Shown: positions 1-45,130 of the stretch, piece after piece | How the letters are laid out: each line of letters starts with the position of its first letter | How positions within the stretch are numbered: the stretch's first letter is position 1 | Source: Escherichia phage vB_EcoP_R4596 | Reading direction: 5' to 3' (one strand) | DNA length: 45,130 nt | Sequence record: MK373771.1 | The notes under the pieces: model-generated | Databases searched by the model: none | The model's input: the letters and a program-made list of their open reading frames with translations, nothing else | Told to the model about the DNA's origin: nothing | Made by a program: the position numbers and the translations under genes

Positions 1-285
1 TCTCGCCCTCGCCCTCGCCGGGTTGTCCCCATAGGGTAGCCTGAGGGAATCCGTCTCCGACGGGCAGGGCTGATGTACTCTTTGTACTAGCTTAGTAGTA
101 CACAAGGGCTGGCCTTTTGTTTTGCCGTGTACTAGTAAGGTGGAACGCTGTAGACGGCCTAGGACGGCCTAGGGAATGGCTTAGTGGCGGACAAGGTGAT
201 TGCCTTAGTGAAGCCTCTTAGCGCATTCCTGAGGCCATTCAGGGCGTTTATGAGGTATTGACAGGGTGTGCGTGGGTGTGGGCTA
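1..285. repeat. Left direct terminal repeat
   Basis: Bases 1-285 are identical to 44846-45130 by direct reading; the window ends inside the repeat, so its true length may be greater. Confidence 0.9.
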
Positions 286-289
286 TCTG

Positions 290-480
290 TTCGTTTCGTT
301 CACTCCGCTTGCGCTACGTTCACTCGCTCACGTGTACCTTAGGTTATTACTTGATGGATAGCTTAGGTTAGCCTTAGTGGATTACCTTAGTTATAACCTT
401 AGTGCTTAACTTAGTATTAGCTTAGTAGTGTACCTTAGTCAGTCTTAGTTTCTTCTCTTAGTGGTTGCATAGCTAAAGCT
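290..480. repeat. Array of short CTTAGT/CCTTAGT-like repeats next to the terminal repeat
   Basis: More than 12 irregularly spaced copies of (A/G)CCTTAGT(G/T) read directly; T7-like genomes carry short repeat arrays beside the terminal repeat. Confidence 0.6.
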
Positions 481-659
481 ATAAGATGCTAATAGGTCGC
501 GGTCGGTAGACCGCTAAAGAAAGAGAACAGTAATAAGATGCAGTAGGAGGAACACCAGAAACCTAGCCAACCTAAGCTATCCTAGCTCTATATCTATTGC
601 TTTTCCTTAGTCTAACACGTTAGACAACCTATCTTATTCTTAGTGATGGTAACTTAGTG

Positions 660-688
660 TTGACAAGATAATCTTAGTGTAATACTAT
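660..688 (+). promoter_or_regulatory. Candidate host sigma70 early promoter
   Basis: TTGACA (660-665), 17-bp spacer, TACTAT (683-688); lies upstream of the first early ORFs as for T7 A promoters. Confidence 0.45.
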
Positions 689-831
689 GCATCACGTAGG
701 CGGTGCTGAGGCACCTAGTAGCCAGCTAGTAAGGCATACGAAGAGACTAGCGCTTACATTGCTCTTTAACAATTTGCTTAGTGTAACCTATGTATGCCGT
801 GGTTAATTACTTATTGAATGAGGGATTAACT

Positions 832-1011
832 ATGACATTAAACAACCGTGAACTGTCCGTTCTCTTCACTATGTTGTGCTACATGATTCGTAACAACGAA
901 TTACTTACAGACGATGAGTTAGCCTTGTATCACCGCTTTCTTAACGAAGGTTGGACCGATACAGTTAATCAATACCGTAACATGATAGATGAGTTGAGGG
1001 AGGGTAAATAA
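832..1011 (+). CDS. Hypothetical early protein (59 aa from ATG 832; ORF track starts at 790)
   Basis: ORF with GAGGGA Shine-Dalgarno 6 nt upstream of ATG 832; no recognizable motif. Confidence 0.45.
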   Translation: MTLNNRELSVLFTMLCYMIRNNELLTDDELALYHRFLNEGWTDTVNQYRNMIDELREGK

Positions 1012-1235
1012 TGTATCAACATGAGGTATTCTTTGAATCAGCTAGCGAAGCTATTCGCTTCCGTGATGATATGATGCAAGCTGGTGTAGGCGTTGATGTG
1101 TATCACTATTTGATAGATTACGACACTGAATATCACCGAGTTACCTTAGTATCTGAGTATGACAACCAAGTCATTACTGAGTATCTAGGTAGTGAAGATT
1201 ATGATTACGATGAAGTAATCACGACAAATCTCTAA
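1011..1235 (+). CDS. Hypothetical acidic early protein (74 aa)
   Basis: ORF with strong GAGGGAGGG Shine-Dalgarno; start overlaps upstream stop (TAATG); Asp/Glu/Tyr-rich C-terminus. Confidence 0.5.
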   Translation: MYQHEVFFESASEAIRFRDDMMQAGVGVDVYHYLIDYDTEYHRVTLVSEYDNQVITEYLGSEDYDYDEVITTNL

Positions 1236-1243
1236 ATTAACTA

Positions 1244-1272
1244 TTGACAGCCACGGCATACAAGGTTACATT
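1244..1272 (+). promoter_or_regulatory. Candidate host sigma70 early promoter
   Basis: TTGACA (1244-1249), 17-bp spacer, TACATT (1267-1272). Confidence 0.4.
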
Positions 1273-1353
1273 AAGCACATAGCCGATAGGCAACGCTCTT
1301 TAACAATCTGGTTTGTGTCTTGATAGGCTAACTAACTAACTAAGGTAATTATT

Positions 1354-1464
1354 ATGAAAGGTTTAATTTGTGTAGAACGTATGGTCAATGGTAAACTTGA
1401 AATATTACCACTGGAAAACCAATCTAGCTTCAAAGAGTGGTATGGCTGTTTCTCACTGATTTAA
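1354..1464 (+). CDS. Small hypothetical early ORF (36 aa)
   Basis: ATG 1354 follows the CTAACTAACTAACTAA three-frame stop element and a weak AAGGT ribosome-binding site. Confidence 0.3.
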   Translation: MKGLICVERMVNGKLEILPLENQSSFKEWYGCFSLI

Positions 1465-1615
1465 GGTAAAGGCTGGCACTAGTCAGCCTATCAAGGCGCA
1501 AACCAAGCTCTTTAACAATTTGGATGGTAGCTTCTTAGTCTGGATAGGTTAAACCTAGGAGATTCTCTTGAGTCTCCTATAATGTAACCTAACTAACTAA
1601 ATGAGGATTAATAAC

Positions 1616-1975
1616 ATGGCTATGTCTAATATGACTTACTCTCAGGTTTACAACACCGCTCATGCTGCATTAGTTGAACGTATCTGGAATGATGATATTG
1701 ATTGTATCGATAACGCACATGATGCAATCCATGAGGTAGCGGACAGTGCTGTACCAATCTATTATGCTGACATCTTCTCAGTAATGGCGAGTGAGGGTAT
1801 TGATCACTTCTTCGAAGACTCCGGCCTGATGCCAGATACTAAGGATGTAACGGTCGTACTACAAGCCCGTATTTATGAACAACTCACCATTGATTTATGG
1901 GAACGTGTTCAAGATATGATTGTTGCGTACACCAATTACGCTGAGGATTCAGAAGAAGAAGAAGAGGAAGAATAA
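1616..1975 (+). CDS. ocr: Ocr-like DNA-mimic anti-restriction protein (T7 gp0.3 homolog, 119 aa)
   Basis: Translation MAMSNMTY...[44 protein letters not shown]...[15 protein letters not shown] plus poly-Glu tail matches T7 Ocr as recalled; GAGGA Shine-Dalgarno 8 nt before ATG 1616. Confidence 0.85.
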
Positions 1976-1977
1976 GG

Positions 1978-2091
1978 ATGGAAAAGCAATATAACTTTAT
2001 CTTTTCAGACGGTGTGACCCTGAAGTGTTCCCTGCGTTTCGCACAGATTCGCGAGGAAGTGCTAGGAACTACATACAAACTATTTAGCTGA
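1978..2091 (+). CDS. Small hypothetical ORF (37 aa)
   Basis: ATG immediately after the ocr stop, GAGGAAG upstream; no recognizable motif. Confidence 0.3.
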   Translation: MEKQYNFIFSDGVTLKCSLRFAQIREEVLGTTYKLFS

Positions 2092-2106
2092 CACTATAAG
2101 AGAGAG
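2081..2106 (+). promoter_or_regulatory. Divergent phage-RNAP promoter-like sequence
   Basis: TATTTAGCTGACACTATAAGAGAG resembles the ATTTACTGGACACTATAGAAG consensus but differs at the start site; followed by a 5' hairpin GGGCGCTCT-TGCG-AGAGTGCCC. Confidence 0.35.
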
Positions 2107-2166
2107 GGTTTAACAGGGCGCTCTTGCGAGAGTGCCCGATTAAATCAACTTAACGAGATATTAAAT

Positions 2167-2343
2167 ATGAAATACATACTGATTGCTATGTTTTCTGGCT
2201 TCATTGGCTATGCTGGTGCTTCTTATGACAACTACAGAAGTAAGCAATTGGCTGCTGAAAAGTGGGATAAAACCTATTTTGCTTGTATGAAACAAGGTAA
2301 TTTGATGCAAGATTGCATACTTAAAGCGCACAGCGAAGAGTGA
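2167..2343 (+). CDS. Small protein with hydrophobic signal-peptide-like N-terminus (58 aa)
   Basis: ORF MKYILIAMFSGFIGYAGASYD...; weak ribosome-binding site. Confidence 0.35.
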   Translation: MKYILIAMFSGFIGYAGASYDNYRSKQLAAEKWDKTYFACMKQGNLMQDCILKAHSEE

Positions 2344-2407
2344 TGAGCCTATAGCCTACTTAAGTGGGCTATGTGAACACCATTCATTAACTCAAAAGGT
2401 GACTATT

Positions 2408-3331
2408 ATGACTACTGAAAACACCCTCCTGTCTGTTCGTGAAGCTGCAACCGCTGAGATCAAGCAACACTTAGACAATATCGGCACTTCTTACATCAAA
2501 GTTGGCGCTTGTCTTAATGAGTTACGCGGTGACTTTGAAGGTCAAAAAGACTTTTTGGCTTATGTAGAATCAGAATTTGGAATCAAGAAAGCACAATGTT
2601 ACAAGCTGATGAGTGTAGCCCGTGTCTTTGAAGGCGATGATCGCTTTAAAGGCGTGGCGATGCGTGTAATGCTGGCACTTGTTCCTTTCGCTGATGAAAA
2701 TATCATCATGGAGAAAGCCGCAGAACTTGCCGCAGCGGGCAAGCTGGACACTAATGCCGTAAATGCCCTGATTGATCCTAAGAAAGAGACAAAGGCCGAG
2801 ACGGTACAATCTAAGGCTGAGGCGGTAAAACCGCAGGAGAATGCGACTGAGGCCGCAGAAACTATGCAAGGACATGCGACCTTTGAGGATTTCATCTTAG
2901 AGAAGGCGAAAGAGGAATTACAAAGTGTGCCGCCAGTAAGTGAGTCGGGTAACGACGAATCCGCACCGTGGGAAGATGAAAGCAAGCCGGAAGCGCCAAA
3001 GGCCGCGCCACTGGATAACACGGCTAACACGGAGAACGCCGCTATGTCTGGCCTACTGGCACAAATTAAGGCACTGACTGAGCAATTACAGGCAGCTAAC
3101 GACCGCATCGCCGCCCTAACCAGTGCACGGGAAAGTAAGAAAGCGGCTGCGCCTATGCTTCCGCAGTTTAAATCCTCTTGCTTCTACGCTCGCTTAGGCT
3201 TGAGCGCCGAGGAAGCAACGAAGAAAACAGCAGTGAATAAGGCACGCCGTGAACTGGTTAAACTAGGGTATGGTGAAGGTCATGAGGCATGGCCTTTGAT
3301 CTCTGAGGCAGTAGAAGAATTAACTAAGTAA
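2408..3331 (+). CDS. Hypothetical early protein (307 aa) with low-complexity acidic/Ala-rich centre and coiled-coil C-terminal region
   Basis: Long ORF; AAGGTGA Shine-Dalgarno before ATG 2408 (track begins at GTG 2399); no kinase or other motif recognized. Confidence 0.6.
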   Translation: MTTENTLLSVREAATAEIKQHLDNIGTSYIKVGACLNELRGDFEGQKDFLAYVESEFGIKKAQCYKLMSVARVFEGDDRFKGVAMRVMLALVPFADENIIMEKAAELAAAGKLDTNAVNALIDPKKETKAETVQSKAEAVKPQENATEAAETMQGHATFEDFILEKAKEELQSVPPVSESGNDESAPWEDESKPEAPKAAPLDNTANTENAAMSGLLAQIKALTEQLQAANDRIAALTSARESKKAAAPMLPQFKSSCFYARLGLSAEEATKKTAVNKARRELVKLGYGEGHEAWPLISEAVEELTK

Positions 3332-3394
3332 CCTTATCGGTGGCATCTTCTTAGGTGTCACCTATTAAGGTTTCTTTCACTAGGAGTAAACAAG

Positions 3395-6022
3395 ATGCAA
3401 GATCTACACGCTATTCAGCTTCAGCTTGAGGAAGAAATGTTTAACGGCGGTATTCGTCGCTTTGAAGCAGACCAACAACGCCAGATTGCATCAGGTAATG
3501 AATCCGATACGGCATGGAATCGTCGCCTGTTGTCGGAGCTTATCGCACCTATGGCGGAAGGTATTCAGGCTTATAAGGAAGCCTACGAAGGCAAGAAAGG
3601 ACGCGCACCGCGTGCACTGGCCTTCATTAACTGCGTAGAGAACGAAGTGGCAGCATATATCACGATGAAGATCGTAATGGATATGCTTAACACAGATGTA
3701 ACCTTGCAAGCCATAGCAATGAATGTAGCTGATCGCATCGAAGATCAAGTACGCTTCAGCAAGCTGGAAGGCCACGCCGCCAAATACTTTGAAAAAGTTA
3801 AGAAGTCACTCAAGGCAAGTAAGACTAAATCATATCGCCATGCGCACAACGTAGCGGTAGTGGCTGAGAAGTCAGTAGCTGACCGTGACACTGATTTCTC
3901 CCGCTGGGAGGCGTGGCCTAAAGATACCTTACTGCAAATCGGTATGACCTTGCTAGAAATACTGGAGAATAGCGTATTCTTCAATGGTCAACCTGTCTTC
4001 CTCCGCACCTTGCGCACTAATGGTGGCAAGCATGGTGTTTACTACTTACAGACCAGTGAGCACGTAGGGGAGTGGATTACAGCATTTAAAGAACATGTAG
4101 CGCAACTTAGTCCGGCCTATGCACCTTGCGTCATTCCTCCGCGCCCTTGGGTGTCCCCTTTTAATGGTGGGTTTCATACTGAGAAGGTGGCAAGTCGCAT
4201 CCGTTTGGTAAAAGGCAACCGTGAGCACGTCCGTAAGCTGACCAAAAAGCAAATGCCAGCAGTTTATAAGGCTGTTAATGCTTTACAGGCCACTAAGTGG
4301 CAAGTTAACAAAGAAGTTTTGCAGGTAGTAGAAGACGTTATCCGTCTCGACCTTGGTTATGGTGTACCTTCCTTTAAACCACTCATCGACCGCGAGAACA
4401 AGCCGGCTAACCCAGTGCCGTTAGAATTTCAACACTTGCGAGGCCGCGAACTGAAGGAAATGTTAACGCCGGAACAATGGCAAGCCTTCATCAACTGGAA
4501 AGGTGAATGCACCAAGCTGTATACCGCTGAGACTAAGCGCGGAAGTAAGTCGGCGGCAACCGTTCGCATGGTAGGACAAGCGCGCAAATACAGCCAGTTT
4601 GATGCGATTTATTTCGTGTATGCACTGGATAGCCGCTCACGCGTTTATGCGCAATCTAGCACACTCTCACCGCAATCAAACGACCTAGGCAAGGCGTTAC
4701 TGCGTTTTACCGAAGGGCAGCCGCTAAATAGCTCTGAGGCGCTTAAATGGTTTTTGGTGAACGGGGCGAATAACTGGGGTTGGGATAAGAAGACTTTCGA
4801 CGTGCGCACCGCTAACGTACTGGACGGCGAGTTTCAAGATATGTGCCGCGACATTGCAGCGGATCCTCTGACCTTTACTCAATGGGTAAATGCCGATTCA
4901 CCTTATGGATTCCTTGCATGGTGCTTTGAGTATGCTCGTTATTTGGATGCACTGGATGAAGGAACACAAGATCAGTTTGTGACGCATTTACCTGTTCATC
5001 AAGATGGTAGCTGTTCTGGCATCCAGCACTACAGTGCTATGCTACGCGACGAAGTGGGTGCGAAGGCGGTAAACCTTAAACCATCCGACTCGCCTCAAGA
5101 TATTTATGGAGCGGTTGCGCAGGTTGTTATCCAGAAGAACTACGCCTACATGAATGCAGATGATACAGAAACTTTCACATCTGGAAGCGTAACACTTACA
5201 GGTGCAGAACTGCGTAGCATGGCTAGTGCATGGGATATGATAGGTATCACTCGCGGCTTAACCAAAAAGCCGGTAATGACCTTGCCTTACGGATCCACAC
5301 GCTTAACCTGCCGTGAGTCAGTGATTGATTATATCGTTGATTTGGAAGAAAAAGAGGCACAAAGGGCTATTGCAGAAGGGCGGACGGCTAATCCGGTGCA
5401 CCCTTTTGACAATGACCGGAAAGACTATTTAACACCGGGTGCAGCTTACAACTATATGACGGCGTTAATTTGGCCTTCTATCTCTGAGGTTGTTAAAGCC
5501 CCTATAGTGGCAATGAAAATGATTCGCCAGCTTGCACGTTTCGCAGCTAAAAGGGATGAAGGATTAGAATACACCTTGCCAACTGGCTTCATCCTGCAAC
5601 AAAAGATAATGGCTACCGATATGCTTCGTGTATCCACTTGCTTGATGGGTGAAATCAAGATGAGTCTACAAATTGAAACGGATGTAGTGGATGAAACGGC
5701 AATGATGGGCGCTGCCGCTCCTAACTTTGTTCACGGTCACGATGCTAGTCACCTTATATTAACGGTATGTGACCTAGTGGATAAAGGTATTACCTCCATT
5801 GCAGTTATCCATGACTCTTTCGGTACTCATGCAGGCCGCACCGCAGACCTGCGGGATAGCTTAAGGGCAGAAATGGTGAAGATGTATCAAGGCCGTAACG
5901 CTTTACAACAATTGCTTGATGAGCATGAAGAGCGTTGGCTAGTAGATACTGGCATCCAAGTGCCAGAGCAAGGGGAGTTTAACCTTGAAGAGATATTAGT
6001 TTCTGACTATTGCTTCGCATAA
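3395..6022 (+). CDS. Single-subunit DNA-dependent RNA polymerase (T7 gp1-like, 875 aa)
   Basis: Motifs [38 protein letters not shown] and C-terminal ...DYCFA match the T7/SP6 RNAP family; GGAG ribosome-binding site. Confidence 0.97.
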
Positions 6023-6030
6023 TATTGATA

Positions 6031-6060
6031 GGCCATTCCTTCGGGAGTGGCCTTTTCTTT
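6031..6060 (+). terminator. Stem-loop terminator after the RNAP gene
   Basis: GGCCATTCC-TTCG-GGAGTGGCC followed by TTTTCTTT. Confidence 0.55.
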
Positions 6061-6095
6061 ACCTATTACCTGTAACATTTCATTAACATAAACGT

Positions 6096-6111
6096 GTCTC
6101 ACATGTGAGAC
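6096..6111. repeat. 16-bp perfect palindrome GTCTCACATGTGAGAC (copy a)
   Basis: Read directly; immediately 5' of the promoter at 6113. Confidence 0.9.
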
Positions 6112-6112
6112 T

Positions 6113-6135
6113 TATTTACCGGACACTATAGGAGA
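6113..6135 (+). promoter_or_regulatory. Phage-RNAP promoter
   Basis: TTTACCGGACACTATAGGAGAG; matches the window consensus. Confidence 0.7.
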
Positions 6136-6278
6136 GCCGTCGGAGACGGGAAAGAGAAGGGAAGATAAAGGATATAAAGGAAGTAATAGGTATTAAAGGT
6201 TATATAGGTTTACCTAGGAATACCTATTACCTTCTTCCTTCCTCTTATTACCACTTAGAGGAAGGGCAGATCTAGGTT

Positions 6279-6294
6279 GTCTCACATGTGAGAC
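6279..6294. repeat. 16-bp perfect palindrome GTCTCACATGTGAGAC (copy b)
   Basis: Read directly; immediately 5' of the promoter-like sequence at 6299. Confidence 0.9.
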
Positions 6295-6298
6295 TTCG

Positions 6299-6321
6299 TA
6301 TTTACCGGACAGTATAGATAA
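6299..6321 (+). promoter_or_regulatory. Phage-RNAP promoter-like sequence (variant CAGTATAG)
   Basis: TATTTACCGGACAGTATAGATAAG; one substitution in the conserved CACTATAG core. Confidence 0.45.
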
Positions 6322-6347
6322 GACTAACTTACTTTGGAGATTTAACT

Positions 6348-6476
6348 ATGCGTAACCTAGAAAAGATTACCCGTAAAACTAAGCGTTTCGACATGGAAGA
6401 AGGGCAGACTAAAGGCAAGAAGCTGAATAAACCTGTCCGTGACCGTGCATCTAAACGCGCTGCGTGGGAGTTCTAA
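6348..6476 (+). CDS. Small basic protein (42 aa)
   Basis: GGAGA ribosome-binding site; Lys/Arg-rich translation MRNLEKITRKTKRF... Confidence 0.4.
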   Translation: MRNLEKITRKTKRFDMEEGQTKGKKLNKPVRDRASKRAAWEF

Positions 6477-6479
6477 GTT

Positions 6480-8468
6480 ATGGCTATTATTCAGAATGTA
6501 CCGTGTCCTGCCTGTCAAAAGAATGGACATGATATTACTGGCAACCATCTTATGATATTTGAGGATGGCGCTGGTTACTGTAATCGTGGTCACTTCCATG
6601 ATAACGGTAAGCCTTACTATCATAAGCCAGAGGGCGGCATCGAGATAACCGAATTGCCCATTACTGGCAATATCAAATACACACCTTCTCAATTCAAAGA
6701 AATGGAGAAGGAAGGGAAGATAAGCGACCCTAAGCTACGCGCCATCGCACTAGGTGGTATGCGTATGAAAGACCGTTGGGAGGTCATGAATGAGCAAGAA
6801 AGGGCAGAGCAAGAAGCAGAGTGGAAACTTGATGTTGAATGGTTCCTCACGCTTAAGCGTAAGAATCTTGTTTCCCGACACATTCGCGGCGACATTTGCG
6901 CATTGTATGATGTACGTGTCGGACATGATGAAGAGGGTAGAGTCTCACGGCATTACTATCCACGCTTCGAGAAAGGTGAACTAGTAGGCGCTAAGTGTCG
7001 CACATTACCTAAAGACTTTAAGTTTGGTCATTTAGGTAAACTATTTGGTATGCAAGATCTTTTCGGTATGAACACTTTGTCTCACGTGTTAGACAAGGGG
7101 AGACGAAAGGATTGCTTGCTTATTGTAGGCGGTGAACTTGATGCACTAGCAGCGCAGCAGATGCTCCTTGATTCTGCCAAAGGTACTAAGTGGGAAGGTC
7201 AGCCATACCATGTATGGTCTGTCAATAAAGGTGAGTCTTGCCTTGAAGAGATAGTGCAAAACCGTGAGCACATATCCCAATTCAAGAAGATTATATGGGG
7301 CTTTGATGGCGACGAGGTGGGGCAGAAGCAGAACCAACAAGCTGCTCGCCTGTTTCCTGGCAAATCCTACATCCTCGAATATCCATCTGGTTGCAAAGAT
7401 GCTAACAAGGCATTGATGGCTGGCAAGGCTAAAGAGTTTGTAGATGCATGGTTTAATGCCAAGTCATCTGATGAAGTCTTTGGTAGCCAGATTAAATCTA
7501 TCGCATCTCAAAGGGATAAGCTCAAGGCTGCACGTCCAGAACAAGGGCTGTCATGGCCTTGGCCTAAGCTAAACAAGGTAACGCTGGGTATCCGTAAGAA
7601 TCAGCTTATCATTGTAGGCGCAGGCTCTGGTGTGGGTAAGACTGAGTTCCTCCGTGAAGTAGTTAAGCATCTCATTGAAGAACACGGTGAATCTGTAGGC
7701 ATCATTTCTACAGAAGACCCGATGGTTAAGGTGTCCCGTGCTTTTATCGGTAAGTGGATTGATAAGCGTATTGAGCTACCGCCAACCAATGACCCGAAAG
7801 AAGATGGATACCGTGAGGTGTTCGACTATACCGAGGAAGAGGCTAACGCTGCCATTGACTATGTAGCTGATACAGGGAAGCTGTTTGTGGCTGACCTAGA
7901 GGGTGACTATTCAATGGAGAAGGTAGAGCAGACCTGCCTTGAGTTTGAGGCTATGGGTATTTCCAATATCATCATTGATAACTTAACGGGGATTAAATTA
8001 GATGAGCGTGCTTTTGGTGGGAAGGTTGGTGCACTTGATGAATGCGTCAAGCGGATTGGTACTATCAAAGACCGACACCCAGTTACTATATTCCTTGTAT
8101 CACACCTTACACGTCCTCCGGCAAACCGTACCCAACACGAAGAAGGTGGCGAAGTTATCCTTTCTGACTTCCGAGGCTCAGGAGCTATCGGATTCTGGGC
8201 ATCTTACGCCTTGGGCATCGAAAGGAACACGAGGGCAGAGACACTAGATGAGCGAACTACTACCTATATTTCCTGTGTTAAAGATAGGGATCAAGGGATT
8301 TACTCTGGTACTAAGATTATGCTTAAGGGTGACATCGCTACGGGCCGACTGCTAGAACCACAAGCCCGTACTAAGTCATTTGATACAGGTGAAGCAAGGC
8401 AACAAGAAGTACCTGATTTACCGGACACTATAGAAGAGACAACCTTTGACGATGAACAGGAGTTTTAA
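6480..8468 (+). CDS. DNA primase/helicase (T7 gp4-like, 662 aa)
   Basis: N-terminal Cys4 zinc motif CPACQ...CNRGH, Walker A GAGSGVGKTE, acidic C-terminal tail ending DDEQEF. Confidence 0.93.
   Translation: MAIIQNVPCPACQKNGHDITGNHLMIFEDGAGYCNRGHFHDNGKPYYHKPEGGIEITELPITGNIKYTPSQFKEMEKEGKISDPKLRAIALGGMRMKDRWEVMNEQERAEQEAEWKLDVEWFLTLKRKNLVSRHIRGDICALYDVRVGHDEEGRVSRHYYPRFEKGELVGAKCRTLPKDFKFGHLGKLFGMQDLFGMNTLSHVLDKGRRKDCLLIVGGELDALAAQQMLLDSAKGTKWEGQPYHVWSVNKGESCLEEIVQNREHISQFKKIIWGFDGDEVGQKQNQQAARLFPGKSYILEYPSGCKDANKALMAGKAKEFVDAWFNAKSSDEVFGSQIKSIASQRDKLKAARPEQGLSWPWPKLNKVTLGIRKNQLIIVGAGSGVGKTEFLREVVKHLIEEHGESVGIISTEDPMVKVSRAFIGKWIDKRIELPPTNDPKEDGYREVFDYTEEEANAAIDYVADTGKLFVADLEGDYSMEKVEQTCLEFEAMGISNIIIDNLTGIKLDERAFGGKVGALDECVKRIGTIKDRHPVTIFLVSHLTRPPANRTQHEEGGEVILSDFRGSGAIGFWASYALGIERNTRAETLDERTTTYISCVKDRDQGIYSGTKIMLKGDIATGRLLEPQARTKSFDTGEARQQEVPDLPDTIEETTFDDEQEF
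8415..8438 (+). promoter_or_regulatory. Phage-RNAP promoter inside the 3' end of the primase/helicase gene
   Basis: GATTTACCGGACACTATAGAAGAG. Confidence 0.65.
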
Positions 8469-8629
8469 TGGAAATTATTAAACCAGTATTGAATATCGGT
8501 ATTGAGATCCTATTCATGCTTGTGATCGCAGATTATGCTGCACGATATGGATTCAAGAAAGCTGTGAAACTTATCGTTGCATCTGGTTTTCTTATGTCAA
8601 TGTTCTTTATTGTAACACGTCTTATCTAG
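8468..8629 (+). CDS. Small hydrophobic membrane protein (53 aa)
   Basis: ATG overlaps the primase stop (TAATG); translation MEIIKPVLNIGIEILFMLVIADYAA... is hydrophobic. Confidence 0.4.
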   Translation: MEIIKPVLNIGIEILFMLVIADYAARYGFKKAVKLIVASGFLMSMFFIVTRLI

Positions 8630-8646
8630 TGTATTTATCAGGGCTT

Positions 8647-8662
8647 GTCTCACATGTGAGAC
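8647..8662. repeat. 16-bp perfect palindrome GTCTCACATGTGAGAC (copy c)
   Basis: Read directly; flanks extend the potential stem to about 12 bp. Confidence 0.9.
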
Positions 8663-8701
8663 AGGCTCTTATTAAGTACATTAAATAACTGGAGATTGAT
8701 T

Positions 8702-9424
8702 ATGTATAAATTAGTATTGAATGCAGGTGATTATGTTCGTAACATCAATGAAGCCTCACGTCGTTATCGTTGCCGTGGTGTGGTTAGCTATGTAAGTGAG
8801 AACATGTACCATGTGGAGTACAGCAACGGCATTAAACAATCTTATCATAAGAAGTTAGCACATAACTACCTTGAGAAGATTGGCGAGACAAGCAATCAAT
8901 GCAAGTGTGTACATGATGAGGTTTGCGATAAGTGCAAACGTCAGGCAATTAAAGCCTTTACCTTTGCGCAACGTTATGGTTCTATGTATGGTGCTGGTCA
9001 CAAGACCGTTGCAGAAGCAGCTTGGAAGACATTACAGTTTGAGCATTCAAATGGACGACGCACCACAATTAAGAAAGAGCGCCGCAATGTCATCACTGGT
9101 AAGACTCAAAGTGAGATGATTAAGCAATGTGGCACTGCATTAGGTGTTACACAGTTCAATACACGTGCTCTAGGTAAATCTACAGGACAAGCTATGTTTA
9201 AGATTGGTGAAGCCATGATGCATCCAAATGTACCTGTGCGAATCATGGATGTTGACCATGCAATCACAGAGCACGGCACACCACGACGTGTAGTTAATAA
9301 GCATTTTGCAGACACTATAGAAGGTATTATCCTTAAGCAAGGTTTAAAGGGTCTTCATATCTTAAACGGTGAAGAGTTGCTGTACCTCCCTATTGTTACT
9401 GAAGAAACCTACGTGAATATCTAA
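8702..9424 (+). CDS. Hypothetical protein with Cys cluster CKCVHDEVCDKCK (241 aa)
   Basis: GGAGA Shine-Dalgarno 6 nt before ATG 8702; no family recognized. Confidence 0.6.
   Translation: MYKLVLNAGDYVRNINEASRRYRCRGVVSYVSENMYHVEYSNGIKQSYHKKLAHNYLEKIGETSNQCKCVHDEVCDKCKRQAIKAFTFAQRYGSMYGAGHKTVAEAAWKTLQFEHSNGRRTTIKKERRNVITGKTQSEMIKQCGTALGVTQFNTRALGKSTGQAMFKIGEAMMHPNVPVRIMDVDHAITEHGTPRRVVNKHFADTIEGIILKQGLKGLHILNGEELLYLPIVTEETYVNI
9303..9326 (+). promoter_or_regulatory. Candidate intragenic phage-RNAP promoter
   Basis: ATTTTGCAGACACTATAGAAGG; the 14-nt core GACACTATAGAAGG is identical to the consensus. Confidence 0.4.
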
Positions 9425-9434
9425 GGAGTTAATC

Positions 9435-9653
9435 ATGACTAAAGTATTAATTTATATGAGAGGTGCTAATAAGTGCTATGCAGTTGTAGCACCTGATGGA
9501 GTCAAGCCGTATGGTACTTCAAAAGGACTGGCATTAATAGGTGCTAGTCACAGTGCAAGTTTCCAAATGGAACTTTTTGGTCATTGGACTGAAAAAGAAT
9601 TCCGTGAGGAATTTAATGTAATTGGCAGCTTTATGGTGAAACATGCAAAATAA
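9435..9653 (+). CDS. Hypothetical protein (72 aa)
   Basis: AAGGAG Shine-Dalgarno; no motif recognized. Confidence 0.5.
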   Translation: MTKVLIYMRGANKCYAVVAPDGVKPYGTSKGLALIGASHSASFQMELFGHWTEKEFREEFNVIGSFMVKHAK

Positions 9654-9840
9654 ACACAGCCTTAAGATGTTTGATGGTCATGAAGACCTGCAAGCACAAA
9701 TTACTAACCAAGCCTTCCTGTTTGCACAGTTAACTATGGCTGAAGCAAAGAAGAACAGCCTTACTCGTGAGCAGATTATCAAGGAAGGTAGCCGTGGTGT
9801 TACTCGTCGTACCAAGAACCACAGAAGTGGTGCTCGCTAG
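9643..9840 (+). CDS. Hypothetical protein (65 aa)
   Basis: ORF overlapping the upstream gene end; weak ribosome-binding site. Confidence 0.35.
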   Translation: MQNKHSLKMFDGHEDLQAQITNQAFLFAQLTMAEAKKNSLTREQIIKEGSRGVTRRTKNHRSGAR

Positions 9841-9857
9841 TCGATAAGTCAAGGGTT

Positions 9858-9873
9858 GTCTCACGTGTGAGAC
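9858..9873. repeat. Palindrome variant GTCTCACGTGTGAGAC (copy d, 15/16)
   Basis: One substitution in the central tetranucleotide; flanks AAGGG...CCTTT can extend the stem. Confidence 0.85.
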
Positions 9874-9998
9874 AGCCTTTCATCATATTGATTGGAGGTG
9901 CATTATGCCACGTGATTATGATTCTGATTGGGACTACTATGACTCAATGAATCCAAAACCCGAACGTTCAGATGATTACTACGAAACAGAGGCAATGT

Positions 9999-12545
9999 AT
10001 GAAAACTATTGATTGGAAGAAGGAAGCAGAAGGGCGCATCCTAGTGATGGATGCTGAAAGTAAAGGTCTGCTTGATGCTATCCGCTACGGTCATCGTGAA
10101 GATGTACACATCATTTGCTGCATGGACTTGCTCACCACTGAGGAGTTCCTCTTCTTCGACCCATATGAGATGCGTGATCCTGAAGCGAGGGAGCGCCTGA
10201 AAGAATGGGAAGGCCATCAAGATGGAACCTTGGTTGATGGTGTTAATTTCCTGAAGCATTGTGAAGCTATTGTGTCGCAGAACTTCCTAGGATATGACGG
10301 TCTTCTCTTTGAGAAAGCGTTCCCTGATATCTGGAAAGGCTTTAATTATACCGAGAAGCGCGGCAAGGGCAGACTCCGTGCCGACCTGTGTCCTGTGCGA
10401 GTCATGGACACGCTGGTGATGAGCCGCCTGTTAAACCCCGATAGACGCCTTCCTCCGCAAGCATATGCCAAAGGTATGGGTAACGTCGCCCCTCATTCAA
10501 TTGAGGCGCACGGCATCCGTATAGGACGCTATAAGCCGGAGAATGAGGACTGGTCTAAACTAACTGACCACATGGTTCACCGTGTCCGCGAGGACGTGGC
10601 AATCGGTCGTGACCTTTTCCTGTGGCTGTACAATGGAGAGTGGACGGAGCATAAACGCCGTGGCGTGAATAAACGCACTGGCCTAGGCATTGAGACAGCC
10701 TTCCACATGGAGTCTATTGTGGCGCTGGAGATGAGCCGTCAGGCAGAGCGTGGATTCCGTCTGGATATTGACAAAGCACTAGCGCGATGCGAAGAACTGG
10801 ACGCTAAGATTGATGAGACAGTCGCAGCGTTCCGCCCTCACATGCCTATGCGTATCAAGTCTAAACCTTTTAAACCGGAAGAAAAGAATGAAGTATGCCA
10901 ACGCGCAAATGAGTATGGAGCTAGCAACAATATACCTACTGTCCTTGACCCCTCACACTTTCTTCATGCCGAGAGACGAGGAGATCGCAAGACAGTATGG
11001 AGTGTCACTACTAAGTCTGGTGATTGGTCGGCTAGCGTCAAGAAAGACTTTCCTCACCTTAGAGGAAACCGTAATGACACGCCAAGCATCAAGTGGATTG
11101 GCGCTTACTCGCCTGTTACTTTCGAAGAGATTCCCTTGGGTAACAGGGATACAGTTAAGCAAGTGCTCTATGATTATGGATGGAAAGGTGTTGAATTTAA
11201 CGATACCGAGCAAGCGCATCTCGATGAGCATGGCGTATTACCCAAACCTTGGAGTGGAAAGATAAATGAGAAATCCCTTACTTTATGGCAAGAAAGAGCC
11301 GCACGTGAAGGTAAAACAGTACCAGATTGGTGCTTGGGTATCGCTGCATGGTACATACTCGTATCCCGTCGTGGTCAGATCCTCAACCGTGGTGACGTTG
11401 AAGCCTTCGATCAGAAGGGGGCGTGGCCTTCGCAAGCTGGTGTACGAAAGTGTCGCGGCCTTATACCTGTAGCCTTTAACAAGGAATTAGGAATCAATGC
11501 GCAACAATACTACGAGAGGTATGGGTATTGGCCTACGTCTGACAAGGATGACGGAGAGTGGCGTGTGCCAGCTATTGCTATTAGTATTGGCACTTCTACG
11601 TTCCGTATGCGTCATCGCAATGTGGTTAATATTCCTGCCCGTGGCTTGTATCCTTTACGTGATTTATTCATAGCAGGTAAAGGTAAGCTAATCCTTGGTT
11701 GTGATGGTGCAGGTCTTGAACTACGTGTACTTTCTCACTTCATGAATGACCCTGAGTACCAAGATATTGTACTGCATGGCGATATACATACTCATAACCA
11801 GATGAAGGCGGGTCTTCCTAAGCGTGATATGGCGAAGACATTTATATATGCCTTCCTTTACGGCTCTGGTATAGCTAACCTTGCAGCAGTGTGCGGTGTT
11901 ACTGAGGAAGAAATGAAGGAAGTTGTGGCAAGATTCGAGATTGAATTACCATCCCTTGCACGTCTTCGTGAGAATGTTATCGCACAAGGCAACAAGTTTG
12001 GATACTTACAAGCACCTGACGGGCATTGGGGTCGCATCCGTATGTCTGGTGGAGAACTTAAAGAGCACACTATGCTTAATGTATTACTCCAAATGACTGG
12101 CTCTTTGTGTATGAAATACGCATTGGTCAAAGCGTTTGCAGTGATGCGCAAGGAAGGTGTGGCCTTAGATAGTATGGGACACCCTTGTGGTGTAGCTAAC
12201 GTGCACGATGAAATCCAGATGGAAGTACCTGAAGAAGAGGTATTGTATCTTAACTACGACCTACCTTTCACCTTAGAGGGGTTTGAAACAGAGAAGGCTG
12301 CTGTGAAAGCAGTATTCGATGCAGAGGAGAAACGTGTTCATGTGGATTCTGAAGGACGTATGTGGTCTGCTGCAAATCTCATTAGTGTTGATGCTGCTGC
12401 TGGTGTACTTCATTGCCAGCGTCGTTATCACCGCGCAGGGCATATCATTGCCGACGCCATGACTTGGGCTGGTCAGTATCTGAAGATGCGTTGCCCGATG
12501 GCAGGCGAGTATAAGATTGGCGCAAGCTGGAAGGAAACGCACTAG
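9999..12545 (+). CDS. DNA polymerase, family A with 3'-5' exonuclease domain (T7 gp5-like)
   Basis: Exo motif ILVMDAESKGL, motif B KTFIYAFLYGSG, motif C VANVHDEIQMEV; likely start ATG 9999 with GAGG ribosome-binding site (track begins at 9972). Confidence 0.93.
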   Translation: MKTIDWKKEAEGRILVMDAESKGLLDAIRYGHREDVHIICCMDLLTTEEFLFFDPYEMRDPEARERLKEWEGHQDGTLVDGVNFLKHCEAIVSQNFLGYDGLLFEKAFPDIWKGFNYTEKRGKGRLRADLCPVRVMDTLVMSRLLNPDRRLPPQAYAKGMGNVAPHSIEAHGIRIGRYKPENEDWSKLTDHMVHRVREDVAIGRDLFLWLYNGEWTEHKRRGVNKRTGLGIETAFHMESIVALEMSRQAERGFRLDIDKALARCEELDAKIDETVAAFRPHMPMRIKSKPFKPEEKNEVCQRANEYGASNNIPTVLDPSHFLHAERRGDRKTVWSVTTKSGDWSASVKKDFPHLRGNRNDTPSIKWIGAYSPVTFEEIPLGNRDTVKQVLYDYGWKGVEFNDTEQAHLDEHGVLPKPWSGKINEKSLTLWQERAAREGKTVPDWCLGIAAWYILVSRRGQILNRGDVEAFDQKGAWPSQAGVRKCRGLIPVAFNKELGINAQQYYERYGYWPTSDKDDGEWRVPAIAISIGTSTFRMRHRNVVNIPARGLYPLRDLFIAGKGKLILGCDGAGLELRVLSHFMNDPEYQDIVLHGDIHTHNQMKAGLPKRDMAKTFIYAFLYGSGIANLAAVCGVTEEEMKEVVARFEIELPSLARLRENVIAQGNKFGYLQAPDGHWGRIRMSGGELKEHTMLNVLLQMTGSLCMKYALVKAFAVMRKEGVALDSMGHPCGVANVHDEIQMEVPEEEVLYLNYDLPFTLEGFETEKAAVKAVFDAEEKRVHVDSEGRMWSAANLISVDAAAGVLHCQRRYHRAGHIIADAMTWAGQYLKMRCPMAGEYKIGASWKETH

Positions 12546-12729
12546 TGGATAGATTAGATATTGTTTGCTTGTTCTTTACCTTCTTTCTTGTCTTTCTTAT
12601 GCTTGCTTGTTATGGAAGTATTCAGGTAAATATACCTGATGAAGAGGAAGGATACGACTGAGTTATACTCAAGGTCACTTACGAGTGGCCTTTATGAATA
12701 ACTTACTCCTACTTATTTTGTCTAACATG

Positions 12730-12752
12730 ATTTACTGGACACTATAGAAGGA
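12730..12752 (+). promoter_or_regulatory. Phage-RNAP promoter
   Basis: ATTTACTGGACACTATAGAAGG. Confidence 0.75.
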
Positions 12753-12816
12753 AAGCCTAGGTAATCTAGGTTTATAAGGTAGTATAGGTAATTAAGTAAA
12801 TATAGGAGATATAAAT

Positions 12817-13194
12817 ATGTCTATGGTAACTACTCTGGTATTCGTAGCTCAATACTTTCGTGGCCTGGCTAATAAGTTTAAACAGAAAGCAATCTTTGCA
12901 ATTCAAGAACGTATTAATAAAATTGAAGAAGAACAAGTAGATGTAGAGGAACATCGTAGTTCTCAGATGATTGACCTGCATAATCGTCTGTACAAAGATC
13001 GTGATGAGATGCGTCACCGTCATGCGAAGGAAGTTGAAGACATGCTTAACCGCCATGCGGAAGAACAAGCTAAGTTGGAAACCACCTTCCATGAGGATAA
13101 ACGTAGCATCGCTCTAGCACATCAAGCTGCATCGGATATCCTGAAGAGAGAGATTGTTATGCTGGAGATTGAGTTAGACAATCTTACCAAATAA
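12817..13194 (+). CDS. Hypothetical protein with hydrophobic N-terminus and charged coiled-coil region (125 aa)
   Basis: GGAGA ribosome-binding site; no family recognized. Confidence 0.55.
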   Translation: MSMVTTLVFVAQYFRGLANKFKQKAIFAIQERINKIEEEQVDVEEHRSSQMIDLHNRLYKDRDEMRHRHAKEVEDMLNRHAEEQAKLETTFHEDKRSIALAHQAASDILKREIVMLEIELDNLTK

Positions 13195-13216
13195 TTACTG
13201 GACACTATAGAACAAT
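13193..13216 (+). promoter_or_regulatory. Phage-RNAP promoter
   Basis: AATTACTGGACACTATAGAACAATAGG. Confidence 0.7.
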
Positions 13217-13356
13217 AGGTCGGCTTAGTTCGGCCTATGATTGTAAAGTGTTGAACCTTATTGTGCATCTTGCACAACCCGATACAGTATCGGGCTTTCT
13301 AGTGAGTACATGCTTGTGCTCAGTACAAAGCTAACTGACGATAGGAGACTAAATAA

Positions 13357-14163
13357 ATGGCACGTGGTGATTTTGATTTTGGTGCTCAGGTTACTAAAGC
13401 TGAAGGTAAAGTATTTAAGAACCCTGAAGTTGGTGATCATGAAGCAGTAATCTCTGGCATCATTCATGTTGGTTCCTTCCAAGATATTTTTAAGAAAGGT
13501 AATACCACTGAGGTTAAGAAGCCAGCAAACTTTGTTCTAGTTAAGATTATCCTGATGGGTGACGATGACAAGAATGAAGATGATTCTCGCATGGAACAGT
13601 GGATGGCTGTACCGCTGAAGTCTGGTGACAAGGCAACCTTGACTAAGTTCTTGAATGCAGTTGACCCCAAAGAATTGCTTGGTGGCTTCGATGACTTCAT
13701 CGGTGAATGCCTGACTGCAACCATGGTTGGTTCTGGTGATAAGAATGACGATGGCTCATTCAAGTATGTTAACTGGAAGGGTTTTGGTGGTATGCCGGAC
13801 AAGCTGAAGAAACTTGTCATTGCTCAGGTTGAAGAGGAAGGTCTGTCTATGACAGGTCATATTACCTTTGACAAGCTGACCAAAGAAATCCTTGATGACA
13901 TTCCTGCTAACTTGGTACGCCAATACTTCCTGAATGAAACCCCTCGTGGTAAGAACCTGTCTGTTGCTGGTTCTCACGTAGAAGAAATCATTAAAGCTGC
14001 TCGTGAAGAAGATCCTGAGTGGAAGAAGGCTAAGAAGAAAGATGACGAGGATGCTACTCCAGCTAATCGTAAGTCTCTGGACACTGGCGAGTCTGTTCCA
14101 CAGGAAGTGCCGGAGGCAGAGGACACTCCTGCACCGGAAATGGATGAAGACGCGGAATACTAA
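13357..14163 (+). CDS. Putative ssDNA-binding protein (gp2.5-like role inferred, 268 aa)
   Basis: Position in the replication module and acidic C-terminal tail ...PEMDEDAEY ending in an aromatic residue, as in the T7 gp2.5 and gp4 tails; no direct sequence match recalled. Confidence 0.35.
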   Translation: MARGDFDFGAQVTKAEGKVFKNPEVGDHEAVISGIIHVGSFQDIFKKGNTTEVKKPANFVLVKIILMGDDDKNEDDSRMEQWMAVPLKSGDKATLTKFLNAVDPKELLGGFDDFIGECLTATMVGSGDKNDDGSFKYVNWKGFGGMPDKLKKLVIAQVEEEGLSMTGHITFDKLTKEILDDIPANLVRQYFLNETPRGKNLSVAGSHVEEIIKAAREEDPEWKKAKKKDDEDATPANRKSLDTGESVPQEVPEAEDTPAPEMDEDAEY

Positions 14164-14169
14164 GGAGGG

Positions 14170-14391
14170 ATGATGAAGGTACAAATCGTAACCCTGCACT
14201 GCAAGAAGGGCATTACAACCCTTGGCGGAAACACTTTTCACTCCTTCTCTGAAGGGGAGACATATTCTGACCTGCACTACATCTGGCGCGATGGGCAGCA
14301 CGTGGTGAACTACAGCGACCCCGCTACAGGGAAACGCCACGGCGTATCTCTTCCGGCGCACGACATTGCTCAGGTGAACACAGTTTTATAA
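14170..14391 (+). CDS. Hypothetical protein (73 aa)
   Basis: AAGGAGGG Shine-Dalgarno; no motif recognized. Confidence 0.5.
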   Translation: MMKVQIVTLHCKKGITTLGGNTFHSFSEGETYSDLHYIWRDGQHVVNYSDPATGKRHGVSLPAHDIAQVNTVL

Positions 14392-14392
14392 A

Positions 14393-14408
14393 GTCTCACA
14401 TGTGAGAC
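14393..14408. repeat. 16-bp perfect palindrome GTCTCACATGTGAGAC (copy e)
   Basis: Read directly; 2 nt after the stop of the 14170-14391 gene and 14 nt before the promoter. Confidence 0.9.
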
Positions 14409-14422
14409 AAATCGGTGTCCAG

Positions 14423-14446
14423 TATTTACTGGACACTATAGAAGAG
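14423..14446 (+). promoter_or_regulatory. Phage-RNAP promoter
   Basis: GTATTTACTGGACACTATAGAAGAG; its upstream half lies in a 9-bp inverted repeat GTGTCCAGT / ACTGGACAC (14415-14436). Confidence 0.75.
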
Positions 14447-14495
14447 AAGAATTTTAATCGGCGATAATGCCATAACTAACAAAGGAGAATTTAAT

Positions 14496-14864
14496 ATGTT
14501 CAAGATTGAAACTATCGTAAACCGTGTTGTTAAAGGTGCTGCTCTGGTGTCCGTTGAATCTTTCATTATCGTCGATGAAGCTGATCAACTGGTAGCTGGC
14601 ACTAAGGCTTACGATACCCGTGAAGAAGCTCAGGCTAAGATTGACAGCATGGGTAACTTTGCTGCTGGTCTGGAGTTCGCTCGTGCTTGCTTCCCTGAGC
14701 AGGCTGACAAAGCACAGATTGGTAAGGCTAATATCGTAGCTGAATATCTGGATTGGGTTGCTGCTGGTAAACCAGTGAAAGAAGCTAAGGCTGAAGAAGC
14801 TGAAGCTCCTGCAGTAGAAGAAACCAAAGCAGAAGAAGCTCTGTCTGCTGAAGAAGAATTTTAA
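14496..14864 (+). CDS. Small acidic protein of unknown function (122 aa), boxed by its own promoter and terminator
   Basis: AAAGGAGA ribosome-binding site; C-terminal tail ...EAKAEEAEAPAVEETKAEEALSAEEEF ending in Phe. Confidence 0.65.
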   Translation: MFKIETIVNRVVKGAALVSVESFIIVDEADQLVAGTKAYDTREEAQAKIDSMGNFAAGLEFARACFPEQADKAQIGKANIVAEYLDWVAAGKPVKEAKAEEAEAPAVEETKAEEALSAEEEF

Positions 14865-14870
14865 TTGATG

Positions 14871-14905
14871 CCCTGTCTGCCTTAGTGTAGGCAGGGTCTT
14901 TTGTG
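14871..14905 (+). terminator. Tphi-like stem-loop terminator
   Basis: CCCTGTCTG-CCTTAGTG-TAGGCAGGG then TCTTTTGTG; covaries with the capsid terminator at 23931. Confidence 0.7.
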
Positions 14906-14928
14906 TAATAGTTATTGGAGAATGAATT

Positions 14929-15222
14929 ATGCCGACTATTGAAGAACGTTTCCTGATTCACGTAGACTTCTCACCCATACATCTTGGTTATCTTATCACT
15001 ATTCTCTTAGGAGAGGAGGTTTATCTACATAATTACCTTATACCTGAATATGTATGTTTTAGGGATAAGATACACCCGCTTACTTGGGCACAAGAGTGGC
15101 TGCGTGAACATGTGCTGAAGGAGTGGCCTACATGCGACCAAACTTCGACTTCGGAGCTACAGTATCGGAAGACAATAATCTCATCCTGTGGCCGACTGAA
15201 GGTGAGAGAATCGCTCTCATAG
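14929..15222 (+). CDS. Hypothetical protein (97 aa)
   Basis: GGAGA ribosome-binding site just after the terminator; overlaps the exonuclease start by about 90 nt in another frame. Confidence 0.35.
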   Translation: MPTIEERFLIHVDFSPIHLGYLITILLGEEVYLHNYLIPEYVCFRDKIHPLTWAQEWLREHVLKEWPTCDQTSTSELQYRKTIISSCGRLKVRESLS

Positions 15223-16160
15223 ATGCTGACATGTTACCTTATATCGTAGGGTACACAATCAGTGACATGACTTATGTACGAGCCACAACTCGTGTTAAGT
15301 CAGGACAAGTCCAATCAATCAAAGATACACCTGAGTGTAAGCAAGCATGTGACCGTGTGAACTCCTTGCTTAACTCTTGGGTGTATGCAGCAGAGTGTGA
15401 TGCAGCTAAGCTATTCATGACAAAATCAGAAGCTAACTTCCGTGTTCGCCTAGCATTCACCAAGCCTTATAAGGGTCAACGTAAGACCGAGAAGCCTCCA
15501 TTCTTCTATGAATTACGAGAGCATCTCTTAGAGGTGCATGGTGCAATCTTGGCTGATGGTGAGGAAGCAGATGACCTAATGAGCATCGCACAATGGGACA
15601 GCCATCGCCGCTTCCAGCAAGATACAGGTAACGAGTTCCCTATCGGTAGTCCAGAGCATAAAGCATTCTCTGATACTTGCATCGTTTCCTTAGATAAGGA
15701 TTTGATGATTGTTCCCGGTTGGCATCTACTGCCGGGAGGTGAGAAGAAATGGGTAGAGCCTATGGGTTGGCTTGAGCTACGCCGCAAGGCTAATGGTCAA
15801 GTGAAAGACCTTAAAGGTGCTGGCCTCATGTTCCATTATGCACAGATGATTATCGGTGATGACATAGATAATTATGCTGGCATACCTGGGCGTGGAGCTA
15901 AATATGCCTATGATCTTCTCAAAGATTGCAAGACAGAGAAAGAGTTGTACATGGCAGTGCTTGGTGCTTACAAGGCTAAGTTCGGACATGGACAAGTTAA
16001 GATTAAGAATTACCGAGGTGGTTATCGTATCGGCAAGGCTTTTGATCTCATGCTTGAATGTGGTCGCCTAGCTCACATGGCGAGATTCAAAGGTGATATC
16101 TGGAGGGCTGATAAGAATGAAATCTTATGGGGAGAAGGTGATGGATGGCTAGTAAACTAA
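15132..16160 (+). CDS. 5'-3' exonuclease (T7 gp6-like, FEN family)
   Basis: GDDIDNYAGIPGRG and AHMARFKGD match T7 gp6 GDITDGYSGIAGWG and ARILRFNEY as recalled; GAAGGAG Shine-Dalgarno 8 nt before ATG 15132 (track begins at GTG 15123). Confidence 0.8.
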   Translation: MRPNFDFGATVSEDNNLILWPTEGERIALIDADMLPYIVGYTISDMTYVRATTRVKSGQVQSIKDTPECKQACDRVNSLLNSWVYAAECDAAKLFMTKSEANFRVRLAFTKPYKGQRKTEKPPFFYELREHLLEVHGAILADGEEADDLMSIAQWDSHRRFQQDTGNEFPIGSPEHKAFSDTCIVSLDKDLMIVPGWHLLPGGEKKWVEPMGWLELRRKANGQVKDLKGAGLMFHYAQMIIGDDIDNYAGIPGRGAKYAYDLLKDCKTEKELYMAVLGAYKAKFGHGQVKIKNYRGGYRIGKAFDLMLECGRLAHMARFKGDIWRADKNEILWGEGDGWLVN

Positions 16161-16555
16161 AATCTTCAGAGGTGGCAGCTTATAAGAAAGAGCTTATGGA
16201 GAAGCAAGGTTGGAAGTGTCCTCTGTGCGGAGGCAGCCTTAAGGCAGTAAGTCCTATCAACCGTGTACTTGACCATGATCATGAGACAGGTTTCTGTCGT
16301 GCTGTTGTGTGTCGTGGCTGCAACGGTGCAGAAGGAAAGATTAAGGGTGTTATATCTGGCTACGGAAAGGCAGGTAATAACCGCTACTTCCAACTACAAT
16401 GGTTAGAACGCCTGTATAACTACTGGAAGTTGCATAGTACACCTCAGACAGATAAGTTATATCATAATCATAAAACGGAGGCAGAGAAACGAGAGGCTAA
16501 AAATCGTAAGGCTCGCCTTGCTTATGCAAGAAAGAAGGAGGTTAAGAGTGGCTAA
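16145..16555 (+). CDS. Endonuclease VII-like Holliday-junction resolvase (T4 gp49 family)
   Basis: CPLCGG...LDHDHETGFCRAVVCRGCNGAEGKIKG...LQWLERLYNYW matches the T4 endonuclease VII zinc/HNH-like core as recalled. Confidence 0.8.
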   Translation: MASKLKSSEVAAYKKELMEKQGWKCPLCGGSLKAVSPINRVLDHDHETGFCRAVVCRGCNGAEGKIKGVISGYGKAGNNRYFQLQWLERLYNYWKLHSTPQTDKLYHNHKTEAEKREAKNRKARLAYARKKEVKSG

Positions 16556-17555
16556 ACTTCGTAGCCTTTATAAAGACTCCGAGGTGCTTGATGCAATCGA
16601 GCAAGCTACCGACGAGAAAGGTAATGTTAACTATAATGAGATGGCGAAGGTTCTATCTAGCCACCCTGTGGGTAAGAAGATCACCCGTCAACTTGCTCGC
16701 TACTGGCATGGTCAATTCAAGAAGACCAAGAAGAATGGTGATTATTACCAGACTCTTCTGCAAGAGGATAAGCGTATCAAAGAAGAGCGTAAGCTCAGGA
16801 CTCCTGACCGCTACGAGGATTTGGCTATTGTACCATTGCCTGACTCGCCTCATCGAAGTGTACTGGTAATCCCTGATACTCATGCACCTTATGAGCACCC
16901 AGATACCTTAGAGTTCCTTGCAGCAGTGGCAGCACGTTATCGACCAGACACAGTGGTACATCTTGGAGATGAGGCAGATAAACATGCCCTGTCATTCCAT
17001 GATTCGGATCCAAATTTGGACAGTGCTGGCATGGAGTTAGAGAAGGCTCGTGTCTTCATGCACAAGTTGCACAAGATGTTCCCTGTGATGCGCCTGTGTC
17101 ATTCTAACCATGGCTCTATGCACTTCCGTAAGGCAAGCGCCAAGGGTATTCCAGTACAATATCTGCGTACCTACCGTGAAGTCTTCTTCCCGCAGGGAGG
17201 TGGCGACCAGTGGGACTGGCAGCATACGCATGTACTTGAGTTACCGAATGGCGAACAGGTGGCGTTCAAGCATCAACCTGCCGGCTCTGTCCTAGCAGAT
17301 GCAGCGCATGAGCGTATGAACCTTGTGTGTGGTCATCTGCATGGCAAGATGTCTGTGGAGTATGCACGTAATACCCATGAGCAGTATTGGGCTGTGCAGG
17401 GTGGCTGTCTAATTGATGAGTCATCTCGTGCATTTGCCTATGGTCGAGAGTCTAAGTACAAGCCAGCATTAGGTTGTGTGGTTATTCTGGATGGTGTGCC
17501 GCACATTGTCCCGATGCAGACCAATAGTGACAATCGCTGGATTGGTAAGATTTAG
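16548..17555 (+). CDS. Calcineurin-like metallophosphoesterase with about 100-aa N-terminal extension
   Basis: Motifs VIPDTHAP, HLGDEADK, HSNHG, CGHLHG; likely GTG 16548 start with AAGGAGG Shine-Dalgarno 7 nt upstream (track begins at 16518). Confidence 0.75.
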   Translation: MAKLRSLYKDSEVLDAIEQATDEKGNVNYNEMAKVLSSHPVGKKITRQLARYWHGQFKKTKKNGDYYQTLLQEDKRIKEERKLRTPDRYEDLAIVPLPDSPHRSVLVIPDTHAPYEHPDTLEFLAAVAARYRPDTVVHLGDEADKHALSFHDSDPNLDSAGMELEKARVFMHKLHKMFPVMRLCHSNHGSMHFRKASAKGIPVQYLRTYREVFFPQGGGDQWDWQHTHVLELPNGEQVAFKHQPAGSVLADAAHERMNLVCGHLHGKMSVEYARNTHEQYWAVQGGCLIDESSRAFAYGRESKYKPALGCVVILDGVPHIVPMQTNSDNRWIGKI

Positions 17556-17572
17556 TTGACACTATAGAACAA
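17550..17572 (+). promoter_or_regulatory. Phage-RNAP promoter, closest copy to the SP6 consensus
   Basis: ATTTAGTTGACACTATAGAACAAAGG. Confidence 0.7.
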
Positions 17573-17622
17573 AGGGTAGGTATTAGCTTGCCCTTGATTG
17601 TATAGTGAATGGAGGAATTAAT

Positions 17623-18060
17623 ATGTCACACTATGAATGTAATAAATGCCATAATCGCTATGATGATTGCACTTGTGATGCGCATAAAGATGAGAGTATT
17701 AAGCCAGAGCATCACCCTTTATGTGATTACATGTTGTCTAACTGTGTAGAGAAATGTGACTGTAAAACAGAGTGGTTTAAAGAAAGAATGGCTAAAATGG
17801 ATAAGAAGGAAGAAAAAACCAGTAATGATATGGTCACTAAACCCAAGCACTACGAGTTCTTCGATGGCGTAGAGGCAATTACTATCATCGCCCGTAGTAT
17901 GACCGAGAAGCAATTCGCGGGGTATTGCATGGGTAATGCTTTGAAGTATCGTCTGCGTGCAGGTAAGAAGTTCAATACTGAAGAAGACCTGAAGAAAGCA
18001 GACTACTACAAAGAGTTATTCCAGAAGCATCGTCACGAATGTATTGATGAGGATATTTGA
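17623..18060 (+). CDS. Cys/His-rich protein with DUF3310-like C-terminal domain
   Basis: N-terminus CNKCHNRYDDCTCDAH...CDYMLSNCVEKCDCK; C-terminal KPKHYEFFDGVEAITIIARSM...GNALKYRLRAGKK...DLKKADYY resembles DUF3310 as recalled; GGAGGA ribosome-binding site before ATG 17623. Confidence 0.5.
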   Translation: MSHYECNKCHNRYDDCTCDAHKDESIKPEHHPLCDYMLSNCVEKCDCKTEWFKERMAKMDKKEEKTSNDMVTKPKHYEFFDGVEAITIIARSMTEKQFAGYCMGNALKYRLRAGKKFNTEEDLKKADYYKELFQKHRHECIDEDI

Positions 18061-18061
18061 T

Positions 18062-19009
18062 ATGAATATCTTTGAGTTCCTAGGTCTTCCAGAAGACCAC
18101 CGCAACCACCCATTCATGCTGGTGAAGCATCGCGGTGAAGTTCCTGAGAAGAAATTAACTTTTCCATGTTATGCACAGGTGAAACGAGATGGAATATTCA
18201 GTGCTGTTGTGGTGCGCAATGATGGTGCTGTTGCCGTCTTTGGTCGTACTGGTAAGAAGCTCGCAAATGTTGAAGCCTTGGAAAAGACATTTAGTGTATT
18301 TCCTGTCGGGTTGTATCTTGGTGAGTTGCAATCTATGGCTGTTGGTGTTTATCTTGAAGCTCTGTCAGGAGTGGTAAACCCTAATCGTACAGAGCCACTT
18401 GACTTCATAGGCCAGCAGATTAAAGACAACCTGTATATCGACTTCTTCGATATGTTAACTATTAAGGCATTCCATGATGGATTCACTGATGTTTCTTATC
18501 TCAAACGTTACGATGCTTTACATCGTCGTATCGGCACTCATCTTAGCGGGTGCAACGCTATCCTTCCTATCACTCCTTGCCATAATGAGCGAGAAGTTGA
18601 AGCGTTTGCGCAAGAGCAAATAGATGCAGGACGTGAGGGTGCTGTATTCAAACTGGACTGCGATTATGAAGCAGGACACAAAGGTTATCGTCAGACTAAA
18701 GAAGTCCGTAAGGTAACTTATGACCTTACTTGTATTGGCTTTGAAGAAGGTAAAGGTAAATACAAAGGTAAGGTAGCTAACCTCATTTTCAAGTGGAAAG
18801 GGGGCAAGACAATCAAAGCTATGCTCGGTAAAGGGTGGACTCATGCAGATGCAGAACAGATGTTCCACGATATTAAACATGGCGGACGGTTGAATGTCAT
18901 TGGTAAAATCTTTGAAGTCAAAGGTCTTCAGGATTCAAGCAAGGGCAACATTCGTCTGCCCAAAGCGGGAGAATTAAGACATGACAAAGATGAACCAGAT
19001 TTCTTTTGA
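18062..19009 (+). CDS. ATP-dependent DNA ligase
   Basis: Adenylation motif AQVKRDGIF (KxDG) near the N-terminus; GAGGA ribosome-binding site; ATG 18062 (track begins at TTG 18044). Confidence 0.85.
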   Translation: MNIFEFLGLPEDHRNHPFMLVKHRGEVPEKKLTFPCYAQVKRDGIFSAVVVRNDGAVAVFGRTGKKLANVEALEKTFSVFPVGLYLGELQSMAVGVYLEALSGVVNPNRTEPLDFIGQQIKDNLYIDFFDMLTIKAFHDGFTDVSYLKRYDALHRRIGTHLSGCNAILPITPCHNEREVEAFAQEQIDAGREGAVFKLDCDYEAGHKGYRQTKEVRKVTYDLTCIGFEEGKGKYKGKVANLIFKWKGGKTIKAMLGKGWTHADAEQMFHDIKHGGRLNVIGKIFEVKGLQDSSKGNIRLPKAGELRHDKDEPDFF

Positions 19010-19196
19010 TAGCATGAAGGCAACTCGTGCAGTTGAGGTAGCAGAAGCTATCTTTGAAACTTTACCCTGCGGCATGGAAGTGCCATATACTTTACTTGCT
19101 GATGCAGAAGAACTTGGTCTTTCTGTAGAAGCTATCCAAGAGAAGGTTGACGAATTATATGGTACAGACGAAGAAGAAACCGACGATTTCATTTGA
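18981..19196 (+). CDS. Small acidic protein (71 aa)
   Basis: GGGAGA ribosome-binding site; overlaps the ligase 3' end; acidic tail ...DEEETDDFI. Confidence 0.45.
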   Translation: MTKMNQISFDSMKATRAVEVAEAIFETLPCGMEVPYTLLADAEELGLSVEAIQEKVDELYGTDEEETDDFI

Positions 19197-19325
19197 AGGA
19201 ATGGAGATGCTTGAGATGATTCTCAAGCCTTCTTCTCCGAAGGTGACTAAGACTCATGAAGAGTTAATCGTAGATGAAGTGAAGCGTTACATTATGGATT
19301 GTGTCAAGGCACAACTGGTAGTCCA

Positions 19326-19787
19326 ATGATACGTCAAGCATCTTTCTTAGATATACCTGAGATTATTAATCTAGGCGACAAGTATGTAGAAGAGGAAGTT
19401 AAGGTAGTAGCACACCACTCTCCTTCATGGAATGCAGAACAAAGCGCAGCAAACCTGTGTGCATCTCTTGTCCGAGATGATTTATTCTTATGGGTTGCTG
19501 TAGATGAGGGAAGCATTGTAGGATTCCTATGGGCTGGGTATCATGACTTAGCACCTTGGACACCAGTGCGTGTTGCATCTGATATTCTTTTCTACATCGT
19601 ACCAGAGAAGCGTGGCACTCTCTTAGGAATGAGACTTATCAAAGCCTATAAGCAATGGGCTTTTGAGAAGGAATGCGCTGAAGTGAGACTGTCTATTGCC
19701 TCTGGTATCAATGAAGAGCGTGTCGGGCGTATGTATGAGCGGTTAGGCTTTGAGACGTTCGGCACTGTGTATAACCTGAAACTTTAA
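19326..19787 (+). CDS. GNAT-family N-acetyltransferase-like protein
   Basis: Pattern VGFLWAGYHD...RGTLLGMRLIKAYKQWAFEKECAEVRL...YERLGFE typical of GNAT folds; start uncertain (ATG 19326, or 19299 per track). Confidence 0.6.
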   Translation: MIRQASFLDIPEIINLGDKYVEEEVKVVAHHSPSWNAEQSAANLCASLVRDDLFLWVAVDEGSIVGFLWAGYHDLAPWTPVRVASDILFYIVPEKRGTLLGMRLIKAYKQWAFEKECAEVRLSIASGINEERVGRMYERLGFETFGTVYNLKL

Positions 19788-19796
19788 GGAGGCAAT

Positions 19797-20006
19797 ATGG
19801 GTGTCGTGAAGAAGGCATTTAAAGCAATTGGTCTTGCACCTGAGACGCCGAAAATTGAGGCGGCTAAGACTCCGGCACAACAGTTAGCGCGTGAACCGGA
19901 GACTACGGCAGAGGATATTACATTAGGCCAAGATGATAGCGCAACGGCTGCGGCACGTGGTAAGCGTGGACTGATTCGTCCAGTGGCATCGAGCTTAGGG
20001 GTTTAA
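19797..20006 (+). CDS. Small virion-associated protein, possibly gp6.7-like (69 aa)
   Basis: AAGGAGG Shine-Dalgarno; located just before the portal gene; composition loosely like T7 gp6.7. Confidence 0.45.
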   Translation: MGVVKKAFKAIGLAPETPKIEAAKTPAQQLAREPETTAEDITLGQDDSATAAARGKRGLIRPVASSLGV

Positions 20007-20205
20007 TATGATGCAAGACACCGACCTTGAGTATGGTCTCCGGCACAACAGTTAGCGCGTGAACCGGAGACTACGGCAGAGGATATTACATTAGGCCAAG
20101 ATGATAGCGCAACGGCTGCGGCACGTGGTAAGCGTGGACTGATTCGTCCAGTGGCATCGAGCTTAGGGGTTTAATATGATGCAAGACACCGACCTTGAGT
20201 ATGGT
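19870..20205. repeat. Perfect tandem duplication, 2 x 168 bp (19870-20037 and 20038-20205)
   Basis: Direct reading; the unit spans the 3' end of the 69-aa gene and the first 10 codons of the portal gene. Confidence 0.95.
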
Positions 20206-21726
20206 GGAAAGCGGTCGAAGATACCTAAGTTGTGGGAGAAGCTATCTACTAAGCGCAATCCTTTCATGGACAGGGCAAAGCACTATGCGAGGTTGACTTT
20301 GCCATACCTCATGAATGAAGAGGGAGACAACAATACTTCTCAGAATGGGTGGCAAGGTGTAGGTGCGCAGGCCACTAACCACTTAGCTAACAAGTTAGCA
20401 CAAGTTCTCTTCCCTGCTCAACGCTCTTTCTTCCGAGTTGACTTGACGGCAAAAGGGGAGAAGATATTAAACAATAGAGGTCTTAAGAAGACCAAATTAG
20501 CTACGCTGTTTGCTCAAGTAGAGACTGCTGCTATGAAGCAACTAGAGCAGCGGCAGTTCCGCCCAGCGGTGGTGGAGTGCTTCAAGCATTTGATTGTTGC
20601 AGGTAACTGTATGCTATACAAGCCAAGCAAGGGTGCAATCAGTGCTATACCTATGCATCACTATGTAGTTAATCGAGATGCTAATGGGGAACTGCTGGAT
20701 ATTATCTTACTACAAGAGAAGGCGCTAAAGACATTCGACCCTGCAACTCGCATGGCTATTGAAGTAGGCATGAAAGGTAAGAAGTGCAAAGACAGTGATA
20801 ATGTAAAACTCTACACACACGCCAAGTATGAGGGTGAAGGTTTTTGGGAATTAAATCAATCAGCAGATGATATTCCTATTGGTAAATCTAGCAGAATCAA
20901 GGCTGATAAACTCCCATTCATCCCCCTTACTTGGAAGAGGTCGTATGGTGAAGATTGGGGTCGCCCTCTTGCAGAGGATTATTCTGGAGATTTATTCGTA
21001 ATCCAATTCCTGTCTGAAGCGGTTGCGCGTGGCGCTGCTTTGATGGCAGACATTAAATACCTGATTCGTCCAGGTGCTCAGACAGATGTAGACCACTTTG
21101 TTAACTCAGGAACAGGCGAAGTAATCACTGGTGTGGAAGAGGACATCCATATCGTACAACTAGGCAAGTATGCAGACCTAACACCAATAAGTGCTGTACT
21201 AGAGGTTTATACCAGACGCATCGGCGTAGTCTTTATGATGGAGACTATGACACGACGAGATGCAGAACGTGTAACTGCTGTAGAGATACAGCGAGATGCT
21301 CTTGAGATTGAGCAGAACATGGGTGGCGTATACTCACTCTTTGCTACGACTATGCAGACACCCGTGGCTATGTGGGGTTTGCTTGATGCCGGAGACTCTT
21401 TCACCAGTGACCTAGTAGATCCTGTTATCATCACAGGTATTGAAGCATTAGGTCGCATGGCAGAGTTGGATAAGCTGGCTAACTTCGCTCAGTATATGGC
21501 ATTACCTATGAGTTGGCCTGAGCCAGTACAGGCAGCAGTGAACTGGCCTGATTATATGGATTGGGTTCGTGGTCAGATCTCCGCTGAACTTCCATTCCTA
21601 AAATCAGAAGAGCAGATGAAGAAAGAGCAAGCACAGATGGCACAAGCACAGCAAGAGCAGATGCTTAATGAAGGAGTAGCTAAAGCTGTACCTGGTGTCA
21701 TTCAACAAGAACTTAAGGAGGCGTAA
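20176..21726 (+). CDS. Portal (head-tail connector) protein (T7 gp8-like)
   Basis: WQGVGAQATNHLANKLAQVLFP matches T7 gp8 WQAVGARGLNNLASKLMLALFP as recalled; expected size and position. Confidence 0.9.
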   Translation: MMQDTDLEYGGKRSKIPKLWEKLSTKRNPFMDRAKHYARLTLPYLMNEEGDNNTSQNGWQGVGAQATNHLANKLAQVLFPAQRSFFRVDLTAKGEKILNNRGLKKTKLATLFAQVETAAMKQLEQRQFRPAVVECFKHLIVAGNCMLYKPSKGAISAIPMHHYVVNRDANGELLDIILLQEKALKTFDPATRMAIEVGMKGKKCKDSDNVKLYTHAKYEGEGFWELNQSADDIPIGKSSRIKADKLPFIPLTWKRSYGEDWGRPLAEDYSGDLFVIQFLSEAVARGAALMADIKYLIRPGAQTDVDHFVNSGTGEVITGVEEDIHIVQLGKYADLTPISAVLEVYTRRIGVVFMMETMTRRDAERVTAVEIQRDALEIEQNMGGVYSLFATTMQTPVAMWGLLDAGDSFTSDLVDPVIITGIEALGRMAELDKLANFAQYMALPMSWPEPVQAAVNWPDYMDWVRGQISAELPFLKSEEQMKKEQAQMAQAQQEQMLNEGVAKAVPGVIQQELKEA

Positions 21727-22634
21727 TGTCTTTTGAAATTATTAATGAACCTGTAAGTCAGTCTGACGTTACTGAATCTAAGGAGGCTGCTGATGTTACT
21801 ACTACCGACACTGATTCTACTGTTGATTCTTCTGGCAGCGATGTACAAGCTGACACAGGCAGTACAAATGTACAAGACACCGGAGGAGCTGATATTGGAG
21901 AAGATGCAGGACAAGGAGAAGCATCTAGTGGATCGTATGATAAACCTGAGCCAGATGGTTCCTCGGACGAAGATGTAAGATTCTTCTTTGGCGAACAAGA
22001 AGTAGAGATTGAAATCCCTGACGATGTATCCTCTGCCTTGAAAGAGAAAGGCATTGATGCAATGCAGGTAGCCAAGGAGCTTTACGGTGAAGGCGGCAAG
22101 TTTGAGCTTACGGAAGAGACAAAACAGAAGCTGTATGATGCATTTGGCAAGTTCGCAGTAGACGCTTATTTGAATGGACTGAAAGCATCTAACGAGGCAT
22201 TCCTAATTAAATCTGAAGCTCAAGCTAAAGAAGCTAAAGCAGCAGATGCCCAACGCTTTACCGATATTGCATCGGAAGTTGGAGGGGAAGAAGGTTGGTC
22301 ACGACTAGAAGAGTGGGCGCTAGAAACGCTGTCTGATGAAGAACTAGCAGCATTCAATGCCGTGATGGCCTCAGGTAATCAGTATCTGCAACAGTATGCT
22401 GTGCGTGAGCTGGAAGGTCGCCGTAAGCAAGCACAGGGTGATGACAAGCCATCCTTGATTGAGCCGTCAGCACCTGCGAAGGCTAATGAGGAGAACAGCC
22501 CACTGACGAGAGATCAGTATGTCCGAGCTATCGCAACTCTTAGCCAGAAATATGGTAATGACCGTAAAGCTATGGCGGAGGCTCAGGCGAAACTTGACGC
22601 TCGCCGTCGTGCTGGTATGGCTCGCGGACTGTAA
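21726..22634 (+). CDS. Capsid assembly scaffolding protein (gp9-like)
   Basis: Position between portal and capsid; highly acidic N-terminal half; start overlaps the portal stop. Confidence 0.75.
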   Translation: MSFEIINEPVSQSDVTESKEAADVTTTDTDSTVDSSGSDVQADTGSTNVQDTGGADIGEDAGQGEASSGSYDKPEPDGSSDEDVRFFFGEQEVEIEIPDDVSSALKEKGIDAMQVAKELYGEGGKFELTEETKQKLYDAFGKFAVDAYLNGLKASNEAFLIKSEAQAKEAKAADAQRFTDIASEVGGEEGWSRLEEWALETLSDEELAAFNAVMASGNQYLQQYAVRELEGRRKQAQGDDKPSLIEPSAPAKANEENSPLTRDQYVRAIATLSQKYGNDRKAMAEAQAKLDARRRAGMARGL

Positions 22635-22640
22635 TTCAGT

Positions 22641-22663
22641 ATTTACTGGACACTATAGAAGGG
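22641..22663 (+). promoter_or_regulatory. Phage-RNAP promoter upstream of the capsid gene
   Basis: ATTTACTGGACACTATAGAAGGGAGA followed by 5' hairpin GGGAGA-AAAC-TCTCCC. Confidence 0.8.
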
Positions 22664-22712
22664 AGAAAACTCTCCCTAGTTATCAATTTGATTTATAAGG
22701 AGATTATAATAC

Positions 22713-23921
22713 ATGTCTACACCGAACACTCTGACTAACGTTGCTGTGTCCGCATCTGGTGAGGTTGACAGCCTTCTTATTGAGAAGTTTAATGGTAAGG
22801 TAAACGAGCAGTACCTGAAAGGTGAGAACATTCTGTCCTACTTTGATGTACAGACGGTAACTGGTACTAACACGGTTAGCAATAAATATTTAGGTGAAAC
22901 TGAGTTGCAGGTGTTAGCACCGGGTCAGTCACCTAATGCTACTCCAACTCAGGCCGATAAAAACCAGTTGGTAATTGATACCACTGTGATCGCCCGTAAC
23001 ACCGTGGCACACATCCACGACGTACAGGGTGACATCGACAGCCTTAAGCCTAAGTTGGCTATGAACCAAGCCAAGCAACTGAAGCGTCTGGAAGACCAGA
23101 TGGCAATCCAGCAGATGCTGTTAGGTGGCATCGCTAACACCAAAGCAAAGCGTAACAAACCTCGTGTAAAAGGACACGGCTTCTCTATCAACGTTAACGT
23201 GACTGAAAGTGAAGCACTGGCTAACCCGCAGTATGTCATGGCTGCTGTAGAATATGCTCTGGAGCAGCAGCTTGAACAGGAAGTGGATATCTCTGATGTA
23301 GCGATCCTGATGCCGTGGAAATTCTTCAACTCGCTGCGTGACGCAGACCGCATTGTAGATAAGACTTACACTATTAGTCAGTCCGGTGCTACTATCAGTG
23401 GCTTTGTTCTGTCTTCCTACAACTGCCCTGTTATCCCGTCTAACCGATTCCCGACATTTGTACAGAGTGCTCCACATCACTTACTGTCTAACGAAGATAA
23501 CGGTTATCGTTATGACCCTACCGCAGAGATGAACGGCGCTGTAGCTGTGCTGTTTACTGCTGATGCATTGCTGGTAGGTCGCACCATTGAAGTAACAGGT
23601 GACATCTTCTATGAGAAGAAAGAGAAGACTTACTATATTGATACCTTCATGGCTGAAGGTGCAATCCCTGATCGTTGGGAAGCTGTGTCTGTAGTTACCA
23701 CTAAACGCAACGGAACATCTGGTGATGCTGAAGGTACAGGCGCTGACCACGCAACCGTACTGGCTCGTGCACAACGTAAGGCTGTCTATGTCAAGACCGC
23801 AGGCGCTGCGGCTGCATTCTCTGCTGCACCAGTAGGTATCCAAGCAGAAGACCTAGTAGCAGCTGTACGTGCTGTAATGGCAAATGACATCAAGCCGACT
23901 GCACTTAAACCTGCTGAGTAA
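22713..23921 (+). CDS. Major capsid protein (402 aa)
   Basis: Position after scaffold, own strong promoter and terminator, AAGGAG ribosome-binding site; no direct sequence match recalled. Confidence 0.8.
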   Translation: MSTPNTLTNVAVSASGEVDSLLIEKFNGKVNEQYLKGENILSYFDVQTVTGTNTVSNKYLGETELQVLAPGQSPNATPTQADKNQLVIDTTVIARNTVAHIHDVQGDIDSLKPKLAMNQAKQLKRLEDQMAIQQMLLGGIANTKAKRNKPRVKGHGFSINVNVTESEALANPQYVMAAVEYALEQQLEQEVDISDVAILMPWKFFNSLRDADRIVDKTYTISQSGATISGFVLSSYNCPVIPSNRFPTFVQSAPHHLLSNEDNGYRYDPTAEMNGAVAVLFTADALLVGRTIEVTGDIFYEKKEKTYYIDTFMAEGAIPDRWEAVSVVTTKRNGTSGDAEGTGADHATVLARAQRKAVYVKTAGAAAAFSAAPVGIQAEDLVAAVRAVMANDIKPTALKPAE

Positions 23922-23930
23922 TAACCTATG

Positions 23931-23966
23931 CCCTATCTACCTTGCGTAGGTAGGGTTCTTTTGTTT
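23931..23966 (+). terminator. Tphi-like terminator after the capsid gene
   Basis: CCCTATCTA-CCTTGCG-TAGGTAGGG then TTCTTTTGTTT. Confidence 0.75.
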
Positions 23967-23976
23967 AGGAGGGTTC

Positions 23977-24717
23977 ATGCCTTTAATTCAAAATACAAGT
24001 GATGTTGGACGTATCATGGCTGAGGCTTCCTTCAATATCATTGATAGCAAACTAGAAGCAGTGAACCTGTGTATGCGAGCTATCGGTCGTGAGGGTGTGG
24101 ACTCTCTTGACTCTGGCGACTTAGATGCTGAAGATGCTAATAAGATTATTGATATTGTCTCACAACGTTTCCAATACAATAAGGGCGGTGGTTGGTGGTT
24201 TAACAGGGAACCTAACTGGTTACTTAAACCTGACACAAATGGTGAAGTGAACATGCCAAACAATTGTCTTGCTGTTCTCCAATGCTACGCCCTAGGTGAA
24301 CGTAAAGTGCCTATGACTATACGAGCAGGCAAGTTGTATTCTGTTTGGAATCACACTTTCGACATGTCAAAGTACGTTAATCAGGATGGGCGTATTAGGC
24401 TGACTCTGGTAACATTACTACCTTTTGAGCACCTACCTGCAAGTGTTATGCAAGCCATTGCCTATCAAGCTGCTGTAGAGTTTATTGTGTCTAAGGATGC
24501 TGATAAGACTAAGTTACAAGCACACCAGCAGATCGCAGCACAGCTTATGATTGATGTTCAGTCAGAGCAGTCTTCTCAGAAGAGACTCAATATGCTTGTA
24601 CATAATCCTACTCAGCGCAACTTCGGAATCATGGCAGGTGGCTCTCAGAATGTACCAGCGTTCTCCTATTCACCTTATGACACTTACCCTGTAAGGCCGT
24701 GGGAGGTTGATAGATAA
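23977..24717 (+). CDS. Tail tubular protein A (gp11-like)
   Basis: N-terminal pattern AIGREGVDSLDSGD.DAEDANKIIDIV resembles T7 gp11; position. Confidence 0.8.
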   Translation: MPLIQNTSDVGRIMAEASFNIIDSKLEAVNLCMRAIGREGVDSLDSGDLDAEDANKIIDIVSQRFQYNKGGGWWFNREPNWLLKPDTNGEVNMPNNCLAVLQCYALGERKVPMTIRAGKLYSVWNHTFDMSKYVNQDGRIRLTLVTLLPFEHLPASVMQAIAYQAAVEFIVSKDADKTKLQAHQQIAAQLMIDVQSEQSSQKRLNMLVHNPTQRNFGIMAGGSQNVPAFSYSPYDTYPVRPWEVDR

Positions 24718-27119
24718 TGGAAGTACAAGGTTCTTTAGGTCGCCAGATTCAAGGTATCAGCCAGCAGCCAGCAGCAGTAAGGTTGGATGGGCAGTGTACC
24801 GATATGATTAATATGATCCCAGATGTAGTAAATGGAACACAATCTCGCATGGGTAGCACTCATATTGCAAAGCTAATGGAAGTAGGCAGTGACAATATGG
24901 CAACACATCATTATAGAAGAGGTGATGGGGTAGAAGAGTATTTCTTTGTCATGAAGAAAGGAAGTGTTCCTGAAATCTTCGATAAACAAGGAAGGAAGTG
25001 TGGGGTGACTTCTCAGGATGCACCTATGACTTATTTAGCGGAAGTTGTAAACCCTAGAGAAGATGTGCAATTCATGACGATTGCAGATGTAACCTTTATG
25101 CTTAACCGTAGGAAGATAGTCAAAGCGAGGGCAGAGCGATCTCCGAAGGTTGGTAATCAAGCCATCGTGTTTAGTGCATATGGTCAGTATGGTACAACCT
25201 ATAAAATCCTTATCAATGGTAGTGTAGCTGCTACATACAAGACATCCGTAGGCGGGATACCTGAAGATGTTGAAACTATTAGGACAGAGAACATTGCATC
25301 TAAGTTGTATGAAGAGTTACAGAAGTGGAGTGGGATAGCGGATTATACTATACAACGAGATGGTACTAGTATATTCATTGAGAAGAAGGACGGATCATCC
25401 TTTGAAATATCCACGGAAGACGGTGCTAAAGGTAAAGACTTGGTAGCTATTAAGAACAAAGTGACATCTACTGATCTCTTGCCATCCAGAGCACCAGCAG
25501 GGTATAAGGTGCAAGTGTGGCCTACTGGTAGTAAACCTGAATCCAGATACTGGCTGGAAGCTGAACCAAAAGACGGAAACCTAGTATCTTGGAAAGAAAC
25601 CATTGCCGCCGATGTATTGCTTGGCTTTGATAAAAGCACCATGCCTTACATCATTGAGCGCACAGGTTTTACTGGAGATATTGCTCAGTTTAGAATCCGT
25701 CAAGGCGATTGGGAGGACAGGAAGGTAGGTGATGACTTAACTAACCCTATGCCATCATTCATTGATGAGGAAGTACCACAGGCGTTAGGCGGGATGTTCA
25801 TGGTGCAGAATAGATTATGTGTCACCGCTGGTGAAGCAGTTGTGGCTACAAGGACTTCTCATTTCTTTGACTTCTTCCGCTTCTCCTCTGTGTCCGAGGT
25901 TGCAACAGACCCTTTTGATATCTTCTCAGATGCAAGTGAAGTGTATCAATTGAAGCACGCAGTGACCCTAGATGGAGCTACAGTGTTATTCTCTGATAAC
26001 TCTCAATTCATACTTCCCGGCGACAAAGTGTTAGAGAAATCTAATGTGCTATTAAAGCCTGCAACAACCTTTGAAGTTGACAATAAGGTAGCACCTGTAG
26101 CTACAGGTGAGGCTGTGATGTTCGCAACAAGCGAAGGTGCATACTCAGGTGTACGCGAGTTCTATACCGACTCATACAGTGACACTAAGAAAGCACAGGC
26201 AGTCACCAGTCATGTGAATAAGTTGATTGAAGGAAATATAACTCACATGGTAGCCAGCACTAACATAAATAGGCTACTAGTAGTTACAGACAGGGATCCT
26301 AATATCGTATACTGCTATGATTGGTTATGGCAGGGAACGGAAAAGGTTCAATCTGCATGGCATAAATGGGTTTGGCCTAGAGATACGCTGATACGCTCTA
26401 TGTTCTATTCTTCAGAGACACTCTACCTTTTAGTGGAAAGAGGTGGTACAGGTTTATATCTTGAAGTTATGGATATGGGCGATGCATTAACCTACGGGCT
26501 TGTTGATAGAATAAGACTAGACAGGCAGGCAGAGCTTATCTTCACTTATGACTCCTACAACTCTCAGTGGGTATCCGACCACTTACCTTGGACACCTACT
26601 GACGCTTCTCTCTTGGATTGTGTTATCACGACAGGTTGGCCTGCATACATTGGAGGTGCATTTGGTTTTGAATACGATTCGACAAATAACAGGCTGATAA
26701 CTACTTTTGATTTAGCCGATGAGCAGTCTAATGCAGTAGTAGTAGTAGGGCAGTTATATCAACAAGAATTTGAACCAACTCAGGTGGTTATCAGAGATAA
26801 TCAGGATAGGGTGTCTTACATAGATGTACCGGTAGTGGGATTAGTTCATCTTAATTTAGATAAGTATCCTGATTTTCAAGTGAATATCAGAAACCTTAAG
26901 AGTGGAAAGACACGTAAGGTATTAGCCTCTAACCGTAAAGGTGGTGCACTGAATAACATTGTTGGTTATGTTAAACCAGAAGAAGGTTCTTTCAAATTTC
27001 CACTCAGGTCACTTAGCACTGATACGGTTTATCGTATTATTGTCAACTCCCCTCATACATTCCAACTTAGGGATATTGAGTGGGAAGGGACATACAACCC
27101 AACTAAGAGGAGGGTATAA
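24717..27119 (+). CDS. Tail tubular protein B (gp12-like, 800 aa)
   Basis: Size and position match T7 gp12; start overlaps the upstream stop. Confidence 0.85.
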   Translation: MEVQGSLGRQIQGISQQPAAVRLDGQCTDMINMIPDVVNGTQSRMGSTHIAKLMEVGSDNMATHHYRRGDGVEEYFFVMKKGSVPEIFDKQGRKCGVTSQDAPMTYLAEVVNPREDVQFMTIADVTFMLNRRKIVKARAERSPKVGNQAIVFSAYGQYGTTYKILINGSVAATYKTSVGGIPEDVETIRTENIASKLYEELQKWSGIADYTIQRDGTSIFIEKKDGSSFEISTEDGAKGKDLVAIKNKVTSTDLLPSRAPAGYKVQVWPTGSKPESRYWLEAEPKDGNLVSWKETIAADVLLGFDKSTMPYIIERTGFTGDIAQFRIRQGDWEDRKVGDDLTNPMPSFIDEEVPQALGGMFMVQNRLCVTAGEAVVATRTSHFFDFFRFSSVSEVATDPFDIFSDASEVYQLKHAVTLDGATVLFSDNSQFILPGDKVLEKSNVLLKPATTFEVDNKVAPVATGEAVMFATSEGAYSGVREFYTDSYSDTKKAQAVTSHVNKLIEGNITHMVASTNINRLLVVTDRDPNIVYCYDWLWQGTEKVQSAWHKWVWPRDTLIRSMFYSSETLYLLVERGGTGLYLEVMDMGDALTYGLVDRIRLDRQAELIFTYDSYNSQWVSDHLPWTPTDASLLDCVITTGWPAYIGGAFGFEYDSTNNRLITTFDLADEQSNAVVVVGQLYQQEFEPTQVVIRDNQDRVSYIDVPVVGLVHLNLDKYPDFQVNIRNLKSGKTRKVLASNRKGGALNNIVGYVKPEEGSFKFPLRSLSTDTVYRIIVNSPHTFQLRDIEWEGTYNPTKRRV

Positions 27120-27844
27120 TGGCAGTAATGGCAACAGTAGGATCAAGCCTAGCCAGTATGTTCTCCAGTAGTGCAGGTGCTGCGGCTGCTAGTAGTGCTG
27201 CTGGTAGTGCCGCCGCTGGAAGTGGTGGTGTACTTGGCTCTATCGGAAGTTTCTTAGGTGGAAGCTCTGCTGGCTTTTCTAATGCAGGTTTGTTGTCTGC
27301 TGGACTACAAGGCTTAAACTTACTAGGCGGTCTATTCGGTGGACGAGATACCGCTAAGGCTATGCAGAAAGCACAAGAAGAAGAATGGAGACAAAGGCTA
27401 GAAGCCACACGTGAAGCCTATTCTTCTGTGGCAGATGCAGAGCGGGCTGCTGCAAAGCAATATCATTCTGACTTCCTTAGTAATCAAATTTCACTGATGC
27501 AGCAACGAGCGCAAGTTGCAGTAATGGCAGGCGCTACTGGAACAGGTGGTAGCTCCATCACATCCATGCTCAATGATTTGACGGCAGAAGGCGGTCGCAA
27601 TCAGTCAACCATTATAGATAATTATGAGAATCAGCAAATCAACTTTGCCAACCAGTTGAAGTCTATTCAACGCAGTGGACAGATGCAGATGCGAACGTTT
27701 GACAAACCTTCCGCTTTGGGTACTTTGGTGAAAGGAATACCAAGCATTGCATCTTCCTATGTCACCGGAAGTAAAGCAGGTATGGCACTTGGCAAGGCTA
27801 TCACTGAGTCTCGTACTTATTCATCAGGAACTAGAGGAGTTTAA
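27119..27844 (+). CDS. Internal virion protein (gp13/gp14-like), Gly/Ala/Ser-rich N-terminus
   Basis: Position after tail tube B; overlapping start and stop codons. Confidence 0.65.
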   Translation: MAVMATVGSSLASMFSSSAGAAAASSAAGSAAAGSGGVLGSIGSFLGGSSAGFSNAGLLSAGLQGLNLLGGLFGGRDTAKAMQKAQEEEWRQRLEATREAYSSVADAERAAAKQYHSDFLSNQISLMQQRAQVAVMAGATGTGGSSITSMLNDLTAEGGRNQSTIIDNYENQQINFANQLKSIQRSGQMQMRTFDKPSALGTLVKGIPSIASSYVTGSKAGMALGKAITESRTYSSGTRGV

Positions 27845-30787
27845 ATGGCAATTGAACGTCAAGCTGTACAAGGACTAGAAAGAGTACAGTCAAGGGGCGC
27901 GCCAACACCTATGTCTTTCACACCACGACAAGTGAGTATCTCAGGGGGCGCGGATGCCTCCGGTAGTAGATTTTTGGAAGACTTAGTAAACGCTGCAAGT
28001 AGTGTGGCTGATGTCACTACTGCTATCCTTAATCAGCAAGTAGAAGACGATAAGGTTCGCCAGATGGATAGGGCTTTGTCTGGCATGATGCCTTCTGAGG
28101 ATGCTACGGTAGGTGGTGCTCGTGCGCATATGCTGGTTAGTTTACAAAATGATGTAATCGCACAGACAACTGCGCTACAAGTAGAAGCACAGCGATTTCA
28201 AGGTAGTGACGAGGATTGGGAAAACTATGTAGTTCAATCTCGTAATGAGGTACAAAATAGGTTATGGCAAAGTTATCCAGAGCTTCGTGGTGACAAAGAT
28301 TCTATGAGACTTGTCACTAACGCGTTCATGGAGCAGCAACCTAGAATTACTGCAACTAGAGCAGAGGCTAAACTTCGTCAAGAAGAAGAAGCACGAATGC
28401 AATCTATGCAGTCTCGTATTATCATGGCTACACGGGACGTAGCGCCAGATGCCACTGGTGCAGCACTCATCCAGTTACAAAAAGAAGCACTGGCGATGGG
28501 TCTTAGTAAACCTGAGTTTGATCAGATGGTTGCTAAGATTGCATCTGACAGAGCGGCAGTAGGAGATGATAGTCTTATTCAGGGAACCAAAGCACTGGTG
28601 GATGATAAGGGTGTCTCTTTGTATGACCGTGTTGGTGCTTTGCAAACTGGAGAGATTCAAGCTAACAGAGCTTGGGCTGCGCAGAATCAGGTTGCCCTCT
28701 TTGAGAAGAAGGATGCAGCTATAAAGGCATTCGATGCAGGGCAACTTACTCGTGAAGAGTTACTTCAGGTGATGCAGAATCACAATGAATTGACTGGTGG
28801 TACTGCTTGGTCTGATAGCGAGATCAAGGCTATCTTCGATAGGCAAGCTAAGGCTAATGCAGAGAAAGCAAAGCTCGAAGATCTTATTGCACGAGGTGAA
28901 TCTGGGTCGCCTTTAGGTTTACAGGATATTAGTAAGGATGACAGAAAATCCTATGCTGAAGCCTTAGTTAGTACCTACACTAAGTTGGCAGAAGATGAAA
29001 TTGCCCGTACTGGTGCAACGGGAGAACAGGCTGAAGCTATTCGCGGTAGGTATGAGCAGATGCGTTATCTTAAATTAGGGCAACAACTTATTGAAGACCC
29101 AATCATTAAGGAAAGATATTCGTCGCTTATGCAATTATCCTCTGCCAACCTTAAAGATATGAATGTTGAGCCTGAAGCATTACAGACCATCATGCGAGCG
29201 CGGGACTCTATTCCAGAGGATGCACGTCGTGCTGTCATGGGAGACAAAGAGTATGCCTTTGTAGAGAACTACGACCTAGCAACTCGCATGGGGTATAACG
29301 CAGGTCAAGCTATTGAGTTTGCACAGAATGCCTCTCGTGGAGAGAAGCTACAAGGTTCTGTACTTAAAGAACTGAATGATGATGTAGATGGAGTTGTAAG
29401 TGATGTGGCAGGAGGTAGTTGGCTTACTCGTGGCGATAATATGAGTGAGATGGGTCGTGACATTATGATGGAGGAGGCAAGTACAATTGCGAGAGCAATG
29501 AAGGTTGCAGGTCATAATAATGACACGATTAAACGTCATCTTAAATCCTATTTGACGAGCCAGTATACACAGTTATCAGAGGGCTTCTTCACCCAAGGTG
29601 TTCTGGTGAAAGGTGATGTACGAACATTAGGTGACACTATAGGAGTAAACCAGAATGACCTTCCTATGGCGCTACGTCAATATATGGATAACAACAAGCA
29701 AGCACTTCTTGATGCATCAGGTGGCTTAGAAGAGGGTGATTTGTATTTTGATGTAGATGCGCAGCGGGGACTCTTTACCATACGTGCAGGGTCTGGTCGT
29801 GTACCTGTTACGCAGGCAATGCCTTTGTCTGAAATCAAAGGGCAGTCCTTGCTTAAGCAAAGATATGATGCAGAGGTTAAAGCCCGTGATGAGGGGCGTA
29901 AGAATTTTGAAGCACAGCAAATGAGGATGTGGGGCGCAGGTGGCTACCAAGCACAACCACCTGCAAAGACTACAGCCAAAACTGTAGGCTCCCGTGGGAT
30001 TGCTGACTTCTTAATGTCACCTGCCTTTGCATCAGGCGAGAATCTACCAGCAAACTTTGAGTTTGGATATAAGAGGAATAATATGGACTTCTACAATTAT
30101 GTAGCCAAGATGGAGAATAATGCCAATGTGGGCTTTGACCGAGTAGCTGGTGTTTATACACCATACAAAGATGCACATGGTCAATCTGTCGGGTACGGTC
30201 ACTTCCTTACTACTGAAGAGAAGAAGAACGGATACATTATGATTGGTACAGAGAAAGTGCCATTCACTCCGGGACAATCTCAATTAACACCAGAACGAGC
30301 CATGCGCCTTCTACAGCAAGACTTGAAGAGTCATGTGCCAAACACTTCAGGGTGGGCTGTTCCATTCGAAGAGATGCACCCAGGTGTTCAGCGTGGCCTT
30401 ATGGACTTGTCCTATAATTTAGGCAAAGGAGGTATCCAGAATGCACCTAAAGCCTATGCTGCGTTTAAGGCTGGCAAGTTTACTGATGGATTTATTGAGA
30501 TGTTATCTACTGCATCTACTGAAGGTAAGCGTAGTACTGGGTTGTTGGTTCGTAGGGCAGAAGCATACAACCTTGCACAGAGTGGAGGTGCTATTCCTAA
30601 GATTAGTGAAGTAGAGACACGAGCCGATGGGTCTATGTATGTTAAGTTTGCAGGACAGATGTCAGAGGCTTTCGTAAATAAATCAATCTACAATCAGATT
30701 GGTAAGGATGGATGGCTGCAAGTGTACCCTCCAAAACAAGGTGTACTTGCACCTAACACCAAGATTGGTAGAATCAAACTAAGCTAG
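27845..30787 (+). CDS. Internal virion protein with C-terminal lysozyme-like (GH24) domain
   Basis: Position; C-terminal MENNANVGFDRVAGVYTPYKDAHGQSVGYGHFLT...GVQRGLMDLSYNLGKGG resembles the T4-lysozyme Glu/Asp/Thr core as recalled. Confidence 0.75.
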   Translation: MAIERQAVQGLERVQSRGAPTPMSFTPRQVSISGGADASGSRFLEDLVNAASSVADVTTAILNQQVEDDKVRQMDRALSGMMPSEDATVGGARAHMLVSLQNDVIAQTTALQVEAQRFQGSDEDWENYVVQSRNEVQNRLWQSYPELRGDKDSMRLVTNAFMEQQPRITATRAEAKLRQEEEARMQSMQSRIIMATRDVAPDATGAALIQLQKEALAMGLSKPEFDQMVAKIASDRAAVGDDSLIQGTKALVDDKGVSLYDRVGALQTGEIQANRAWAAQNQVALFEKKDAAIKAFDAGQLTREELLQVMQNHNELTGGTAWSDSEIKAIFDRQAKANAEKAKLEDLIARGESGSPLGLQDISKDDRKSYAEALVSTYTKLAEDEIARTGATGEQAEAIRGRYEQMRYLKLGQQLIEDPIIKERYSSLMQLSSANLKDMNVEPEALQTIMRARDSIPEDARRAVMGDKEYAFVENYDLATRMGYNAGQAIEFAQNASRGEKLQGSVLKELNDDVDGVVSDVAGGSWLTRGDNMSEMGRDIMMEEASTIARAMKVAGHNNDTIKRHLKSYLTSQYTQLSEGFFTQGVLVKGDVRTLGDTIGVNQNDLPMALRQYMDNNKQALLDASGGLEEGDLYFDVDAQRGLFTIRAGSGRVPVTQAMPLSEIKGQSLLKQRYDAEVKARDEGRKNFEAQQMRMWGAGGYQAQPPAKTTAKTVGSRGIADFLMSPAFASGENLPANFEFGYKRNNMDFYNYVAKMENNANVGFDRVAGVYTPYKDAHGQSVGYGHFLTTEEKKNGYIMIGTEKVPFTPGQSQLTPERAMRLLQQDLKSHVPNTSGWAVPFEEMHPGVQRGLMDLSYNLGKGGIQNAPKAYAAFKAGKFTDGFIEMLSTASTEGKRSTGLLVRRAEAYNLAQSGGAIPKISEVETRADGSMYVKFAGQMSEAFVNKSIYNQIGKDGWLQVYPPKQGVLAPNTKIGRIKLS
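29624..29646 (+). promoter_or_regulatory. Candidate intragenic phage-RNAP promoter
   Basis: CATTAGGTGACACTATAGGAG matches the SP6-type core TTAGGTGACACTATAG. Confidence 0.4.
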
Positions 30788-30804
30788 TGGTATACTCAAG
30801 GTTT

Positions 30805-30820
30805 GTCTCACATGTGAGAC
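30805..30820. repeat. 16-bp perfect palindrome GTCTCACATGTGAGAC (copy f)
   Basis: Read directly; between two internal virion protein genes; flanks AAGG...CCTT and a following TTTATGAAT shared with the hairpin at 12648. Confidence 0.9.
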
Positions 30821-30854
30821 ATGCCTTTATGAATGACACTGACTAGGAGGTAAC

Positions 30855-33800
30855 ATGGTTGATAGTATTAACCAAAACTGGGTGGCGGTGACTCAACGCA
30901 AGTTACCGCCTACCTTCTCTCAAATTGCTGAAGCTGAGCGTAAGGCTGAAGCCCAGAGAGCTAATGATAAAGTGTTTCAAACAGCATTAGAAAGTGAGTG
31001 GGCTTTATATGGCGGACAACGTGCCTATGAACGCCACACTACAGAGTTTGCTGAACAAGAAGGCTATGAAGTGCCTGAGTCAACTAAGGATGAGTTATCC
31101 AAGTTGTATGGGTATGAAATAGCGCAAGACATAGTTAAGAATGTAAAGTCTCCAGAAGAGTTGCAATTCCGTATGTCTAATGCTGCTGCTGATAAAGACA
31201 GAGCAGACATCTTAGCACGTAATGGTTTCACGGGTTTCAGCGCGCAGATTGCTGCTGGCATCCTTGACCCTGTAGGTTGGGCTGCATCCTTAGTGGCTGC
31301 GCCTGTAGCGGGTGCTGTCAAAGTAGGTAGGCTAGGTAGGATTATCAAGACGGCTGCCTTATCAGGTGCTGAAAATGCTGCATTAGAAGCTATACTTGCA
31401 CAAGGTGATTACCAGCGAGGGGTTGATGATGTACTGGCTGCTGCCGGATTTGGTATGATTATGGGCGGCACTATTGGTGCTGCAACCAGAGAGCGCATAG
31501 CCAGTGCTGGTTCTCGTACAGCGGCAGAACGAGCAGATGCTGTAGTTGATGACTTGGACACTGTAGTAAAAGGTGCTGATGAATTTGACTCGTCTGCGGC
31601 TCGTGCTGTACGTGAAGCTATGGAATATGACGCGTATATGGCAGCGCGTAATTACGAACCACTTCGTGCAAGAGAGGTAGATGCAGACATGGCGATTCTG
31701 TCTCACACAGACAATTTGAAAGCCAATGCATCGGTAAGGATGAGTGCTAGTGAGAAAGGGCAACTGAAGAAGCAGATACGTCAGCTTGAAGCAGAAGCAG
31801 CAACACTTAAAGGGAAGAAGATAGACACTGTAGCGGAAGCTGCGGCTGCTAAGGGTGCACCTAAATCTGCTGCTGACAGATTAGATTTGGATGTTCAGAA
31901 GAAAGCATTAGCACGTAGATTTGATGAACCACTGGCAGACTTACAAGCGCGTCTTGATGAGTTGAATGCTAAATTGTCTCGTGTAAACAATGTAGGCAAA
32001 GCCAAGGAAGAGCTTAAGAGATTCTCATCGCTATCTCGTGAAGAGCAAATAAAGGAGTTAGGTCTAGACGCACCAGTGCGCAAGGTAGAGATGACCCGTG
32101 CCGTGCGAGATGCAATTGACGCAATCCGTGCCGAGCGTAAGAAGACGCCTACCGAAATACATGCTGAACAAGTCGCAGAAGATGCAATTAAGCAAAGGGC
32201 AGACGACTCTGTTGGTGCTAAACGTGTTGAAGGTTCAGAGATTGCAGGTGAACAGTTTGACCTATCTAAAAACATGGAAGAACTTATGGATGACTTGGCA
32301 CGAGAAGCATACCAGTCAGAGGTGCGGCCTATTAATCTTAAGGGTTTAGGTTCAGTGTCTTCTGTGATTCTTAACTCAGAGAATCCTGTGTTCCGAGGCC
32401 TAGGTCTTCGTCTGCTTGAAAATGCTCAAGGTGGTGCATATCAAGGTAAGACAGCTTCTATCTTATCAGATGTGTATGGCAACCTTATTCGTCATGCAGA
32501 ACGTAACAGATACAATGATGGCTTCTCTCAGTTCATCAAAGATAATAACCTACGTGCGGTAGATTATCTTAACCCTGCAACGACAAGGGATTTCAATAAT
32601 CAGATTTATACAGCAATTGTTCGTGGCATACCAGAAGATACACCTCGTGGTGTTAAACTGGCAGCCGAAGGTATTGCAGATAAGCTCAAGAAAGCACTGG
32701 AGATTCGTAAGCAAGCAGGTGAGCGAGGCTTCGAGGATGTGCAATCTGCTAAAGATTATATTCCCGTTATCTACGATGGTATCAAGATCACAGAGGCAGT
32801 TAACAAGTTAGGTAGTAGTGAAGCTGTCATTCACTTGCTATCTAAAGGGTATCAGACAGGCAAGTACAAACTTGGCAAGAAAGCTGCTGATGCACTAGCC
32901 AAAGTTCAGTATATTCGCGCATCTGACTCCACCCTCTCTAGTCGTGTTGCATTCGATAGAGTAGTATCCCAGCAGCAGCAGGCTCAATTGATTGAGGATC
33001 TGAAGAGAGCAGGAGTACCAGACCATATCATTGATAATTTCATTGAAGGTACGGAATTAGCAGAAATGGCTGAATCGGTATCCAATCGAGCTAAAGCTAG
33101 CATGGGTATTAATACGCAAGCCGAATATGGCGGTTTGAAGGTGCAGGATTTGCTTAATACAAACGTAGGCGAGCTAGCTGAGAACTACGGCAAAGAGGCA
33201 GCAGGCGGTGCTGCATTAGCTGCCATGGGTTTCCCCACTCGCCAGTCTGTGCTGAATGCGATAGATGCCGCAGAACGCGCAGGTCGTAATATGGCGGGGT
33301 CAAATGCTAAGGCAATCAAACAGCTTAGAGCTGAGGCAGAAATGCTCAGAGATGCCGTTAAGCTCATTTACGGCAACACTATTGACGCCGACCCTAACTC
33401 TGGAATTGTCAGAGGCACTCGACGTGTCCGTGAGATTACAGGCTTGTTACGATTGGGTCAAATGGGCTTCGCTCAGATACCAGAACTGGCACGTGCAATC
33501 TCTAAGATGGGATTAGGTACTGTGCTGAAGTCCATACCTGCCACGAAGTTCTTACGTTCAAGGGCGGCTCGTAAGGGAGGAACAGCTCAAGGTGAATTAC
33601 TTGAACCTGAACTGCGAGAAATGGAGGAACTCTTAGGCTATATCGGGGAAGATAACTGGCTTACAGGGTGGAACGTCCGTCATGATGAGTTCGGAGAAAC
33701 TGCTGATAACCTAGGTAAGCTGTCTGCTATTATTGATAACGGATTAGCTATGGGTAGTAGAATCAACACAATACTCTCTGGATTTAAAGCAGTACAAGGT

Positions 33801-34658
33801 GGTTCAGAGAAAATTGTAGCTCGCTCTATCAATAAGAGATTAAAGCAGCACTTGATGGGTGAGAGACAATTACCTAAAGCAGACCTTGAAGAAGTAGGCC
33901 TAAGTGAAGATGTCATGAAAAGACTTAAGCGTCACTTTGATGACAACCCTCTGTACGCTGAGTACAATGGAGAAAAAGTTCGTATGCTGAACTTTGATGC
34001 TATGGAGCCAGACCTGAGAGAGACAGTGGGTGTTGCTGTGCGAAGAATGTCAGGCCGTCTTATTCAACGTAACTTCATTGGCGATGAAGGTATCTGGATG
34101 AATAAATGGTGGGGCAAGGCATTAACGCAGTTTAAGTCATTCTCTATTGTCTCTATTGAGAAACAGCTAATCCATGATTTACGAGGTGATAAGATTCAGG
34201 CTGCACAGATACTTGCATGGTCTACTTTACTAGGTTATGCATCTTATGCACTACAGATGCAGATGCAAGCGATTGGTAGGGAGGATAGAGACAAGTTCTT
34301 GAGGGATAAGTTTGACACACAGAACATCGCTATGGGTGTCTTTAATAAACTTCCACAAGTTGCAGGCTTTGGTTTAGCTGGTGATGCTTTGGCAACCTTT
34401 GGCCTAATGCCAGACTCCATGATGCAAGCACCGGGACGCATGGGTTTCCGTCAGCAAGGCTTTGGGGATTTGGTAGCAGGTGCTGGTGTAATAAGTGATA
34501 CAGTTAATTTGTCACAAGCACTGGTTAAGTATGCCAGTGGAGACGATGATGTCTCTACGAGGCAGTTGGTAGACAAGGTTCGTCGCCTTGTTCCTTTGGC
34601 AAATACTATTGGTGTGGGTCAGATGACTAAAGCCAGTGTAGATTTATTGGAGGATTGA
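30855..34658 (+). CDS. Large internal virion protein (gp16-like, 1267 aa)
   Basis: Size and position match T7 gp16; GGAGG ribosome-binding site. Confidence 0.8.
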   Translation: MVDSINQNWVAVTQRKLPPTFSQIAEAERKAEAQRANDKVFQTALESEWALYGGQRAYERHTTEFAEQEGYEVPESTKDELSKLYGYEIAQDIVKNVKSPEELQFRMSNAAADKDRADILARNGFTGFSAQIAAGILDPVGWAASLVAAPVAGAVKVGRLGRIIKTAALSGAENAALEAILAQGDYQRGVDDVLAAAGFGMIMGGTIGAATRERIASAGSRTAAERADAVVDDLDTVVKGADEFDSSAARAVREAMEYDAYMAARNYEPLRAREVDADMAILSHTDNLKANASVRMSASEKGQLKKQIRQLEAEAATLKGKKIDTVAEAAAAKGAPKSAADRLDLDVQKKALARRFDEPLADLQARLDELNAKLSRVNNVGKAKEELKRFSSLSREEQIKELGLDAPVRKVEMTRAVRDAIDAIRAERKKTPTEIHAEQVAEDAIKQRADDSVGAKRVEGSEIAGEQFDLSKNMEELMDDLAREAYQSEVRPINLKGLGSVSSVILNSENPVFRGLGLRLLENAQGGAYQGKTASILSDVYGNLIRHAERNRYNDGFSQFIKDNNLRAVDYLNPATTRDFNNQIYTAIVRGIPEDTPRGVKLAAEGIADKLKKALEIRKQAGERGFEDVQSAKDYIPVIYDGIKITEAVNKLGSSEAVIHLLSKGYQTGKYKLGKKAADALAKVQYIRASDSTLSSRVAFDRVVSQQQQAQLIEDLKRAGVPDHIIDNFIEGTELAEMAESVSNRAKASMGINTQAEYGGLKVQDLLNTNVGELAENYGKEAAGGAALAAMGFPTRQSVLNAIDAAERAGRNMAGSNAKAIKQLRAEAEMLRDAVKLIYGNTIDADPNSGIVRGTRRVREITGLLRLGQMGFAQIPELARAISKMGLGTVLKSIPATKFLRSRAARKGGTAQGELLEPELREMEELLGYIGEDNWLTGWNVRHDEFGETADNLGKLSAIIDNGLAMGSRINTILSGFKAVQGGSEKIVARSINKRLKQHLMGERQLPKADLEEVGLSEDVMKRLKRHFDDNPLYAEYNGEKVRMLNFDAMEPDLRETVGVAVRRMSGRLIQRNFIGDEGIWMNKWWGKALTQFKSFSIVSIEKQLIHDLRGDKIQAAQILAWSTLLGYASYALQMQMQAIGREDRDKFLRDKFDTQNIAMGVFNKLPQVAGFGLAGDALATFGLMPDSMMQAPGRMGFRQQGFGDLVAGAGVISDTVNLSQALVKYASGDDDVSTRQLVDKVRRLVPLANTIGVGQMTKASVDLLED

Positions 34659-37600
34659 TGAGTTATACATATACAGACCATGTAGCTAATGGCTCACAGG
34701 TTACATTCCCTTTTCGTTTTGCAGGCAGAGATAAGGCATACATTAGTGCGACAGATGTCCAAGTGGGTTTTGTAGAAGCAGGCACTTGGCTGCCAGCAAC
34801 AGGTTGGACGCTAAGTGGCACCAATCAGATCACTTTCTTAACCCCACCGACAGAAGGTAAACAAATACGAATCAGACGTATTGTAGATAAAATAAACCCA
34901 TATGCTTACTTCGAGCGGGGTAATGTTTTAGATATTAACTCTTTAAATAACTCATTCATTAAGAACCTGCAAGTCAGTCAAGAAATCCTTGATGGCTTCT
35001 TCCCAGAAGGTTTCTACTTCAAGACAGACTTAGACATGGGTGGTCATAAGATTATAAACCTACATGAGGGTTCTGAGTCAGGTGATGCTGTAAATTATGA
35101 TCAGTTTAAAGAGTTATCAGACCGCGTTAATGAGATTGAATCAGATTTAACAGGTTTGTCTCACAGAACAGTACCTATGTACTATATCGCAACTGGTGGA
35201 GAGTCACGTTGGGAGATCGGTCACTGGACTTTCGACGCTGCAATATTGTTTATTAATGGTGTATTCCAGAACCAAAACCTAGGAGCTTTTACCATCAGCA
35301 ACAACGGTTTTAACTTTGCAGAACCATTGCAGAAGGGGGATGAAGTATATGCCCTTGTAGGAAGCCGCATTGCAGCACCCGATGAGTATGTAACAATCTC
35401 TGACTTGAAAGACCCAGATAAAGCATGGAGGCTAATTGGACGTAAGTACCCATTTGCGACAGATGGAACTTTTATGTCAAAAGTGGTACATGATGTAGAC
35501 TACTCCAATATCTTCATTGGAGCATCAGGACTTAGTCAAGGCTTCTGTATTGTAGACACTCCGCAAGGTGCTCGCATGTTCTTCCATCAACCTATCCCAA
35601 GCACTAATAAGGTTCGTTTCGTTGAAACAACCTTTAACCCTGAAGGGGATAATGAAAATCCTTCTGTTATTTCATTCAGCCAGGAACTGGATGATATTGG
35701 ACACCAGACTGTGTGTGGTGTATATGAGGCGGGGGGTGTGCGTTTGTACACCTTGAGTGCAGATGAAAAATCTTATTATATCATAGATTGGTTAGGTAAT
35801 AATACGTCTAATACACATATGCGTAAGGTGCAGATCCCTACGGAGGGTATCTACTCTAAGGACCTATTTGTCTCAGTGGGCATGTCAGAAGATACTAAAA
35901 CGCTGGTATTCCATGCAACCACCAATACTCAGGCTTTTGGTAACAAGGATGATGCGAGAGCTATTTACCTCTTCGATAGAAAAACATTGGATTCAACCTC
36001 AACTAGAGGTCTTAAGCGTAGATTCGAAGTAGGAGCACCTGCTGCACCAGATATGGCCTTCCAAGGGGTTGCTTGTGATGACCGCTTCTTGTATATATAT
36101 CATGGATATAATGGTGTCCTGCTGTCTCACAAGATCTCCGTCTTCACCCTCTCAGGGGAGCATGTACGGGATATTCCCGTTGATAGTGTGCGTGTAAAAT
36201 ATGGAGAAAGGATGTATGGTGACGCAGATTTAGGATACCCTGTGTTGCAGGAACCGGAAGGTTTGGCAATGTATAAAGGGAAACTTTATATGTTGTGCAT
36301 GGATTTCTGGTACAAAAATGCAAGTGTAGTTACTTTCGCTGGAAGGACTTTTGCTACAAGAAAATCTTCAGCGTTTTCTGGGTACAGCCCATTACAATCC
36401 TCATACTGGACACCTACGAACCTAATACCACCTACGGGTGCACCAGAGTATAACAAGACTGCTACTTATTCCTGCTCTAATGCTACTAAGCTCAGTAAAG
36501 CTATTGTTAGCTTAGAAATAGATGATGGCACAGGCTTCCCTGCAAGTGTTGGGTGTTCTTTGCCAGAGAGTAGCGCCAGTGTATACCTAAACAACCGAGC
36601 GATGAATATGGCTATTGGCCCGAATGAAAACTTCCAGTTTGGGGTATTTCACCAGAACCTACAGTCATACAAAAACCTGTTACAGCTCAATAGAGAGAAC
36701 CCAAATACGGATGGATCAGCGGCTGTGTGGAGGTTGTTCGGAGGTGCGTTCACAGATGACATTCAGAATGAAAGATTTGTTCAGATTAAGCATAGACTTA
36801 ATCCCACACAAGATGCCATGGAGCTTCGTGCGGATGTTGACCTTACGAGCGGTGGTGGGATTAACTTGTATTCTATGAACGACTCTGCCTCTCCTGGTCG
36901 AGTAAGGCTATATTGTACTGACGGGTATTCTTATTGGTCAGCTCTACTGAGTCCTGCATCCCCATCTTTTCACCCTGATCAAGATAAGACTCTAAACTTA
37001 GGTACAGCAAACAACCGTTGGAACCTAGTCCATTGTCAAGGTATCCGTATCATCTCTAACGACGAGTTACAGAAGCAAGTCTTTCTTGAAACTACCCGTA
37101 AAAAAGGTGCACTACAGATCTCCACTTCCGGCAATCTAGGGGTGTGGGATAGTAGCGCAGGTACTTATGTTGTGGCAACCAGACCTGATGGTACAGGCTT
37201 TTCACAGGTAGAGATGAGCTTCAAAGGTGATGTTTTTCCTGAAATAAATAATACTTACAATTTAGGTCGTGAGAATAAGGCATGGGCTAATGCCTACTTT
37301 CAAAACGCACCGACTGTTGTCTGTGATGCCAGACTTAAAACAGATGCTAGGGAGTTAACAGCCGCAGAGAAATCCGCATTCTTAGAGATCTCTAAACTTC
37401 CGGCAGTTTGGCAATGGCTTGCTAAACTGGAAGTAGAAGGAGAGGATGCCCGCTTACACTCTGGATGTACTGTCCAAGCTGCTATCTCGGTTATGGAGAA
37501 ACATGGCCTAGATTGGACTAAGTATAGTGCTTTCTGTTATGACAAATGGGATGCCAAGGAGGCTGTCTATGATATAGTGGATGGTAAGGCTATCCTTGTT

Positions 37601-37741
37601 GAAGAGGCAGTTGAGGCTGGCGACCGTTATCGTCTTCGTAGAGAAGAGCTGATGTGGTGGTGCATGAAGGCACAGAATGCTTGGATTGAATCTATTGAGG
37701 GGAGGCTGGCGAAATTAGAAGATAAACTCAAGGAGGTGTAA
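34658..37741 (+). CDS. Tail fiber with T7 gp17-like N-terminal anchor and C-terminal intramolecular chaperone-like (peptidase S74-type) domain
   Basis: N-terminus YTYTDHVANGSQVTFPFRF...ISATDVQV...IRIRRIV follows the T7 gp17 adaptor pattern; C-terminal CDARLKTDARELTAAEKSAFLEISKL resembles the SDxRxK autoprocessing motif. Confidence 0.8.
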   Translation: MSYTYTDHVANGSQVTFPFRFAGRDKAYISATDVQVGFVEAGTWLPATGWTLSGTNQITFLTPPTEGKQIRIRRIVDKINPYAYFERGNVLDINSLNNSFIKNLQVSQEILDGFFPEGFYFKTDLDMGGHKIINLHEGSESGDAVNYDQFKELSDRVNEIESDLTGLSHRTVPMYYIATGGESRWEIGHWTFDAAILFINGVFQNQNLGAFTISNNGFNFAEPLQKGDEVYALVGSRIAAPDEYVTISDLKDPDKAWRLIGRKYPFATDGTFMSKVVHDVDYSNIFIGASGLSQGFCIVDTPQGARMFFHQPIPSTNKVRFVETTFNPEGDNENPSVISFSQELDDIGHQTVCGVYEAGGVRLYTLSADEKSYYIIDWLGNNTSNTHMRKVQIPTEGIYSKDLFVSVGMSEDTKTLVFHATTNTQAFGNKDDARAIYLFDRKTLDSTSTRGLKRRFEVGAPAAPDMAFQGVACDDRFLYIYHGYNGVLLSHKISVFTLSGEHVRDIPVDSVRVKYGERMYGDADLGYPVLQEPEGLAMYKGKLYMLCMDFWYKNASVVTFAGRTFATRKSSAFSGYSPLQSSYWTPTNLIPPTGAPEYNKTATYSCSNATKLSKAIVSLEIDDGTGFPASVGCSLPESSASVYLNNRAMNMAIGPNENFQFGVFHQNLQSYKNLLQLNRENPNTDGSAAVWRLFGGAFTDDIQNERFVQIKHRLNPTQDAMELRADVDLTSGGGINLYSMNDSASPGRVRLYCTDGYSYWSALLSPASPSFHPDQDKTLNLGTANNRWNLVHCQGIRIISNDELQKQVFLETTRKKGALQISTSGNLGVWDSSAGTYVVATRPDGTGFSQVEMSFKGDVFPEINNTYNLGRENKAWANAYFQNAPTVVCDARLKTDARELTAAEKSAFLEISKLPAVWQWLAKLEVEGEDARLHSGCTVQAAISVMEKHGLDWTKYSAFCYDKWDAKEAVYDIVDGKAILVEEAVEAGDRYRLRREELMWWCMKAQNAWIESIEGRLAKLEDKLKEV

Positions 37742-37935
37742 TGATAAACTCCGAACTGGTAGATAATGGTGTGAAGCTGGCGCCACCTGCATTAGTCTCA
37801 GGTGGGTACTTCCTCGGTATCAGTTGGGACAATTGGGTACTGATAGCAACATTCATTTATACAGTGTTGCAGATTGGCGATTGGTTCTATACTAAATATA
37901 CAATATGGAGGAATAAGCATGAGCGTGCACAATAA
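37741..37935 (+). CDS. Class II holin (T7 gp17.5-like)
   Basis: DNWVLIATFIYTVLQIGDWFYTK resembles T7 gp17.5 NEWFYVAAIAYTVVQIGAKVVDK as recalled; follows the tail fiber gene. Confidence 0.7.
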   Translation: MINSELVDNGVKLAPPALVSGGYFLGISWDNWVLIATFIYTVLQIGDWFYTKYTIWRNKHERAQ

Positions 37936-38218
37936 ACATGCAGCCACAGAGGATGAAGTAGGCATCCTTCATGGCGCTATTACGAAGATGTTTAATAAGA
38001 AAGCACAGGCTATACTGGACACTATAGAAGAAGACCCTGCTTCTGCTATGCACTTAGTGTCAGGTAAGGATATTGGAGCCATGTGTAAGTGGGTTTTAGA
38101 TAATGGCATTACTGCAACCCCTGCTGCACAGCAGGAAGAATCTAAGTTGTCTAAGCGTCTCAAGGCTATCAGAGAGGCGTCCAGTGGTAAGATCATTCAG
38201 TTTACTAAGGAGGATTAA
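37919..38218 (+). CDS. Terminase small subunit (gp18-like)
   Basis: Position immediately upstream of and overlapping terminase large; GGAGGA ribosome-binding site before ATG 37919. Confidence 0.55.
   Translation: MSVHNKHAATEDEVGILHGAITKMFNKKAQAILDTIEEDPASAMHLVSGKDIGAMCKWVLDNGITATPAAQQEESKLSKRLKAIREASSGKIIQFTKED
38010..38032 (+). promoter_or_regulatory. Phage-RNAP promoter inside the terminase small gene
   Basis: CTATACTGGACACTATAGAAGAAG. Confidence 0.6.
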
Positions 38219-40113
38219 TGGCTAAGGCAAGAGAATCACAAGCGGAGGCTCTTGCCAGATGGGAGATGCTACACGAGTTACAGCAGACCTTCCCTTATAC
38301 GGCAGAAGGTTTGCTTCTCTTTGCTGATACAGTTATTCATAATTTAATTGCAGGTAGTCCTCATCTGATTCGTATGCAGGCAGACATCTTGAAGTTCCTA
38401 TTCTATGGGCACAAGTATCGCCTCATCGAAGCGCCCCGTGGTATCGCTAAAACTACGCTGGCAGCAATCTATACGGTGTTCCGTATCATTCATGAGCCTC
38501 ATAAGCGTATCATGGTTGTATCCCAAAACGCCAAGCGAGCAGAGGAAATTGCAGGTTGGGTGGTCAAAATCTTCCGAGGATTGGACTTCCTAGAGTTTAT
38601 GCTGCCAGACATCTACGCTGGCGACCGTGCATCCGTTAAGGCATTCGAGATTCACTATACACTGCGTGGAAGCGACAAGTCCCCTTCTGTATCCTGCTAC
38701 TCTATTGAAGCAGGTATGCAGGGTGCTCGTGCAGACATCATTCTAGCAGATGACGTTGAATCTATGCAGAATGCGCGTACCGCAGCAGGCCGTGCATTAC
38801 TTGAGGAATTGACCAAGGAATTTGAATCTATCAACCAGTTTGGTGATATCATCTACCTTGGTACTCCTCAGAACGTCAACTCAATCTATAATAACCTTCC
38901 GGCTCGTGGCTATTCCGTGCGTATCTGGACGGCTCGCTATCCTTCTGTAGAGCAGGAGCAATGCTATGGTGACTTTCTTGCACCTATGATCGTGCAAGAT
39001 ATGAAGGATAACCCAGCCTTGCGAACAGGTTATGGCTTAGATGGTAACAGCGGAGCACCTTGTGCCCCTGAGATGTATGACGATGACGTACTGATTGAGA
39101 AGGAAATATCTCAGGGTGCTGCTAAGTTCCAGCTTCAGTTCATGCTTAACACTCGCATGATGGATGCGGATAGATACCCATTACGCATAAACAATCTAAT
39201 CTTCACCTCGTTTGGTACAGAGGAAGTTCCTGTGATGCCTACTTGGAGTAATGACTCCATCAACATCATTGGTGATGCGCCTAAGTATGGTAACAAGCCT
39301 ACAGATTTCATGTACAGACCTGTAGCTCGCCCATACGAATGGGGTGCTGTCTCCCGCAAGATTATGTATATTGACCCTGCTGGTGGCGGTAAGAACGGAG
39401 ATGAAACGGGTGTAGCCATCGTATTCCTGCATGGCACGTTCATTTATGTGTATCAGTGCTTTGGTGTACCTGGCGGATACCGAGAATCGTCCCTGAATCG
39501 CATTGTGCAGGCCGCAAAGCAGGCAGGGGTTAAAGAGGTATTCATTGAGAAAAACTTTGGTCATGGCGCGTTTGAGGCCGTTATAAAGCCATACTTTGAA
39601 CGAGAATGGCCTGTGACTATTGAAGAGGATTATGCCACTGGTCAGAAAGAACTCCGTATCATTGAGACACTGGAGCCGCTGATGACTGCGCATAGGCTTA
39701 TCTTCAATGCTGAGATGGTCAAGTCGGATTTCGCTTCAGTACAGAATTACCCTCTGGAATTGCGGATGTCTTATAGTTTGTTCCACCAAATGTCGAACAT
39801 CACTATTGAGAAGAACAGCCTTAGGCATGATGACCGCTTAGACGCTCTGTATGGCGCTGTGCGTCAATTAACTTCCCAGATAGACTATGACGAGGTTACT
39901 CGAATTAATCGCCTCAGAGCGCAGGAGATGCGCGATTATATACAGGCGATGAATACACCTAAACTTCGTCGGGCTATGCTGTACGGCGATTATGGTGATG
40001 AGCGAAGAACAACCAACACCTCCTTAGCGATGCAGCAGCGGGTTTACGGTCAGAATTGGAGGAGCCGCTCTGGGTCTAGAAATACACTTTCCTCAAGGAT
40101 TTCAAGGATTTAG
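38218..40113 (+). CDS. Terminase large subunit (gp19-like, 631 aa)
   Basis: Size and position; ATPase-like segments (IILADDVESM Walker B-like); AAGGAGG ribosome-binding site. Confidence 0.88.
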   Translation: MAKARESQAEALARWEMLHELQQTFPYTAEGLLLFADTVIHNLIAGSPHLIRMQADILKFLFYGHKYRLIEAPRGIAKTTLAAIYTVFRIIHEPHKRIMVVSQNAKRAEEIAGWVVKIFRGLDFLEFMLPDIYAGDRASVKAFEIHYTLRGSDKSPSVSCYSIEAGMQGARADIILADDVESMQNARTAAGRALLEELTKEFESINQFGDIIYLGTPQNVNSIYNNLPARGYSVRIWTARYPSVEQEQCYGDFLAPMIVQDMKDNPALRTGYGLDGNSGAPCAPEMYDDDVLIEKEISQGAAKFQLQFMLNTRMMDADRYPLRINNLIFTSFGTEEVPVMPTWSNDSINIIGDAPKYGNKPTDFMYRPVARPYEWGAVSRKIMYIDPAGGGKNGDETGVAIVFLHGTFIYVYQCFGVPGGYRESSLNRIVQAAKQAGVKEVFIEKNFGHGAFEAVIKPYFEREWPVTIEEDYATGQKELRIIETLEPLMTAHRLIFNAEMVKSDFASVQNYPLELRMSYSLFHQMSNITIEKNSLRHDDRLDALYGAVRQLTSQIDYDEVTRINRLRAQEMRDYIQAMNTPKLRRAMLYGDYGDERRTTNTSLAMQQRVYGQNWRSRSGSRNTLSSRISRI

Positions 40114-40137
40114 TATTTACTGGACACTATAGGAGGA
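40114..40137 (+). promoter_or_regulatory. Phage-RNAP promoter followed by AT-rich TAGGT-repeat region
   Basis: GTATTTACTGGACACTATAGGAGGAAG. Confidence 0.75.
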
Positions 40138-40271
40138 AGACCAAGAGAGTAAAAGGAATATTATAGGATAATATAGGATTACCTAGGTTATATAGGTGTA
40201 CCTTAGTATGGGTGTACTCCTGTACACCCTATTCTTACTTACTATTTACTTATACGTATAAGGAGTATTAG

Positions 40272-40553
40272 ATGGCTAATGATTATAGTAATCAGCCCTT
40301 AACTGGTCGCTATGACCGTAAACAGATTACACCAACTAGTGAAGCATTAATGCTCCCTGTTGTTACAGAGGAGTCTATTAAGAAGAAAGCCAATGTTATC
40401 AATGATGCAACCAAATCTGGTAAACAGAAAGCAGCAATGGTGTGTCGTCCTGTAGGTGGCACTCTTGAGATTGCCATTGCTACTGGTAGCAAAGAGGATG
40501 CAGATTGGTTGTCTGTTAAAATGGATGGCGTTGGTTTTATTACACCGGCTTAA
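40272..40553 (+). CDS. Paralog 1 of a tandem small-protein triad (93 aa), unknown function
   Basis: AAGGAG ribosome-binding site; shares KKK..IN....SGKQKAAMV...G.LEIAIATGS with the next two ORFs. Confidence 0.65.
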   Translation: MANDYSNQPLTGRYDRKQITPTSEALMLPVVTEESIKKKANVINDATKSGKQKAAMVCRPVGGTLEIAIATGSKEDADWLSVKMDGVGFITPA

Positions 40554-40570
40554 TAAAAGGAGAAGATAAT

Positions 40571-40858
40571 ATGTCTAAGTATGGCGATGCAGGTACGACT
40601 ACTGGTCAGGCTTTTCGTGTAAAAGCAGTACAAACTATTGCAACTGCAATCCCTATGCCTATCGTGGCAGAAGCTGACCTTAAAAAGAAAGATCATCCAA
40701 TTAATATTGAACACCTATCTGGTAAGCAGAAAGGTGCTATGGTGGTTGTAGATAAAGGAGATAATAGCCTTTATATTGCTATTGCACGTGGTTCTGCACC
40801 AACTGACCAGTGGGATGTAACTACTATGGAAGCTGTACCTGTAACACCAGGAGCTTAA
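40571..40858 (+). CDS. Paralog 2 of the triad (95 aa)
   Basis: AAAGGAGA ribosome-binding site; DLKKKDHPINIEHLSGKQKGAMVVV...LYIAIARGSAPTDQW. Confidence 0.65.
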   Translation: MSKYGDAGTTTGQAFRVKAVQTIATAIPMPIVAEADLKKKDHPINIEHLSGKQKGAMVVVDKGDNSLYIAIARGSAPTDQWDVTTMEAVPVTPGA

Positions 40859-40859
40859 T

Positions 40860-41549
40860 ATGCTGGGAGTAACAGGACAACGCAATAAGAATGTAGCCAC
40901 CAAAGTAGTGGCTGATTTAGCTACTGCTGCTACTGTCGAGGAATTACGAGACACACATAACTCTATTAACCGTGCTGACCTTTCTGGTAAACAAGAAGGT
41001 TCTGTTGTTCTTGTTAAGAAAGAGGATGGCAACTATTCTATCTTTGTAGCAACAGGTAGCAAGCCTACTGATGTTTGGAAAGAGTTGTCTCCAACAATAC
41101 CAGAGCAAGAGATGCCTGCTGAATATATTGATATGGTTGATATTCAAATTCATCAAGACTCTGCAAGTAACTTACGTATGGATTCTTCTCGCACGAGCTT
41201 AATACAAACACCAATGTGGGATACTGAAGGTGAATTGCTATTCCGTAATACCCTGAGCGCAACATGTTCTTGTACCATTCTTGCTGATGGTGCATCTGGT
41301 GTTCGTCAGGATTTTAATTTTAAGATTAATGGAATCTTAGAGCAAGAAGAGCAGTATTATGACATTGACACTCTTATGTGCTCTATTCATTCTGCAACAA
41401 CAACTAATGGTCTTACACTGTGTATGCCAGATGTTAAGAGCGCAAAGACCAATAAGATGGTAGTAAAGGTCGACACTATGCAGTCATTAACAATGAGTTT
41501 TGATCTTAACTTCCTTGTTGAATGGACGTCACCTACGAGGTTACTATAA
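40860..41549 (+). CDS. Paralog 3 of the triad with about 135-aa C-terminal extension (229 aa)
   Basis: LSGKQEGSVVLV...YSIFVATGSKPTDVW at the N-terminus; AGGAG ribosome-binding site; start overlaps the previous stop. Confidence 0.65.
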   Translation: MLGVTGQRNKNVATKVVADLATAATVEELRDTHNSINRADLSGKQEGSVVLVKKEDGNYSIFVATGSKPTDVWKELSPTIPEQEMPAEYIDMVDIQIHQDSASNLRMDSSRTSLIQTPMWDTEGELLFRNTLSATCSCTILADGASGVRQDFNFKINGILEQEEQYYDIDTLMCSIHSATTTNGLTLCMPDVKSAKTNKMVVKVDTMQSLTMSFDLNFLVEWTSPTRLL

Positions 41550-41893
41550 TGCTAAACGAATACTTCAAGCGTAAAGAATTTGCTTGCCGTTGTGGGTGCG
41601 GTACATCCACTGTTGATGCTGAGTTACTACAGGTAGTAACAGATGTGCGTGAGCACTTTGGTGCTCCTGTGGTTATTACTTCTGGTCATCGTTGCGCCAA
41701 GCACAATGCTAATGTAGGTGGAGCTAAGAACTCCATGCATCTTACTGGTAAGGCTGCTGACATTAAGGTCACTGGTGTTAGCCCAATGGAGGTACGTGCG
41801 TACCTATGCAATAAGTACACTGATAAGTATGGCATTGGTGCTTATCCTACTTTTACACATATCGACGTTAGAGGTAACAAAGCACGATGGTAG
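41549..41893 (+). CDS. Endolysin, peptidase M15-like zinc peptidase
   Basis: FKRKEFACRCGCG...ITSGHRCAKHNANVGGAKNSMHLTGKAADIKV...GIGAYPTFTHIDVR matches the M15 pattern (SxH...D...H). Confidence 0.8.
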   Translation: MLNEYFKRKEFACRCGCGTSTVDAELLQVVTDVREHFGAPVVITSGHRCAKHNANVGGAKNSMHLTGKAADIKVTGVSPMEVRAYLCNKYTDKYGIGAYPTFTHIDVRGNKARW

Positions 41894-42001
41894 GTTGTGT
41901 TGCATGGTGTGAACGCATGGTTGCTAAGGCTTCAGAGGAAGGCAACTATGCAGATTGGCAGAACTATTCGACTTTATTAGCTCAATGGAAAGGGAGGTGC
42001 A

Positions 42002-42151
42002 ATGAAAAAGCTGTTTAAGTCTAAGAAGGTTGTAGGTGCACTAGTTGCACTAGCAATTGCCCTTGTTTCTGTAGGACTTGGTGTAGACCTTGGTTCTGGC
42101 ACTGAGGGGTCTGTGACAGATGTAGTTTGCCAAGTAATTACTTGTGAATAA
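42002..42151 (+). CDS. Small transmembrane protein (49 aa), candidate second holin or lysis accessory
   Basis: Strong GGGAGG ribosome-binding site; MKKLFKSKKVVGALVALAIALVSVGLGV... has one predicted transmembrane helix. Confidence 0.45.
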   Translation: MKKLFKSKKVVGALVALAIALVSVGLGVDLGSGTEGSVTDVVCQVITCE

Positions 42152-42365
42152 ATTTCTTGAAGCACTTGCAGGTCTTATTGGCCTGCTTGTTGCAGCTAAG
42201 AAGAAACAGGAAGAGAAGGAGGCACAAAGTGAAGCGAATCATGCTAGCGACAATCCTGCTGATTGGTTCGCTGACCACTTCCGGGTGTCAGCAGGCGTTA
42301 CCAGAGAAGAAGGGTGTGAAGCCGCTGAAGCCGACGCTGACGGCAGTTTACGAAGTGGACGATAA
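42144..42365 (+). CDS. Putative i-spanin (Rz-like, short)
   Basis: N-terminal hydrophobic helix FLEALAGLIGLLVAA then charged region; overlaps the downstream lipoprotein ORF; GTG start without clear ribosome-binding site. Confidence 0.3.
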   Translation: MNKFLEALAGLIGLLVAAKKKQEEKEAQSEANHASDNPADWFADHFRVSAGVTREEGCEAAEADADGSLRSGR

Positions 42366-42438
42366 GGTATGCTTCAGTAAGCCTGACGCTACACAATTAG
42401 GTTTGTATATTCTTTCGCTAGAACGCGGGTATAATTAA
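42241..42438 (+). CDS. Putative o-spanin (Rz1-like lipoprotein, 65 aa)
   Basis: MLATILLIGSLTTSGC lipobox-like signal; Pro/Lys-rich body; +1 frame overlapping the Rz-like ORF. Confidence 0.4.
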   Translation: MLATILLIGSLTTSGCQQALPEKKGVKPLKPTLTAVYEVDDKVCFSKPDATQLGLYILSLERGYN

Positions 42439-42465
42439 TACATAACGTTATGTATCAGTGTCTTA

Positions 42466-42489
42466 TGATTTACTGGACACTATAGAAGG
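42466..42489 (+). promoter_or_regulatory. Phage-RNAP promoter upstream of the tailspike
   Basis: GATTTACTGGACACTATAGAAGGG followed by 5' hairpin CCGCTC-GTTTGA-GCGGAC. Confidence 0.75.
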
Positions 42490-42570
42490 GATAAAGATAG
42501 TGCCGCTCGTTTGAGCGGACTATTACTAGCCAATCTTCATAGGGAGGATTGGGAAGTAATAGGAGAATTT

Positions 42571-44391
42571 ATGGCTAAACTAACGAGAGTCACTGACTGG
42601 CTTGTTAAGGTGAAGTCTAGACTCATTGGTGCAGTAGAGAGATTGCTTGAAGATAAGCTATCTGACATGGTTAGTGTTAAAGATTTTGGTGCTAAAGGCG
42701 ATGGTGTTACAGATGATACACAAGCCTTCCTTGCAGCTTACAATGCTAAGAAGCAAACAGGAGGTAAGATCTACATACCGGAAGGTACTTACATTGCTTA
42801 CAATATCCCACTAGACAGTGGTATTTATTGGCAAGGTGCTGGTGTGGGTGCAACGACCATAACACAACCTAATGGTAACAACAAAGATATCTTTGTAACC
42901 AGAGACTTTAATACCCTCACAGGTGTTGGTTATCTTAAGGATGCACCTATTGGCTTCGGCATCAAAGATCTAACTGTTGATGGTAATTATCTTGCAGATT
43001 ATAAGAGTGCCGCCATTGGTGGTGACACTGTTATGAATAACGAGAAAGGCTATGGAGTTAAGATCTTTGGCTCTAAGTACACTATAGACATTGAGATAGT
43101 CAACTGTGCTCAGGTAGGTTTCTACAGCGAAGCTGGCGACTATACAGGTTATGGTGATGAGCAGGCTTGTCATGTGAACTTACGTGGTAGGGTCTTCGGG
43201 AAAGAAGCAATCGTGCATCGTGGCCCAGCTGACATAGAGTTTGGTCAGGTATTTATGGGGTCTGCTGCATGGTTGCCTACCCTAGCACAGCGCAGATCTA
43301 ATCTTGTCATGTCTGAACTCTTTGAAGGTGAACCTGTTCATGTCATGGTTACAGATGAGACAGAGGGTTATCATGGTCATCATGAGTTTGAGACTATGCA
43401 CCTTTATGGCAACCTGTCTGGTTATGGATATTATGCCAAAGGCACTGGTCGTCTGAAAGGCAACCATCTCATTTGTGAGAACTGTCGTGGTGGGTTCAAG
43501 TCAGATACCCGTACATGGGGTAAGATTAGTCTGTTAGAGTGTCATAACAATGGTCGTGCTCCATCTGCTTTAGCAGGAACTTTACCTAAGTTCTACGACA
43601 TTCATAACTTATCTCGTCAAGGTTTTGTTATTGATGCAGTAGTTCGTCGTGTTTCTGTAGAATCTTCTGAATATACTGCATTACGAGATGAAGGTCGTAA
43701 TAGTGTAGTAAGAATGTCTTACTTCGTAGCAGGTTCAGATGCAGAAGGTGCAACCTCTGGTAATATGGCAGAATTACTTAGTGAATCCTCTACGTTTGAT
43801 ATTAACTGTGTGAACACCAAAGACCATGCAGTTCTTCTGGAGGGAAAGGCTAACAAGGTTAATATTGTATCTAAGAACCACTCTGGTGACAAAGCATTGA
43901 TTAAGAGGGTAGCTGGCTCTGCTTCAGGTAACTTATCTAACTCTATAGAGATAACCTGTAATAATGCTTCCAGCATTATTCATCTTGATGGTCTTGTTAC
44001 CACTGAGCGATGGGATGTGTCTGGCTTGCTCAAAGAAGGTCAGACTATCTTCTCCTCTGATAGCTCAGTGATGGATTTGTATAACCGTGCAGTTGTTACT
44101 AACTTGTCTGTACGTATTGGTTCTAAATCCAAGAGTAGTAGAGATGTTGGTCGTGTTAATCTAGAGAATACAGCAGGGCAGAAGTCTGTTACTGTAGAGC
44201 ACAACTACTTCATTAAGCCTGATGCTTCTCAGATTACATTAGGTTGCTATGACCCTGACCCGACACTACAAGATAAGCTCAAGTACCTACGTGTAAGTAA
44301 TATCACAGATACTGACTTTACAGCAGTATACGAATTGGAGCAAGGTGAACAGCCAAGTGGCCCGATTGTTATGACTTGGGGTATCTTCTAA
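42571..44391 (+). CDS. Tailspike / putative polysaccharide depolymerase (beta-helix, pectate-lyase-like)
   Basis: VSVKDFGAKGDGVTDDTQAFLAAYNA is typical of right-handed beta-helix glycanases; likely ATG 42571 after AGGAGA (track begins at TTG 42511). Confidence 0.8.
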   Translation: MAKLTRVTDWLVKVKSRLIGAVERLLEDKLSDMVSVKDFGAKGDGVTDDTQAFLAAYNAKKQTGGKIYIPEGTYIAYNIPLDSGIYWQGAGVGATTITQPNGNNKDIFVTRDFNTLTGVGYLKDAPIGFGIKDLTVDGNYLADYKSAAIGGDTVMNNEKGYGVKIFGSKYTIDIEIVNCAQVGFYSEAGDYTGYGDEQACHVNLRGRVFGKEAIVHRGPADIEFGQVFMGSAAWLPTLAQRRSNLVMSELFEGEPVHVMVTDETEGYHGHHEFETMHLYGNLSGYGYYAKGTGRLKGNHLICENCRGGFKSDTRTWGKISLLECHNNGRAPSALAGTLPKFYDIHNLSRQGFVIDAVVRRVSVESSEYTALRDEGRNSVVRMSYFVAGSDAEGATSGNMAELLSESSTFDINCVNTKDHAVLLEGKANKVNIVSKNHSGDKALIKRVAGSASGNLSNSIEITCNNASSIIHLDGLVTTERWDVSGLLKEGQTIFSSDSSVMDLYNRAVVTNLSVRIGSKSKSSRDVGRVNLENTAGQKSVTVEHNYFIKPDASQITLGCYDPDPTLQDKLKYLRVSNITDTDFTAVYELEQGEQPSGPIVMTWGIF

Positions 44392-44398
44392 TATCAAA

Positions 44399-44422
44399 GC
44401 AGTGCGCAAGCACTGCTTTTCT
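44399..44422 (+). terminator. Rho-independent-type terminator after the tailspike
   Basis: GCAGTGC-GCAA-GCACTGC then TTTTCTC. Confidence 0.65.
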
Positions 44423-44489
44423 CGCAACTTCCCTTGAAGCAATCTAGCGATACCTTCAAGGGAATAGCTCAAGAAAGCAAGGAGGTTTG

Positions 44490-44639
44490 ATGCCGTTGAT
44501 CAAATCAGTTAAGCAATCTGCTGTACGCCAGAACACAGAAGAACTTATTCAATCAGGGCGTGACCCTAAGCAGGCTTATGCCATTGCCAAGGATGTACAA
44601 CGTCGTGCCATGAAGAAACCTTCTGCATCTTCTGCGTAA
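44490..44639 (+). CDS. Small basic protein (49 aa)
   Basis: Strong AAGGAGG ribosome-binding site; below the ORF-track length cutoff. Confidence 0.4.
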   Translation: MPLIKSVKQSAVRQNTEELIQSGRDPKQAYAIAKDVQRRAMKKPSASSA

Positions 44640-44709
44640 GCAGGTTCATATCTTAGTGTACACAAGGGCAGACTTAGGTTTGCTCTTAGTGTAATCCAAA
44701 GGAGGTAAC

Positions 44710-44808
44710 ATGGATAAGATTACTATTGATAAGCCAACATACTACCTGTTATGGGCTGGTTGTATCTTGAATGTCACAGGTTTTATCTTATGGTTGTTCA
44801 TGAAATAA
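44710..44808 (+). CDS. Small hydrophobic peptide (32 aa)
   Basis: AAGGAGG ribosome-binding site; MDKITIDKPTYYLLWAGCILNVTGFILWLFMK. Confidence 0.3.
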   Translation: MDKITIDKPTYYLLWAGCILNVTGFILWLFMK

Positions 44809-44845
44809 CCAAAGTGAAAATTTTGATATAGGCGTGTGTCAGCTC

Positions 44846-45130
44846 TCTCGCCCTCGCCCTCGCCGGGTTGTCCCCATAGGGTAGCCTGAGGGAATCCGTC
44901 TCCGACGGGCAGGGCTGATGTACTCTTTGTACTAGCTTAGTAGTACACAAGGGCTGGCCTTTTGTTTTGCCGTGTACTAGTAAGGTGGAACGCTGTAGAC
45001 GGCCTAGGACGGCCTAGGGAATGGCTTAGTGGCGGACAAGGTGATTGCCTTAGTGAAGCCTCTTAGCGCATTCCTGAGGCCATTCAGGGCGTTTATGAGG
45101 TATTGACAGGGTGTGCGTGGGTGTGGGCTA
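44846..45130. repeat. Right direct terminal repeat (identical to 1-285)
   Basis: Direct reading; truncated by the window end. Confidence 0.9.

Follow-up and report, generated by a model that had tools for sequence, protein, structure and literature searches.

In phage T7, the concatemer junction carries a class II pause and termination signal for the T7-type RNA polymerase (bioRxiv 10.1101/2021.01.11.426313; bioRxiv 10.64898/2026.02.12.705533). On the non-template strand this signal reads ATCTGTT, a heptamer that directly follows an A, C or T (bioRxiv 10.64898/2026.02.12.705533), and the ATCTGTT signal is also defined in two other studies (bioRxiv 10.1101/2021.01.11.426313; PMC11617373). The complex of the polymerase with lysozyme pauses at the junction and engages gp18 and gp19, upon which packaging starts (PMC3276506), and the Pac site, made up of PacB and PacC, is read by gp18 and cut by gp19 (PMC9860248). 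The terminal repeat of T7 measures 160 bp and is accompanied by short repeats of the motif CCTAAAG, three inside the repeat, eight to its right and two to its left. The flanking arrays were reportedly named SRL and SRR by Dunn and Studier in 1983. Repeats of 148-493 bp are reported for T7-like phages (PMC4925675). Closer to the phage studied here, K1-5 (AY370674; Vectrevirus), SP6 (NC_004831; Zindervirus) and Raoultella phage vB_Ro_P3a (RoP3a, PQ197423) have repeats of 234, 174 and 283 bp, respectively, the last of them annotated as a repeat_region.

Here we describe the genome ends of Escherichia phage vB_EcoP_R4596 (MK373771.1), whose whole 45,130-nt sequence constitutes the window analysed. 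This window comprises the complete genome of a K1-5/SP6-like podophage of the T7 supergroup (Molineuxvirinae, close to Vectrevirus), correctly oriented and in virion form. Its nearest relatives are Vectrevirus and Zindervirus phages, and RoP3a is the closest full-length one, with 96% identity over 25 kb. The T7-supergroup machinery is encoded in it, namely a single-subunit RNA polymerase and the small (TerS) and large (TerL) terminase subunits (Table 1), and PHROG matches also identified the portal and the capsid. TerL shares 35% identity with T7 gp19 (E = 8e-100). A BLASTP comparison of TerS with T7 gp18 found no similarity. TerS is a candidate reader of the packaging signals.

Table 1. Coordinates of the features discussed, in window positions (a slash marks the boundary of the direct terminal repeat, DTR)
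Feature	Position	Strand	Evidence or remark
DTR, left copy	1..285	+	exact prefix = suffix; begins TCTCGCCCTCGCC as in K1-5, SP6 and RoP3a
Insertion of ~46 bp in the DTR	86..131	+	alignment: in RoP3a, 101118B1 and PDP21P3; absent from K1-5 and 6948
Short repeats within the DTR: CTTAGT 91, 180, 204; CTTAGC 217; CCTAGG 158, 168	91..222	+	
ATCTGTT, class II pause/termination signal of T7-type RNA polymerase	285..291	+	right DTR boundary (GGGCTA/TCTGTT); begins at last DTR base
Left-flank array: CTTAGG 338, 362; CTTAGT 373, 386, 398, 410, 421, 434, 444, 457	338..462	+	
Dispersed CTTAGT(G), 5 copies: 606, 639, 653, 673, 777	606..782	+	early-promoter/leader region
Predicted host sigma-70 early promoter: TTGACA, 17 nt, TACTAT	660..688	+	10/12 matches; consensus match only
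Single-subunit phage RNA polymerase	3395..6022	+	phrog_414, E = 4e-290
Small terminase subunit (TerS)	37874..38218	+	phrog_891, E = 8e-26
Large terminase subunit (TerL), T7 gp19 type	38218..40113	+	PHROG terminase large subunit, E = 2e-240
Terminator-like hairpin, AAAGCAGTGC-GCAA-GCACTGCTTT then TCT, 3' of tailspike gene	44396..44424	+	perfect 10-bp inverted repeat
Right-flank short repeats: CTTAGT 44652, CTTAGG 44673, CTTAGT 44685	44652..44690	+	
Top conserved non-coding block, spanning the unique/DTR boundary (...AAAATTTTGATATAGGCGTGTGTCAGCTC/TCTCGCCCTCGCCCTCGCCGGGTTGTCCCCATAGGG)	44803..44881	+	conservation over 12 relatives
DTR, right copy	44846..45130	+	identical to 1-285

The two DTR copies are 100% identical and lie in the same orientation. 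A sequence-only reading had claimed a repeat of at least 285 bp; the repeat is real, while its length is exactly 285 bp as deposited rather than a minimum, with the terminal A (285/45130) uncertain by 1 nt. The genome ends are placed by homology, and the left one carries an uncertainty of about 2 nt as to its physical position, because deposited relatives differ by -2 to +2 nt: the records of RoP3a and K1-5 start 1-2 nt later (K1-5 by 2 nt) and that of SP6 2 nt earlier. The same reading rightly noted that the repeat is longer than that of T7, but such a length is unremarkable for the subfamily, in which boundary-to-boundary repeats measure 172-331 bp and hold one to four CTTAGT copies. At 56%, the GC content of the DTR exceeds that of the genome (45%). 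Most of the difference from K1-5 (285 vs 234 bp) is explained by the insertion, within which a right-flank unit (44649-44683) recurs in diverged form at bases 88-125 (local alignment score of 33, against a shuffle maximum of 23).

Both DTR boundaries coincide, within 2 nt, with those of K1-5, SP6 and RoP3a. The boundary blocks are the best-conserved non-coding blocks across 12 relatives, with a variable DTR interior between them. In the left block, identity to the window base averages 0.82-0.96, compared with 0.35-0.70 in the interior, and this is the sole stretch that blastn still detects in Klebsiella, Pectobacterium and Lelliottia phages. It is a candidate left-end cleavage or recognition site, similar to pacC/pacB. 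The T7 repeat also starts with TCTC and carries CCCCATAGGG about 25-27 nt in, a sequence found in the window at 27-36 and 44872-44881.

The right block (277-296; conservation of 0.87 over the 12 relatives) contains the pause signal, which is preceded by T (T-ATCTGTT, 284-291) and thus fits the rule on the preceding base. ATCTGTT occurs on the plus strand of the genome only once, at this boundary, and five times on the minus strand. It occupies the equivalent unique position in SP6 and K44PH129C1 and lies at nt 161 in T7, at the right edge of the repeat; in the two relatives of the CATAGTG type (see below) the boundary reads ATCTGTC instead. The presumed reader is the phage RNA polymerase, and in the SP6 group the lysozyme that partners the T7 pause may be absent.

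The 12-13 cognate phage promoters of the window (ATTTACTGGACACTATAGAAG) share a 21-mer and are all internal. No consensus phage promoter was found near either genome end, unlike in T7, where phiOL and phiOR adjoin the junction. Transcription into the junction is assumed, because the last good promoter (core at 42477-42485) lies ~2.4 kb upstream and is followed by the hairpin 3' of the tailspike gene. To reach the junction, transcription has to read through this hairpin.

K1-5 starts with (TC)TCGCCCTCGCCCTCGCCGGGTTGTCCCCATAGGG, its repeat ends ...GGGCTA/TCTGTTC, and it has the array to the right and the pair to the left of the repeat, with ~94% identity to the window over the first kb and 18 plus-strand junction copies of CTTAGT in both genomes; it differs in repeat length, small indels and the extra ~46 bp of the window (86-131), which bring one more CTTAGT. 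RoP3a has the same insertion and the same arrays, and differs to the left of the repeat (GTGTGGGGTGTC/CTCGCC), at the right edge (GGGCTAATCTGTT) and in a tailspike region unlike that of the window. SP6 has the boundary blocks and the right-flank pair in common with the window, as well as an ATCTGTT that occurs on the plus strand only at the right edge and a CTTAGT array, with 12 copies over the first 710 nt; its shorter repeat holds just one CTTAGT and additionally contains CCTGTGG repeats. The 285-bp direct repeat is very probably a terminal redundancy of the T7 type, with its concatemer junction, as had been proposed from the letters alone: the T7-type machinery, the boundaries common to K1-5, SP6 and RoP3a, the T7-like layout and the ATCTGTT at the right edge all support it.

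The short repeats were counted in a junction region of 1,285 nt (44392-44845 plus 1-831). CTTAGT is its most over-represented hexamer, with 18 plus-strand copies where its frequency elsewhere in the genome predicts 0.56 (Poisson, 3e-21) and none on the minus strand; in first-order Markov simulations of the region it averaged 0.9 copies and never exceeded 7. Over the whole genome and both strands, CTTAGT occurs 59 times against 30.6 +/- 5.5 in shuffles, the excess being wholly terminal. The array at 338-462 (eight CTTAGT and two CTTAGG in a single orientation, 35% GC) is tandem-like, with a spacing of 10-13 bp (mean ~12) and one gap of 24 bp; exact copies in T7 are spaced by 13 bp or multiples. 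The right-flank repeats lie within the 70 nt that separate two small ORFs, at a distance of 156-194 nt 5' of the right DTR copy, in which the same short-repeat set recurs (CTTAGT at 44936, 45025 and 45049). The right-flank pair, with its spacing of 33-34 bp, recurs in every relative of the CTTAGT type, and the right-flank motif columns are better conserved than their neighbours (0.73 vs 0.57, p = 0.015). The dispersed copies at 606..782 show a weak excess of conservation, which is not significant (0.85 vs 0.81, p = 0.07). The earlier suggestion of arrays inside and next to both ends stands insofar as copies occur inside the repeat and on both its sides, but the arrangement is strongly lopsided, with only two or three to the left of the repeat against the 10-site array and five dispersed copies to the right.

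In T7, the CCTAAAG array at 175-332, phased by ~13 bp, is the positional counterpart of the window array at 338-462, and the distribution of copies inside, to the right and to the left of the repeat is 3/8/2 in both phages if, in the window, only exact CTTAGT is counted and the five dispersed copies are left out. Nevertheless, the motif differs (CCTAAAG vs CTTAGT(G)) and the T7 ends are devoid of CTTAGT, so the window arrays are an architectural counterpart of those of T7 and do not belong to the same sequence family. The motif also changes within the group of relatives: in the distant Klebsiella phages FBKp16 and K22PH164C1 it is CATAGTG, with the architecture retained. The motif follows phage lineage, and the occurrence of both types in phages of Klebsiella speaks for a reader encoded by the phage. 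Most likely, the CTTAGT arrays are bound by a phage protein that would organise the junction, TerS being the prime suspect. TerS did not stand out in the ortholog comparison; it is more diverged in the CATAGTG-type phages (60% vs 73%), but to a degree seen in many proteins. The sequence-only reading took the arrays to be consistent with concatemer-processing signals. By analogy, a role of the arrays in packaging is put forward only tentatively, as a possibility that falls somewhat short of probable; the T7 arrays are not known to have such a role either.

The strongest competing explanation is that the CTTAGT sites have their function in the first minutes after infection, in early transcription or in the entry of the genome, and not in packaging. 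The left 830 bp form the leading end, which enters the cell first, and the sites could, for example, modulate the early promoter used by the host RNA polymerase, or serve to protect this end or anchor it during entry. Five copies do surround the predicted sigma-70 promoter, one abutting the -35 hexamer (CTTAGTGTTGACA) and another within the spacer, and the juxtaposition with the -35 is retained in distant phages carrying the other motif (AATAGTGGTTGACA). Moreover, all copies point along transcription, and there is no phage promoter in the region. However, the densest and best-conserved array lies ~200 bp upstream of the sole predicted promoter, copies also occur within the repeat and at the right-end side of the junction, which is the last to enter, and in T7 the equivalent array is retained upstream of the early promoters. 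Furthermore, the motif tracks phage lineage rather than host, yet phage proteins are absent when the leading end enters. We consider an exclusively early role unlikely; since several copies overlap the early promoter, some of them may serve transcription instead.

It could also be argued that the arrays have no function and arose neutrally in non-coding sequence, through slippage during replication or through recombination. Relatives do differ in copy number and in the length of the repeat (inferred terminal repeats of 172-331 bp with one to four CTTAGT inside), the repeat has acquired a duplicate of a 38-nt unit of the right flank, and the copies within the DTR show no significant excess of conservation over the adjacent sequence (0.65 vs 0.62, p = 0.2). 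Against this, the motif columns of the array at 338-462 are 96.5% conserved over 10 relatives while the spacer columns drift to 73% (Mann-Whitney p = 1e-13), the orientation is strict, and T7 and the SP6 group both keep an array in the same positions, with a changed motif. Neutrality of the arrays as a whole is highly improbable.

Equally improbable is that the repeat itself is an artefact of assembly or record editing, the true genome being circularly permuted or circularised by the assembler and the overlap marking where the contig was opened. Many close relatives have been deposited permuted or as "circular", with a single interior copy of the repeat sequence, and the complete identity of the DTR copies is expected of an overlap artefact too. 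Nevertheless, an arbitrary overlap would not begin and end at the two top-conserved boundary blocks, and these boundaries are common to K1-5, SP6 and RoP3a, which were deposited linear with repeats, and to T7. TerL is, in addition, of the T7 gp19 type, which is associated with short exact repeats, and in the SP6-like phage UAB_Phi78 a 179-bp DTR has been confirmed by a Bal31 experiment (PMC4837284). A headful (pac), circularly permuted genome was rejected, given the boundaries at conserved sites and the type of TerL.

By homology with T7, the T7-type terminal redundancy would probably arise as follows. Replication would produce head-to-tail concatemers with one copy of the repeat per junction. 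The phage RNA polymerase, transcribing rightwards over the junction, would pause where ATCTGTT marks the right edge of the repeat, and the terminase (TerS with the gp19-like TerL) would be recruited and cut at both conserved boundaries (...CAGCTC/TCTCGCC and ...GGGCTA/TCTGTT). Repair synthesis would then duplicate the repeat, which would leave a copy at each end of every packaged genome. The CTTAGT arrays are the SP6-group counterpart of the CCTAAAG arrays of T7. The 285-bp end repeat with its flanking CTTAGT arrays is, altogether, the ordinary end structure already described for this group of phages, and adds nothing new to it.

The first 285 bases of the window are identical to its last 285 (44846-45130), with no longer prefix or suffix match in the whole window, so that the direct terminal repeat (DTR) of at least 285 bp proposed by the sequence-only reading is real and has exactly this extent. 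The repeats of related phages start and stop at the same sequences, (TC)TCGCCCTCGCC... on the left and ...GGGCTA/TCTGTTC on the right (the slash marking the edge): this is the case for Escherichia phage K1-5 (AY370674, Vectrevirus; 234 bp by our own count, in a record deposited as linear), Salmonella phage SP6 (NC_004831, Zindervirus; 174 bp) and Raoultella phage vB_Ro_P3a (RoP3a, PQ197423; 283 bp, annotated as a repeat_region). When 12 junctions of Vectrevirus, Zindervirus and Klebsiella phages are aligned, the two repeat boundaries stand out as the conservation maxima (0.82-0.96 at -43 to +36 on the left, 0.87 at 277-296 on the right), and the interior of the DTR is variable (0.35-0.70). Furthermore, the left-boundary block is the only portion that blastn still detects in Klebsiella, Pectobacterium and Lelliottia phages. 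It is very unlikely that the repeat is an overlap artefact of the assembler, because an arbitrary overlap would not fall on both conserved blocks, although only reads or physical mapping would exclude this formally. Deposited records disagree on the left end by -2 to +2 nt, and the terminal A is uncertain by 1 nt; the addition of an extra A by run-off sequencing is a known effect (PMC4925675). The record is probably the whole genome, oriented as in the virion and correctly terminated, which is of use chiefly for annotation.

By megablast, the window falls among the K1-5-like podophages (Vectrevirus, Molineuxvirinae), its closest record in the phage collection being RoP3a (96% identity over 25 kb). 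It encodes a single-subunit RNA polymerase (RNAP), a primase/helicase, a DNA polymerase, portal and capsid proteins, the small (TerS) and large (TerL) terminase subunits and two tailspikes; TerL is 35% identical to T7 gp19 (E = 8e-100). The end structure is standard for the T7 supergroup, and the window adds a member to the K1-5 group. No structured RNA was matched in Rfam at gathering thresholds over the whole window. For the second tailspike-like gene (42511-44391), megablast against the phage collection finds nothing in the final ~800 nt at least, the query 43600-45130 being matched only from 44399 on; this suggests a receptor-binding domain not common to close relatives.

Boundary to boundary, the repeat measures 172-331 bp over the fetched relatives and 236-305 bp inside Vectrevirus, and 148-493 bp are reported for T7-like phages (PMC4925675 and abstracts). 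Thus, the DTR does exceed the 160 bp of T7, as had been pointed out from the sequence, but its length is unremarkable against these ranges. An insertion of ~46 bp (86-131) accounts for most of the difference from K1-5 and separates repeats of 283-305 bp from those of 234-238 bp (K1-5, 6948). Within it, 88-125 aligns with the right-flank unit 44649-44683 as its diverged copy (score 33 versus a shuffle maximum of 23): the duplicated 38-nt unit, TA.CTTAGT.GTACACAAGGGC...TTTGC, has its source in the right-flank intergenic spacer and its copy inside the DTR. A stable hairpin was considered for the insertion and set aside, the DNA fold (z = -1.9) not being compelling. In the Klebsiella phage K22PH164C1, the inferred terminal repeat is inflated to 331 bp by internal runs of 13-14 G (locus ~1560-1650) and a shorter run close to ~1860, which may be an oddity of sequencing or assembly. 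TTGACA at 258-263, 22 nt short of the right edge of the DTR, is kept as TTGACAG(G/C)GTG in all relatives of the CTTAGT type, i.e., those with this short-repeat motif at their genome ends; a sigma-70 promoter containing it was rejected, since an acceptable -10 hexamer is absent at 16-18 nt.

Exactly on the right boundary of the DTR sits the heptamer ATCTGTT (285-291), preceded by T (284-291), which is strictly conserved in the class II pause/termination signals of T7 RNA polymerase (bioRxiv 10.1101/2021.01.11.426313; 10.64898/2026.02.12.705533; PMC11617373). The plus (coding) strand of the 45-kb genome holds a single copy, at this boundary, and the minus strand holds five. SP6 and K44PH129C1 show the same unique placement in their complete genomes, and in T7 ATCTGTT lies likewise at the edge, at nt 161, directly after the 160-bp repeat; ATCTGTC replaces the heptamer in the two most distant Klebsiella relatives. 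The closest phage promoter upstream of the junction has its core at 42477 and a terminator-like hairpin intervenes at 44396-44424, so that we only infer that the phage RNAP transcribes into the junction, and pausing there is putative.

CTTAGT occurs 59 times on both strands versus 30.6 +/- 5.5 in dinucleotide-preserving shuffles, and the excess is wholly terminal. In the junction region, taken as 44392-44845 plus 1-831 (1,285 nt, with the repeat counted once), it is the top over-represented hexamer: the plus strand has 18 copies, where the rest of the genome predicts 0.56 (Poisson 3e-21), and the minus strand has none; in first-order Markov simulations of this region the mean was 0.9 and the maximum 7. 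Arrays are thus present at both ends, as the sequence-only reading had it, but in a strongly asymmetric manner (the phased array plus 5 copies against 2 + 1). A contribution of CTTAGT to phage promoters was rejected, as the 12-13 promoters share ATTTACTGGACACTATAGAAG without it, every one being internal and none terminal.

Short-repeat copies at the genome ends and the first tailspike gene
Feature	Position	Strand	Content
CTTAGT inside DTR	91, 180, 204	+	3 copies
Phased array right of left DTR	338-462	+	8 CTTAGT and 2 CTTAGG, spacing 10-13 bp
Scattered CTTAGT	606-782	+	5 copies
Unique sequence left of right-hand DTR	CTTAGT 44652, 44685; CTTAGG 44673	+	only 2 + 1
First tailspike	34655-37741		1028 aa

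The design is that of T7, whose reference record has three CCTAAAG copies inside the repeat, eight in the right array (at 13 bp or multiples) and two on the left, arrays that we take to be the SRL and SRR of Dunn and Studier. Nothing relevant describing CCTAAAG, CTTAGT or SRL/SRR arrays was found in the literature searched, whose scope left out the SP6 and phiYeO3-12 genome papers. CTTAGT is present in 14-20 plus-strand versus 0-2 minus-strand copies per junction in one Klebsiella phage and in every Vectrevirus and Zindervirus junction that was analysed, including the right-flank pair at a spacing of 33-34 bp. Within the phased array, the hexamer columns are 96.5% conserved versus 73% for the spacers (p = 1e-13), which argues for selection on the motif itself; for the copies inside the DTR, no selective conservation was detected (p = 0.2). 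The more distant Klebsiella phages FBKp16 and K22PH164C1 keep the boundaries and the array architecture and lack CTTAGT: CATAGTG(C) stands at positions aligned to CTTAGT(G) of the window (locus ~1450-2300 versus window 1-800), and CTGTGGATAA is found in 7-8 copies within their terminal repeat. Since Klebsiella phages include both motif types, the motif tracks phage lineage and not host, which points to a phage-encoded reader.

The obvious candidate would be TerS, considering that in T7 PacB is recognised by gp18 and PacC is cut by gp19 (PMC9860248). BLASTP gave no alignment of TerS with T7 gp18; in contrast, T7 does share TerL and the boundary sequences with the window. Ortholog profiling of two CTTAGT-type versus two CATAGTG-type genomes did not discriminate: TerS goes down from 73% to 60%, yet many other proteins do likewise, and the conservation of TerL is much the same in both (79% versus 76%). 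As the comparison did not single TerS out, we can only infer that it reads the arrays. A basic ORF of 50 aa (44487-44639, phrog_2423) tracks the CTTAGT type; it went undetected in the two CATAGTG-type phages, and its identity in SP6 and K44PH129C1 is 88-90%, well over the genome average. Nevertheless, 88% identical DNA adjoins a tail-fibre gene in the unrelated N4-like 72-kb phage St11Ph5, a setting which disfavours the ORF as motif reader and makes it more likely a passenger of the tailspike cassette; BLASTP with T7 gene 19.5 gave no alignment.

Other elements accompany the arrays. The 16-bp palindrome GTCTAACACGTTAGAC (611-626), which precedes the predicted early promoter's -35 hexamer by ~35 nt, is kept in 12/12 relatives with changes that preserve its symmetry (GTCCAACACGTTGGAC in K22PH164C1), and resembles an operator bound by a dimeric protein; a similar element, GTCCAACGTGTTAGAC, exists in the right flank of Klebsiella phages. 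Moreover, a strongly conserved non-coding block at 481-547, invariant in all CTTAGT-type relatives and without an Rfam match, contains a direct repeat, ATAAGATGCTAATAGG (481-496) and ATAAGATGCAGTAGG (533-547), around the perfect hairpin GCGGTC-GGTA-GACCGC (499-514).

The T7-like terminal redundancy with concatemer-processing signals first read from the sequence is supported, with boundaries common to K1-5, SP6 and RoP3a and a T7-like layout; the role of the arrays therein is putative. Each concatemer junction would contain one repeat; the phage RNAP would pause at ATCTGTT, where the terminase would assemble, both conserved boundaries would be cut or nicked, and synthesis would duplicate the repeat, giving two copies per genome, while the CTTAGT arrays would organise or address the junction complex. 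T7 is packaged right end first; were this phage to do the same, packaging would reach the large array immediately before the terminal left-end cut, where one may speculate that the array assists termination. The main rival places the action of the arrays at the leading end in early infection, in agreement with the predicted sigma-70 promoter at 660-688, whose -35 hexamer adjoins, and whose spacer contains, some of the CTTAGT copies; we consider this rival unlikely.

The packaging signal of the group could tentatively be seen as modular, with a fixed part and a swappable "address" that could set packaging specificity between co-infecting relatives. The former would comprise the two boundary blocks and ATCTGTT, putatively read by the conserved TerL and RNAP, and the latter the phased short-repeat array, whose putative reader would be a phage protein that evolves fast, TerS for example. 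The motif of the address would have switched between lineages, being CCTAAAG in T7, CTTAGT in SP6/K1-5 and CATAGTG in some Klebsiella phages. The exact coordinates of these elements are usable for packaging-competent constructs, transducing plasmids and rebooted synthetic genomes of K1-5-like therapeutic phages, and the unique ATCTGTT at the edge, along with lineage-specific motif switching and strongly selective hexamer conservation, could guide work on the role of the long-known T7-type arrays.

Follow-up and report, generated by a model that had tools for sequence, protein, structure and literature searches.

An immediate-early region of a K1-5-like phage that appears to be laid out as a miniature rRNA operon with repeated boxA sites and gene-bracketing helices

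Anti-termination at boxA and processing by RNase III are both classic mechanisms that are known separately, from rRNA operons and from T7 early RNA, and in the locus described here they appear to be fused around protein genes. In the E. coli rrnB operon the leader boxA (517-528 of the rrnB sequence) is followed at once by the 5' strand of the 16S leader-trailer helix (529-572), whose partner is 2206-2249 (-57.9 kcal/mol). The anti-termination complexes of rrn operons also use boxC and S4. The boxA of phage λ departs from the rrn consensus and requires the phage protein N on boxB. Leader-trailer helices are RNase III substrates (PMC10250234), and the boxA consensus in γ-proteobacteria is GYTCTTTAANA (PMC5725501). 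Untranslated RNA is rapidly terminated by Rho, and CRISPR arrays are protected from this by anti-termination (PMC7665894). According to the paper that cites the work, mutations in the boxA of T7 make gp2 dispensable (Savalia 2010, cited in PMC3709561), and as reported there this is evidence that boxA-modified host RNA polymerase is functional in T7. In T4-type phages, short regulatory repeats known as PeSLs, each made of an early promoter and a terminator-like stem-loop, flank small variable early ORFs and mediate their modular shuffling (PMC2839356, PMC4122927).

The window, that is, the whole stretch of 45,130 nucleotides of Escherichia phage vB_EcoP_R4596 (MK373771.1) that was analysed, is a complete Vectrevirus (K1-5-like; SP6/K1-5-like) genome. 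Unless another genome is named, positions below are those of the window and all features are on the + strand. A consensus scan predicted a σ70 early promoter at 660-688 (TTGACA-17-TACTAT, 10/12 matches, start expected at about 695), which relatives also have, and a second σ70 promoter, promoter b, at 1244-1272 (TTGACA-17-TACATT, start expected at about 1279). The first SP6-type promoter for the phage RNA polymerase is at 2085-2103, with no mismatches to TAGNTGACACTATARRAGA, and there are 12 more matches downstream of it on the + strand and none upstream. The 2085 promoter closes the segment that is read solely by host RNA polymerase, and all three boxA copies described below lie inside that segment. 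The ORF list gives in it two small early ORFs, 832-1011 (59 aa) and 1011-1235 (74 aa), which match PHROG 9275 and PHROG 6403, with no function assigned to either, and which are the counterparts of K1-5 genes 1 and 2. They are followed by a 36-aa ORF (1354-1464), for which no match was found in PHROG; it is identical in K1-5, VEc3, and Sem4, and unrelated ORFs of 52-95 aa replace it in other phages. The next gene is ocr (1616-1975), which codes for a gene 0.3-like anti-restriction protein (PHROG 2568, E 7e-49) with the same N-terminus as T7 gene 0.3. No relevant family was found when 1-8000 and the extra segment of the K1E type were scanned with Rfam, and in the SP6, K1-5, K1E, and K30 records examined none of the boxA, helix, or cassette elements is annotated.

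The original prediction was of a repeated intergenic sequence, and its three copies were confirmed: GCTCTTTAACAAT(T/C)TG is found at 761, 1295, and 1507 (the last two had been noted one nucleotide too low, as 1294 and 1506), on the + strand only, and is absent from the rest of the 45 kb. The 16-mer GCTCTTTAACAATYTG has exactly three exact matches, all on the + strand, at 761-776 (boxA1), 1295-1310 (boxA2), and 1507-1522 (boxA3), where 0.05 matches are expected in dinucleotide shuffles and none of 100 shuffles reached three. Its 12-nt core (761-772, GCTCTTTAACAA; 1295-1306; 1507-1518) is identical to the core of the E. coli rrnB leader boxA, with 15/16 nt shared over the 16-mer, and to that of the boxA found in T7 downstream of promoter A3 and ahead of gene 0.3. 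The GYTCTTTAANA consensus is matched by each of the three copies and nowhere else in the 45 kb. Judged by its sequence, the repeated 16-mer is an rrn-type boxA and hence a predicted NusB/NusE site. boxA1 and boxA2 are 16-70 nt downstream of the predicted σ70 promoters at 660 and 1244, and boxA3 comes after the trailer strand of helix B, described below. boxA2 and boxA3 are intergenic and free of ORFs, and the only ORF across boxA1 (687-806) begins upstream of the predicted transcription start and is without homolog support. As to boxC, a resemblance is all that was seen, namely a GT-rich TGTGT 7-9 nt past boxA. The number of boxA copies per genome in this phage group is 2-5; UTI89UKE2 has five, and the K1E record examined has at least four, with a fifth at 2333/2443. 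Boxes of this kind in other viral contigs are mostly single, and since most boxA-bearing viral contigs have only one boxA, reiteration is not needed for boxA function.

When the leader that follows boxA2 was folded locally no structure was found (z +0.3 to +0.4), and therefore long-range partners were searched. A common pattern emerged, in which the sequence immediately 3' of boxA1 or boxA2 pairs with the sequence immediately 5' of the next boxA, 0.2-0.5 kb downstream. These predicted duplexes, helices A and B, are the two best among 14,535 pairs of scan windows (mean -11.9, sd 4.1 kcal/mol), and cognate strands gave -29.9 kcal/mol as against -21.5 kcal/mol for non-cognate ones. Because the leader strand comes after one boxA and its partner before the next, each helix brackets the intervening ORFs as a leader-trailer helix does.

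Helix A, which has the two small ORFs 832-1011 and 1011-1235 inside it, is formed by a 5' (leader) strand at 775-804 (inverted repeats I3 and I4), beginning 2 nt past boxA1, and a 3' (trailer) strand at 1249-1277, which overlaps the spacer and -10 of promoter b. It is predicted to have 29 bp and a duplex energy of -48 kcal/mol, ranks at the top of all the pairs scanned, and is present in both the MFE and the centroid folds of 755-1300 (z -5.9). Among 11 sequences and 28 pairs, 98.3% of positions are paired and five pairs are compensatory; phD2B, which was misregistered in the first MAFFT alignment, is excluded from this count, and its own duplex has an energy of -49.6 kcal/mol. The spacer and -10 of promoter b would be conserved because the same bases form the 3' strand of helix A. 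The segment GGCATAC...TTACATT had been noted as shared by the first two copies, and it is (733-739 and 754-760 in copy 1; 1254-1260 and 1266-1272 in copy 2). In front of boxA1 this segment (733-760) reproduces part of the helix A 3' strand/promoter b sequence and lacks the -35. The MFE fold of 695-835, which is not significant (z -1.2), has it paired locally with 790-797. This local GGCATAC/GTATGCC pairing is not conserved because in pSL2 and UAB_Phi78 the same segment precedes a boxA that has a type-B leader. The segment is probably a recombination remnant.

Helix B encloses the 36-aa ORF. Its 5' strand, TGGTTTGTGTCTTGATAGG (1309-1327), belongs to inverted repeat I1 and can be extended to 1334, into the first CTAACTA, and its 3' strand, CCTATCAAGGCGCAAACCA (1487-1505), ends 1 nt short of boxA3. 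I1 is 26 nt long and 88% complementary, and the helix is predicted to be 19-26 bp with an energy of about -41 kcal/mol; it is present in the MFE and centroid folds of 1290-1525. Across 16 sequences and 18 pairs, 96.5% of cells are paired and 8/18 pairs show compensatory change, with 29 cells altered on both sides, while none of 500 shuffles reached the observed score and slid registers gave 29-42% pairing. A trailing hairpin, AGGCTGGC-ACTA-GTCAGCCT (1470-1489), abuts the helix B 3' strand. It is without a U-tract and is retained with differing, covarying stem sequences in Kc166A, My1, pSL2, SP6, and others. The covariation sets for both helices contain related sequences, so there are fewer independent events than the cell counts suggest. 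Among the cells that are not Watson-Crick, 34 are G·U and 8 are A·C when read on the + strand, and this excess of G·U points to selection on the + strand RNA. Fold and covariation analysis across related phages had been suggested with the original prediction; helices A and B do covary, and the motifs of the original prediction are kept in every relative examined. Support for the two predicted helices comes from covariation among SP6-, T7-, and T5-like phages, and at 19-29 bp they would be RNase III substrates.

The third copy, boxA3, is followed by a local structure. Hairpin C (1536-1599; -27.1 kcal/mol, z -4.1, with 0/200 shuffles folding as well) has a lower stem in which 1536-1551 pairs with 1585-1599, an asymmetric internal loop of 4/5 nt, and an upper stem of 10 bp (1556-1579) closed by a UCUU loop. 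It is bipartite and R0.3-like, and it lies downstream of boxA and ahead of ocr, where R0.3 is in T7. When each sequence was folded separately, this fold was found to be retained in relatives with at least four unrelated upper-stem sequences. The lower stem is conserved, and RNAalifold on the MAFFT alignment recovered an invariant lower stem only, with no covariation; it misses the upper stem because the upper stems are not homologous. Compared by eye, 1523-1600 and T7 426-525 are alike only in boxA, and T7 is absent among the matches listed in the distant BLAST.

Among known systems, the locus is close to the rrn operon. Besides the identical boxA core, the order is the same, with boxA leading directly into the 5' strand of a long helix that is completed by a strand on the far side of the enclosed RNA, and a second (spacer) boxA, at position 2523 of the rrnB sequence, comes after the first bracketed unit. 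The length of the phage helices is also within the range of RNase III substrates. The differences are that the RNA enclosed in the phage is a translated mRNA of 0.1-0.4 kb and not rRNA, that the distance from the trailer strand to the next boxA is 1-17 nt here and 0-33 nt in relatives as against about 270 nt in rrn, that boxC is not conserved, that one trailer strand is at the same time a predicted σ70 promoter, and that the phage units, unlike those of rrn, are exchanged horizontally. The T7 early leader shares GCTCTTTAACAATCTGG and the order promoter, boxA, structured hairpin, and ocr, and boxA3 with hairpin C and ocr is the direct counterpart of T7 boxA, R0.3, and gene 0.3. However, T7 has one boxA and only local hairpins, whereas the present genome carries boxA three times and has two helices split around ORFs, and by eye the hairpin sequences of the two look unrelated. 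The locus is like λ nut in that a boxA RNA on a phage early transcript would recruit NusB and NusE to host RNA polymerase, but here boxA matches the rrn consensus perfectly, no phage protein is possible at the time of action, and no N-like gene is evident in this phage. With the leaders of CRISPR arrays and the suhB 5' UTR it has in common a boxA outside rRNA that would control Rho on poorly translated RNA, although in those cases boxA is single, chromosomal, and without bracketing helices. The resemblance to PeSLs is one of analogy only because these belong to other phage families and have no sequence relationship to the present repeats, which consist of boxA and halves of a gene-bracketing helix. 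Membership in the PeSL class was considered and rejected, the flanks here being boxA and helix halves and the trailing hairpin having no U-tract.

The original prediction was also of a modular early-gene junction, and this was borne out by the relatives. At least 12 unrelated small ORFs are found within the same flanks in different phages, and in 14/17 cassette instances the next boxA follows the stop codon at a constant 41-46 nt. The cassette is carried by K30 and Kc166A (Studiervirinae), phD2B, and My1, a T5-like phage that has it in its terminal repeat. In Ro_P3a and CC1 the upstream side of boxA2 is joined to the downstream side of boxA3. The standard unit is boxA, leader strand, linker, Shine-Dalgarno, ORF, hairpin, trailer strand, and boxA. 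That the ORFs inside this unit differ among T7-, SP6-, and T5-like phages indicates that the repeats are also recombination points for the shuffling of early genes.

Taken as a whole, the region is likely to be an immediate-early leader for host RNA polymerase, laid out as a miniature rRNA operon with anti-termination and processing helices. Most likely it would act as a portable cassette for early genes in which anti-termination by Nus factors is coupled with processing by RNase III. Each boxA would bind the host NusB-NusE pair, which together with NusA, NusG, and SuhB would convert E. coli RNA polymerase into an anti-termination complex that is fast and resistant to Rho. At a time when no phage protein has yet been made, such a complex could cross the untranslated stretches of 118-151 nt and get as far as ocr and the gene for the phage RNA polymerase. 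In the manner proposed for rRNA, the boxA-bound complex may keep the leader strand close to the polymerase until its trailer partner has been transcribed, and after the trailer strand the next boxA would reload the factors. RNase III would cut at the helices and convert the polycistronic early RNA into stable mRNAs with base-paired ends. The sign of the boxA effect on each ORF is uncertain because a boxA close to a start codon, as in suhB, can repress translation and promote Rho termination.

Part of the original prediction was that a leader or processing element is combined with a universal stop that blocks read-through. Leader and processing-type elements are present, and what did not stand is the stop as a selected function. 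It is true that TAA occurs in all three frames in (CTAA)4 (1328-1343), which is the G-free linker between helix B and the Shine-Dalgarno (AAGG, 1342-1345) of the 36-aa ORF, and in (CTAA)3 (1589-1600), just 5' of the ocr Shine-Dalgarno (GAGGA, 1603-1607). GATAGG precedes both tracts as had been noted, at 1322-1327 next to the first and at 1543-1548, 40 nt upstream of the second. CTAACTAACTAA, in which TAA at offsets 1, 5, and 9 closes the three frames, is found at 1328, 1332, and 1589 where 0.30 occurrences are expected, and 0/100 dinucleotide shuffles reached three. Moreover, TAACTAACT(A/G)A precedes ocr in all SP6-like relatives examined, and three-frame closure within 30 nt of the start was seen in 18/54 boxA leaders, which are phylogenetically non-independent, compared to about 10% of the other genes in this genome and 9% of random 30-mers. 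If the conserved unit were a leader with a universal stop, halting incoming ribosomes before the next ribosome-binding site, there should be a reading frame to stop, but there is none because the upstream ORFs finish at 1235 and 1464, 93 and 125 nt ahead of the tracts. The ocr-side tract is itself base-paired, as the 3' arm of the hairpin C lower stem, and the number of repeats varies from 2 to 4 among close relatives. In the homologous type-B leaders of six phages (K30, KL01, DT115P1, Kc166A, L032, and My1) the linker is CTNACTNAC, still G-free but without three-frame closure, and in the copy-2 position relatives have CTTACTAACA..., CTTACTCACA... or CTCACTCAC.... Selection for a three-frame stop was rejected since the property is not conserved in homologous leaders, and we regard that reading of the unit as unlikely. 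From these comparisons the copy-2 tract is a slippage-expanded form of a conserved G-free linker, in which the closing of three frames is incidental; as the boxA copies adjoin the strands of a helix that brackets genes, the stop in three frames is secondary. At the first reading the boxA identity of the 16-mer had been missed, as had the flanks as halves of long-range helices.

The exchange of cassettes, which is clear from the Ro_P3a/CC1 fusions and the extra copies in UTI89UKE2 and K1E, and the identical flanks around unrelated cargo in three phage families would also be expected if the element acted as DNA, with the inverted repeats as ends or recombination sites of a mobile cassette, boxA as target or crossover repeat, and no RNA structure. 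We consider this quite unlikely because the 34 G·U against 8 A·C cells on the transcribed strand are not expected from the symmetry of DNA, the direct repeat is always the host rrn boxA and never an arbitrary target sequence, the cassettes have no transposase or recombinase, the helix A 3' strand is also a promoter, and the helices are placed exactly as in rrnB. An element of transposon type, with inverted repeats and a duplicated target, was likewise rejected because of the G·U bias and because the direct repeat is host boxA. Another explanation keeps the Nus factors but reverses their effect: as in suhB, they would hold down translation of the small early ORFs, favour termination by Rho, and so limit early expression, and boxA1 and boxA2 are indeed only 71 and 59 nt upstream of the start codons at 832 and 1354. 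The T7 genetics, as far as cited, favour anti-termination, since boxA mutations that relieve the need for gp2 would mean less read-through by host RNA polymerase; furthermore, ocr and the phage RNA polymerase gene, all essential, are downstream, which would make premature termination costly, and the architecture fits the rrn operon rather than suhB. Negative control is therefore very unlikely. The most improbable of the explanations is that three high-affinity boxA copies on a very strongly transcribed early RNA titrate NusB, NusE, and SuhB away from host rrn operons and thereby contribute to host shut-off. The copies are perfect rrn-consensus boxA, unlike the weaker λ type, they are reiterated 2-5 times in the phage group, and cellular levels of rrnTAC proteins may tune assembly efficiency. 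However, direct evidence for such a decoy was not found, a single copy suffices in most T7-like contigs, and the tight coupling of boxA to helix strands would be left unexplained.

Beyond anti-termination coupled to processing, a wider proposal is put forward tentatively: a portable, standardised immediate-early cassette that mimics the rRNA operon may be common to virulent phages of enterobacteria from three families (SP6-like, some T7-like, and the T5-like My1). In this "boxA relay", Nus-modified host polymerase would loop one ORF after another, deliver each to RNase III, and reload at the boxA next to it. If true, the RNA-bridging/chaperone activity of the rrn anti-termination complex would for the first time be seen at work in a natural mRNA system, and the cassette would provide a route for ORF-precise exchange of early anti-host genes. 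In full-text searches of the open literature neither boxA reiteration nor bracketing helices in these phages were found, and an earlier partial description is possible.

If the inferred function holds, the cassette would be a compact natural substrate, 0.2-0.5 kb as compared to 1.5-2.9 kb, with which to probe Nus bridging and the speed-up of RNase III processing, and the conservation of the early σ70 promoter spacer would be explained by its double role as a strand of an RNA helix. The cassette would then be a means by which unrelated early ORFs, likely with roles in host takeover or anti-defence, move between T7-, SP6-, and T5-like phages, and its flanks could be used to find such cargo genes in new genomes.

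The window (45,130 bp) covers a linear phage genome from end to end, and positions 1-285 recur at 44846-45130 as a direct terminal repeat of 285 bp. At the left end, identity is 96% to Escherichia phage vB_EcoP-101117UKE2 and about 94% to K1-5. By sequence, the phage is K1-5-like, and these two close relatives belong to the genus Vectrevirus, subfamily Molineuxvirinae, in the SP6-like branch of the T7 supergroup. The gene for the phage RNA polymerase spans 3395-6022, with a terminator-like hairpin just after it at 6030-6053. Since SP6-type phage promoters begin only at 2085-2103 (+ strand, with 12 further + strand matches downstream), the region 754-1600 can be read only by the host RNA polymerase at the start of infection. 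Untranslated stretches of 118-151 nt make up about 29% of the early transcript. The left end also carries 13 copies of CTTAGT between 330 and 800 (noted at 373-457 and 606-673), compared to 0.78 per kb genome-wide; eight are spaced 10-13 nt apart at 373-457, next to the inner edge of the terminal repeat, and this array recalls the short repeat arrays at the T7 left end. Elsewhere, a perfect 16-bp palindrome, GTCTCACATGTGAGAC, occurs five times (6096, 6279, 8647, 14393, and 30805), and the copies at 6096 and 14393 are 21-34 nt upstream of the phage-type promoters at 6117 and 14427. It may be a phage RNA polymerase terminator, a pause site, or a regulatory site.

The original prediction described a 16-mer repeated three times, and this repeat is present, with two of its positions corrected by one nucleotide (1294 to 1295 and 1506 to 1507). 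The sequence, GCTCTTTAACAATYTG, matches the genome only at 761, 1295, and 1507, where 0.05 matches are expected. In the E. coli rrnB leader, the boxA is identical to the 12-nt core of this repeat, GCTCTTTAACAA; copies 1 and 3 match that leader over 15 nt, and AATCTGG is common to copy 2 and the boxA of the rrnB spacer. T7 carries the same boxA sequence at nt 813, downstream of promoter A3 and upstream of gene 0.3. All three copies, and nothing else in the genome, fit GYTCTTTAANA, the functional boxA consensus derived for γ-proteobacteria (PMC5725501). The copies are also placed behind promoters: boxA1 (761-776) is about 66 nt from the transcription start of a predicted σ70 promoter at 660-688, and boxA2 (1295-1310) is about 16 nt from that of another, promoter b, at 1244-1272. 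According to Savalia 2010 (cited in PMC3709561), the T7 boxA acts in anti-termination, and T7 with a mutated boxA can do without gp2, the inhibitor of host RNA polymerase. Because of the core matches, the consensus, the promoter placement, and the T7 precedent, the repeated 16-mer is, on sequence grounds, rrn boxA, a known kind of element that the original prediction did not recognise. Some copies in relatives are off the boxA core, namely GATCTTTAACAA before ocr in SP6 (1536) and GCTCTTTAATAA and GTTCTTTAACAA in pSL2 (675 and 1742); boxA1 of 101117UKE2 (1063) is also GTTCTTTAACAA and still fits the consensus. As the deviation in the SP6 copy falls on a conserved consensus position, not every boxA copy need be functional.

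Local folding of the copy-2 leader gave no structure and distant partners were therefore sought. Helix A pairs 775-804, directly 3' of boxA1, with 1249-1277 and brackets two ORFs at 832-1235. Helix B encloses the 36-aa ORF (1354-1464): its 5' strand, 1309-1327, lies directly 3' of boxA2 and can be extended to 1334, and its 3' strand, 1487-1505, can be extended back to 1480 and stops 1 nt short of boxA3 (1507-1522). With duplex energies of -48 and about -41 kcal/mol, respectively, they are the two best of 14,535 pairs of 40-nt windows within 600-2100 (mean -11.9, sd 4.1). Both also appear when the complete intervening RNAs are folded, in the MFE as well as the centroid structures (z -5.9 for A and -2.2 for B). 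The leader strand of helix A begins with CTTAGT (777). The shared GGCATAC...TTACATT that had been reported upstream of copies 1 and 2 is present, and upstream of copy 2 it is explained because the 3' strand of helix A is also the spacer and -10 of promoter b. Copy 1 is preceded by a partial duplicate of this sequence that lacks the -35 element, and the potential pairing of this duplicate is not conserved in the relatives compared. Between promoter b and boxA2 (1273-1294; 1222-1254 in K1-5) there are two unrelated alleles, CACATAGCCGATAGGCAAC in the window phage and 101117UKE2 and ATCAAGACGGCGACGTCTTTAAACATCCC, which includes a small palindrome, in most relatives; this stretch is another mosaic joint that ends exactly at boxA.

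For conservation, early regions were compared across 20 annotated relatives and further IMG/VR contigs. Every SP6-like genome examined has 2-5 boxA copies in the same arrangement. In helix B 96.5% of cells are paired (16 distinct sequences) and both sides have changed in 8 of 18 pairs (29 cells); in helix A the values are 98.3% and 5 of 28 compensatory pairs (11 sequences), although such counts overstate independent events as the sequences are mutually related. None of 500 shuffles reached the observed helix B score, and slid registers pair at 29-42%. Cognate strands pair better than non-cognate ones, and phD2B has its own version of helix A (-49.6 kcal/mol). Other cassettes follow the same plan with different helix sequences, e.g., TAGAGATTAG / CTAATCTCTA in K1E-type phages. 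These phages also have an extra 158-nt unit between two boxA copies (UTI89UKE2 1863-2032; K1E 1974-2143), with a 12-bp helix of its own, TAGAGATTAGGC / GTCTAATCTCTA, that closes it. No + strand ORF in this unit is convincing (a minus-strand CDS is annotated in the record), Rfam gave no match, and the fold z is only -1.0; the unit could be a small processed RNA.

The third copy is followed by a local, bipartite hairpin, hairpin C (1536-1599; -27.1 kcal/mol, z -4.1), in which a 4/5-nt internal loop separates the lower stem from a 10-bp upper stem capped by a UCUU loop. It lies directly before ocr, which is the R0.3 position in T7. Its fold is kept in relatives with a conserved lower stem and at least four unrelated upper-stem sequences. 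On the minus strand inside hairpin C (1573-1591), the stem sequence TAGGAGA probably gives rise by chance to an SP6-type promoter pattern with two mismatches. Starting at the in-frame ATG at 1601 would add five codons to the ocr ORF (1601-1615); the true start is likely 1616, which gives the T7-like MAMSNMTY with GAGGA 9 nt upstream.

The unit around the 36-aa ORF, the type-B cassette, is portable. Its 5' flank consists of boxA, a leader strand ending in GATAGG, a linker, AAGGT, NACTATC, and ATG, and its 3' flank of the stop codon, a covarying hairpin, a trailer strand beginning with CCTATC, and the next boxA, which is 41-46 nt from the stop codon in 14 of 17 instances. The flanks enclose ORFs of 36-95 aa, of which at least 12 are unrelated to each other. 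The unit is found in SP6-like phages, in the T7-like K30 and Kc166A upstream of the usual boxA-hairpin-ocr unit, and inside the terminal repeat of the T5-like Pectobacterium phage My1 (122 kb). The My1 helix strands are strongly diverged and fully compensated, and further near-consensus boxA copies lie in that region. Since the cargo ORFs differ and the breakpoints of deletion and insertion variants fall at boxA, the junction was aptly called modular. T4-type phages offer the closest precedent for this shuffling, the PeSL cassette, whose component parts are different.

It had been proposed that the CTAA tracts form a universal stop. The tracts, (CTAA)4 at 1328-1343 and (CTAA)3 at 1589-1600, are present, each preceded by GATAGG, and three-frame closure is found in 18 of 54 boxA leaders, which are not independent, compared to 12 of 115 other genes of the window genome and 9% of random 30-mers. 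Against this function, the homologous linkers in other phages, G-free CTNACTNAC... (CTTACTAACA, CTTACTCACA, CTCACTCAC), often lack stops in one or two frames, close relatives have between 2 and 4 CTAA units, and upstream ORFs end 93-125 nt before the tracts. In copy 2 the tract is a linker joining helix B to the Shine-Dalgarno sequence, and in copy 3 it is the 3' arm of the lower stem of hairpin C. We conclude that the three-frame stop is incidental or at most ancillary. A DNA-level mobile element was also considered; however, the non-Watson-Crick cells are 34 G·U versus 8 A·C on the + strand, which argues for selection of the helix strands as + strand RNA rather than for DNA symmetry. The other rivals considered were suhB-like repression and a Nus decoy.

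The early sense strand thus carries perfect rrn boxA copies together with helices that are supported by thermodynamics in all three cases, by covariation for A and B, and by a fold kept with unrelated upper stems for hairpin C. The same juxtaposition is seen in rrnB: its boxA (517-528) is directly followed by 529-572, the 16S leader-trailer strand that pairs with 2206-2249. That boxA occurs in T7-type early regions is already known. Its reiteration with gene-bracketing helices, or a cross-family cassette, was not found described in the open full-text literature searched, and the SP6, K1-5, K1E, and K30 records annotate none of these elements. BoxA recruits NusB-NusE, nucleating a faster, Rho-resistant complex. 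Untranslated RNA is rapidly terminated by Rho, which an antitermination mechanism counters on CRISPR arrays (PMC7665894), and RNase III substrates include leader-trailer helices (PMC10250234). We infer that in the window phage host factors alone would protect the early transcript so that the polymerase gets to ocr and the phage RNA polymerase gene, that RNase III would cut the bracketing helices to give stable mRNAs, and that the factors would be reloaded at each following boxA.

Follow-up and report, generated by a model that had tools for sequence, protein, structure and literature searches.

A probable gene for the DNA-mimic anti-restriction protein Ocr (gp0.3) in the early region of a Vectrevirus coliphage

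We conclude with high confidence that positions 1616-1975 of the DNA analysed here encode Ocr (gp0.3), the DNA-mimic anti-restriction protein, in a Vectrevirus coliphage. The encoded protein aligns with T7 Ocr from end to end, and the gene is intact and conserved among close relatives. Homology further suggests that expression, dimerization, and DNA mimicry would proceed as in T7.

Results

Genome context of ocr

The window, by which we mean the whole stretch of DNA that was analysed (45,130 bp), carries exact direct repeats of 285 bp at both ends (1-285 and 44846-45130). Over the first 4 kb, it shares 91-98% identity with many K1-5/K1E-like coliphages of the genus Vectrevirus (Autographiviridae, Molineuxvirinae). 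An internal stretch of 25 kb, aligned along 98% of its length, showed 95.5% identity to vB_EcoP-G3A1 and relatives. Based on the terminal repeats and the K1-5/K1E-like identity, we regard the window as a complete linear genome from the well-sampled genus Vectrevirus (K1-5/K1E-like, SP6-related). No record of the phage collection was found to be identical to the window.

An initial annotation had placed a homologue of T7 gene 0.3 at positions 1616-1975 and described it as the first substantial early gene. The genes that define its surroundings are as follows.

832-1011, plus strand: first ORF before ocr; 59 aa; conserved PHROG family; annotated K1-5 gp1
1011-1235, plus strand: second ORF before ocr; 74 aa; conserved PHROG family; annotated K1-5 gp2
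1354-1464, plus strand: third ORF before ocr; 36 aa; without a PHROG match
1616-1975, plus strand: ocr gene (gp0.3 homologue); 119 aa, followed by the stop codon TAA at 1973-1975
3395-6022, plus strand: phage RNA polymerase gene, downstream of ocr

The coordinates and the description of ocr proved correct. The gene starts 1.6 kb from the left genome end and is the homologue of K1-5 gp3. It is the first ORF of more than 100 aa and lies in the early region, and to this extent it can be called the first substantial early gene; it is nevertheless the fourth ORF from the left end, being preceded by three small ones. Two minus-strand ORFs that overlap the locus (1626-1757 and 1884-2078) were dismissed as purely mechanical, as all family-assigned ORFs within positions 1-6022 are located on the plus strand.

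An ORF of 307 aa (2408-3331), a homologue of K1-5 gp6, is located between ocr and the RNA polymerase gene, where T7 encodes the gp0.7 kinase. Its product strongly matched only PHROG 4571, a family of unknown function (E = 8e-131), and gave no match in Pfam or NCBIfam. We regard it as a conserved early protein and as a candidate host-takeover or anti-defence factor.

The ocr product belongs to the Ocr family

The translated ocr product matched the Pfam family PF08684, "DNA mimic ocr", with an E value of 3.6e-43 and a score of 146.6 bits, the gathering cut-off being 25 bits. The match covered profile positions 1-100 of 101, and PF08684 was the only family retrieved in the Pfam search. The product also matched PHROG 2568, "ocr-like anti-restriction" (E = 7.4e-49), and the T7 Ocr chain 1s7z_A (E = 1.6e-41), the latter over residues 1-117 of both proteins. 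The T7 sequence that was matched is shared by 1s7z and nine other PDB entries, among them 6r9b and 6r9g. A search of NCBIfam returned no model matching Ocr. In the BLASTP alignment to T7 Ocr, 71 of 102 residues (70%) were identical, without a single gap (E = 1e-48), which is far above significance. The claim of a clear T7 gp0.3 homologue is thus fully borne out.

Start codon, leader RNA, and early transcription

The elements that surround the coding region are listed below.

660-688, plus strand: sigma-70-like early promoter (TTGACA, 17 nt, TACTAT; 10 of 12 consensus matches)
1244-1272, plus strand: sigma-70-like early promoter, the nearest upstream of ocr (TTGACA, 17 nt, TACATT; 10 of 12 consensus matches)
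1507-1518, plus strand: third copy of the boxA-like motif GCTCTTTAACAA; the other copies are at 761-772 and 1295-1306
1531-1606, plus strand: predicted leader RNA hairpin, just upstream of ocr
1589-1600, plus strand: three-frame stop CTAACTAACTAA, with TAA at 1590, 1594, and 1598, one per frame
1603-1607, plus strand: Shine-Dalgarno-like GAGGA, 8 nt before the ATG at 1616; read directly from the sequence
2088-2103, plus strand: first SP6/K1-5-type phage RNA polymerase promoter-like site, CTGACACTATAAGAGA, downstream of ocr

The mechanically longest ORF begins five codons before position 1616, with an ATG at 1601 (MRINN-MAMS...). This start was rejected; it abuts the stop cluster and lacks a Shine-Dalgarno sequence. 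The ATG at 1616 is judged to be the better start because it follows GAGGA at a distance of 8 nt and reproduces exactly the N-terminus of T7 Ocr, MAMSNMTY. The GAGG core is kept in the aligned T7 and K1-5 leaders. Both the ribosome-binding site and the three-frame stop, which the initial annotation had described in front of the gene, are real. In the leader hairpin, the stop cluster makes up the 3' arm. Its motif recurs in front of the 36-aa ORF (at 1326-1345) and ahead of ocr in Salmonella phage UAB_Phi78.

Both sigma-70-like promoters, whose -35 hexamers (TTGACA) are perfect, are consensus matches only, and the total number of such sites in the window does not exceed the shuffle expectation. 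The promoter at 1244-1272 is near-identical to TTGACAACCACGGCTTACAAGGTTACATTAAGCA, which is located directly upstream of ocr in UAB_Phi78, a phage of another genus. Core matches to SP6/K1-5-type promoters occur six times in the window, with 0.63 expected, and the site at 2088-2103 is identical in K1-5. Because this first phage-type promoter lies downstream of ocr, the gene appears to be readable by host RNA polymerase alone, as in T7.

The motif GCTCTTTAACAA, which we take to be the rrn-type boxA consensus, is present in three exact copies, each upstream of an early ORF. By chance, 0.31 copies were expected, and none of 100 shuffles contained at least three. T7 has the same motif, GCTCTTTAACAATCTGG, in front of its gene 0.3 (about 789-805), and the variant GTTCTTTAACAA precedes ocr in UAB_Phi78. 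These boxA-like motifs may recruit host antitermination factors to the early transcripts.

The hairpin at 1531-1606 has a minimum free energy of -30.6 kcal/mol (z = -3.67), and none of 200 shuffled sequences folded as well. Its position matches that of the T7 RNase III site R0.3, and we infer that RNase III may process the transcript there. In UAB_Phi78, the leader of ocr is likewise predicted to fold into an equivalent hairpin, whose inner stem differs. Of the three leaders folded, only that of ocr contains a significant hairpin; those preceding the first ORF (773-830) and the 36-aa ORF (1307-1352) folded no better than shuffles. An Rfam scan of positions 1-3500 (E up to 1) returned no match, including for the leader hairpin and the boxA-like motifs.

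A second stop cluster, CTAACTAACTAACTAA, together with an AAGG ribosome-binding site, was observed in front of the 36-aa ORF, the region as a whole spanning 1326-1464. This ORF is unannotated in K1-5 and hypothetical in 101101UKE1. In UAB_Phi78, the 1244-type promoter directly precedes ocr. Together with the second boxA copy, the module of the 36-aa ORF looks like a duplicated leader unit placed between the 1244 promoter and ocr.

Charge, dimer interface, and target contacts

The window Ocr contains 28 acidic (Asp and Glu) and 4 basic (Lys and Arg) residues and has a pI of 4.05, whereas wild-type T7 Ocr has 34 and 6, respectively. Of the 34 acidic positions in T7 Ocr, 24 are still acidic in the window Ocr, and two new ones have been gained. 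In total, the window Ocr has six acidic residues fewer. In an alignment of eight Ocr homologues, 12 columns are acidic in every member. Roberts et al. counted about 15 acidic residues common to Ocr homologues and found that far fewer than 34 are needed, T7 Ocr keeping its activity despite many substitutions of acidic residues (PMC3439906).

Residues F54 and L82 of the dimer interface (full-length numbering) are identical to those of T7 Ocr, and dimerization is therefore predicted from the sequence. Mutation of either F54 or L82 allows T7 to escape PARIS, and the L82R exchange renders Ocr monomeric (PMC10802264). The T7 Ocr residues that contact BrxX were taken from PMC11317158. Nine of these 11 core residues are conserved in the window Ocr (Y49, Y50, S59, I62, D63, S69, K76, Q83, and W95), the two replacements being H48 to I and E65 to F. 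The latter exchange also affects the acidic patch formed by E60, D63, E65, E67, and D68 (59-67 in mature numbering), of which the other four residues are retained. According to Roberts et al., this patch is important, but activity was abolished only by combined patch mutations (PMC3439906). For this reason, the loss of E65 alone would probably not matter.

The C-terminal 17 residues differ from those of T7 Ocr, and the tail ends in a run of seven glutamates. An AlphaFold2 single-sequence model of the window Ocr was too poor (pLDDT 44.5, pTM 0.27) and was discarded. We infer a DNA-like fold, a bent rod corresponding to ~24 bp of B-DNA, solely from the 70% ungapped identity to 1s7z. T7 Ocr blocks type I restriction-modification (R-M) and BREX (PMC3439906, PMC7261183, PMC11317158), and the window Ocr would be expected to bind and inhibit type I R-M enzymes and the BREX protein BrxX/PglX likewise.

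Relatives, selection, and two allele classes

A tblastn search of the phage collection with the window Ocr matched 571 records, 45 of them with at least 90% identity. Near relatives carry the labels "protein Ocr", "Overcome classical restriction gp0.3", and "ocr-like anti-restriction", and a paper from 2026 describes Ocr as conserved among Vectrevirus phages (PMC13005862). The presence of Ocr in this phage group is thus already known and ordinary. In some public records (e.g., OR424384.1, KP791807.1, and MH400309.1), the ocr homologue is labelled "protein kinase" or "receptor binding protein kinase". Evidently, gene 0.3 was mistaken for gene 0.7 in annotation and the error was propagated.

For four window-type alleles with 90-96% protein identity, Nei-Gojobori dN/dS values ranged from 0.02 to 0.16, with dS reaching about 1.0. 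This indicates clear purifying selection on the window-type ocr, which argues that the gene is functional and not a remnant. A recent transfer from T7 was considered and rejected; the identity band of 80-90% is empty, the nearest outgroup is at ~71%, and dS relative to T7 is saturated.

Comparison with K1-5 revealed a second type of ocr at the same locus. In the 132 nt aligned ahead of the start region, the left flank is 100% identical; the right flank, counted from the acidic tail, is 94% identical. The coding body between them (window 1613-1951, K1-5 1575-1880) has a nucleotide identity of 57%. The K1-5 gp3/K1F gp0.3 type shares the Pfam family and the locus with the window Ocr, but K1-5 gp3 is only 45% identical at the protein level over the full length and 61% over residues 18-94. 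K1-5 Ocr is 82% identical to that of K1F (Kayfunavirus), and at least 90% identity to the K1-5 allele was found in 24 records. The window Ocr, in turn, groups with T7 (67%) and UAB_Phi78 (64%). Judging from these alignments, Vectrevirus has two old ocr allele classes, one T7-like and one K1F-like, which appear to have been exchanged as a precise cassette.

Other sequence features of the genome

A perfect tandem duplication of 168 bp (19870-20037 and 20038-20205) follows an acetyltransferase-like ORF (19299-19787) and reaches into the portal gene, which starts at 20176 and whose first 30 nt belong to the second copy. In the close relatives G3A1, CC1, and vB_Ro_P3a, a query of 901 nt aligned to 733 nt, corresponding to one copy each. 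The duplication therefore seems to be private to the window genome, and it either arose very recently or is an artefact of the assembly.

The hexamer CTTAGT is found 16 times on the plus strand of the first 800 bp (91-782). It is densest at 373-462, where eight copies are spaced by 10-13 nt, and the genome contains 59 copies in total, compared with 30.6 expected. The array resembles the short repeat arrays that lie beside the terminal repeat of T7-like genomes. Furthermore, a conserved element centred on the palindrome TTGTCTCACATGTGAGACA occurs in three copies (8621-8687, 9832-9898, and 30779-30845) that are 64-73% identical across 67 nt. Such an element might terminate transcription as a hairpin, mark a processing site, or bind a protein.

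Discussion

By homology to T7, host RNA polymerase would transcribe ocr from the sigma-70 promoters at ~660 and ~1244 while the genome is still entering the cell, and processing of the mRNA would probably take place at the leader hairpin (1531-1606). The protein is predicted to dimerize via the F54/L82 interface into a bent rod that resembles B-DNA, with the carboxylates of its Asp and Glu residues imitating the DNA phosphates. Given the location of the gene in the early region, Ocr synthesis would precede exposure of the remainder of the genome.

A member of the Ocr family might instead serve chiefly to shut off host transcription, acting as a DNA mimic that binds host RNA polymerase, as has been reported for T7 Ocr. 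The PDB entries 6r9b and 6r9g share the matched T7 Ocr sequence, and Ye et al. are cited in PMC13005862 in this connection. Roberts et al., in a speculation, derive Ocr from a protein that bound RNA polymerase (PMC3439906). Moreover, no gp0.7-type kinase is recognisable in the window downstream of ocr and ahead of the RNA polymerase gene; the 307-aa ORF located there has no Pfam match. We nonetheless consider a chiefly transcriptional role improbable. The clear phenotype of T7 upon loss of gene 0.3 is sensitivity to type I R-M and BREX (PMC7261183). The two roles are not mutually exclusive, and nothing in the sequence sets them apart.

The lower acidic content (28 residues versus 34 in T7 Ocr) and the replacement of E65 and H48 might also be read as signs of decay, ocr then being a neutral remnant from which an active inhibitor is no longer made. 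This reading has very little to recommend it and is hardly credible to us. The frame is intact, the ribosome-binding site is good, copies with at least 90% identity occur in 45 phage records, and the low dN/dS values at a dS of up to about 1.0 contradict it. In addition, T7 Ocr tolerates many acidic substitutions (PMC3439906). We retain the assignment of 1616-1975 as an ocr gene, probably with an anti-restriction function.

What maintains the two allele classes is a separate matter. They may be exchangeable cassettes that are kept by selection from host defences, either through escape from a PARIS-type sensor or through an altered target range. The latter comes into consideration because the BrxX contacts H48 and E65 are replaced in the window allele. 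We put this idea forward as a speculation that is rather unlikely to be right. If it were true, the ocr allele carried by a phage would predict the defences that it overcomes or triggers. Exchange of ocr alleles within one genus fits a fast turnover of early anti-defence genes.

For the phage itself, the assignment means that a K1-5-like phage carries the standard counter-defence of the Autographiviridae against type I restriction and BREX, and the value of the result lies chiefly in a correct annotation. The statement in the initial annotation that the phage meets such defences in its host is reasonable but generic. The presence of ocr would be useful when therapeutic phages are chosen or host range is predicted, and a phage that carries Ocr could trigger PARIS-type Ocr sensors.

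Comparison with known systems

Anti-restriction functions are also exerted by the SAM lyase gp0.3 of phage T3, whose gene occupies the same genome position as ocr, and by the DNA mimics ArdA and ArdB. These proteins are not known to be related in sequence to the window Ocr (PMC11317158). The Ocr proteins of other Vectrevirus phages (e.g., vB-Eco-KMB14, vB_EcoP-101101UKE1, 6949, EEc4, and K1E) represent the same allele at the same locus and are annotated as "protein Ocr". That of vB-Eco-KMB14 is 100% identical over residues 1-112, and that of 101101UKE1 is 96% identical. They deviate from the window Ocr only by a few substitutions and by the length of the terminal glutamate run.

The reference system is T7 gp0.3 Ocr (PDB 1S7Z). 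The two phages belong to different subfamilies, the window phage to the Molineuxvirinae and T7 to the Studiervirinae. Three small ORFs precede the window gene, which starts at nt 1616, compared with about nt 925 in T7. At the protein level, the differences comprise H48 to I, L64 to H, and E65 to F as well as the diverged residues 96-119. Both proteins are collinear over their full length, with 70% identity and no indels over the folded core (residues 1-102), and their central segments are almost identical. Both are very acidic, carry F54 and L82, and end in an acidic tail. Finally, each gene belongs to the early region and is preceded by a boxA-like motif, a hairpin, and a stop cluster.

What the first reader, a model, noticed from the sequence alone, without database searches (positions are those of the whole stretch)
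2408..3331. Unassigned early protein in the slot occupied by the kinase in T7
The 307-aa protein upstream of RNAP shows no kinase motifs. It has a structured N-terminal domain, a long acidic low-complexity linker and a coiled-coil C-terminal region, and may be a new host-takeover factor.
Basis: inference. Interest (0 to 1): 0.4.

Follow-up and report, generated by a model that had tools for sequence, protein, structure and literature searches.

The report
Phage DNA-binding protein with palindromic operators
The "unassigned" early protein next to the phage RNA polymerase gene looks like a site-specific DNA-binding protein that reads a 16-bp palindrome repeated about eight times in the phage's own genome and carries a decayed chaperone-recruiting (J) domain, so it is probably a regulator of the phage genome, not a kinase substitute.

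Summary
The ORF is real: 2408-3331, 307 aa, directly upstream of the RNAP gene. The window is a Vectrevirus (K1-5/SP6 group), and the ORF is K1-5 gene 6 / SP6 gp7, annotated "hypothetical" everywhere. It has no kinase features.

It has four modules:
- an N-terminal DUF3102-type helix-turn-helix with the KorB/ParB DNA-binding fold;
- an acidic disordered linker with a conserved ..APW/F-D/E.. motif;
- a short leucine zipper;
- a C-terminal J-domain fold without the HPD motif. Two distant family members still have a true HPD J domain.

New finding: every homolog-bearing genome with enough sequence (except one member with a divergent helix) has a multi-copy palindrome. In the window it is GTCTCACATGTGAGAC, 8 sites against 0.17 expected. 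T7 has none. Recognition-helix residues co-vary with half-site bases across independent lineages: residue 66 K/R goes with C5, N/H with A5, S with G5; Q63W and Y65S go with other positions.

Best explanation: a dimeric, KorB-like operator-binding protein that acts on the phage genome. Sites lie at the left end, next to three phage promoters and at gene boundaries. The physiological output is inferred only; it could be transcription timing, the origin, or partner recruitment. All evidence is computational.

The parts
2408..3331 (+). Gene for the 307-aa early protein (ortholog of K1-5 gene 6 / SP6 gp7; PHROG 4571)
2396..2401 (+). Shine-Dalgarno AAGGTG, 6 nt before ATG 2408
   Evidence: read from the sequence
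2435..2782 (+). N-terminal domain, residues ~10-125. All-helical DUF3102-like domain with the KorB/ParB-type DNA-binding fold.
2543..2629 (+). Helix-turn-helix: helix 46-57, turn, recognition helix 61-74 (KAQCYKLMSVARVF). Q63, Y65 and K66 are the residues that co-vary with operator bases.
2783..3028 (+). Acidic disordered linker, residues 126-207 (net charge -11)
2954..2980 (+). Conserved short linear motif in the linker: D183-E-S-A-P-W-E-D-E191. Family pattern: acidic run, then x-[AVP]-P-[FW]-[DE].
   Evidence: Present in 38/130 family representatives against 8.2 (max 17) in shuffles. Where the LPQF anchor is present (35 of the 38) it lies upstream of it, mostly 52-83 aa (range 36-83).
3029..3136 (+). 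Single long helix, residues 208-243. Leucine-zipper-like a/d pattern: L216/L217, I220, L223, L227, A230, I234, L237. Presumed dimerisation element.
   Evidence: L223 is nearly invariant
3137..3328 (+). C-terminal J-domain-like fold, residues 244-307. Includes the conserved P249-x-L-P-Q-F254 lead-in and a basic helix II (K278-A-R-R-E-L-V-K285). G287-Y-G289 stands where HPD would be.
610..625 (.). Palindrome site 1, GTCTAACACGTTAGAC (A5-type half-sites). It lies 35 bp upstream of the -35 of the first sigma70-like early promoter (660-688). A left-end site is conserved in SP6, phiEa100, Kp7, Vibrio and Pseudomonas relatives.
6096..6111 (.). Palindrome site 2, GTCTCACATGTGAGAC. It ends 2 bp before phage promoter 6114-6131, just after the early terminator.
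6279..6294 (.). Palindrome site 3 (exact copy), 5 bp before phage promoter 6300-6317
7079..7094 (.). Palindrome site 4, GTCTCACGTGTTAGAC, inside the primase/helicase ORF. The codon is CAC (His) here and AAC (Asn) in SP6 and Kp7, which tracks the operator type.
8647..8662 (.). Palindrome site 5 (exact copy) after the primase/helicase gene. It is embedded in a longer stem with G.U pairs and a T-rich tail.
9858..9873 (.). Palindrome site 6, GTCTCACGTGTGAGAC, before the DNA polymerase gene. It has an extended stem whose flanks differ from SP6 in a compensatory way.
14393..14408 (.). Palindrome site 7 (exact copy), 15 bp before phage promoter 14424-14441
30805..30820 (.). Palindrome site 8 (exact copy) in a late-region intergenic stretch, with an extended stem

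Best explanation
The gene encodes a modular, probably dimeric, sequence-specific DNA-binding protein. It is made early, from host-RNAP transcripts.

Proposed mechanism:
- Its N-terminal DUF3102 domain is a KorB/ParB-type helix-turn-helix.
- The recognition helix (K61-F74) reads the half-site GTCTCAC of the 16-bp palindrome GTCTCAC-AT-GTGAGAC.
- The leucine-zipper helix (208-243) pairs two HTH domains so that a dimer covers one palindrome.
- The eight sites in this genome lie upstream of the early promoters, directly upstream of three phage-RNAP promoters at the early/middle boundary, and at boundaries of replication genes.
- The protein is therefore most likely a KorB-like global regulator or organiser of the phage genome. 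It could control early-promoter shut-off, middle-promoter use, or origin function.
- The C-terminal domain descends from a true J domain but has lost the HPD motif. Together with the acidic P-[FW]-[DE] motif in the linker, it probably serves as a protein-protein docking surface rather than a DnaK ATPase activator.

Status of each step:
- Shown computationally: the domain folds and homologies, the over-represented palindrome, and the co-variation between helix and half-site.
- Inferred: actual binding, dimerisation, the regulatory outcome, and the partner of the C domain.
For: 1. Fold and homology.
- DUF3102 hits occur in 26/56 members. Member P0237 passes the Pfam cutoff. BFVD structural hits include DUF3102 proteins.

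2. The palindrome.
- The window has 8 matches against 0.17 expected.
- The largest hairpin-arm family has 4-10 copies in the window and in five of the six complete homolog-bearing genomes fetched. SP6 has only 2 exact-arm copies, but 9 sites when T/C is allowed at half-site position 4. Shuffled genomes reach at most 3 and T7 has 2.
- In a truncated IMG/VR scan, 11 of 12 multi-site stretches are SP6-like phages.

3. Co-variation between recognition helix and half-site.
- A/S-Q-x-Y-K goes with GTCTCAC (Vectrevirus, Eracentumvirus, Vibrio, Pseudomonas and several metagenomic lineages).
- Q-C-Y/F-N goes with GTCCAAC or GTCYAAC.
- An independent, very distant Q-A-Y-N lineage has GTCTAAC, with 4 full 16-mer copies and 6 sharing the inner TCTAAC arm.
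- Q-A-Y-S goes with GTCTGAC.
- S-Q-A-Y-R goes with GTCCCAC.
- Q-A-S-K goes with GTTTCAC.
- A-W-A-Y-K goes with GTCTCTT.
- A-Y-V-Y-R goes with GTCTACC, seen in two separate members.
- K/R opposite a C:G pair and N opposite A fit common contact preferences (own knowledge).
- The varying residues are at positions 3, 5 and 6 of the helix, which lie on one face.

4. Tree. The NJ tree places K-type Vectrevirus inside the N/H-type clade, so at least four concordant changes are needed.

5. The site inside the primase ORF changes its codon (His/Asn) in step with the operator type.

6. Imperfect sites often break base pairing (C.U, A.G, C.A) yet keep family-type half-sites. The left-end site lies upstream of the early promoters. 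Both points argue for reading on double-stranded DNA.

7. Three of the 8 sites lie 2-15 bp upstream of three of the 13 phage promoters. The same adjacency is seen in SP6 and phiEa100.

8. J-domain descent.
- Profile against PDB, E 1.7e-4.
- The HPD-bearing members P0250 and P0251: Pfam DnaJ scores 43.7 bits for P0250, above the 27.8 cutoff; the family profile aligns to P0250 at prob 99.6%, E 1.5e-23.
Against: - No experiment supports any of this; everything is inference from sequence.
- Co-variation can be inflated by shared descent. The NJ tree rests on one short protein. I did not test whether residues in other phage proteins track the palindrome type equally well.
- Three orthologous sites (8647, 9858, 30805) sit in extended stems with compensatory flanks and T-rich tails. 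In SP6-type genomes the imperfect sites in transcribed regions are U.G-compatible. An RNA-hairpin role is therefore real for at least some copies.
- The N domain is acidic overall (net -4).
- The window protein itself does not reach any Pfam threshold.
- Foldseek against PDB with the full-length model gave only weak hits, E about 4.
- One family member with a divergent helix (L055) has no palindrome family. Some short contigs could not be assessed.
- The regulatory output is not determined by any analysis here.
Confidence: 0.6

Rival explanations
1. Host-takeover factor. The protein acts mainly on host components. It could engage or sequester DnaK or a J-protein partner through the J-like domain. 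It could also compete for SSB-tail-binding proteins through the acidic ..P-[FW]-[DE] motif. In this view any DNA binding is secondary or directed at host DNA.
For: - The gene is early and lies beside an Ocr-like gene.
- The J fold has a conserved basic helix II.
- Two distant members keep a genuine HPD J domain.
- The conserved acidic motif is enriched over shuffles.
- The family spans phages of many Proteobacteria, which fits a conserved host target.
Against: - HPD is lost in 232/233 C domains examined, so canonical DnaK activation is unlikely.
- The most conserved and co-varying part is the HTH. Its apparent target is a palindrome carried by the phage itself.
- The resemblance of the motif to the SSB tail rests on memory and was not tested.
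Confidence: 0.15
2. The palindromes are RNA-level elements: phage-RNAP terminators or pause sites, processing sites, or mRNA-stabilising hairpins next to ribosome-binding sites. They would be unrelated to this protein, and the helix/half-site correlation would be a by-product of shared phylogeny. The protein's real ligand would then remain unknown.
For: - Sites 8647, 9858 and 30805 and their orthologs have extended stems with compensatory flank changes and T-rich tails.
- The annotators of Proteus phage Premi called them terminators.
- Many copies in other phages sit right before Shine-Dalgarno sequences.
- Imperfect SP6-type sites in transcribed DNA are U.G-compatible.
Against: - The arm sequence is conserved across phages whose proteins are only about 35% identical. 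A plain hairpin would drift.
- Many imperfect copies break pairing (C.U, A.G, C.A) but keep family half-sites.
- The left-end copy lies upstream of the early promoters.
- Both orientations of asymmetric centres occur.
- Most copies in Vibrio and Pseudomonas phages have no extended stem.
- The residue-to-base changes recur in independent lineages.
- No Rfam family matches.
Confidence: 0.15
3. Replication-origin or initiation accessory protein. It would bind the paired palindromes beside the first two phage promoters downstream of the RNAP gene. From memory, this is the positional equivalent of the T7 primary origin at phi1.1A/B. Its J-derived domain would act in nucleoprotein remodelling.
For: - Two sites (6096, 6279) abut the first two phage promoters after the RNAP gene. 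This arrangement is conserved in SP6, phiEa100 and Njord.
- Further sites flank the primase/helicase and DNA polymerase genes.
- The C domain has J-domain ancestry.
Against: - Sites are dispersed over 30 kb, including the far left end and the late region. That fits a global regulator better than a single origin.
- HPD is lost.
- No origin has been mapped here. The T7 analogy is from memory.
Confidence: 0.1
4. Functional analog of the T7 gp0.7 protein kinase, suggested by its position alone. A published Vibrio phage annotation assigned kinase and anti-restriction labels to genes in this slot by position.
For: Same genomic slot, immediately upstream of the RNAP gene. The positional labelling is in PMC4099482.
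Against: No kinase family hit in Pfam, NCBIfam or PDB. The folds are an HTH, a zipper and a J-like domain.
Confidence: 0.01

Closest known systems
KorB of plasmid RK2 and the ParB/Spo0J/SopB DNA-binding domains
   Different: There is no ParB N-terminal CTPase domain, no KorB/ParB C-terminal dimerisation domain and no ParA/IncC partner gene. The gene sits in a strictly lytic T7-supergroup phage and is expressed as an early gene. Dimerisation is presumably by a leucine zipper, and a J-like domain is attached.
Pfam PF11300 (DUF3102), an uncharacterised family of phage and plasmid proteins
   Same: The N-domain sequence is similar: 26/56 members hit, one passes the curated cutoff, and the family consensus scores 23.5 against 24.4 bits. 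Structural neighbours in BFVD are DUF3102 proteins.
   Different: The window protein itself scores below any threshold. DUF3102 has no assigned function, so this adds a name but no mechanism. If the operator model holds, it would supply a function for DUF3102.
J-domain (DnaJ/Hsp40) co-chaperones, including viral J proteins such as the polyomavirus T antigens
   Same: The helix I-II-III fold matches, helix II is basic with a K-A-[YFR]-R-x-L signature, and an LG[LIV] motif is present. Family members P0250 and P0251 are true HPD J domains.
   Different: The HPD tripeptide is replaced by G-Y-G, or by Y-T-A in other members, and the II-III loop is shortened. Canonical stimulation of the Hsp70 ATPase is therefore not expected.
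J-like domains without HPD (Tim16/Pam16)
   Different: No sequence relationship or shared context. The Tim16 role of pairing with a true J protein is only an analogy.
T7 gp0.7 (seryl-threonyl kinase and host shut-off protein)
   Same: Position immediately upstream of gene 1 in the early operon.
   Different: No sequence, domain or fold similarity.

Membership tests
ParB/KorB family | Helix-turn-helix DNA-binding domain of the ParB/KorB fold | tested here: met
ParB/KorB family | N-terminal ParB-type (CTP-binding) domain | tested here: not met
   The HTH starts at about residue 10 and nothing precedes it. No ParB-N Pfam hit in the window protein or in 56 members.
ParB/KorB family | Binding to a repeated palindromic site (parS / OB) | tested here: inconclusive
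   A repeated palindrome exists and co-varies with recognition-helix residues. Binding itself cannot be tested computationally here.
ParB/KorB family | Partner ParA/IncC ATPase encoded nearby | tested here: not met
   Gene lists of the window and of related genomes show no ParA-like gene.
Pfam PF11300 DUF3102 | Score at or above the curated gathering cutoff (24.4 bits) | tested here: inconclusive
   Window protein: no hit at E<=10. Family consensus: 23.5 bits. Member P0237: 25.0 bits, which passes. P0245 scores 22.9 and P0242 22.6. 26/56 members hit at E<=1.
J-domain (DnaJ, PF00226) proteins | J fold (helices I-III, with an antiparallel II/III hairpin) | tested here: met
J-domain (DnaJ, PF00226) proteins | HPD tripeptide between helices II and III | tested here: not met
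   The window has G287-Y-G289 at that place. HPD is absent in 232 of 233 C domains examined. It is present only in P0250 and P0251.
J-domain (DnaJ, PF00226) proteins | Pfam DnaJ score above the gathering cutoff (27.8 bits) | tested here: not met
   Window protein: no hit. Family C-domain consensus: 13.4 bits. Only P0250 passes, at 43.7 bits.
J-domain (DnaJ, PF00226) proteins | Stimulation of Hsp70/DnaK ATPase | not testable with these tools
   This needs a biochemical assay.
T7 gp0.7-type protein kinase | Sequence or fold similarity to gp0.7 or any protein kinase | tested here: not met
   No kinase hit in Pfam, NCBIfam, PDB sequence search or fold searches.
PHROG 4571 | Full-length profile match | tested here: met
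   E 8e-131, residues 1-307 against profile positions 1-287 of 289. The family has no known function.

The most novel reading that the evidence does not exclude
The family is a J-domain-derived module tethered to specific sites on a lytic phage genome. The ancestral, HPD-bearing members would recruit DnaK to defined DNA positions to remodel nucleoprotein complexes such as RNAP, the replisome or host silencers. The HPD-less majority, including this protein, would have been repurposed as a DNA-anchored docking or decoy platform. The acidic P-[FW]-[DE] motif may act as an internal mimic of the SSB C-terminal tail. This would be a new kind of phage genome-organising hub. It would also give DUF3102 a first function and a readable one-residue-to-one-base recognition code.
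Probability: 0.15. Interest if true: 0.8.

Novelty: new variant of a known kind. Interest (0 to 1): 0.62.

Why it matters
SP6/K1-5-type phages are used for in-vitro transcription tools and as therapeutic phages. How they control the early-to-middle switch without T7's gp0.7 and gp2 is not known to me. This analysis gives a concrete, testable candidate:
- a conserved early DNA-binding protein;
- 5-10 conserved operator palindromes per genome;
- a simple specificity code (residue 66 paired with half-site base 5) that can be checked by a single amino-acid swap.

It would also assign a function to DUF3102. It documents a J domain decaying into a J-like module within one protein family. Finally, it flags that the "terminator" hairpins annotated in these genomes share a protein-recognition core.

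Tried and rejected
- Direct family searches of the window protein (Pfam, NCBIfam, PDB sequences) gave only noise.
- The N-domain profile against PDB sequences gave nothing meaningful.
- The first homolog search returned only relatives that were at least 86% identical.
A narrower alignment, A4, worked.
- Literature searches found no functional study of SP6 gp7 or K1-5 gp6, no paper quoting the palindromes, and nothing on the function of DUF3102.
- The SP6 genome paper is not held.
- The kinase idea was rejected because there is no similarity.
- A pure RNA-hairpin reading of the palindromes was considered and kept as a rival, not as the main model. The reasons are the non-pairing imperfect copies, the copy upstream of the early promoters and the recurrence of residue/base changes.
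- I tried to find the genomic context of the HPD-bearing member P0250 and failed in viral and metagenome contigs. Only one further HPD relative exists in the protein collection.
- Rfam has no matching family.
- Not attempted: multimer or protein-DNA structure modelling (not available), and a control screen of other phage proteins for equally good co-variation.
Full report
**Identity of the window and the ORF**

The window is a complete or nearly complete Vectrevirus genome (K1-5/K1E-like, SP6 supergroup, Autographiviridae: Molineuxvirinae). It is 99.8% identical to Escherichia phage vB_EcoP-CC1 over the region. The ORF runs from ATG 2408 to the stop at 3329-3331 and encodes 307 aa. A good Shine-Dalgarno (AAGGTG, 2396-2401) precedes it, and it lies 63 nt upstream of the 875-aa RNAP gene. 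It belongs to the early unit: sigma70-like promoters at 660-688 and 1244-1272, and a terminator at 6030-6053 after the RNAP gene. It is the ortholog of K1-5 gene 6 and SP6 gp7 (64% identity). It matches PHROG 4571 (unknown function) at E 8e-131.

tblastn finds it in 213 phage records, all 43-47-kb Autographiviridae. These infect Escherichia, Salmonella, Klebsiella, Proteus, Erwinia, Pectobacterium, Vibrio, Pseudomonas, Marinomonas, Ralstonia and Edwardsiella. In the loci inspected the gene is directly, or one to four small genes, upstream of the RNAP gene. An exhaustive HMMER scan of 1.84 billion representatives finds only 130 clusters. The family is therefore lineage-restricted. GenBank calls it "hypothetical", with a few evident mislabels.

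**Anatomy**

The window protein alone hits nothing in Pfam, NCBIfam or PDB sequences, and in particular no kinase. An AF2 model built on a 56-sequence family alignment (A1) has mean pLDDT 80.8. It shows four parts:
- A helical N domain, with helices over residues 10-122 and pLDDT >95 for about 30-125.
- A disordered linker, 126-207, with pLDDT 44-59 and net charge -11.
- One long helix, 208-243, with an a/d pattern of L216/217, I220, L223, L227, A230, I234, L237.
- A compact C domain, 244-307, with pLDDT 94-98.

**N domain**

- When all 56 members are scanned, 26 hit Pfam DUF3102, best E 1e-6.
- The family consensus scores 23.5 bits against a cutoff of 24.4. Member P0237 passes at 25.0 bits.
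- BFVD neighbours are viral DUF3102 proteins.
- The best conserved stretch of the family is F57-G-I-K-K-A-Q-x-Y-K-L-M-x-V70. This is the turn and recognition helix of the HTH.

**C domain**

- A profile of the C domain (A2) searched against PDB sequences returns mostly J domains, about 23 of 34 hits at E<=10 (best 2ys8, E 1.7e-4; DnaJ 6jzb, 2.7e-3).
- hhalign against E. coli DnaJ 1-76 gives E 6.5e-5 at 64% probability.
- The signature K-A-[YFR]-R-x-L-x-K of helix II is kept. The HPD tripeptide is not: the window has G287-Y-G289, and HPD is missing in 232 of 233 C domains examined.
- The exception, P0250, is the most distant family member. Its C domain is a bona fide J domain (Pfam DnaJ 43.7 bits, cutoff 27.8; HHPDK). 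It still aligns with the family profile over its whole length: HTH, linker, zipper and the LP[QH]F lead-in (hhalign prob 99.6%, E 1.5e-23).
- Its only relative in 5.8 billion clusters, P0251, has the same features.

The C domain is therefore a J domain that lost its catalytic motif in most of the family.

**Linker motif**

Inside the disordered linker there is a short conserved motif: an acidic run followed by x-[AVP]-P-[FW]-[DE], which is D183-ESAPWED-E191 in the window. It occurs in 38 of 130 representatives, against 8.2 (max 17) in shuffled sequences. Where the LPQF anchor is present (35 of the 38) the motif lies upstream of it, mostly 52-83 residues (range 36-83). From memory it resembles the SSB C-terminal tail (..DDDIPF). 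I did not test that resemblance.

**The palindrome**

The terminator scan flagged GTCTCACATGTGAGAC twice. The window contains five exact copies and three with 1-3 mismatches, at 610, 6096, 6279, 7079, 8647, 9858, 14393 and 30805. Only 0.17 are expected.

Each of the six complete homolog-bearing genomes I fetched has a multi-copy palindrome of the same design:
- SP6: GTC[TC]AAC-NN-GTT[GA]GAC, 9 sites.
- phiEa100: GTCTCAC-NN-GTGAGAC.
- Vibrio R24D and Pseudomonas Njord: GTCTCACA-N-TGTGAGAC, 8 and 10 copies.
- Proteus Premi and Klebsiella Kp7: GTCCAAC..GTTGGAC, 6 and 5 copies.

The largest hairpin-arm family in shuffled genomes has 2-3 members. In T7, which lacks the gene, it has 2. Eleven of these are SP6-like phages or fragments of them. 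No Rfam family matches, and no paper in the library quotes these sequences.

**Co-variation**

I used 37 IMG/VR loci and 12 metagenomic contigs that carry divergent family members. In each I compared the recognition helix (window residues 62-67, A-Q-C-Y-K-L) with the dominant palindrome half-site in the same DNA.

| Helix | Half-site | Where seen |
|---|---|---|
| A/S-Q-x-Y-K | GTCTCAC | Vectrevirus; Eracentumvirus; two Vibrio groups; Pseudomonas; metagenomic L041, L044 |
| Q-A-C-K | GTCTCAC | L052 |
| Q-C-[YF]-N | GTCCAAC / GTCYAAC | Kp7-like; Proteus; BP12B-like; L023-L031 |
| Q-C-Y-H | mixed GTCTAAC / GTCCAAC | SP6 |
| Q-A-Y-N | GTCTAAC (4 full 16-mer copies; 6 sharing the inner TCTAAC arm) | L049, a very distant lineage, ~21% identical |
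| Q-A-Y-S | GTCTGAC | L050, its sister |
| S-Q-A-Y-R | GTCCCAC | L178 |
| Q-A-S-K | GTTTCAC (7 and 3 copies) | L045, L046 |
| A-W-A-Y-K | GTCTCTT | L048 |
| A-Y-V-Y-R | GTCTACC | two separate members, L053 and L180 |
| A-H-T-Y-R | AGTAACAC | L047 |

Residue 66 therefore tracks base 5: K/R with C, N/H with A, S with G. Residues 63 and 65 track other positions. These are positions 3, 5 and 6 of the recognition helix, which lie on one helical face.

An NJ tree of the protein nests K-type Vectrevirus inside an N/H-type clade (SP6, BP12B-like, Kp7-like, L030/31). The K-type phiEa100, Vibrio and Pseudomonas phages lie outside that clade, and L049 is far away. At least four concordant residue/base changes are needed.

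Two details fit a recent N-to-K reversal in Vectrevirus. The left-end site (610) and one half of the in-gene site (7079) still have the A5 form. The in-gene site lies in the primase/helicase ORF and reads TCT-CAC-GTG (S-H-V) in the window, but TC[TC]-AAC-GTG (S-N-V) in SP6 and Kp7. The operator type is thus imposed on a coding sequence.

**DNA or RNA?**

Three orthologous sites (window 8647, 9858, 30805) are the tips of longer stems with G.U pairs, compensatory flank differences between phages, and T-rich tails. The Premi annotators called them terminators. An RNA or terminator role for these copies is plausible.

Most copies behave differently:
- They have no extended stem.
- Asymmetric centres occur in both orientations.
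- Many imperfect copies break pairing (C.U, A.G, C.A) while keeping family-type half-sites.
- The conserved left-end copy lies upstream of the first early promoter.

I therefore read the core as a double-stranded DNA operator for a symmetric dimer. Some copies have been co-opted into hairpins, or the reverse.

**Placement and likely role**

- Site 610-625 ends 35 bp upstream of the -35 hexamer of the first early promoter.
- Sites 6096 and 6279 end 2 and 5 bp before the first two phage promoters, just after the early terminator.
- Site 14393 ends 15 bp before another phage promoter.
- Thirteen promoter-like matches exist in all. The same adjacency is seen in SP6 and phiEa100.
- The remaining sites flank the primase/helicase and DNA-polymerase genes, and one lies in the late region.

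This resembles the dispersed-operator logic of KorB on RK2 (own knowledge). It suggests control of early-promoter shut-off and/or of the first middle promoters. An origin-related role at the post-RNAP pair is a sub-alternative. None of this output is demonstrated.

**Comparison and verdict**

- The protein works like a KorB/ParB-type operator binder. It is not a ParB family member, because it has no CTPase domain and no ParA partner.
- It is a distant DUF3102.
- It has a J fold but fails the HPD criterion, so it is J-like and not a J protein.
- It is not a kinase. A published Vibrio-phage annotation that placed kinase and anti-restriction labels in this slot did so by position only.

The "host-takeover" reading is only partly supported. 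The finding is a new variant of a known kind: an HTH regulator with dispersed palindromic operators. Its domain combination is unusual, and it offers an experimentally checkable recognition code. All of it rests on computation.

Noticed in passing
window 8647-8662, 9858-9873, 30805-30820 (orthologs: L005 8547, 9383, 30569; L009 8727, 9802, 29919; L010 8471, 9681, 32162): Three palindrome copies are the tips of longer stems (6-7 extra pairs including G.U) followed by T-rich tails. The flanks differ between phages in a compensatory way, so these copies look like terminators or RNA hairpins built on the operator core.
   Followed up: partly
window 7079-7094, inside the primase/helicase ORF 6480-8468: This in-gene palindrome copy is followed by AAGGGGAG. 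Its codon is His in K-type phages and Asn in N-type phages. In SP6 the copy is preceded by ATG, so an internal start for a shorter helicase isoform is conceivable.
   Followed up: no
window 2082-2099: A weak phage-promoter-like site (ATTTAGCTGACACTATAA, 3 mismatches to the consensus) lies upstream of the small ORF 2167-2343 and the target gene. The early gene and the RNAP gene might therefore also be transcribed by the phage RNAP. A similar claim was made for Vibrio phage phiA318 in PMC4099482.
   Followed up: no
window 1601-1975: A 124-aa ORF ending in a run of glutamates sits at the position where SP6 and other relatives annotate an Ocr-like anti-restriction protein. I did not check this by search.
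   Followed up: no
L127 (IMGVR_UViG_2974615129_000001, 37.8-kb contig): This Vectrevirus-like contig (97% identical primase and DNA polymerase) goes from the terminase and right-end genes to the primase gene within about 3.5 kb. It has no RNAP gene and no homolog of the target gene. It is either an assembly artefact or a deletion variant.
   Followed up: no
Family members P0129-P0235: Many homologs carry an extra N-terminal extension, commonly about 60-150 aa and up to ~250 aa, with a conserved ..LK..K.. patch. It is absent from the window protein and has no Pfam match.
   Followed up: no
GenBank records (e.g. KY295891, PP179315, OR594181, OQ729742): Orthologs are mislabelled 'endolysin'/'andolysin', 'similar to DNA polymerase' or 'periplasmatic protein'. 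These labels have no support in the searches done here.
   Followed up: partly
L129 2433-2448 and 2497-2512 (IMGVR_UViG_3300043399_000927): This viral contig is unrelated to the window. It has two GTCTCAC-NN-GTGAGAC sites 64 bp apart and is the only multi-site stretch that is not an SP6-like phage. It could be chance or another user of the same operator.
   Followed up: no
L045 7800-17556 and L046 (IMG/VR contigs): In the Q-A-S-K lineage the operator is GTTTCAC-N2-3-GTGAAAC. From memory, this is essentially the chromosomal parS half-site.
   Followed up: no

Follow-up and report, generated by a model that had tools for sequence, protein, structure and literature searches.

The palindrome GTCTCACATGTGAGAC of Escherichia phage vB_EcoP_R4596 belongs to a family of sites present in every SP6-like lineage examined, and we consider it probable (roughly 0.6) that the family is the DNA target of an early 310-aa phage protein with a predicted HTH domain, doubling as an RNA hairpin. 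Computation established the family, how well it is conserved and which slots it fills, the RNA structure at three copies and the covariation between protein residue and site, and supplied the fold prediction; from these we infer that the protein binds the palindrome.

The palindrome family and its slots

The window, 45,130 nt in length (MK373771.1), is a complete Vectrevirus genome (K1E/K1-5-like, SP6-type) whose ends form a 285-bp direct terminal repeat. The six copies reported in the initial annotation are present and far exceed chance: exact matches to GTCTCACATGTGAGAC begin at 6096, 6279, 8647, 14393 and 30805, and the copy at 9858 is the same sequence with a single central substitution (A8G). 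Six was an undercount, as the family has eight members in this genome, the additional ones being GTCTAACACGTTAGAC at 610, close to the left genome end, and GTCTCACGTGTTAGAC at 7079, which lies within the primase/helicase ORF and removes the earlier generalization that the copies are always intergenic. The layout is 7+2+7, with 7-bp arms GTCTCAC flanking a 2-bp R-Y center. Eight copies were observed against an expectation of ~0.005–0.04; at two or fewer mismatches shuffling predicts 0.04 matches and 0 of 100 shuffles reached seven, and no palindrome with 7-nt arms occurred more than once in a shuffled genome. The family and its associated features are as follows.

610..625, no strand assigned: GTCTAACACGTTAGAC, ~35 nt upstream of the -35 element of a sigma70-like early promoter
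660 (TTGACA) and 688 (TACTAT): sigma70-like early promoter, downstream of the 610 copy
2399..3331, plus strand: early gene whose 310-aa product is the candidate for binding the palindrome (SP6 gp7 / K1-5 gp6 family)
6096..6111, no strand assigned: stand-alone palindrome, after the early terminator (6030-6053) and 2 nt before the promoter at 6114-6136
6279..6294, no strand assigned: stand-alone palindrome, 5 nt upstream of the phage promoter at 6300-6322
7079..7094, no strand assigned: GTCTCACGTGTTAGAC, a coding copy within the primase/helicase gene that specifies S-H-V-L-D
8628..8688, plus strand: two-tier RNA hairpin tipped by the palindrome (8647-8662), 3' of the primase/helicase operon
9839..9899, plus strand: two-tier RNA hairpin tipped by the palindrome (9858-9873)
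14393..14408, no strand assigned: stand-alone palindrome, 1 nt past a stop codon, with 15 nt between it and the downstream promoter at 14424-14446
30786..30846, plus strand: two-tier RNA hairpin tipped by the palindrome (30805-30820), between two internal-virion-protein genes

Three copies, rather than the four originally counted, lie immediately 5' of a phage promoter, with gaps to the first promoter base (-17) of 2, 5 and 15 nt at 6114, 6300 and 14424; the promoter closest to the 8647 copy is ~230 nt upstream, at 8416. A position just after a stop codon, first ascribed to all six, holds for the copies at 8647, 9858, 14393 and 30805 (gaps of 17, 17, 1 and 17 nt) and fails for those at 6096 and 6279, which sit in a 326-nt noncoding stretch 3' of the RNAP gene. 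The order terminator–palindrome–promoter at the first of these is kept in all nine aligned Molineuxvirinae genomes. The 6279 copy precedes a homolog of T7 gene 1.1 (6348-6476; Pfam Phage_1_1) and occupies the slot of T7 R1.1, located just before phi1.1B, while the 14393 copy is followed by a second hairpin (14414-14436) containing the promoter. The slot at 610 is also filled in SP6, K1-5, cp4, PP1, phD2B, Kp7, Nerthus and VEN, and in relatives this left-end copy frequently combines half-sites of two types and would then be unpaired as RNA.

Counting in relatives, a check suggested with the initial annotation, gave 5–9 copies per SP6-like genome in the same slots across seven Molineuxvirinae genera, four Colwellvirinae lineages and uncultured relatives, and zero copies in the T7 and phiKMV genomes searched. 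The arms are nearly always GTCTCAC, GTCTAAC or GTCCAAC, and the center is always R-Y, or A-S-T in 17-mers. Mismatched copies are nearly all hybrids of these allowed arms, with other substitutions in only 9 among 164 unique copies. Such comparisons suggest that the arms are constrained as sequence, beyond pairing alone. In the coding copy (codons tcY Mac gtg ttR gac) the third positions are invariant across six lineages and the neighboring codons vary. The Vectrevirus coding copy has exchanged Asn for His (cac), which fits the arm of its own genome yet breaks an RNA pair; a perfect Vectrevirus palindrome at this site would introduce a TGA stop in that frame.

Long hairpins and RNase III-type sites

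Being palindromic in transcribed DNA, the 16-mer also folds as a 6-bp mRNA hairpin. The initial annotation was accurate in stating that flanking pairing varies: long flanking stems are conserved at 8647, 9858 and 30805 and absent at the remaining copies (610, 6096, 6279, 7079 and 14393), which have the 6-bp core only. An upper stem-loop, an asymmetric internal loop and a lower stem, together a two-tier architecture, occur solely at the former three. The segments 8628-8688 and 9839-9899 fold at -30.6 kcal/mol (z -7.4) and -32.9 kcal/mol (z -5.0), respectively, and the 3' arm of the latter extends to the Shine–Dalgarno sequence of the DNA polymerase ORF (ATG 9903). RNAalifold applied to 27 sequences returned 24 pairs, of which 14 show compensatory changes, along with many G.U, and compensatory and G.U changes in nine genomes back the three long hairpins. 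The annotators of Proteus phage Premi labelled its three long hairpins "terminator".

A covariance model trained on seven T7 RNase III sites only (consensus ACUCAAGG...CCUUUAUGAUU) scored 30786-30846 at 35.6 bits (E 4e-5 to 7.5e-6), 9839-9899 at 21.4 bits (E 0.021) and 8628-8688 at 19.0 bits (E 0.078). All three are within the top seven plus-strand matches, all at gene starts, and the model also recovers T7 R6.5, which was left out of the training set. The T7 cleavage coordinates used here were checked against the motif CCTTTAT^GAT only. Flanks ATACTCAAGG...CCTTTATGAAT of the 30805 copy agree with the T7 RNase III site consensus, and this hairpin and the T7 sites have ACUCAAGG...CCUUUAUGA in common. 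Four more RNase III-like hairpins of T7 type lack the palindrome (e.g., 12660-12711).

The three long hairpins match T7 RNase III processing sites (R0.3, R0.5, R1, R1.1, R1.3, R4.7, R6.5, R13 and R18.5) in their two-tier shape, and like them are intergenic and adjoin ribosome-binding sites; cleavage itself is predicted from sequence. They differ in the upper stem, which in the phage consists of the conserved palindrome and has 3 bp more. The copies at 610, 6096, 6279, 7079 and 14393, having no extended stem, cannot alone be substrates. RNA processing, one of the alternatives originally listed, suits the three copies that tip RNase III-type hairpins. The initial annotation did not recognize a described element of T7 or SP6; the flanks of these three copies are of the described T7 type, and for the 16-mer itself we found no account in the searchable literature.

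A candidate reader of the palindrome

The early gene at 2399-3331 is common to the palindrome-bearing lineages. Its listed start is GTG, and the structure model, built from 10 sequences, starts at ATG 2408. The predicted layout of the 310-aa protein comprises an N-terminal HTH domain of ParB/KorB-like type, an acidic linker, a long helix and a C-terminal J-domain-like fold. Foldseek matches of the predicted N-domain include Spo0J, ParB, SopB and P1 ParB at E values of 0.8 or worse; the fold match is moderate, and Raf1 scores as high as ParB. No link of the protein to ParB or KorB was found at the sequence level. The DNA-binding-like domain begins right at the N-terminus, and the N-terminal ParB/Srx CTP-binding domain is absent (all-helical model; no Pfam ParBc match); the protein is therefore at most ParB-DBD-like and not a canonical ParB or KorB.

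The residue at position 6 of the putative recognition helix follows the arm sequence. Lys accompanies GTCTCAC in seven of seven lineages (Vectrevirus, Era103, Nerthus, VEN, phiA318, MJG and contig L019), and Asn or His accompanies GTC(C/T)AAC in six of six. Gajwadongvirus combines Arg at helix position 6 and Trp at helix position 3 with GTCTAGT, and Marinomonas CB5A has a divergent helix together with GTTCGAGATCTCGAAC in the same slots (half-site GTTCGAG). The pairing of residue and site had no exceptions in 29 loci plus seven out-of-sample genomes, the covariation being perfect at one helix position only and the lineages not fully independent. Vectrevirus is nested among the Asn lineages in the tree, which therefore implies at least two coupled residue–site switches. 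Lys–G and Asn–A are classic major-groove pairings. The dimeric DNA-binding protein first offered as a reading of the palindrome now has a putative identity, suggested by the modeled HTH of this early protein and by residue–arm covariation across more than 10 lineages.

In the explanation we favor, the 16-mer would be a two-fold symmetric DNA recognition site read by a phage-encoded dimeric HTH protein. One recognition helix (residues 61-74) would contact each arm, and residue 66 would touch arm position 5, as Lys for a C:G pair and as Asn or His for A:T. Transcription-unit boundaries would be marked by the eight sites, which lie before the early host-type promoter, directly before three phage promoters, 1–17 nt past stop codons and, in one case, within the primase gene. 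The flanks at three boundaries may have evolved to lengthen the palindrome hairpin into a T7 RNase III-type two-tier stem, and these long hairpins would most likely direct processing, after which the upstream message would keep a 3' hairpin that protects it. By analogy with KorB on RK2, we infer that binding regulates or insulates the adjacent transcription units; this physiological role is the weakest step of the explanation.

ParB-, KorB- and SopB-type sites are palindromes of 13–16 bp with ~7-bp arms in several copies, and the phage palindrome has these properties. Differences from the KorB/OB operators of plasmid RK2, which serve a ParB-family global repressor, are that the phage protein lacks a ParB/Srx N-domain, shows no sequence similarity that could be detected and carries a J-domain-like C-terminus, that the promoters are those of a single-subunit phage RNAP, and that the carrier is a lytic phage rather than a plasmid, with binding that is putative. 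The ParB–parS and SopB–sopC systems (including the dispersed centromere repeats of the N15 prophage) likewise use palindromes of 16 bp whose arms are 7 bp long. One base separates the parS arm GTTTCAC from GTCTCAC, and sopC has 7-bp arms around a 2-bp center, as does the phage palindrome. The phage arms are set 2–3 bp further apart than those of parS, the phage has neither ParA or another partition ATPase nor a plasmid lifestyle, and its sites lie at the gene boundaries of a virulent phage.

Alternative readings and implications

A role purely at the RNA level, as an mRNA 3'-end stem-loop serving as RNase III tip, exonuclease barrier or hairpin for an RNA-binding factor with no DNA-binding protein, would account for the three G.U-rich, covariation-supported plus-strand hairpins that match T7 sites, for compensatory differences between lineages (U-A/C-G, U-G/A-U and C-G/A-U) and for the full pairing of 91% of promoter-adjacent or long-hairpin copies. 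All transcribed intergenic copies in Zindervirus have an RNA-compatible asymmetry (U.G, never C.A), and RNA-level selection therefore reaches beyond the three long hairpins. The T7 RNase III sites R1.1, R4.7, R6.5 and R13 also lie directly 5' of promoters. Premi has 16- and 17-nt forms of the palindrome side by side, which are equivalent as hairpins, and a hairpin accommodates both lengths more readily than a rigid dimer does; the spacing between palindrome and promoter (5–16 nt in Nerthus vs. 2–15 nt here) is variable and therefore gives no fixed operator geometry. We nonetheless think an exclusively RNA-level role rather unlikely. RNase III requires a stem longer than 6 bp, and the stems are limited to three sequences without free covariation and the loop to R-Y, the opposite of what is usually expected of RNA–protein recognition. 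The genome-end, coding and some promoter-adjacent copies contain C.A, A.G or C.U mismatches derived from allowed arms, the amino acid change in the Vectrevirus coding copy disrupts pairing, and the tracking of an HTH-like protein residue by the arms would be left unexplained.

That the palindrome is a hairpin at which the phage (or host) RNAP terminates or pauses, closing units ahead of the next promoter, is highly improbable; for the phage RNAP, such a hairpin was also among the original suggestions. Copies do lie at gene ends and three just before promoters, the palindrome adjoins a true terminator in some relatives, the Premi label agrees, and a simple scan weakly flags 6096 and 6279 (6 pairs). 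However, the T-rich tails at these two are the AT-rich promoter start, 8647, 9858, 14393 and 30805 are unflagged, none of the copies scanned joins a G+C-rich hairpin to a U-run, and the 3' flank is A-rich in most genera. The genes that follow 8647, 9858 and 30805 lack a nearby promoter of their own, so efficient termination would silence the DNA polymerase gene and an essential virion-protein gene; nor do the intragenic copy and the copy before the early promoter fit. We also regard as improbable a selfish or recombinational element without a regulatory role of its own, whether a homing nuclease target or a module-exchange boundary like the PeSL (promoter-early stem-loop) cassettes reportedly found in T4-type phages. 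A PeSL is a conserved stem-loop immediately 5' of a promoter, repeated at gene boundaries, and the palindrome-plus-promoter pairs at three phage copies have this layout. Salmonella phage Kenya-K31 has one Vectrevirus-type copy (6620) directly after an extra gene, a possible transfer, K1-5 has a lone GTCCAAC-type copy amid GTCTCAC copies, and hybrid arms resemble recombination products. Whereas PeSLs occupy hyperplastic regions flanking novel ORFs, the phage palindromes hold fixed slots in the conserved genome core, across subfamilies at ~42% RNAP identity, unlike what a mobile element would show. Moreover, the coding copy is under nucleotide-level purifying selection, sites are present with or without HNH genes, and covariation with a protein residue sets the palindrome apart from PeSLs and is unexpected for a passive recombination site.

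Returning to the palindrome as a protein-binding DNA site, we lean toward the broader view that SP6-like phages (Molineuxvirinae, Colwellvirinae and Gajwadongvirus) have a second sequence-specific DNA reader beside RNAP, an early protein that is J-tailed and ParB-DBD-like. Single recognition-helix changes would have shifted its specificity on several occasions, with all 5–9 sites following (including the one in primase) and sites doubling as RNase III tips. The textbook account of gene control in T7-type phages needs nothing beyond one polymerase, promoter strength and RNase III processing. If our explanation is true, the second reader would be a feature missing from the T7 paradigm, and a conserved early protein that binds DNA at sites of its own would be a missing regulatory layer for the large SP6 branch, to which many K1, Klebsiella, Salmonella, Proteus, Vibrio and Pseudomonas therapy candidates belong. 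One of the most highly conserved "hypothetical" early genes would also gain a function, DNA-level and RNA-level control would be coupled at one sequence, and limits on free editing of these intergenic sequences in engineered phages would be accounted for. The natural series of residues and sites (K/N/H/R vs. C, A, AGT) is a ready system for the co-evolution of specificity and target, and the three RNase III-like hairpins, with the four that lack the palindrome, are testable processing sites for SP6-type mRNAs.

Copies of the palindrome and their genomic slots

A pattern search of the window found exact copies of GTCTCACATGTGAGAC at 6096, 6279, 8647, 14393 and 30805, a copy with one substitution at 9858 and a copy with two mismatches at 7079, compared with 0.04 matches predicted by shuffling the window. 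A structure-aware scan added one family member, GTCTAACACGTTAGAC at 610, and no others within two mismatches were found in the whole window. The window, which has a 285-bp terminal repeat, spans a complete Vectrevirus genome (K1E/K1-5-like, Molineuxvirinae) and is 97% identical to Escherichia phage vB_EcoP-101118B1 across the 9.2 kb compared. The palindrome lies immediately 5' of three of the eleven phage promoters matching ATTTACYGGACACTATAGRAGAG (6114, 6300 and 14424), rather than the four counted in the initial annotation. The description of the copies as always intergenic and just after a stop codon holds for four of them (1–17 nt past the stop); two others fall in the long non-coding region that follows the RNA polymerase (RNAP) gene and one within the primase/helicase gene.

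Counting across relatives, as the initial annotation had proposed, gave 5–9 copies in every SP6-like genome examined and none in T7 or phiKMV; in shuffled genomes no palindrome with 7-nt arms occurred more than once. The slots are held constant between lineages:

Slots occupied by the palindrome in SP6-like phages
Conserved: upstream of early host-type promoters
Conserved: between the early terminator and the first phage promoter
Conserved: ahead of the second promoter, the T7 phi1.1A / R1.1 / phi1.1B slot (6348-6476 encodes a gene 1.1 homolog)
Conserved: within the primase gene
Conserved: behind the primase/helicase gene
Conserved: ahead of the DNA polymerase gene
Conserved: ahead of promoter 14424
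Conserved: between two internal-virion-protein genes
Some lineages only: within the RNAP gene; behind the capsid gene beside the terminator; right end

The RNAP-gene copy occupies a homologous position as a 17-mer in Vibrio phages VEN and phiA318 and as a 16-mer in Kenya-K31, PP1 and phD2B (4636 in L171, 4686 in L172, 5159 in L050, 4863 in L045, which is Kenya-K31, 5622 in L047 and 4901 in L048, all phage genomes compared here), and the RNAP gene of Pseudomonas phage Nerthus likewise holds one. It is sporadic within the Molineuxvirinae, being missing from the window and from SP6, which encodes the same peptide with other codons. In six distant uncultured SP6-like contigs (L008, L009, L016, L020, L033 and L034), the 16-mer separates the major capsid gene from its terminator, 2–4 nt from the terminator hairpin, and in Nerthus it comes immediately after two terminators. 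Kenya-K31 (Zindervirus) has GTCTAAC/GTCCAAC sites of its own plus one Vectrevirus-type GTCTCACATGTGAGAC at 6620-6635, right after an extra gene, which suggests a cassette exchanged between genera. L043, a 129-kb viral contig of 68% G+C and apparently an unrelated large phage, also has the identical 16-mer three times (964, 1004 and 3004), capping long, perfect hairpins rich in G+C. By rough estimate about 12 chance matches to the exact 16-mer are expected in viral contigs, and singletons were ignored.

Rfam returned zero matches over the whole window (E ≤ 1), and the GenBank records of K1E, K1-5 and SP6 annotate no regulatory features. Searches with the 16-mer and its variants gave no match in the literature covered, which did not extend to the original genome papers of SP6 (Dobbins 2004) and K1-5 (Scholl 2004), either of which may refer to RNase III-like sites; searches for SP6-like phages together with RNase III, palindromes, ParB or DUF3102 gave nothing relevant there. 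Neither the phiA318 paper nor the UAB_Phi78 paper refers to this palindrome.

Arm sequence and a candidate early DNA-binding protein

Throughout the Molineuxvirinae and Colwellvirinae, the arms take only three forms, GTCTCAC, GTCTAAC and GTCCAAC, around a centre that is R-Y without exception, or A-S-T in 17-mers; Proteus phage Premi has 16- and 17-nt forms side by side. For 164 unique copies drawn from 49 oriented loci, pairing between the arms was tallied:

Pairing of the two arms by class of copy
Long-hairpin copies: fully Watson-Crick 37; with G.U 8; mismatch 5
Promoter-adjacent copies: fully Watson-Crick 29; with G.U 3; mismatch 3
Other intergenic copies (mostly genome-end): fully Watson-Crick 22; with G.U 6; mismatch 14
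Coding copies: fully Watson-Crick 19; with G.U 6; mismatch 12

Mismatch copies are almost always hybrids of allowed arms, other substitutions occurring in only nine of the 164, and such hybrids are tolerated in genome-end and coding copies. Six lineages share invariant third positions in the five primase-gene codons tcY Mac gtg ttR gac, while neighboring codons vary. In Vectrevirus, Asn is replaced there by His (cac), in agreement with the Vectrevirus arm; this disrupts the RNA pair, as the matching change in the partner would introduce a TGA stop. This is the pattern expected if the bases of each arm are themselves recognized; pairing alone does not account for conserved arms combined with a degenerate center and hybrid half-sites.

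Few genes are common to the palindrome-bearing phages, including Nerthus, and absent from T7. One of these is the early gene 2399-3331 (plus strand), immediately upstream of the RNAP gene, whose 310-aa product has no Pfam family and is classed as unknown in PHROGs; it was located in 211 phage records. An AlphaFold2 model built from a shallow alignment of ten orthologs has an all-helical N-terminal domain (confident, pLDDT 84–88), a disordered acidic linker, a long helix and a small C-terminal domain. Its structural matches included Spo0J/ParB (9.4), a ParB DNA-binding domain (7.8), the operator-bound KorB DNA-binding domain (7.6), KorB (7.3), SopB-DNA (5.5), P1 ParB (5.4) and VirB-DNA (5.2); the match to folds of the ParB/KorB type is moderate. 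ParB-family proteins are dimers reading 13–16-bp palindromes; the parS arm, GTTTCAC, is one base from GTCTCAC, and sopC shares the 7+2+7 layout. The C-terminus (residues about 250–307) is a highly conserved domain (PMLPQFKS...LGLS...LVKLGYGEGHEAW) with a J-domain-like predicted fold lacking the HPD motif.

The predicted helix-turn-helix (HTH) comprises helix 46-57, turn 58-60 and helix 61-74 (KAQCYKLMSVARVF), and the arm sequence is tracked by residue 66, position 6 of the second helix and the only helix residue that covaries with the arm. Lys at this position accompanies GTCTCAC (ten Vectrevirus loci, Nerthus and the distant uncultured contig L019), and Asn, or His in SP6, accompanies GTC(C/T)AAC (cp4, Kenya-K31, PP1, phD2B, Kp7 and relatives, and Premi), with no exceptions in 29 loci. 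Contacts of Lys with G and of Asn with A in the major groove are textbook pairings. In a tree of RNAP, primase/helicase and DNA polymerase, Vectrevirus falls within the Asn group and Nerthus outside it; residue and site have therefore switched together on at least two occasions. As an out-of-sample test, the most repeated palindromes with 7-nt arms were listed for seven distant genomes without using the motif. Era103, Vibrio VEN, phiA318 and Aeromonas MJG have Lys at position 6 and a top palindrome with GTCTCAC arms; Gajwadongvirus PP99 and MR4 have Arg at this position (KKAWAYRLMK) and GTCTAGT-NN-ACTAGAC; Marinomonas CB5A has a divergent helix and GTTCGAGATCTCGAAC, located behind the RNAP, primase and DNA polymerase genes.

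RNA hairpins and neighboring elements

Folding of 76-nt windows around the copies agreed with the earlier observation that flanking pairing varies. Copies 8647, 9858 and 30805 cap long two-part hairpins (z = -7.4, -5.0 and -2.2, respectively) with a 13-bp upper stem, a 2/3-nt internal loop and a lower stem of about 10 bp, and those at 6096, 6279 and 14393 form a 6-bp core only. No conserved extended structure surrounds these stand-alone copies except a separate promoter hairpin at 14414-14436, and long-range pairing of the 6096 copy with the 6279 copy was rejected, as the flanks do not lengthen the duplex. All three long hairpins occur at matching positions in SP6, K1-5, Premi, Klebsiella phages cp4 and Kp7, Salmonella phage Kenya-K31, Pectobacterium phage PP1 and Lelliottia phage phD2B. 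The consensus of 27 aligned long hairpins has 24 pairs, 14 with compensatory changes, and several positions are mainly G.U; since these would be C.A mismatches on the opposite strand, the folded molecule is the plus-strand RNA.

The flanks of the 30805 copy, ATACTCAAGG...CCTTTATGAATGAC, nearly equal the consensus of T7 RNase III sites, AGTGnTATACTCAAGGTC...GGCCTTTATGATT, whose cleavage coordinates land on CCTTTAT^GAT of the T7 record. A covariance model trained on seven T7 sites alone, which re-finds T7 R6.5, absent from the training set, was searched against the window with filters off:

Plus-strand matches to the T7-site model (all others ≤13.6 bits)
12660-12711: 55 bits; T7-type apex, no palindrome
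30786-30846: 35.6 bits; palindrome at tip
9839-9899: 21.4 bits; palindrome at tip
2339-2390: 20.7 bits; no palindrome; precedes the 310-aa gene
3327-3381: 19.1 bits; no palindrome; precedes the RNAP gene (T7 R1 slot)
8628-8688: 19.0 bits; palindrome at tip
1546-1596: 18.6 bits; no palindrome; precedes the ocr homolog (T7 R0.3 slot)

On this modeling, copies 8647, 9858 and 30805 are probably the apical module of RNase III processing sites, a separable one because the window has probable T7-type sites without the palindrome.

Promoter 14424-14446 is embedded in a 10-bp inverted repeat, GGTGTCCAGTA TT TACTGGACAC (14414-14436), the upstream arm of which covaries with the promoter specificity region in SP6, Premi, PP1 and phD2B; T7 R6.5 and R13 similarly enclose their promoters. 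A different perfect 18-bp palindrome, ATACATAACGTTATGTAT (42438-42455), precedes the right-end phage promoter 42468 by 12 nt. The transcript from promoter 6114 starts with a hairpin, CCGTCGGAGACGG (6137-6149), kept in all Molineuxvirinae aligned, followed by a purine-rich/pyrimidine-rich inverted repeat (6177-6194 / 6219-6236); 6137-6250 is the same slot as the T7 primary replication origin. Sequence searches with the products of 13357-14163 and 14496-14864 found no match in PDB or Pfam. These conserved proteins have acidic C-terminal tails with a final aromatic residue (...DEDAEY / ...EEEF), resembling those with which T7 gp2.5 and gp4 dock on DNA polymerase. The tails suggest replication proteins rather than alternative palindrome readers, and the 268-aa protein is probably a single-strand DNA-binding protein.

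A proposed dual-use reading of the palindrome

Several other identities were weighed. A primase recognition site was rejected: the arms lack GCA, reportedly the SP6 primase site, and the flanks of the invariant GTC are unlike T7-type primase sites. No convincing match was apparent to known sites of host factors (CRP, LexA, Fur, MetJ and the LacI/GntR families). The Premi record labels the long hairpins 'terminators', and the palindrome might also be read as a purely RNA element or a mobile cassette, but none of these readings explains the covariation between protein and site. Best supported is a dual-use sequence, the DNA site of a candidate early protein and an RNA hairpin. The putative HTH protein would recognize the 16-mer in DNA, and the same 16-mer would fold as a hairpin in RNA, lengthened at three boundaries into an RNase III-type stem. 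This second use, RNase III-type at those three boundaries, would be why long-hairpin and most transcribed copies stay paired, with U.G preferred over C.A. With low confidence, and by analogy of site positions (5' of the early promoter, directly against three phage promoters and at the ends of genes), the candidate protein is best likened to KorB, and may act at the boundaries of transcription units as a global regulator or insulator.

Follow-up and report, generated by a model that had tools for sequence, protein, structure and literature searches.

Does the non-coding DNA between the RNA polymerase and primase genes of Escherichia phage vB_EcoP_R4596 serve as an origin of replication? The sequence-only reading of this locus had described an origin-like architecture, in which two phage promoters about 185 bp apart, each preceded by a 16-bp palindrome, bracket a long imperfect inverted repeat with an AT-rich centre, at a position equivalent to that of the primary origin of T7. 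T7 replication starts at phi1.1A/phi1.1B, with secondary origins that include phiOR and phi6.5, and plasmids with a T7 origin depended on inactivation of RNase H, in keeping with R-loop priming (PMC8373140). Experiments have mapped origins in T7, whereas the SP6/K1-5 group, which includes many candidates for therapy among its phages of E. coli K1, Salmonella, Klebsiella, and Proteus, has no annotated origin; the deposited SP6, K1-5, and K1E records carry no annotation at the counterpart of the inter-promoter region. No replication data for SP6/K1-5-group phages were found in the literature searched, and one article (PMC4837284) attributes to Dobbins et al. (2004) an SP6 origin located at the DNA polymerase gene. 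The window analyzed here, i.e., the whole stretch of 45,130 bp, is the complete linear genome of a Vectrevirus (K1-5/K1E group; Molineuxvirinae, SP6 supergroup) with a direct terminal repeat of 285 bp. Coordinates refer to this window, and all features lie on the plus strand except the palindromes, to which no strand was assigned.

The left boundary of the locus is the gene for the phage single-subunit RNA polymerase (RNAP; 3395-6022; Pfam RNA_pol, E 5e-89; RPOL_N, E 1e-31), whose counterpart is annotated as RNAP in the K1-5 and SP6 records, and the right boundary is the primase/helicase gene (6480-8468; Pfam Toprim_2 and DnaB_C), annotated as primase/helicase in the records of relatives. A terminator scan placed the early-transcript terminator, a hairpin with a 10-bp stem (6 GC pairs) followed by TTTTCTTT, at 6030-6062. 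Such a hairpin lies 3' of the RNAP gene in every relative examined, and the record of Vibrio phage phiA318 labels it TE. The adjoining spacer (TACCTATTACCTGTAACATTTCATTAACA, 6060-6095), the first 12 nt of which recur as a direct repeat at 6221-6232, is kept in K1-5, SP6, and the Klebsiella cp4 group, with 18% of its sites varying among 14 Vectrevirus genomes. Directly before the primase/helicase gene, an ORF of 42 aa (6348-6476; Pfam Phage_1_1, E 1.6e-14) showed 51% identity to T7 gp1.1 (E 3e-11). Since this gene 1.1 homologue follows the second promoter, and since the T7 record gives the order gene 1, phi1.1A (5848), phi1.1B (5923), and gene 1.1, the locus is syntenic with phi1.1A-R1.1-phi1.1B of T7. 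The equivalence of position that the sequence-only reading had asserted is thus upheld, both by the gp1.1 homologue and by the matching order of genes and promoters. No ORF of at least 24 aa was present on either strand between the promoters, leaving no hidden coding sequence there.

Both promoters were found where they had been described. The first (P1, ATTTACCGGACACTATAG) occurs exactly at 6114-6131 and agrees with the genome's own promoter consensus (-17 to +1, coding strand) at 18 of 18 positions; the predicted element extends from -17 to +6 (6114-6136), with its start at G6131. The second (P2, ATTTACCGGACAGTATAG at 6300-6317; predicted element 6300-6322, start G6317) agrees at 17 of 18, its single conserved deviation being C to G at -5. 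Their +1 sites (6131 and 6317) lie 186 bp apart, and the start of P2 is only 30 nt from the start codon of gene 1.1. Allowing up to three mismatches, the consensus occurs at 13 sites in the genome, against 0.02 expected. Among these 13 promoters, the first 100 nt of P1 are the most purine-rich (0.70) and the most G-skewed (+0.54). A counterpart of P1 was present in all nine lineages compared. P2 differs from P1 inside the -8 to -1 core in eight of the nine, at a core position that changes from lineage to lineage, the exception being PP1, where the two differ only at -17/-14; among the 14 Vectrevirus genomes, 4% of P2 sites vary.

Comparison with the corresponding regions of related phages, which the sequence-only reading had proposed as a check, showed that the layout is conserved across genera. 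The same order (terminator, palindrome, P1, stem-loop, AGG array, C/T tract, palindrome in some lineages, P2, and gene 1.1) recurs in K1-5, SP6, BP12B, the Klebsiella cp4 group, the L099 group (L099/L119, uncultured), Pm5460 (Proteus), phD2B (Lelliottia), PP1 (Pectobacterium), and the Klebsiella Kp7 group. In all, the layout recurs in eight further lineages of Molineuxvirinae, with promoter spacings from 129 to 188 bp. Erwinia phage Era103 has a pair of palindromes, a single full promoter, and an AGGT array, with no C/T arm, and Vibrio phage phiA318, of another subfamily, has TE and a purine-rich spacer between two promoters that lie 82 nt apart. A tandem promoter pair with no intervening gene is kept in three subfamilies of Autographiviridae. 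Searches of IMG/VR and of metagenome contigs added few new lineages. Closer to hand, positions 5900-6500 match Escherichia phage vB_EcoP-101117UKE2 at 100% identity, and K1-5, K1E, and further phages of Vectrevirus at 92-96%. Within the 325-nt non-coding region, 0-33% of sites vary among the 14 Vectrevirus genomes, compared with 71-82% of flanking third codon positions, and this low variation indicates strong purifying selection on the non-coding DNA.

Several parts of the predicted P1 transcript are conserved. At +7 to +19, the sequence CCGTC-GGA-GACGG (6137-6149) forms a 5' stem-loop of the general form CCNTC-GRA-GANGG that is paired in all 15 distinct sequences. Four of its pairs are invariant and the middle one is GC in nine, AU in four, CG in one, and UA in one, giving a covariation score that none of 500 shuffles reached. 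Next comes an A/G-rich, AT-rich array of seven AGG units (6150-6218; GC 0.30, GC skew about +0.8), the longest phased AGG run in the genome and the left arm of the inverted repeat. The units begin at 6158, 6169, 6178, 6188, 6197, 6206, and 6216, 9-11 nt apart, and the general period of the repeat is 9-10 nt. In 21 sequences from five genera or groups, the GG doublets of these units are invariant and the spacers vary. The six lineages that could be aligned across the spacer hold a common register from +1 (about +29, 39, 49, 58, 68, and 77), which, in the shorter-spacer lineages phD2B, PP1, and the Kp7 group, is followed by the first two or three units. Overall, 83% of 63 AGG spacings are 8-11 nt, compared with 9% genome-wide. 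The array is followed by the C/T-rich arm (AATACCTATTACCTTCTTCCTTCCTCTTATTACCAC, 6219-6256), of which 6219-6246 is among the least variable non-coding stretches (4% of sites in the 14 Vectrevirus genomes).

The genome's three longest phased AGG runs (6158-6216, 12749-12786, and 40154-40194) each lie directly 3' of a phage promoter. The second such module (12730-12790; promoter start 12747; units at 12749, 12759, 12768, 12777, and 12786) follows the DNA polymerase gene, has a T7-type RNase III site upstream (12660-12707), is also present in SP6, and forms the lowest-GC part of the genome. The place reported for the SP6 origin, at the DNA polymerase gene (Dobbins et al. 2004, as cited in PMC4837284), is near this second module. 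The third (40115-40200), also found in SP6 and in Klebsiella phage vB_Kp_H01, immediately follows the gene for the large terminase, where phiOR lies in T7. Arrays thus recur after three promoters per genome, in places that parallel the primary and secondary origins of T7.

The AT-rich centre described between the repeat arms was confirmed at 27-30% GC. It occupies about 6160-6220, downstream of P1 and upstream of P2 (GC 0.27-0.30 over 60 nt); the minimum over 60 nt between the promoters, 26.7% GC, falls at the 0.14th percentile of the genome and is one of about ten equally AT-rich 60-nt stretches. GC skew reverses from +0.78 at 6160-6219 (GC 0.30) to -0.50 at 6200-6259. Across the genome, the cumulative skews of GC and AT increase monotonically because all genes lie on one strand, and they showed no inflection and hence no origin signal.

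A long imperfect inverted repeat, which the sequence-only reading had drawn as an A/G arm (about 6146-6190) facing a C/T arm (about 6219-6262), is indeed present, but it is more fragmented than that description. Its core arms (6177-6194 and 6219-6236; 18 nt) are 89% complementary and its outer arms (6152-6165 and 6233-6246; 14 nt) 86%. The C/T-rich arm may thus pair with both 6177-6194 and 6152-6165; alternatively, its run at 6237-6245 pairs with 6257-6265, an option taken by the minimum-energy fold. Folding of 6131-6299 as RNA predicted four helices: the 5' stem-loop, a long hairpin (6177-6200 with 6212-6236, extendable to 6152-6165/6233-6246), the hairpin 6237-6245/6257-6265, and the palindrome. 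The predicted energy was -49.6 kcal/mol (z = -2.2 against dinucleotide shuffles), compared with z = -4.9 for the same segment as DNA and z = -4.4 for the reverse strand as RNA. Since both strands fold about equally well, these values do not distinguish RNA from DNA structure, and strand asymmetry was rejected as a discriminator between the two, the plus- and minus-strand energies being similar. RNAalifold on 21 sequences kept only the 5' stem-loop and the palindrome in its consensus, not the long hairpin. Duplex energies of AGG and C/T arms did not differ between cognate and non-cognate lineages, and three left-arm substitutions within Vectrevirus are uncompensated in the long hairpin. In the absence of register-specific covariation, the long hairpin is best described as compositional complementarity rather than as a proven conserved helix. 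Rfam 15 gave no family at the gathering threshold anywhere in the window, and the long hairpin drew only sub-threshold, miRNA-precursor-like matches (at most 22.8 bits, against thresholds of 64-100).

Judged by its sequence, the locus combines twin promoters with a structured leader in a conserved module that is homologous in position to the primary origin of T7. The sequence shows the synteny with T7, the promoters, the conservation of each sub-element, the base-pair covariation of stem-loop and palindrome, and the phasing of the AGG units. The module shares with the T7 origin the RNAP gene to its left and a gene 1.1 homologue to its right, a tandem pair of phage-polymerase promoters that encloses no gene, and AT-rich and hairpin-forming segments between or near the promoters. 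The two differ in promoter spacing (75 bp in T7, 186 bp here) and in the early terminator, which follows gene 1.3 in T7 and precedes the module here. The arrangement of promoters and AT-rich region differs as well: the AT-rich part lies between the promoters here, whereas in a T7-type primary origin the AT-rich region in which RNA-to-DNA transitions occur is downstream of both. T7 has neither the 16-bp palindromes nor the CCNTC-GRA-GANGG stem-loop nor a phased AGG array. Similarly, the AGG-array modules after the terminase and DNA polymerase genes resemble phiOR and phi6.5, the single-promoter secondary origins of T7, although no phased repeat is evident downstream of those promoters in T7. 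Origin activity has been demonstrated for T7 only, its counterpart here being known from sequence.

On balance, we favor the reading that the module is the SP6/K1-5-group counterpart of phi1.1A-R1.1-phi1.1B, with a leader RNA and a transcript-primed start. Taken as a separate claim, origin function with transcript-primed initiation at the module itself appears plausible, if still tentative, from its composition and from its recurrence at T7-origin-like positions. Beyond the early terminator, the module would be the first unit from which middle genes are transcribed. From the consensus P1, transcription would begin a 186-nt non-coding leader predicted to fold into the 5' stem-loop, the long irregular hairpin (AGG array against C/T tract), and the palindromic hairpin, and the conserved, slightly off-consensus P2 would start the mRNA for gp1.1 and primase/helicase. 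By analogy with T7, where transcripts from either promoter prime DNA synthesis, the P1 transcript may prime similarly. As the polymerase crosses the AT-rich array with its strong G-over-C skew, the duplex is probably opened and an RNA-DNA hybrid left behind, from which the phage DNA polymerase and the primase/helicase could start replication. ColE1 RNA II and R-loop replication in rnhA mutants are transcript-primed origins that use a persistent RNA-DNA hybrid; here, too, a promoter would drive a structured, G-over-C-skewed transcript across an easily opened region, although the resemblance is one of mechanism only, with no sequence relationship. The leader structures probably also act as RNA, in stability, processing, or control of downstream translation.

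Rather doubtful, but worth stating, is the possibility that the phased AGG array is a distinct and undescribed element of the SP6 group, either an origin determinant or, equally, a factor-bound RNA array. As an origin determinant, it might stabilize the hybrid between transcript and template or load the primase/helicase on the displaced G-rich strand; alternatively, the transcribed array might be bound by a phage or host factor. In either case, the covarying 5' stem-loop could be its nucleation or control element. No description of phased AGG arrays or of the covarying stem-loop was found in the literature searched. A CsrA-type sponge was considered for the array and rejected; the CsrA-type motif is GGA, not GGU, and most AGG units read GGU. 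If arrays and stem-loop do specify origin promoters, this would answer a T7 question so far met by "AT-rich region downstream".

The most serious competitor to the favored reading, though one we consider less probable, is that the module serves expression only, with P1, P2, and the leader controlling how much mRNA for gp1.1 and primase/helicase is present, how stable it is, or how it is translated, and that replication starts elsewhere, e.g., at 12730-12830 after the DNA polymerase gene, at 40115-40200 after the terminase gene, or at the genome ends. Indeed, the best-supported constraints, namely the covarying stem-loop at +7 to +19 and the fixed register from +1, are transcript-like. The module at 12747 is also more AT-rich (GC of the first 100 nt 0.31, against 0.39 for P1) and adjoins the DNA polymerase gene, the place reported for the SP6 origin in PMC4837284, and the genes at 12817 and 40272, which are ordinary ones, have similar arrays in front of them. 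However, this explanation must contend with the retention, in the three subfamilies, of a gene-free tandem promoter pair, the arrangement that forms the primary origin in T7, and it offers no account of why 186 nt of inter-promoter DNA should be as conserved as first and second codon positions.

A second alternative concerns the long inverted repeat, which could be an RNase III processing site and the direct equivalent of T7 R1.1. R1.1 also sits between phi1.1A and phi1.1B, as we checked in the sequence, its hairpin is likewise transcribed from the first promoter, and ACCTTCTTCC is common to the locus and to the 3' side of R1.1. The end of the C/T arm (CCTCTTATTA, 6242-6251) resembles both the site at 8666 and the 3' consensus of T7 sites, CCUUUAU/GA. 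E. coli RNase III substrates usually have >20 irregular base pairs (PMC1540722), and the predicted hairpin has >20. It also supplies about two helical turns of mostly double-stranded RNA, a property that alone is not specific. Against this, a covariance model derived from RNase III sites of T7, seven in number and with positions verified against the sequence, found clear sites elsewhere in the genome, at 12660-12707 (54.3 bits), 30786-30842 (35.5 bits), 9839-9895, 8628-8684, and three early intergenic sites, but nothing in 6060-6330 at E up to 10; the outcome was the same in SP6 and vB_Kp_H01. The model thus did not find the frame of a T7-type site (outer stem, CUCAAGG, upper stem, CCUUUAU/GA) at the locus. 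Moreover, the hairpin here is about twice as long as that of R1.1 and is built from repeats, and, as noted above, it shows no register-specific covariation. Since the T7-site model has no match at 6060-6330, the long repeat does not qualify as a canonical homologue of R1.1, and we regard a processing role directly equivalent to that of R1.1 as unlikely.

An exact copy of the 16-bp palindrome (GTCTCACATGTGAGAC) does precede each promoter: copy 1 (6096-6111) ends 2 nt short of the -17 position of P1, and copy 2 (6279-6294) ends 5 nt short of that of P2. In the 14 Vectrevirus genomes, 0% of the sites of copy 2 vary, yet that copy is missing from the Proteus, Lelliottia, Pectobacterium, and Klebsiella Kp7 lineages. 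With up to three mismatches, eight copies occur in the window, against 0.17 expected, and the family (GTCYMAC-NN-GTKRGAC) has nine copies in SP6 and seven in vB_Kp_H01, at syntenic sites. Three copies form the upper stems of the T7-type RNase III sites at 30786-30842, 9839-9895, and 8628-8684, and one (7079-7094) lies inside the primase/helicase gene, where His or Asn at codon 200 tracks the palindrome variant. Because the palindrome belongs to a dispersed family at syntenic sites and supplies RNase III upper stems, it is not an origin mark. A search of the literature with the exact sequence gave no match.

The palindromes might instead act as operators, bound as DNA by a dimeric protein that controls P1, P2, and a promoter at 14441. 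Three copies end 2-15 nt upstream of promoter -17 positions (19-32 nt before +1), the 16-bp core is kept regardless of its flanks, even in coding sequence at 7079-7094, and two arm variants are each kept on both arms. An operator role is nevertheless quite improbable, given that the three copies in RNase III hairpins lie far from promoters and that no candidate binding protein was identified. In addition, the core pairs, also those of copy 1, covary (UA/UG/CG and AU/CG) with a preference for U-G wobbles on the transcribed strand (seven UG against three non-pairs at one core pair), and six of the nine SP6 copies read GTCTAAC..GTTGGAC. This preference points to an RNA hairpin.

Least probable of all is that P1 makes a discrete small non-coding RNA of ~165 nt, ending near the palindrome-2 hairpin, whose AGG units bind a protein or the ribosome: its outline would resemble that of bacterial sRNAs (5' stem-loop, central structure, and 3' hairpin, then U-rich), 6279-6294 plus TTCGTATTTA was picked out by the terminator scan, the spacers vary between AGG units that do not, and there is no Rfam family match, but the 3' hairpin is short (6 bp, 3 GC pairs) and has no following U run in SP6, palindrome 2 is missing in four array-keeping lineages, and units that mostly read GGU fit a CsrA-type motif poorly.

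The practical consequence is that the locus of the T7 primary origin can be matched to a precise position in this group, with conserved sub-elements defined base by base. The resulting target is short and testable, at about 250 bp, and suited to initiation mapping, to plasmid-origin assays, and to engineering (minimal replicons, attenuation).

Two minor observations concern short sequences in the leader. A link between the 13-mer of the 5' stem-loop and its reverse copy in the terminal repeat was considered and rejected. The terminal-repeat copy is missing from SP6, vB_Kp_H01, phD2B, PP1, and Pm5460, and since the leader copy of CrRp3 reads CCATC..GATGG while its terminal-repeat copy is still CCGTC..GACGG, the two copies do not covary. 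Finally, a T7-type primary origin would carry a site recognized by the primase on the displaced strand, close to the AT-rich region. Tseng, Frick and Richardson reportedly showed in 2000 that SP6 primase recognizes 5'-GCA-3'. This trinucleotide, which is expected by chance, occurs at 6266-6268 (within GGGCAGA) and is kept in K1-5 and SP6, though not in cp4, BP12B, or L099.

A promoter followed by a phased AGG array, the arrangement seen in the P1 array (phased AGG units at 6158-6216, between the RNA polymerase gene and gene 1.1), is also found 3' of the DNA polymerase gene (12747-12800) and 3' of the large terminase gene (40132-40200); downstream of the latter module are a strong hairpin (about 40209-40230) and a C/T-rich tract. 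The twin-promoter region itself carries an exact direct repeat, TACCTATTACCT, whose copies at 6060-6071 and 6221-6232 lie 24 nt ahead of palindrome 1 and 46 nt ahead of palindrome 2, the 16-bp elements that precede promoters P1 and P2, respectively. The repeat is complementary in sequence to AGGTAATAGGTA, the unit of the array. Elsewhere in the genome, 19870-20205 is a perfect tandem duplication (two copies of a 168-nt unit, 100% identical).

Palindromes 1 and 2 (at 6096 and 6279) belong to a family of the form GTCYMAC-NN-GTKRGAC, with further copies at 610-625, 7079-7094, 8647-8662, 9858-9873, 14393-14408, and 30805-30820. The sites of this family are syntenic across the window genome, SP6, and Klebsiella phage vB_Kp_H01. 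The primase/helicase gene contains one of the copies, at codon 200, which reads His or Asn according to the palindrome variant. Some of the copies occur without an RNase III frame. A covariance model trained on T7 RNase III sites only predicted T7-type processing sites on the + strand at 12660-12707, 30786-30842, 9839-9895, 8628-8684, 3327-3377, 2339-2386, and 1546-1592, with scores of 54 to 17 bits. The 12660-12707 site is close to identical with the T7 RNase III sites R1.1 and R0.5. None of the predicted sites was annotated in the related records inspected.

The genome ends in a direct terminal repeat of 285 bp (1-285 = 44846-45130), the inner edge of which (285-291) reads ATCTGTT, as it does in SP6, PP1, Pm5460, and phD2B; this motif is the T7 class II pause/termination signal known from the concatemer junction. 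Within the repeat, at 51-63 and 44896-44908 (- strand), is an exact inverted copy of the 13-mer CCGTCGGAGACGG from the P1 leader, the 5' part of the P1 transcript. The terminal repeat of CrRp3 also contains this 13-mer, with no covariation there between the terminal-repeat and leader copies, and the terminal-repeat copy is absent from SP6, vB_Kp_H01, phD2B, PP1, and Pm5460. Immediately inside the left terminal repeat (about 330-470) is a run of CTTAGT/ACCTTAGT units, common to SP6, PP1, Pm5460, and vB_Kp_H01 and similar to the short-repeat arrays beside the terminal repeats of T7. The SP6 version, when reverse-complemented (ACTAAGGTA), is similar to the AGGTA units that occur in the P1 array.

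The ORF at 13357-14163 (268 aa) has a very acidic C-terminal tail with an aromatic last residue (…EMDEDAEY), a feature that typifies single-stranded DNA-binding proteins of the T7 gp2.5 type, of which this ORF product is a candidate member.

Just to the right of the twin-promoter module, an HNH homing endonuclease gene is inserted beside gene 1.1 in several relatives, namely VEc3, G9, LL11, Mt1B1_P10, BP12B, and UAB_Phi78, at points corresponding to ~6355 and 6476-6480 of the window. The closest GenBank record, MZ234019.1, is missing the gp1.1 homologue from its annotation and has two tiny minus-strand "hypothetical proteins" at 3600-3695 and 3922-4011 (window 6007-6102 and 6329-6418), over the terminator and gene 1.1, respectively, which are probably annotation artefacts.
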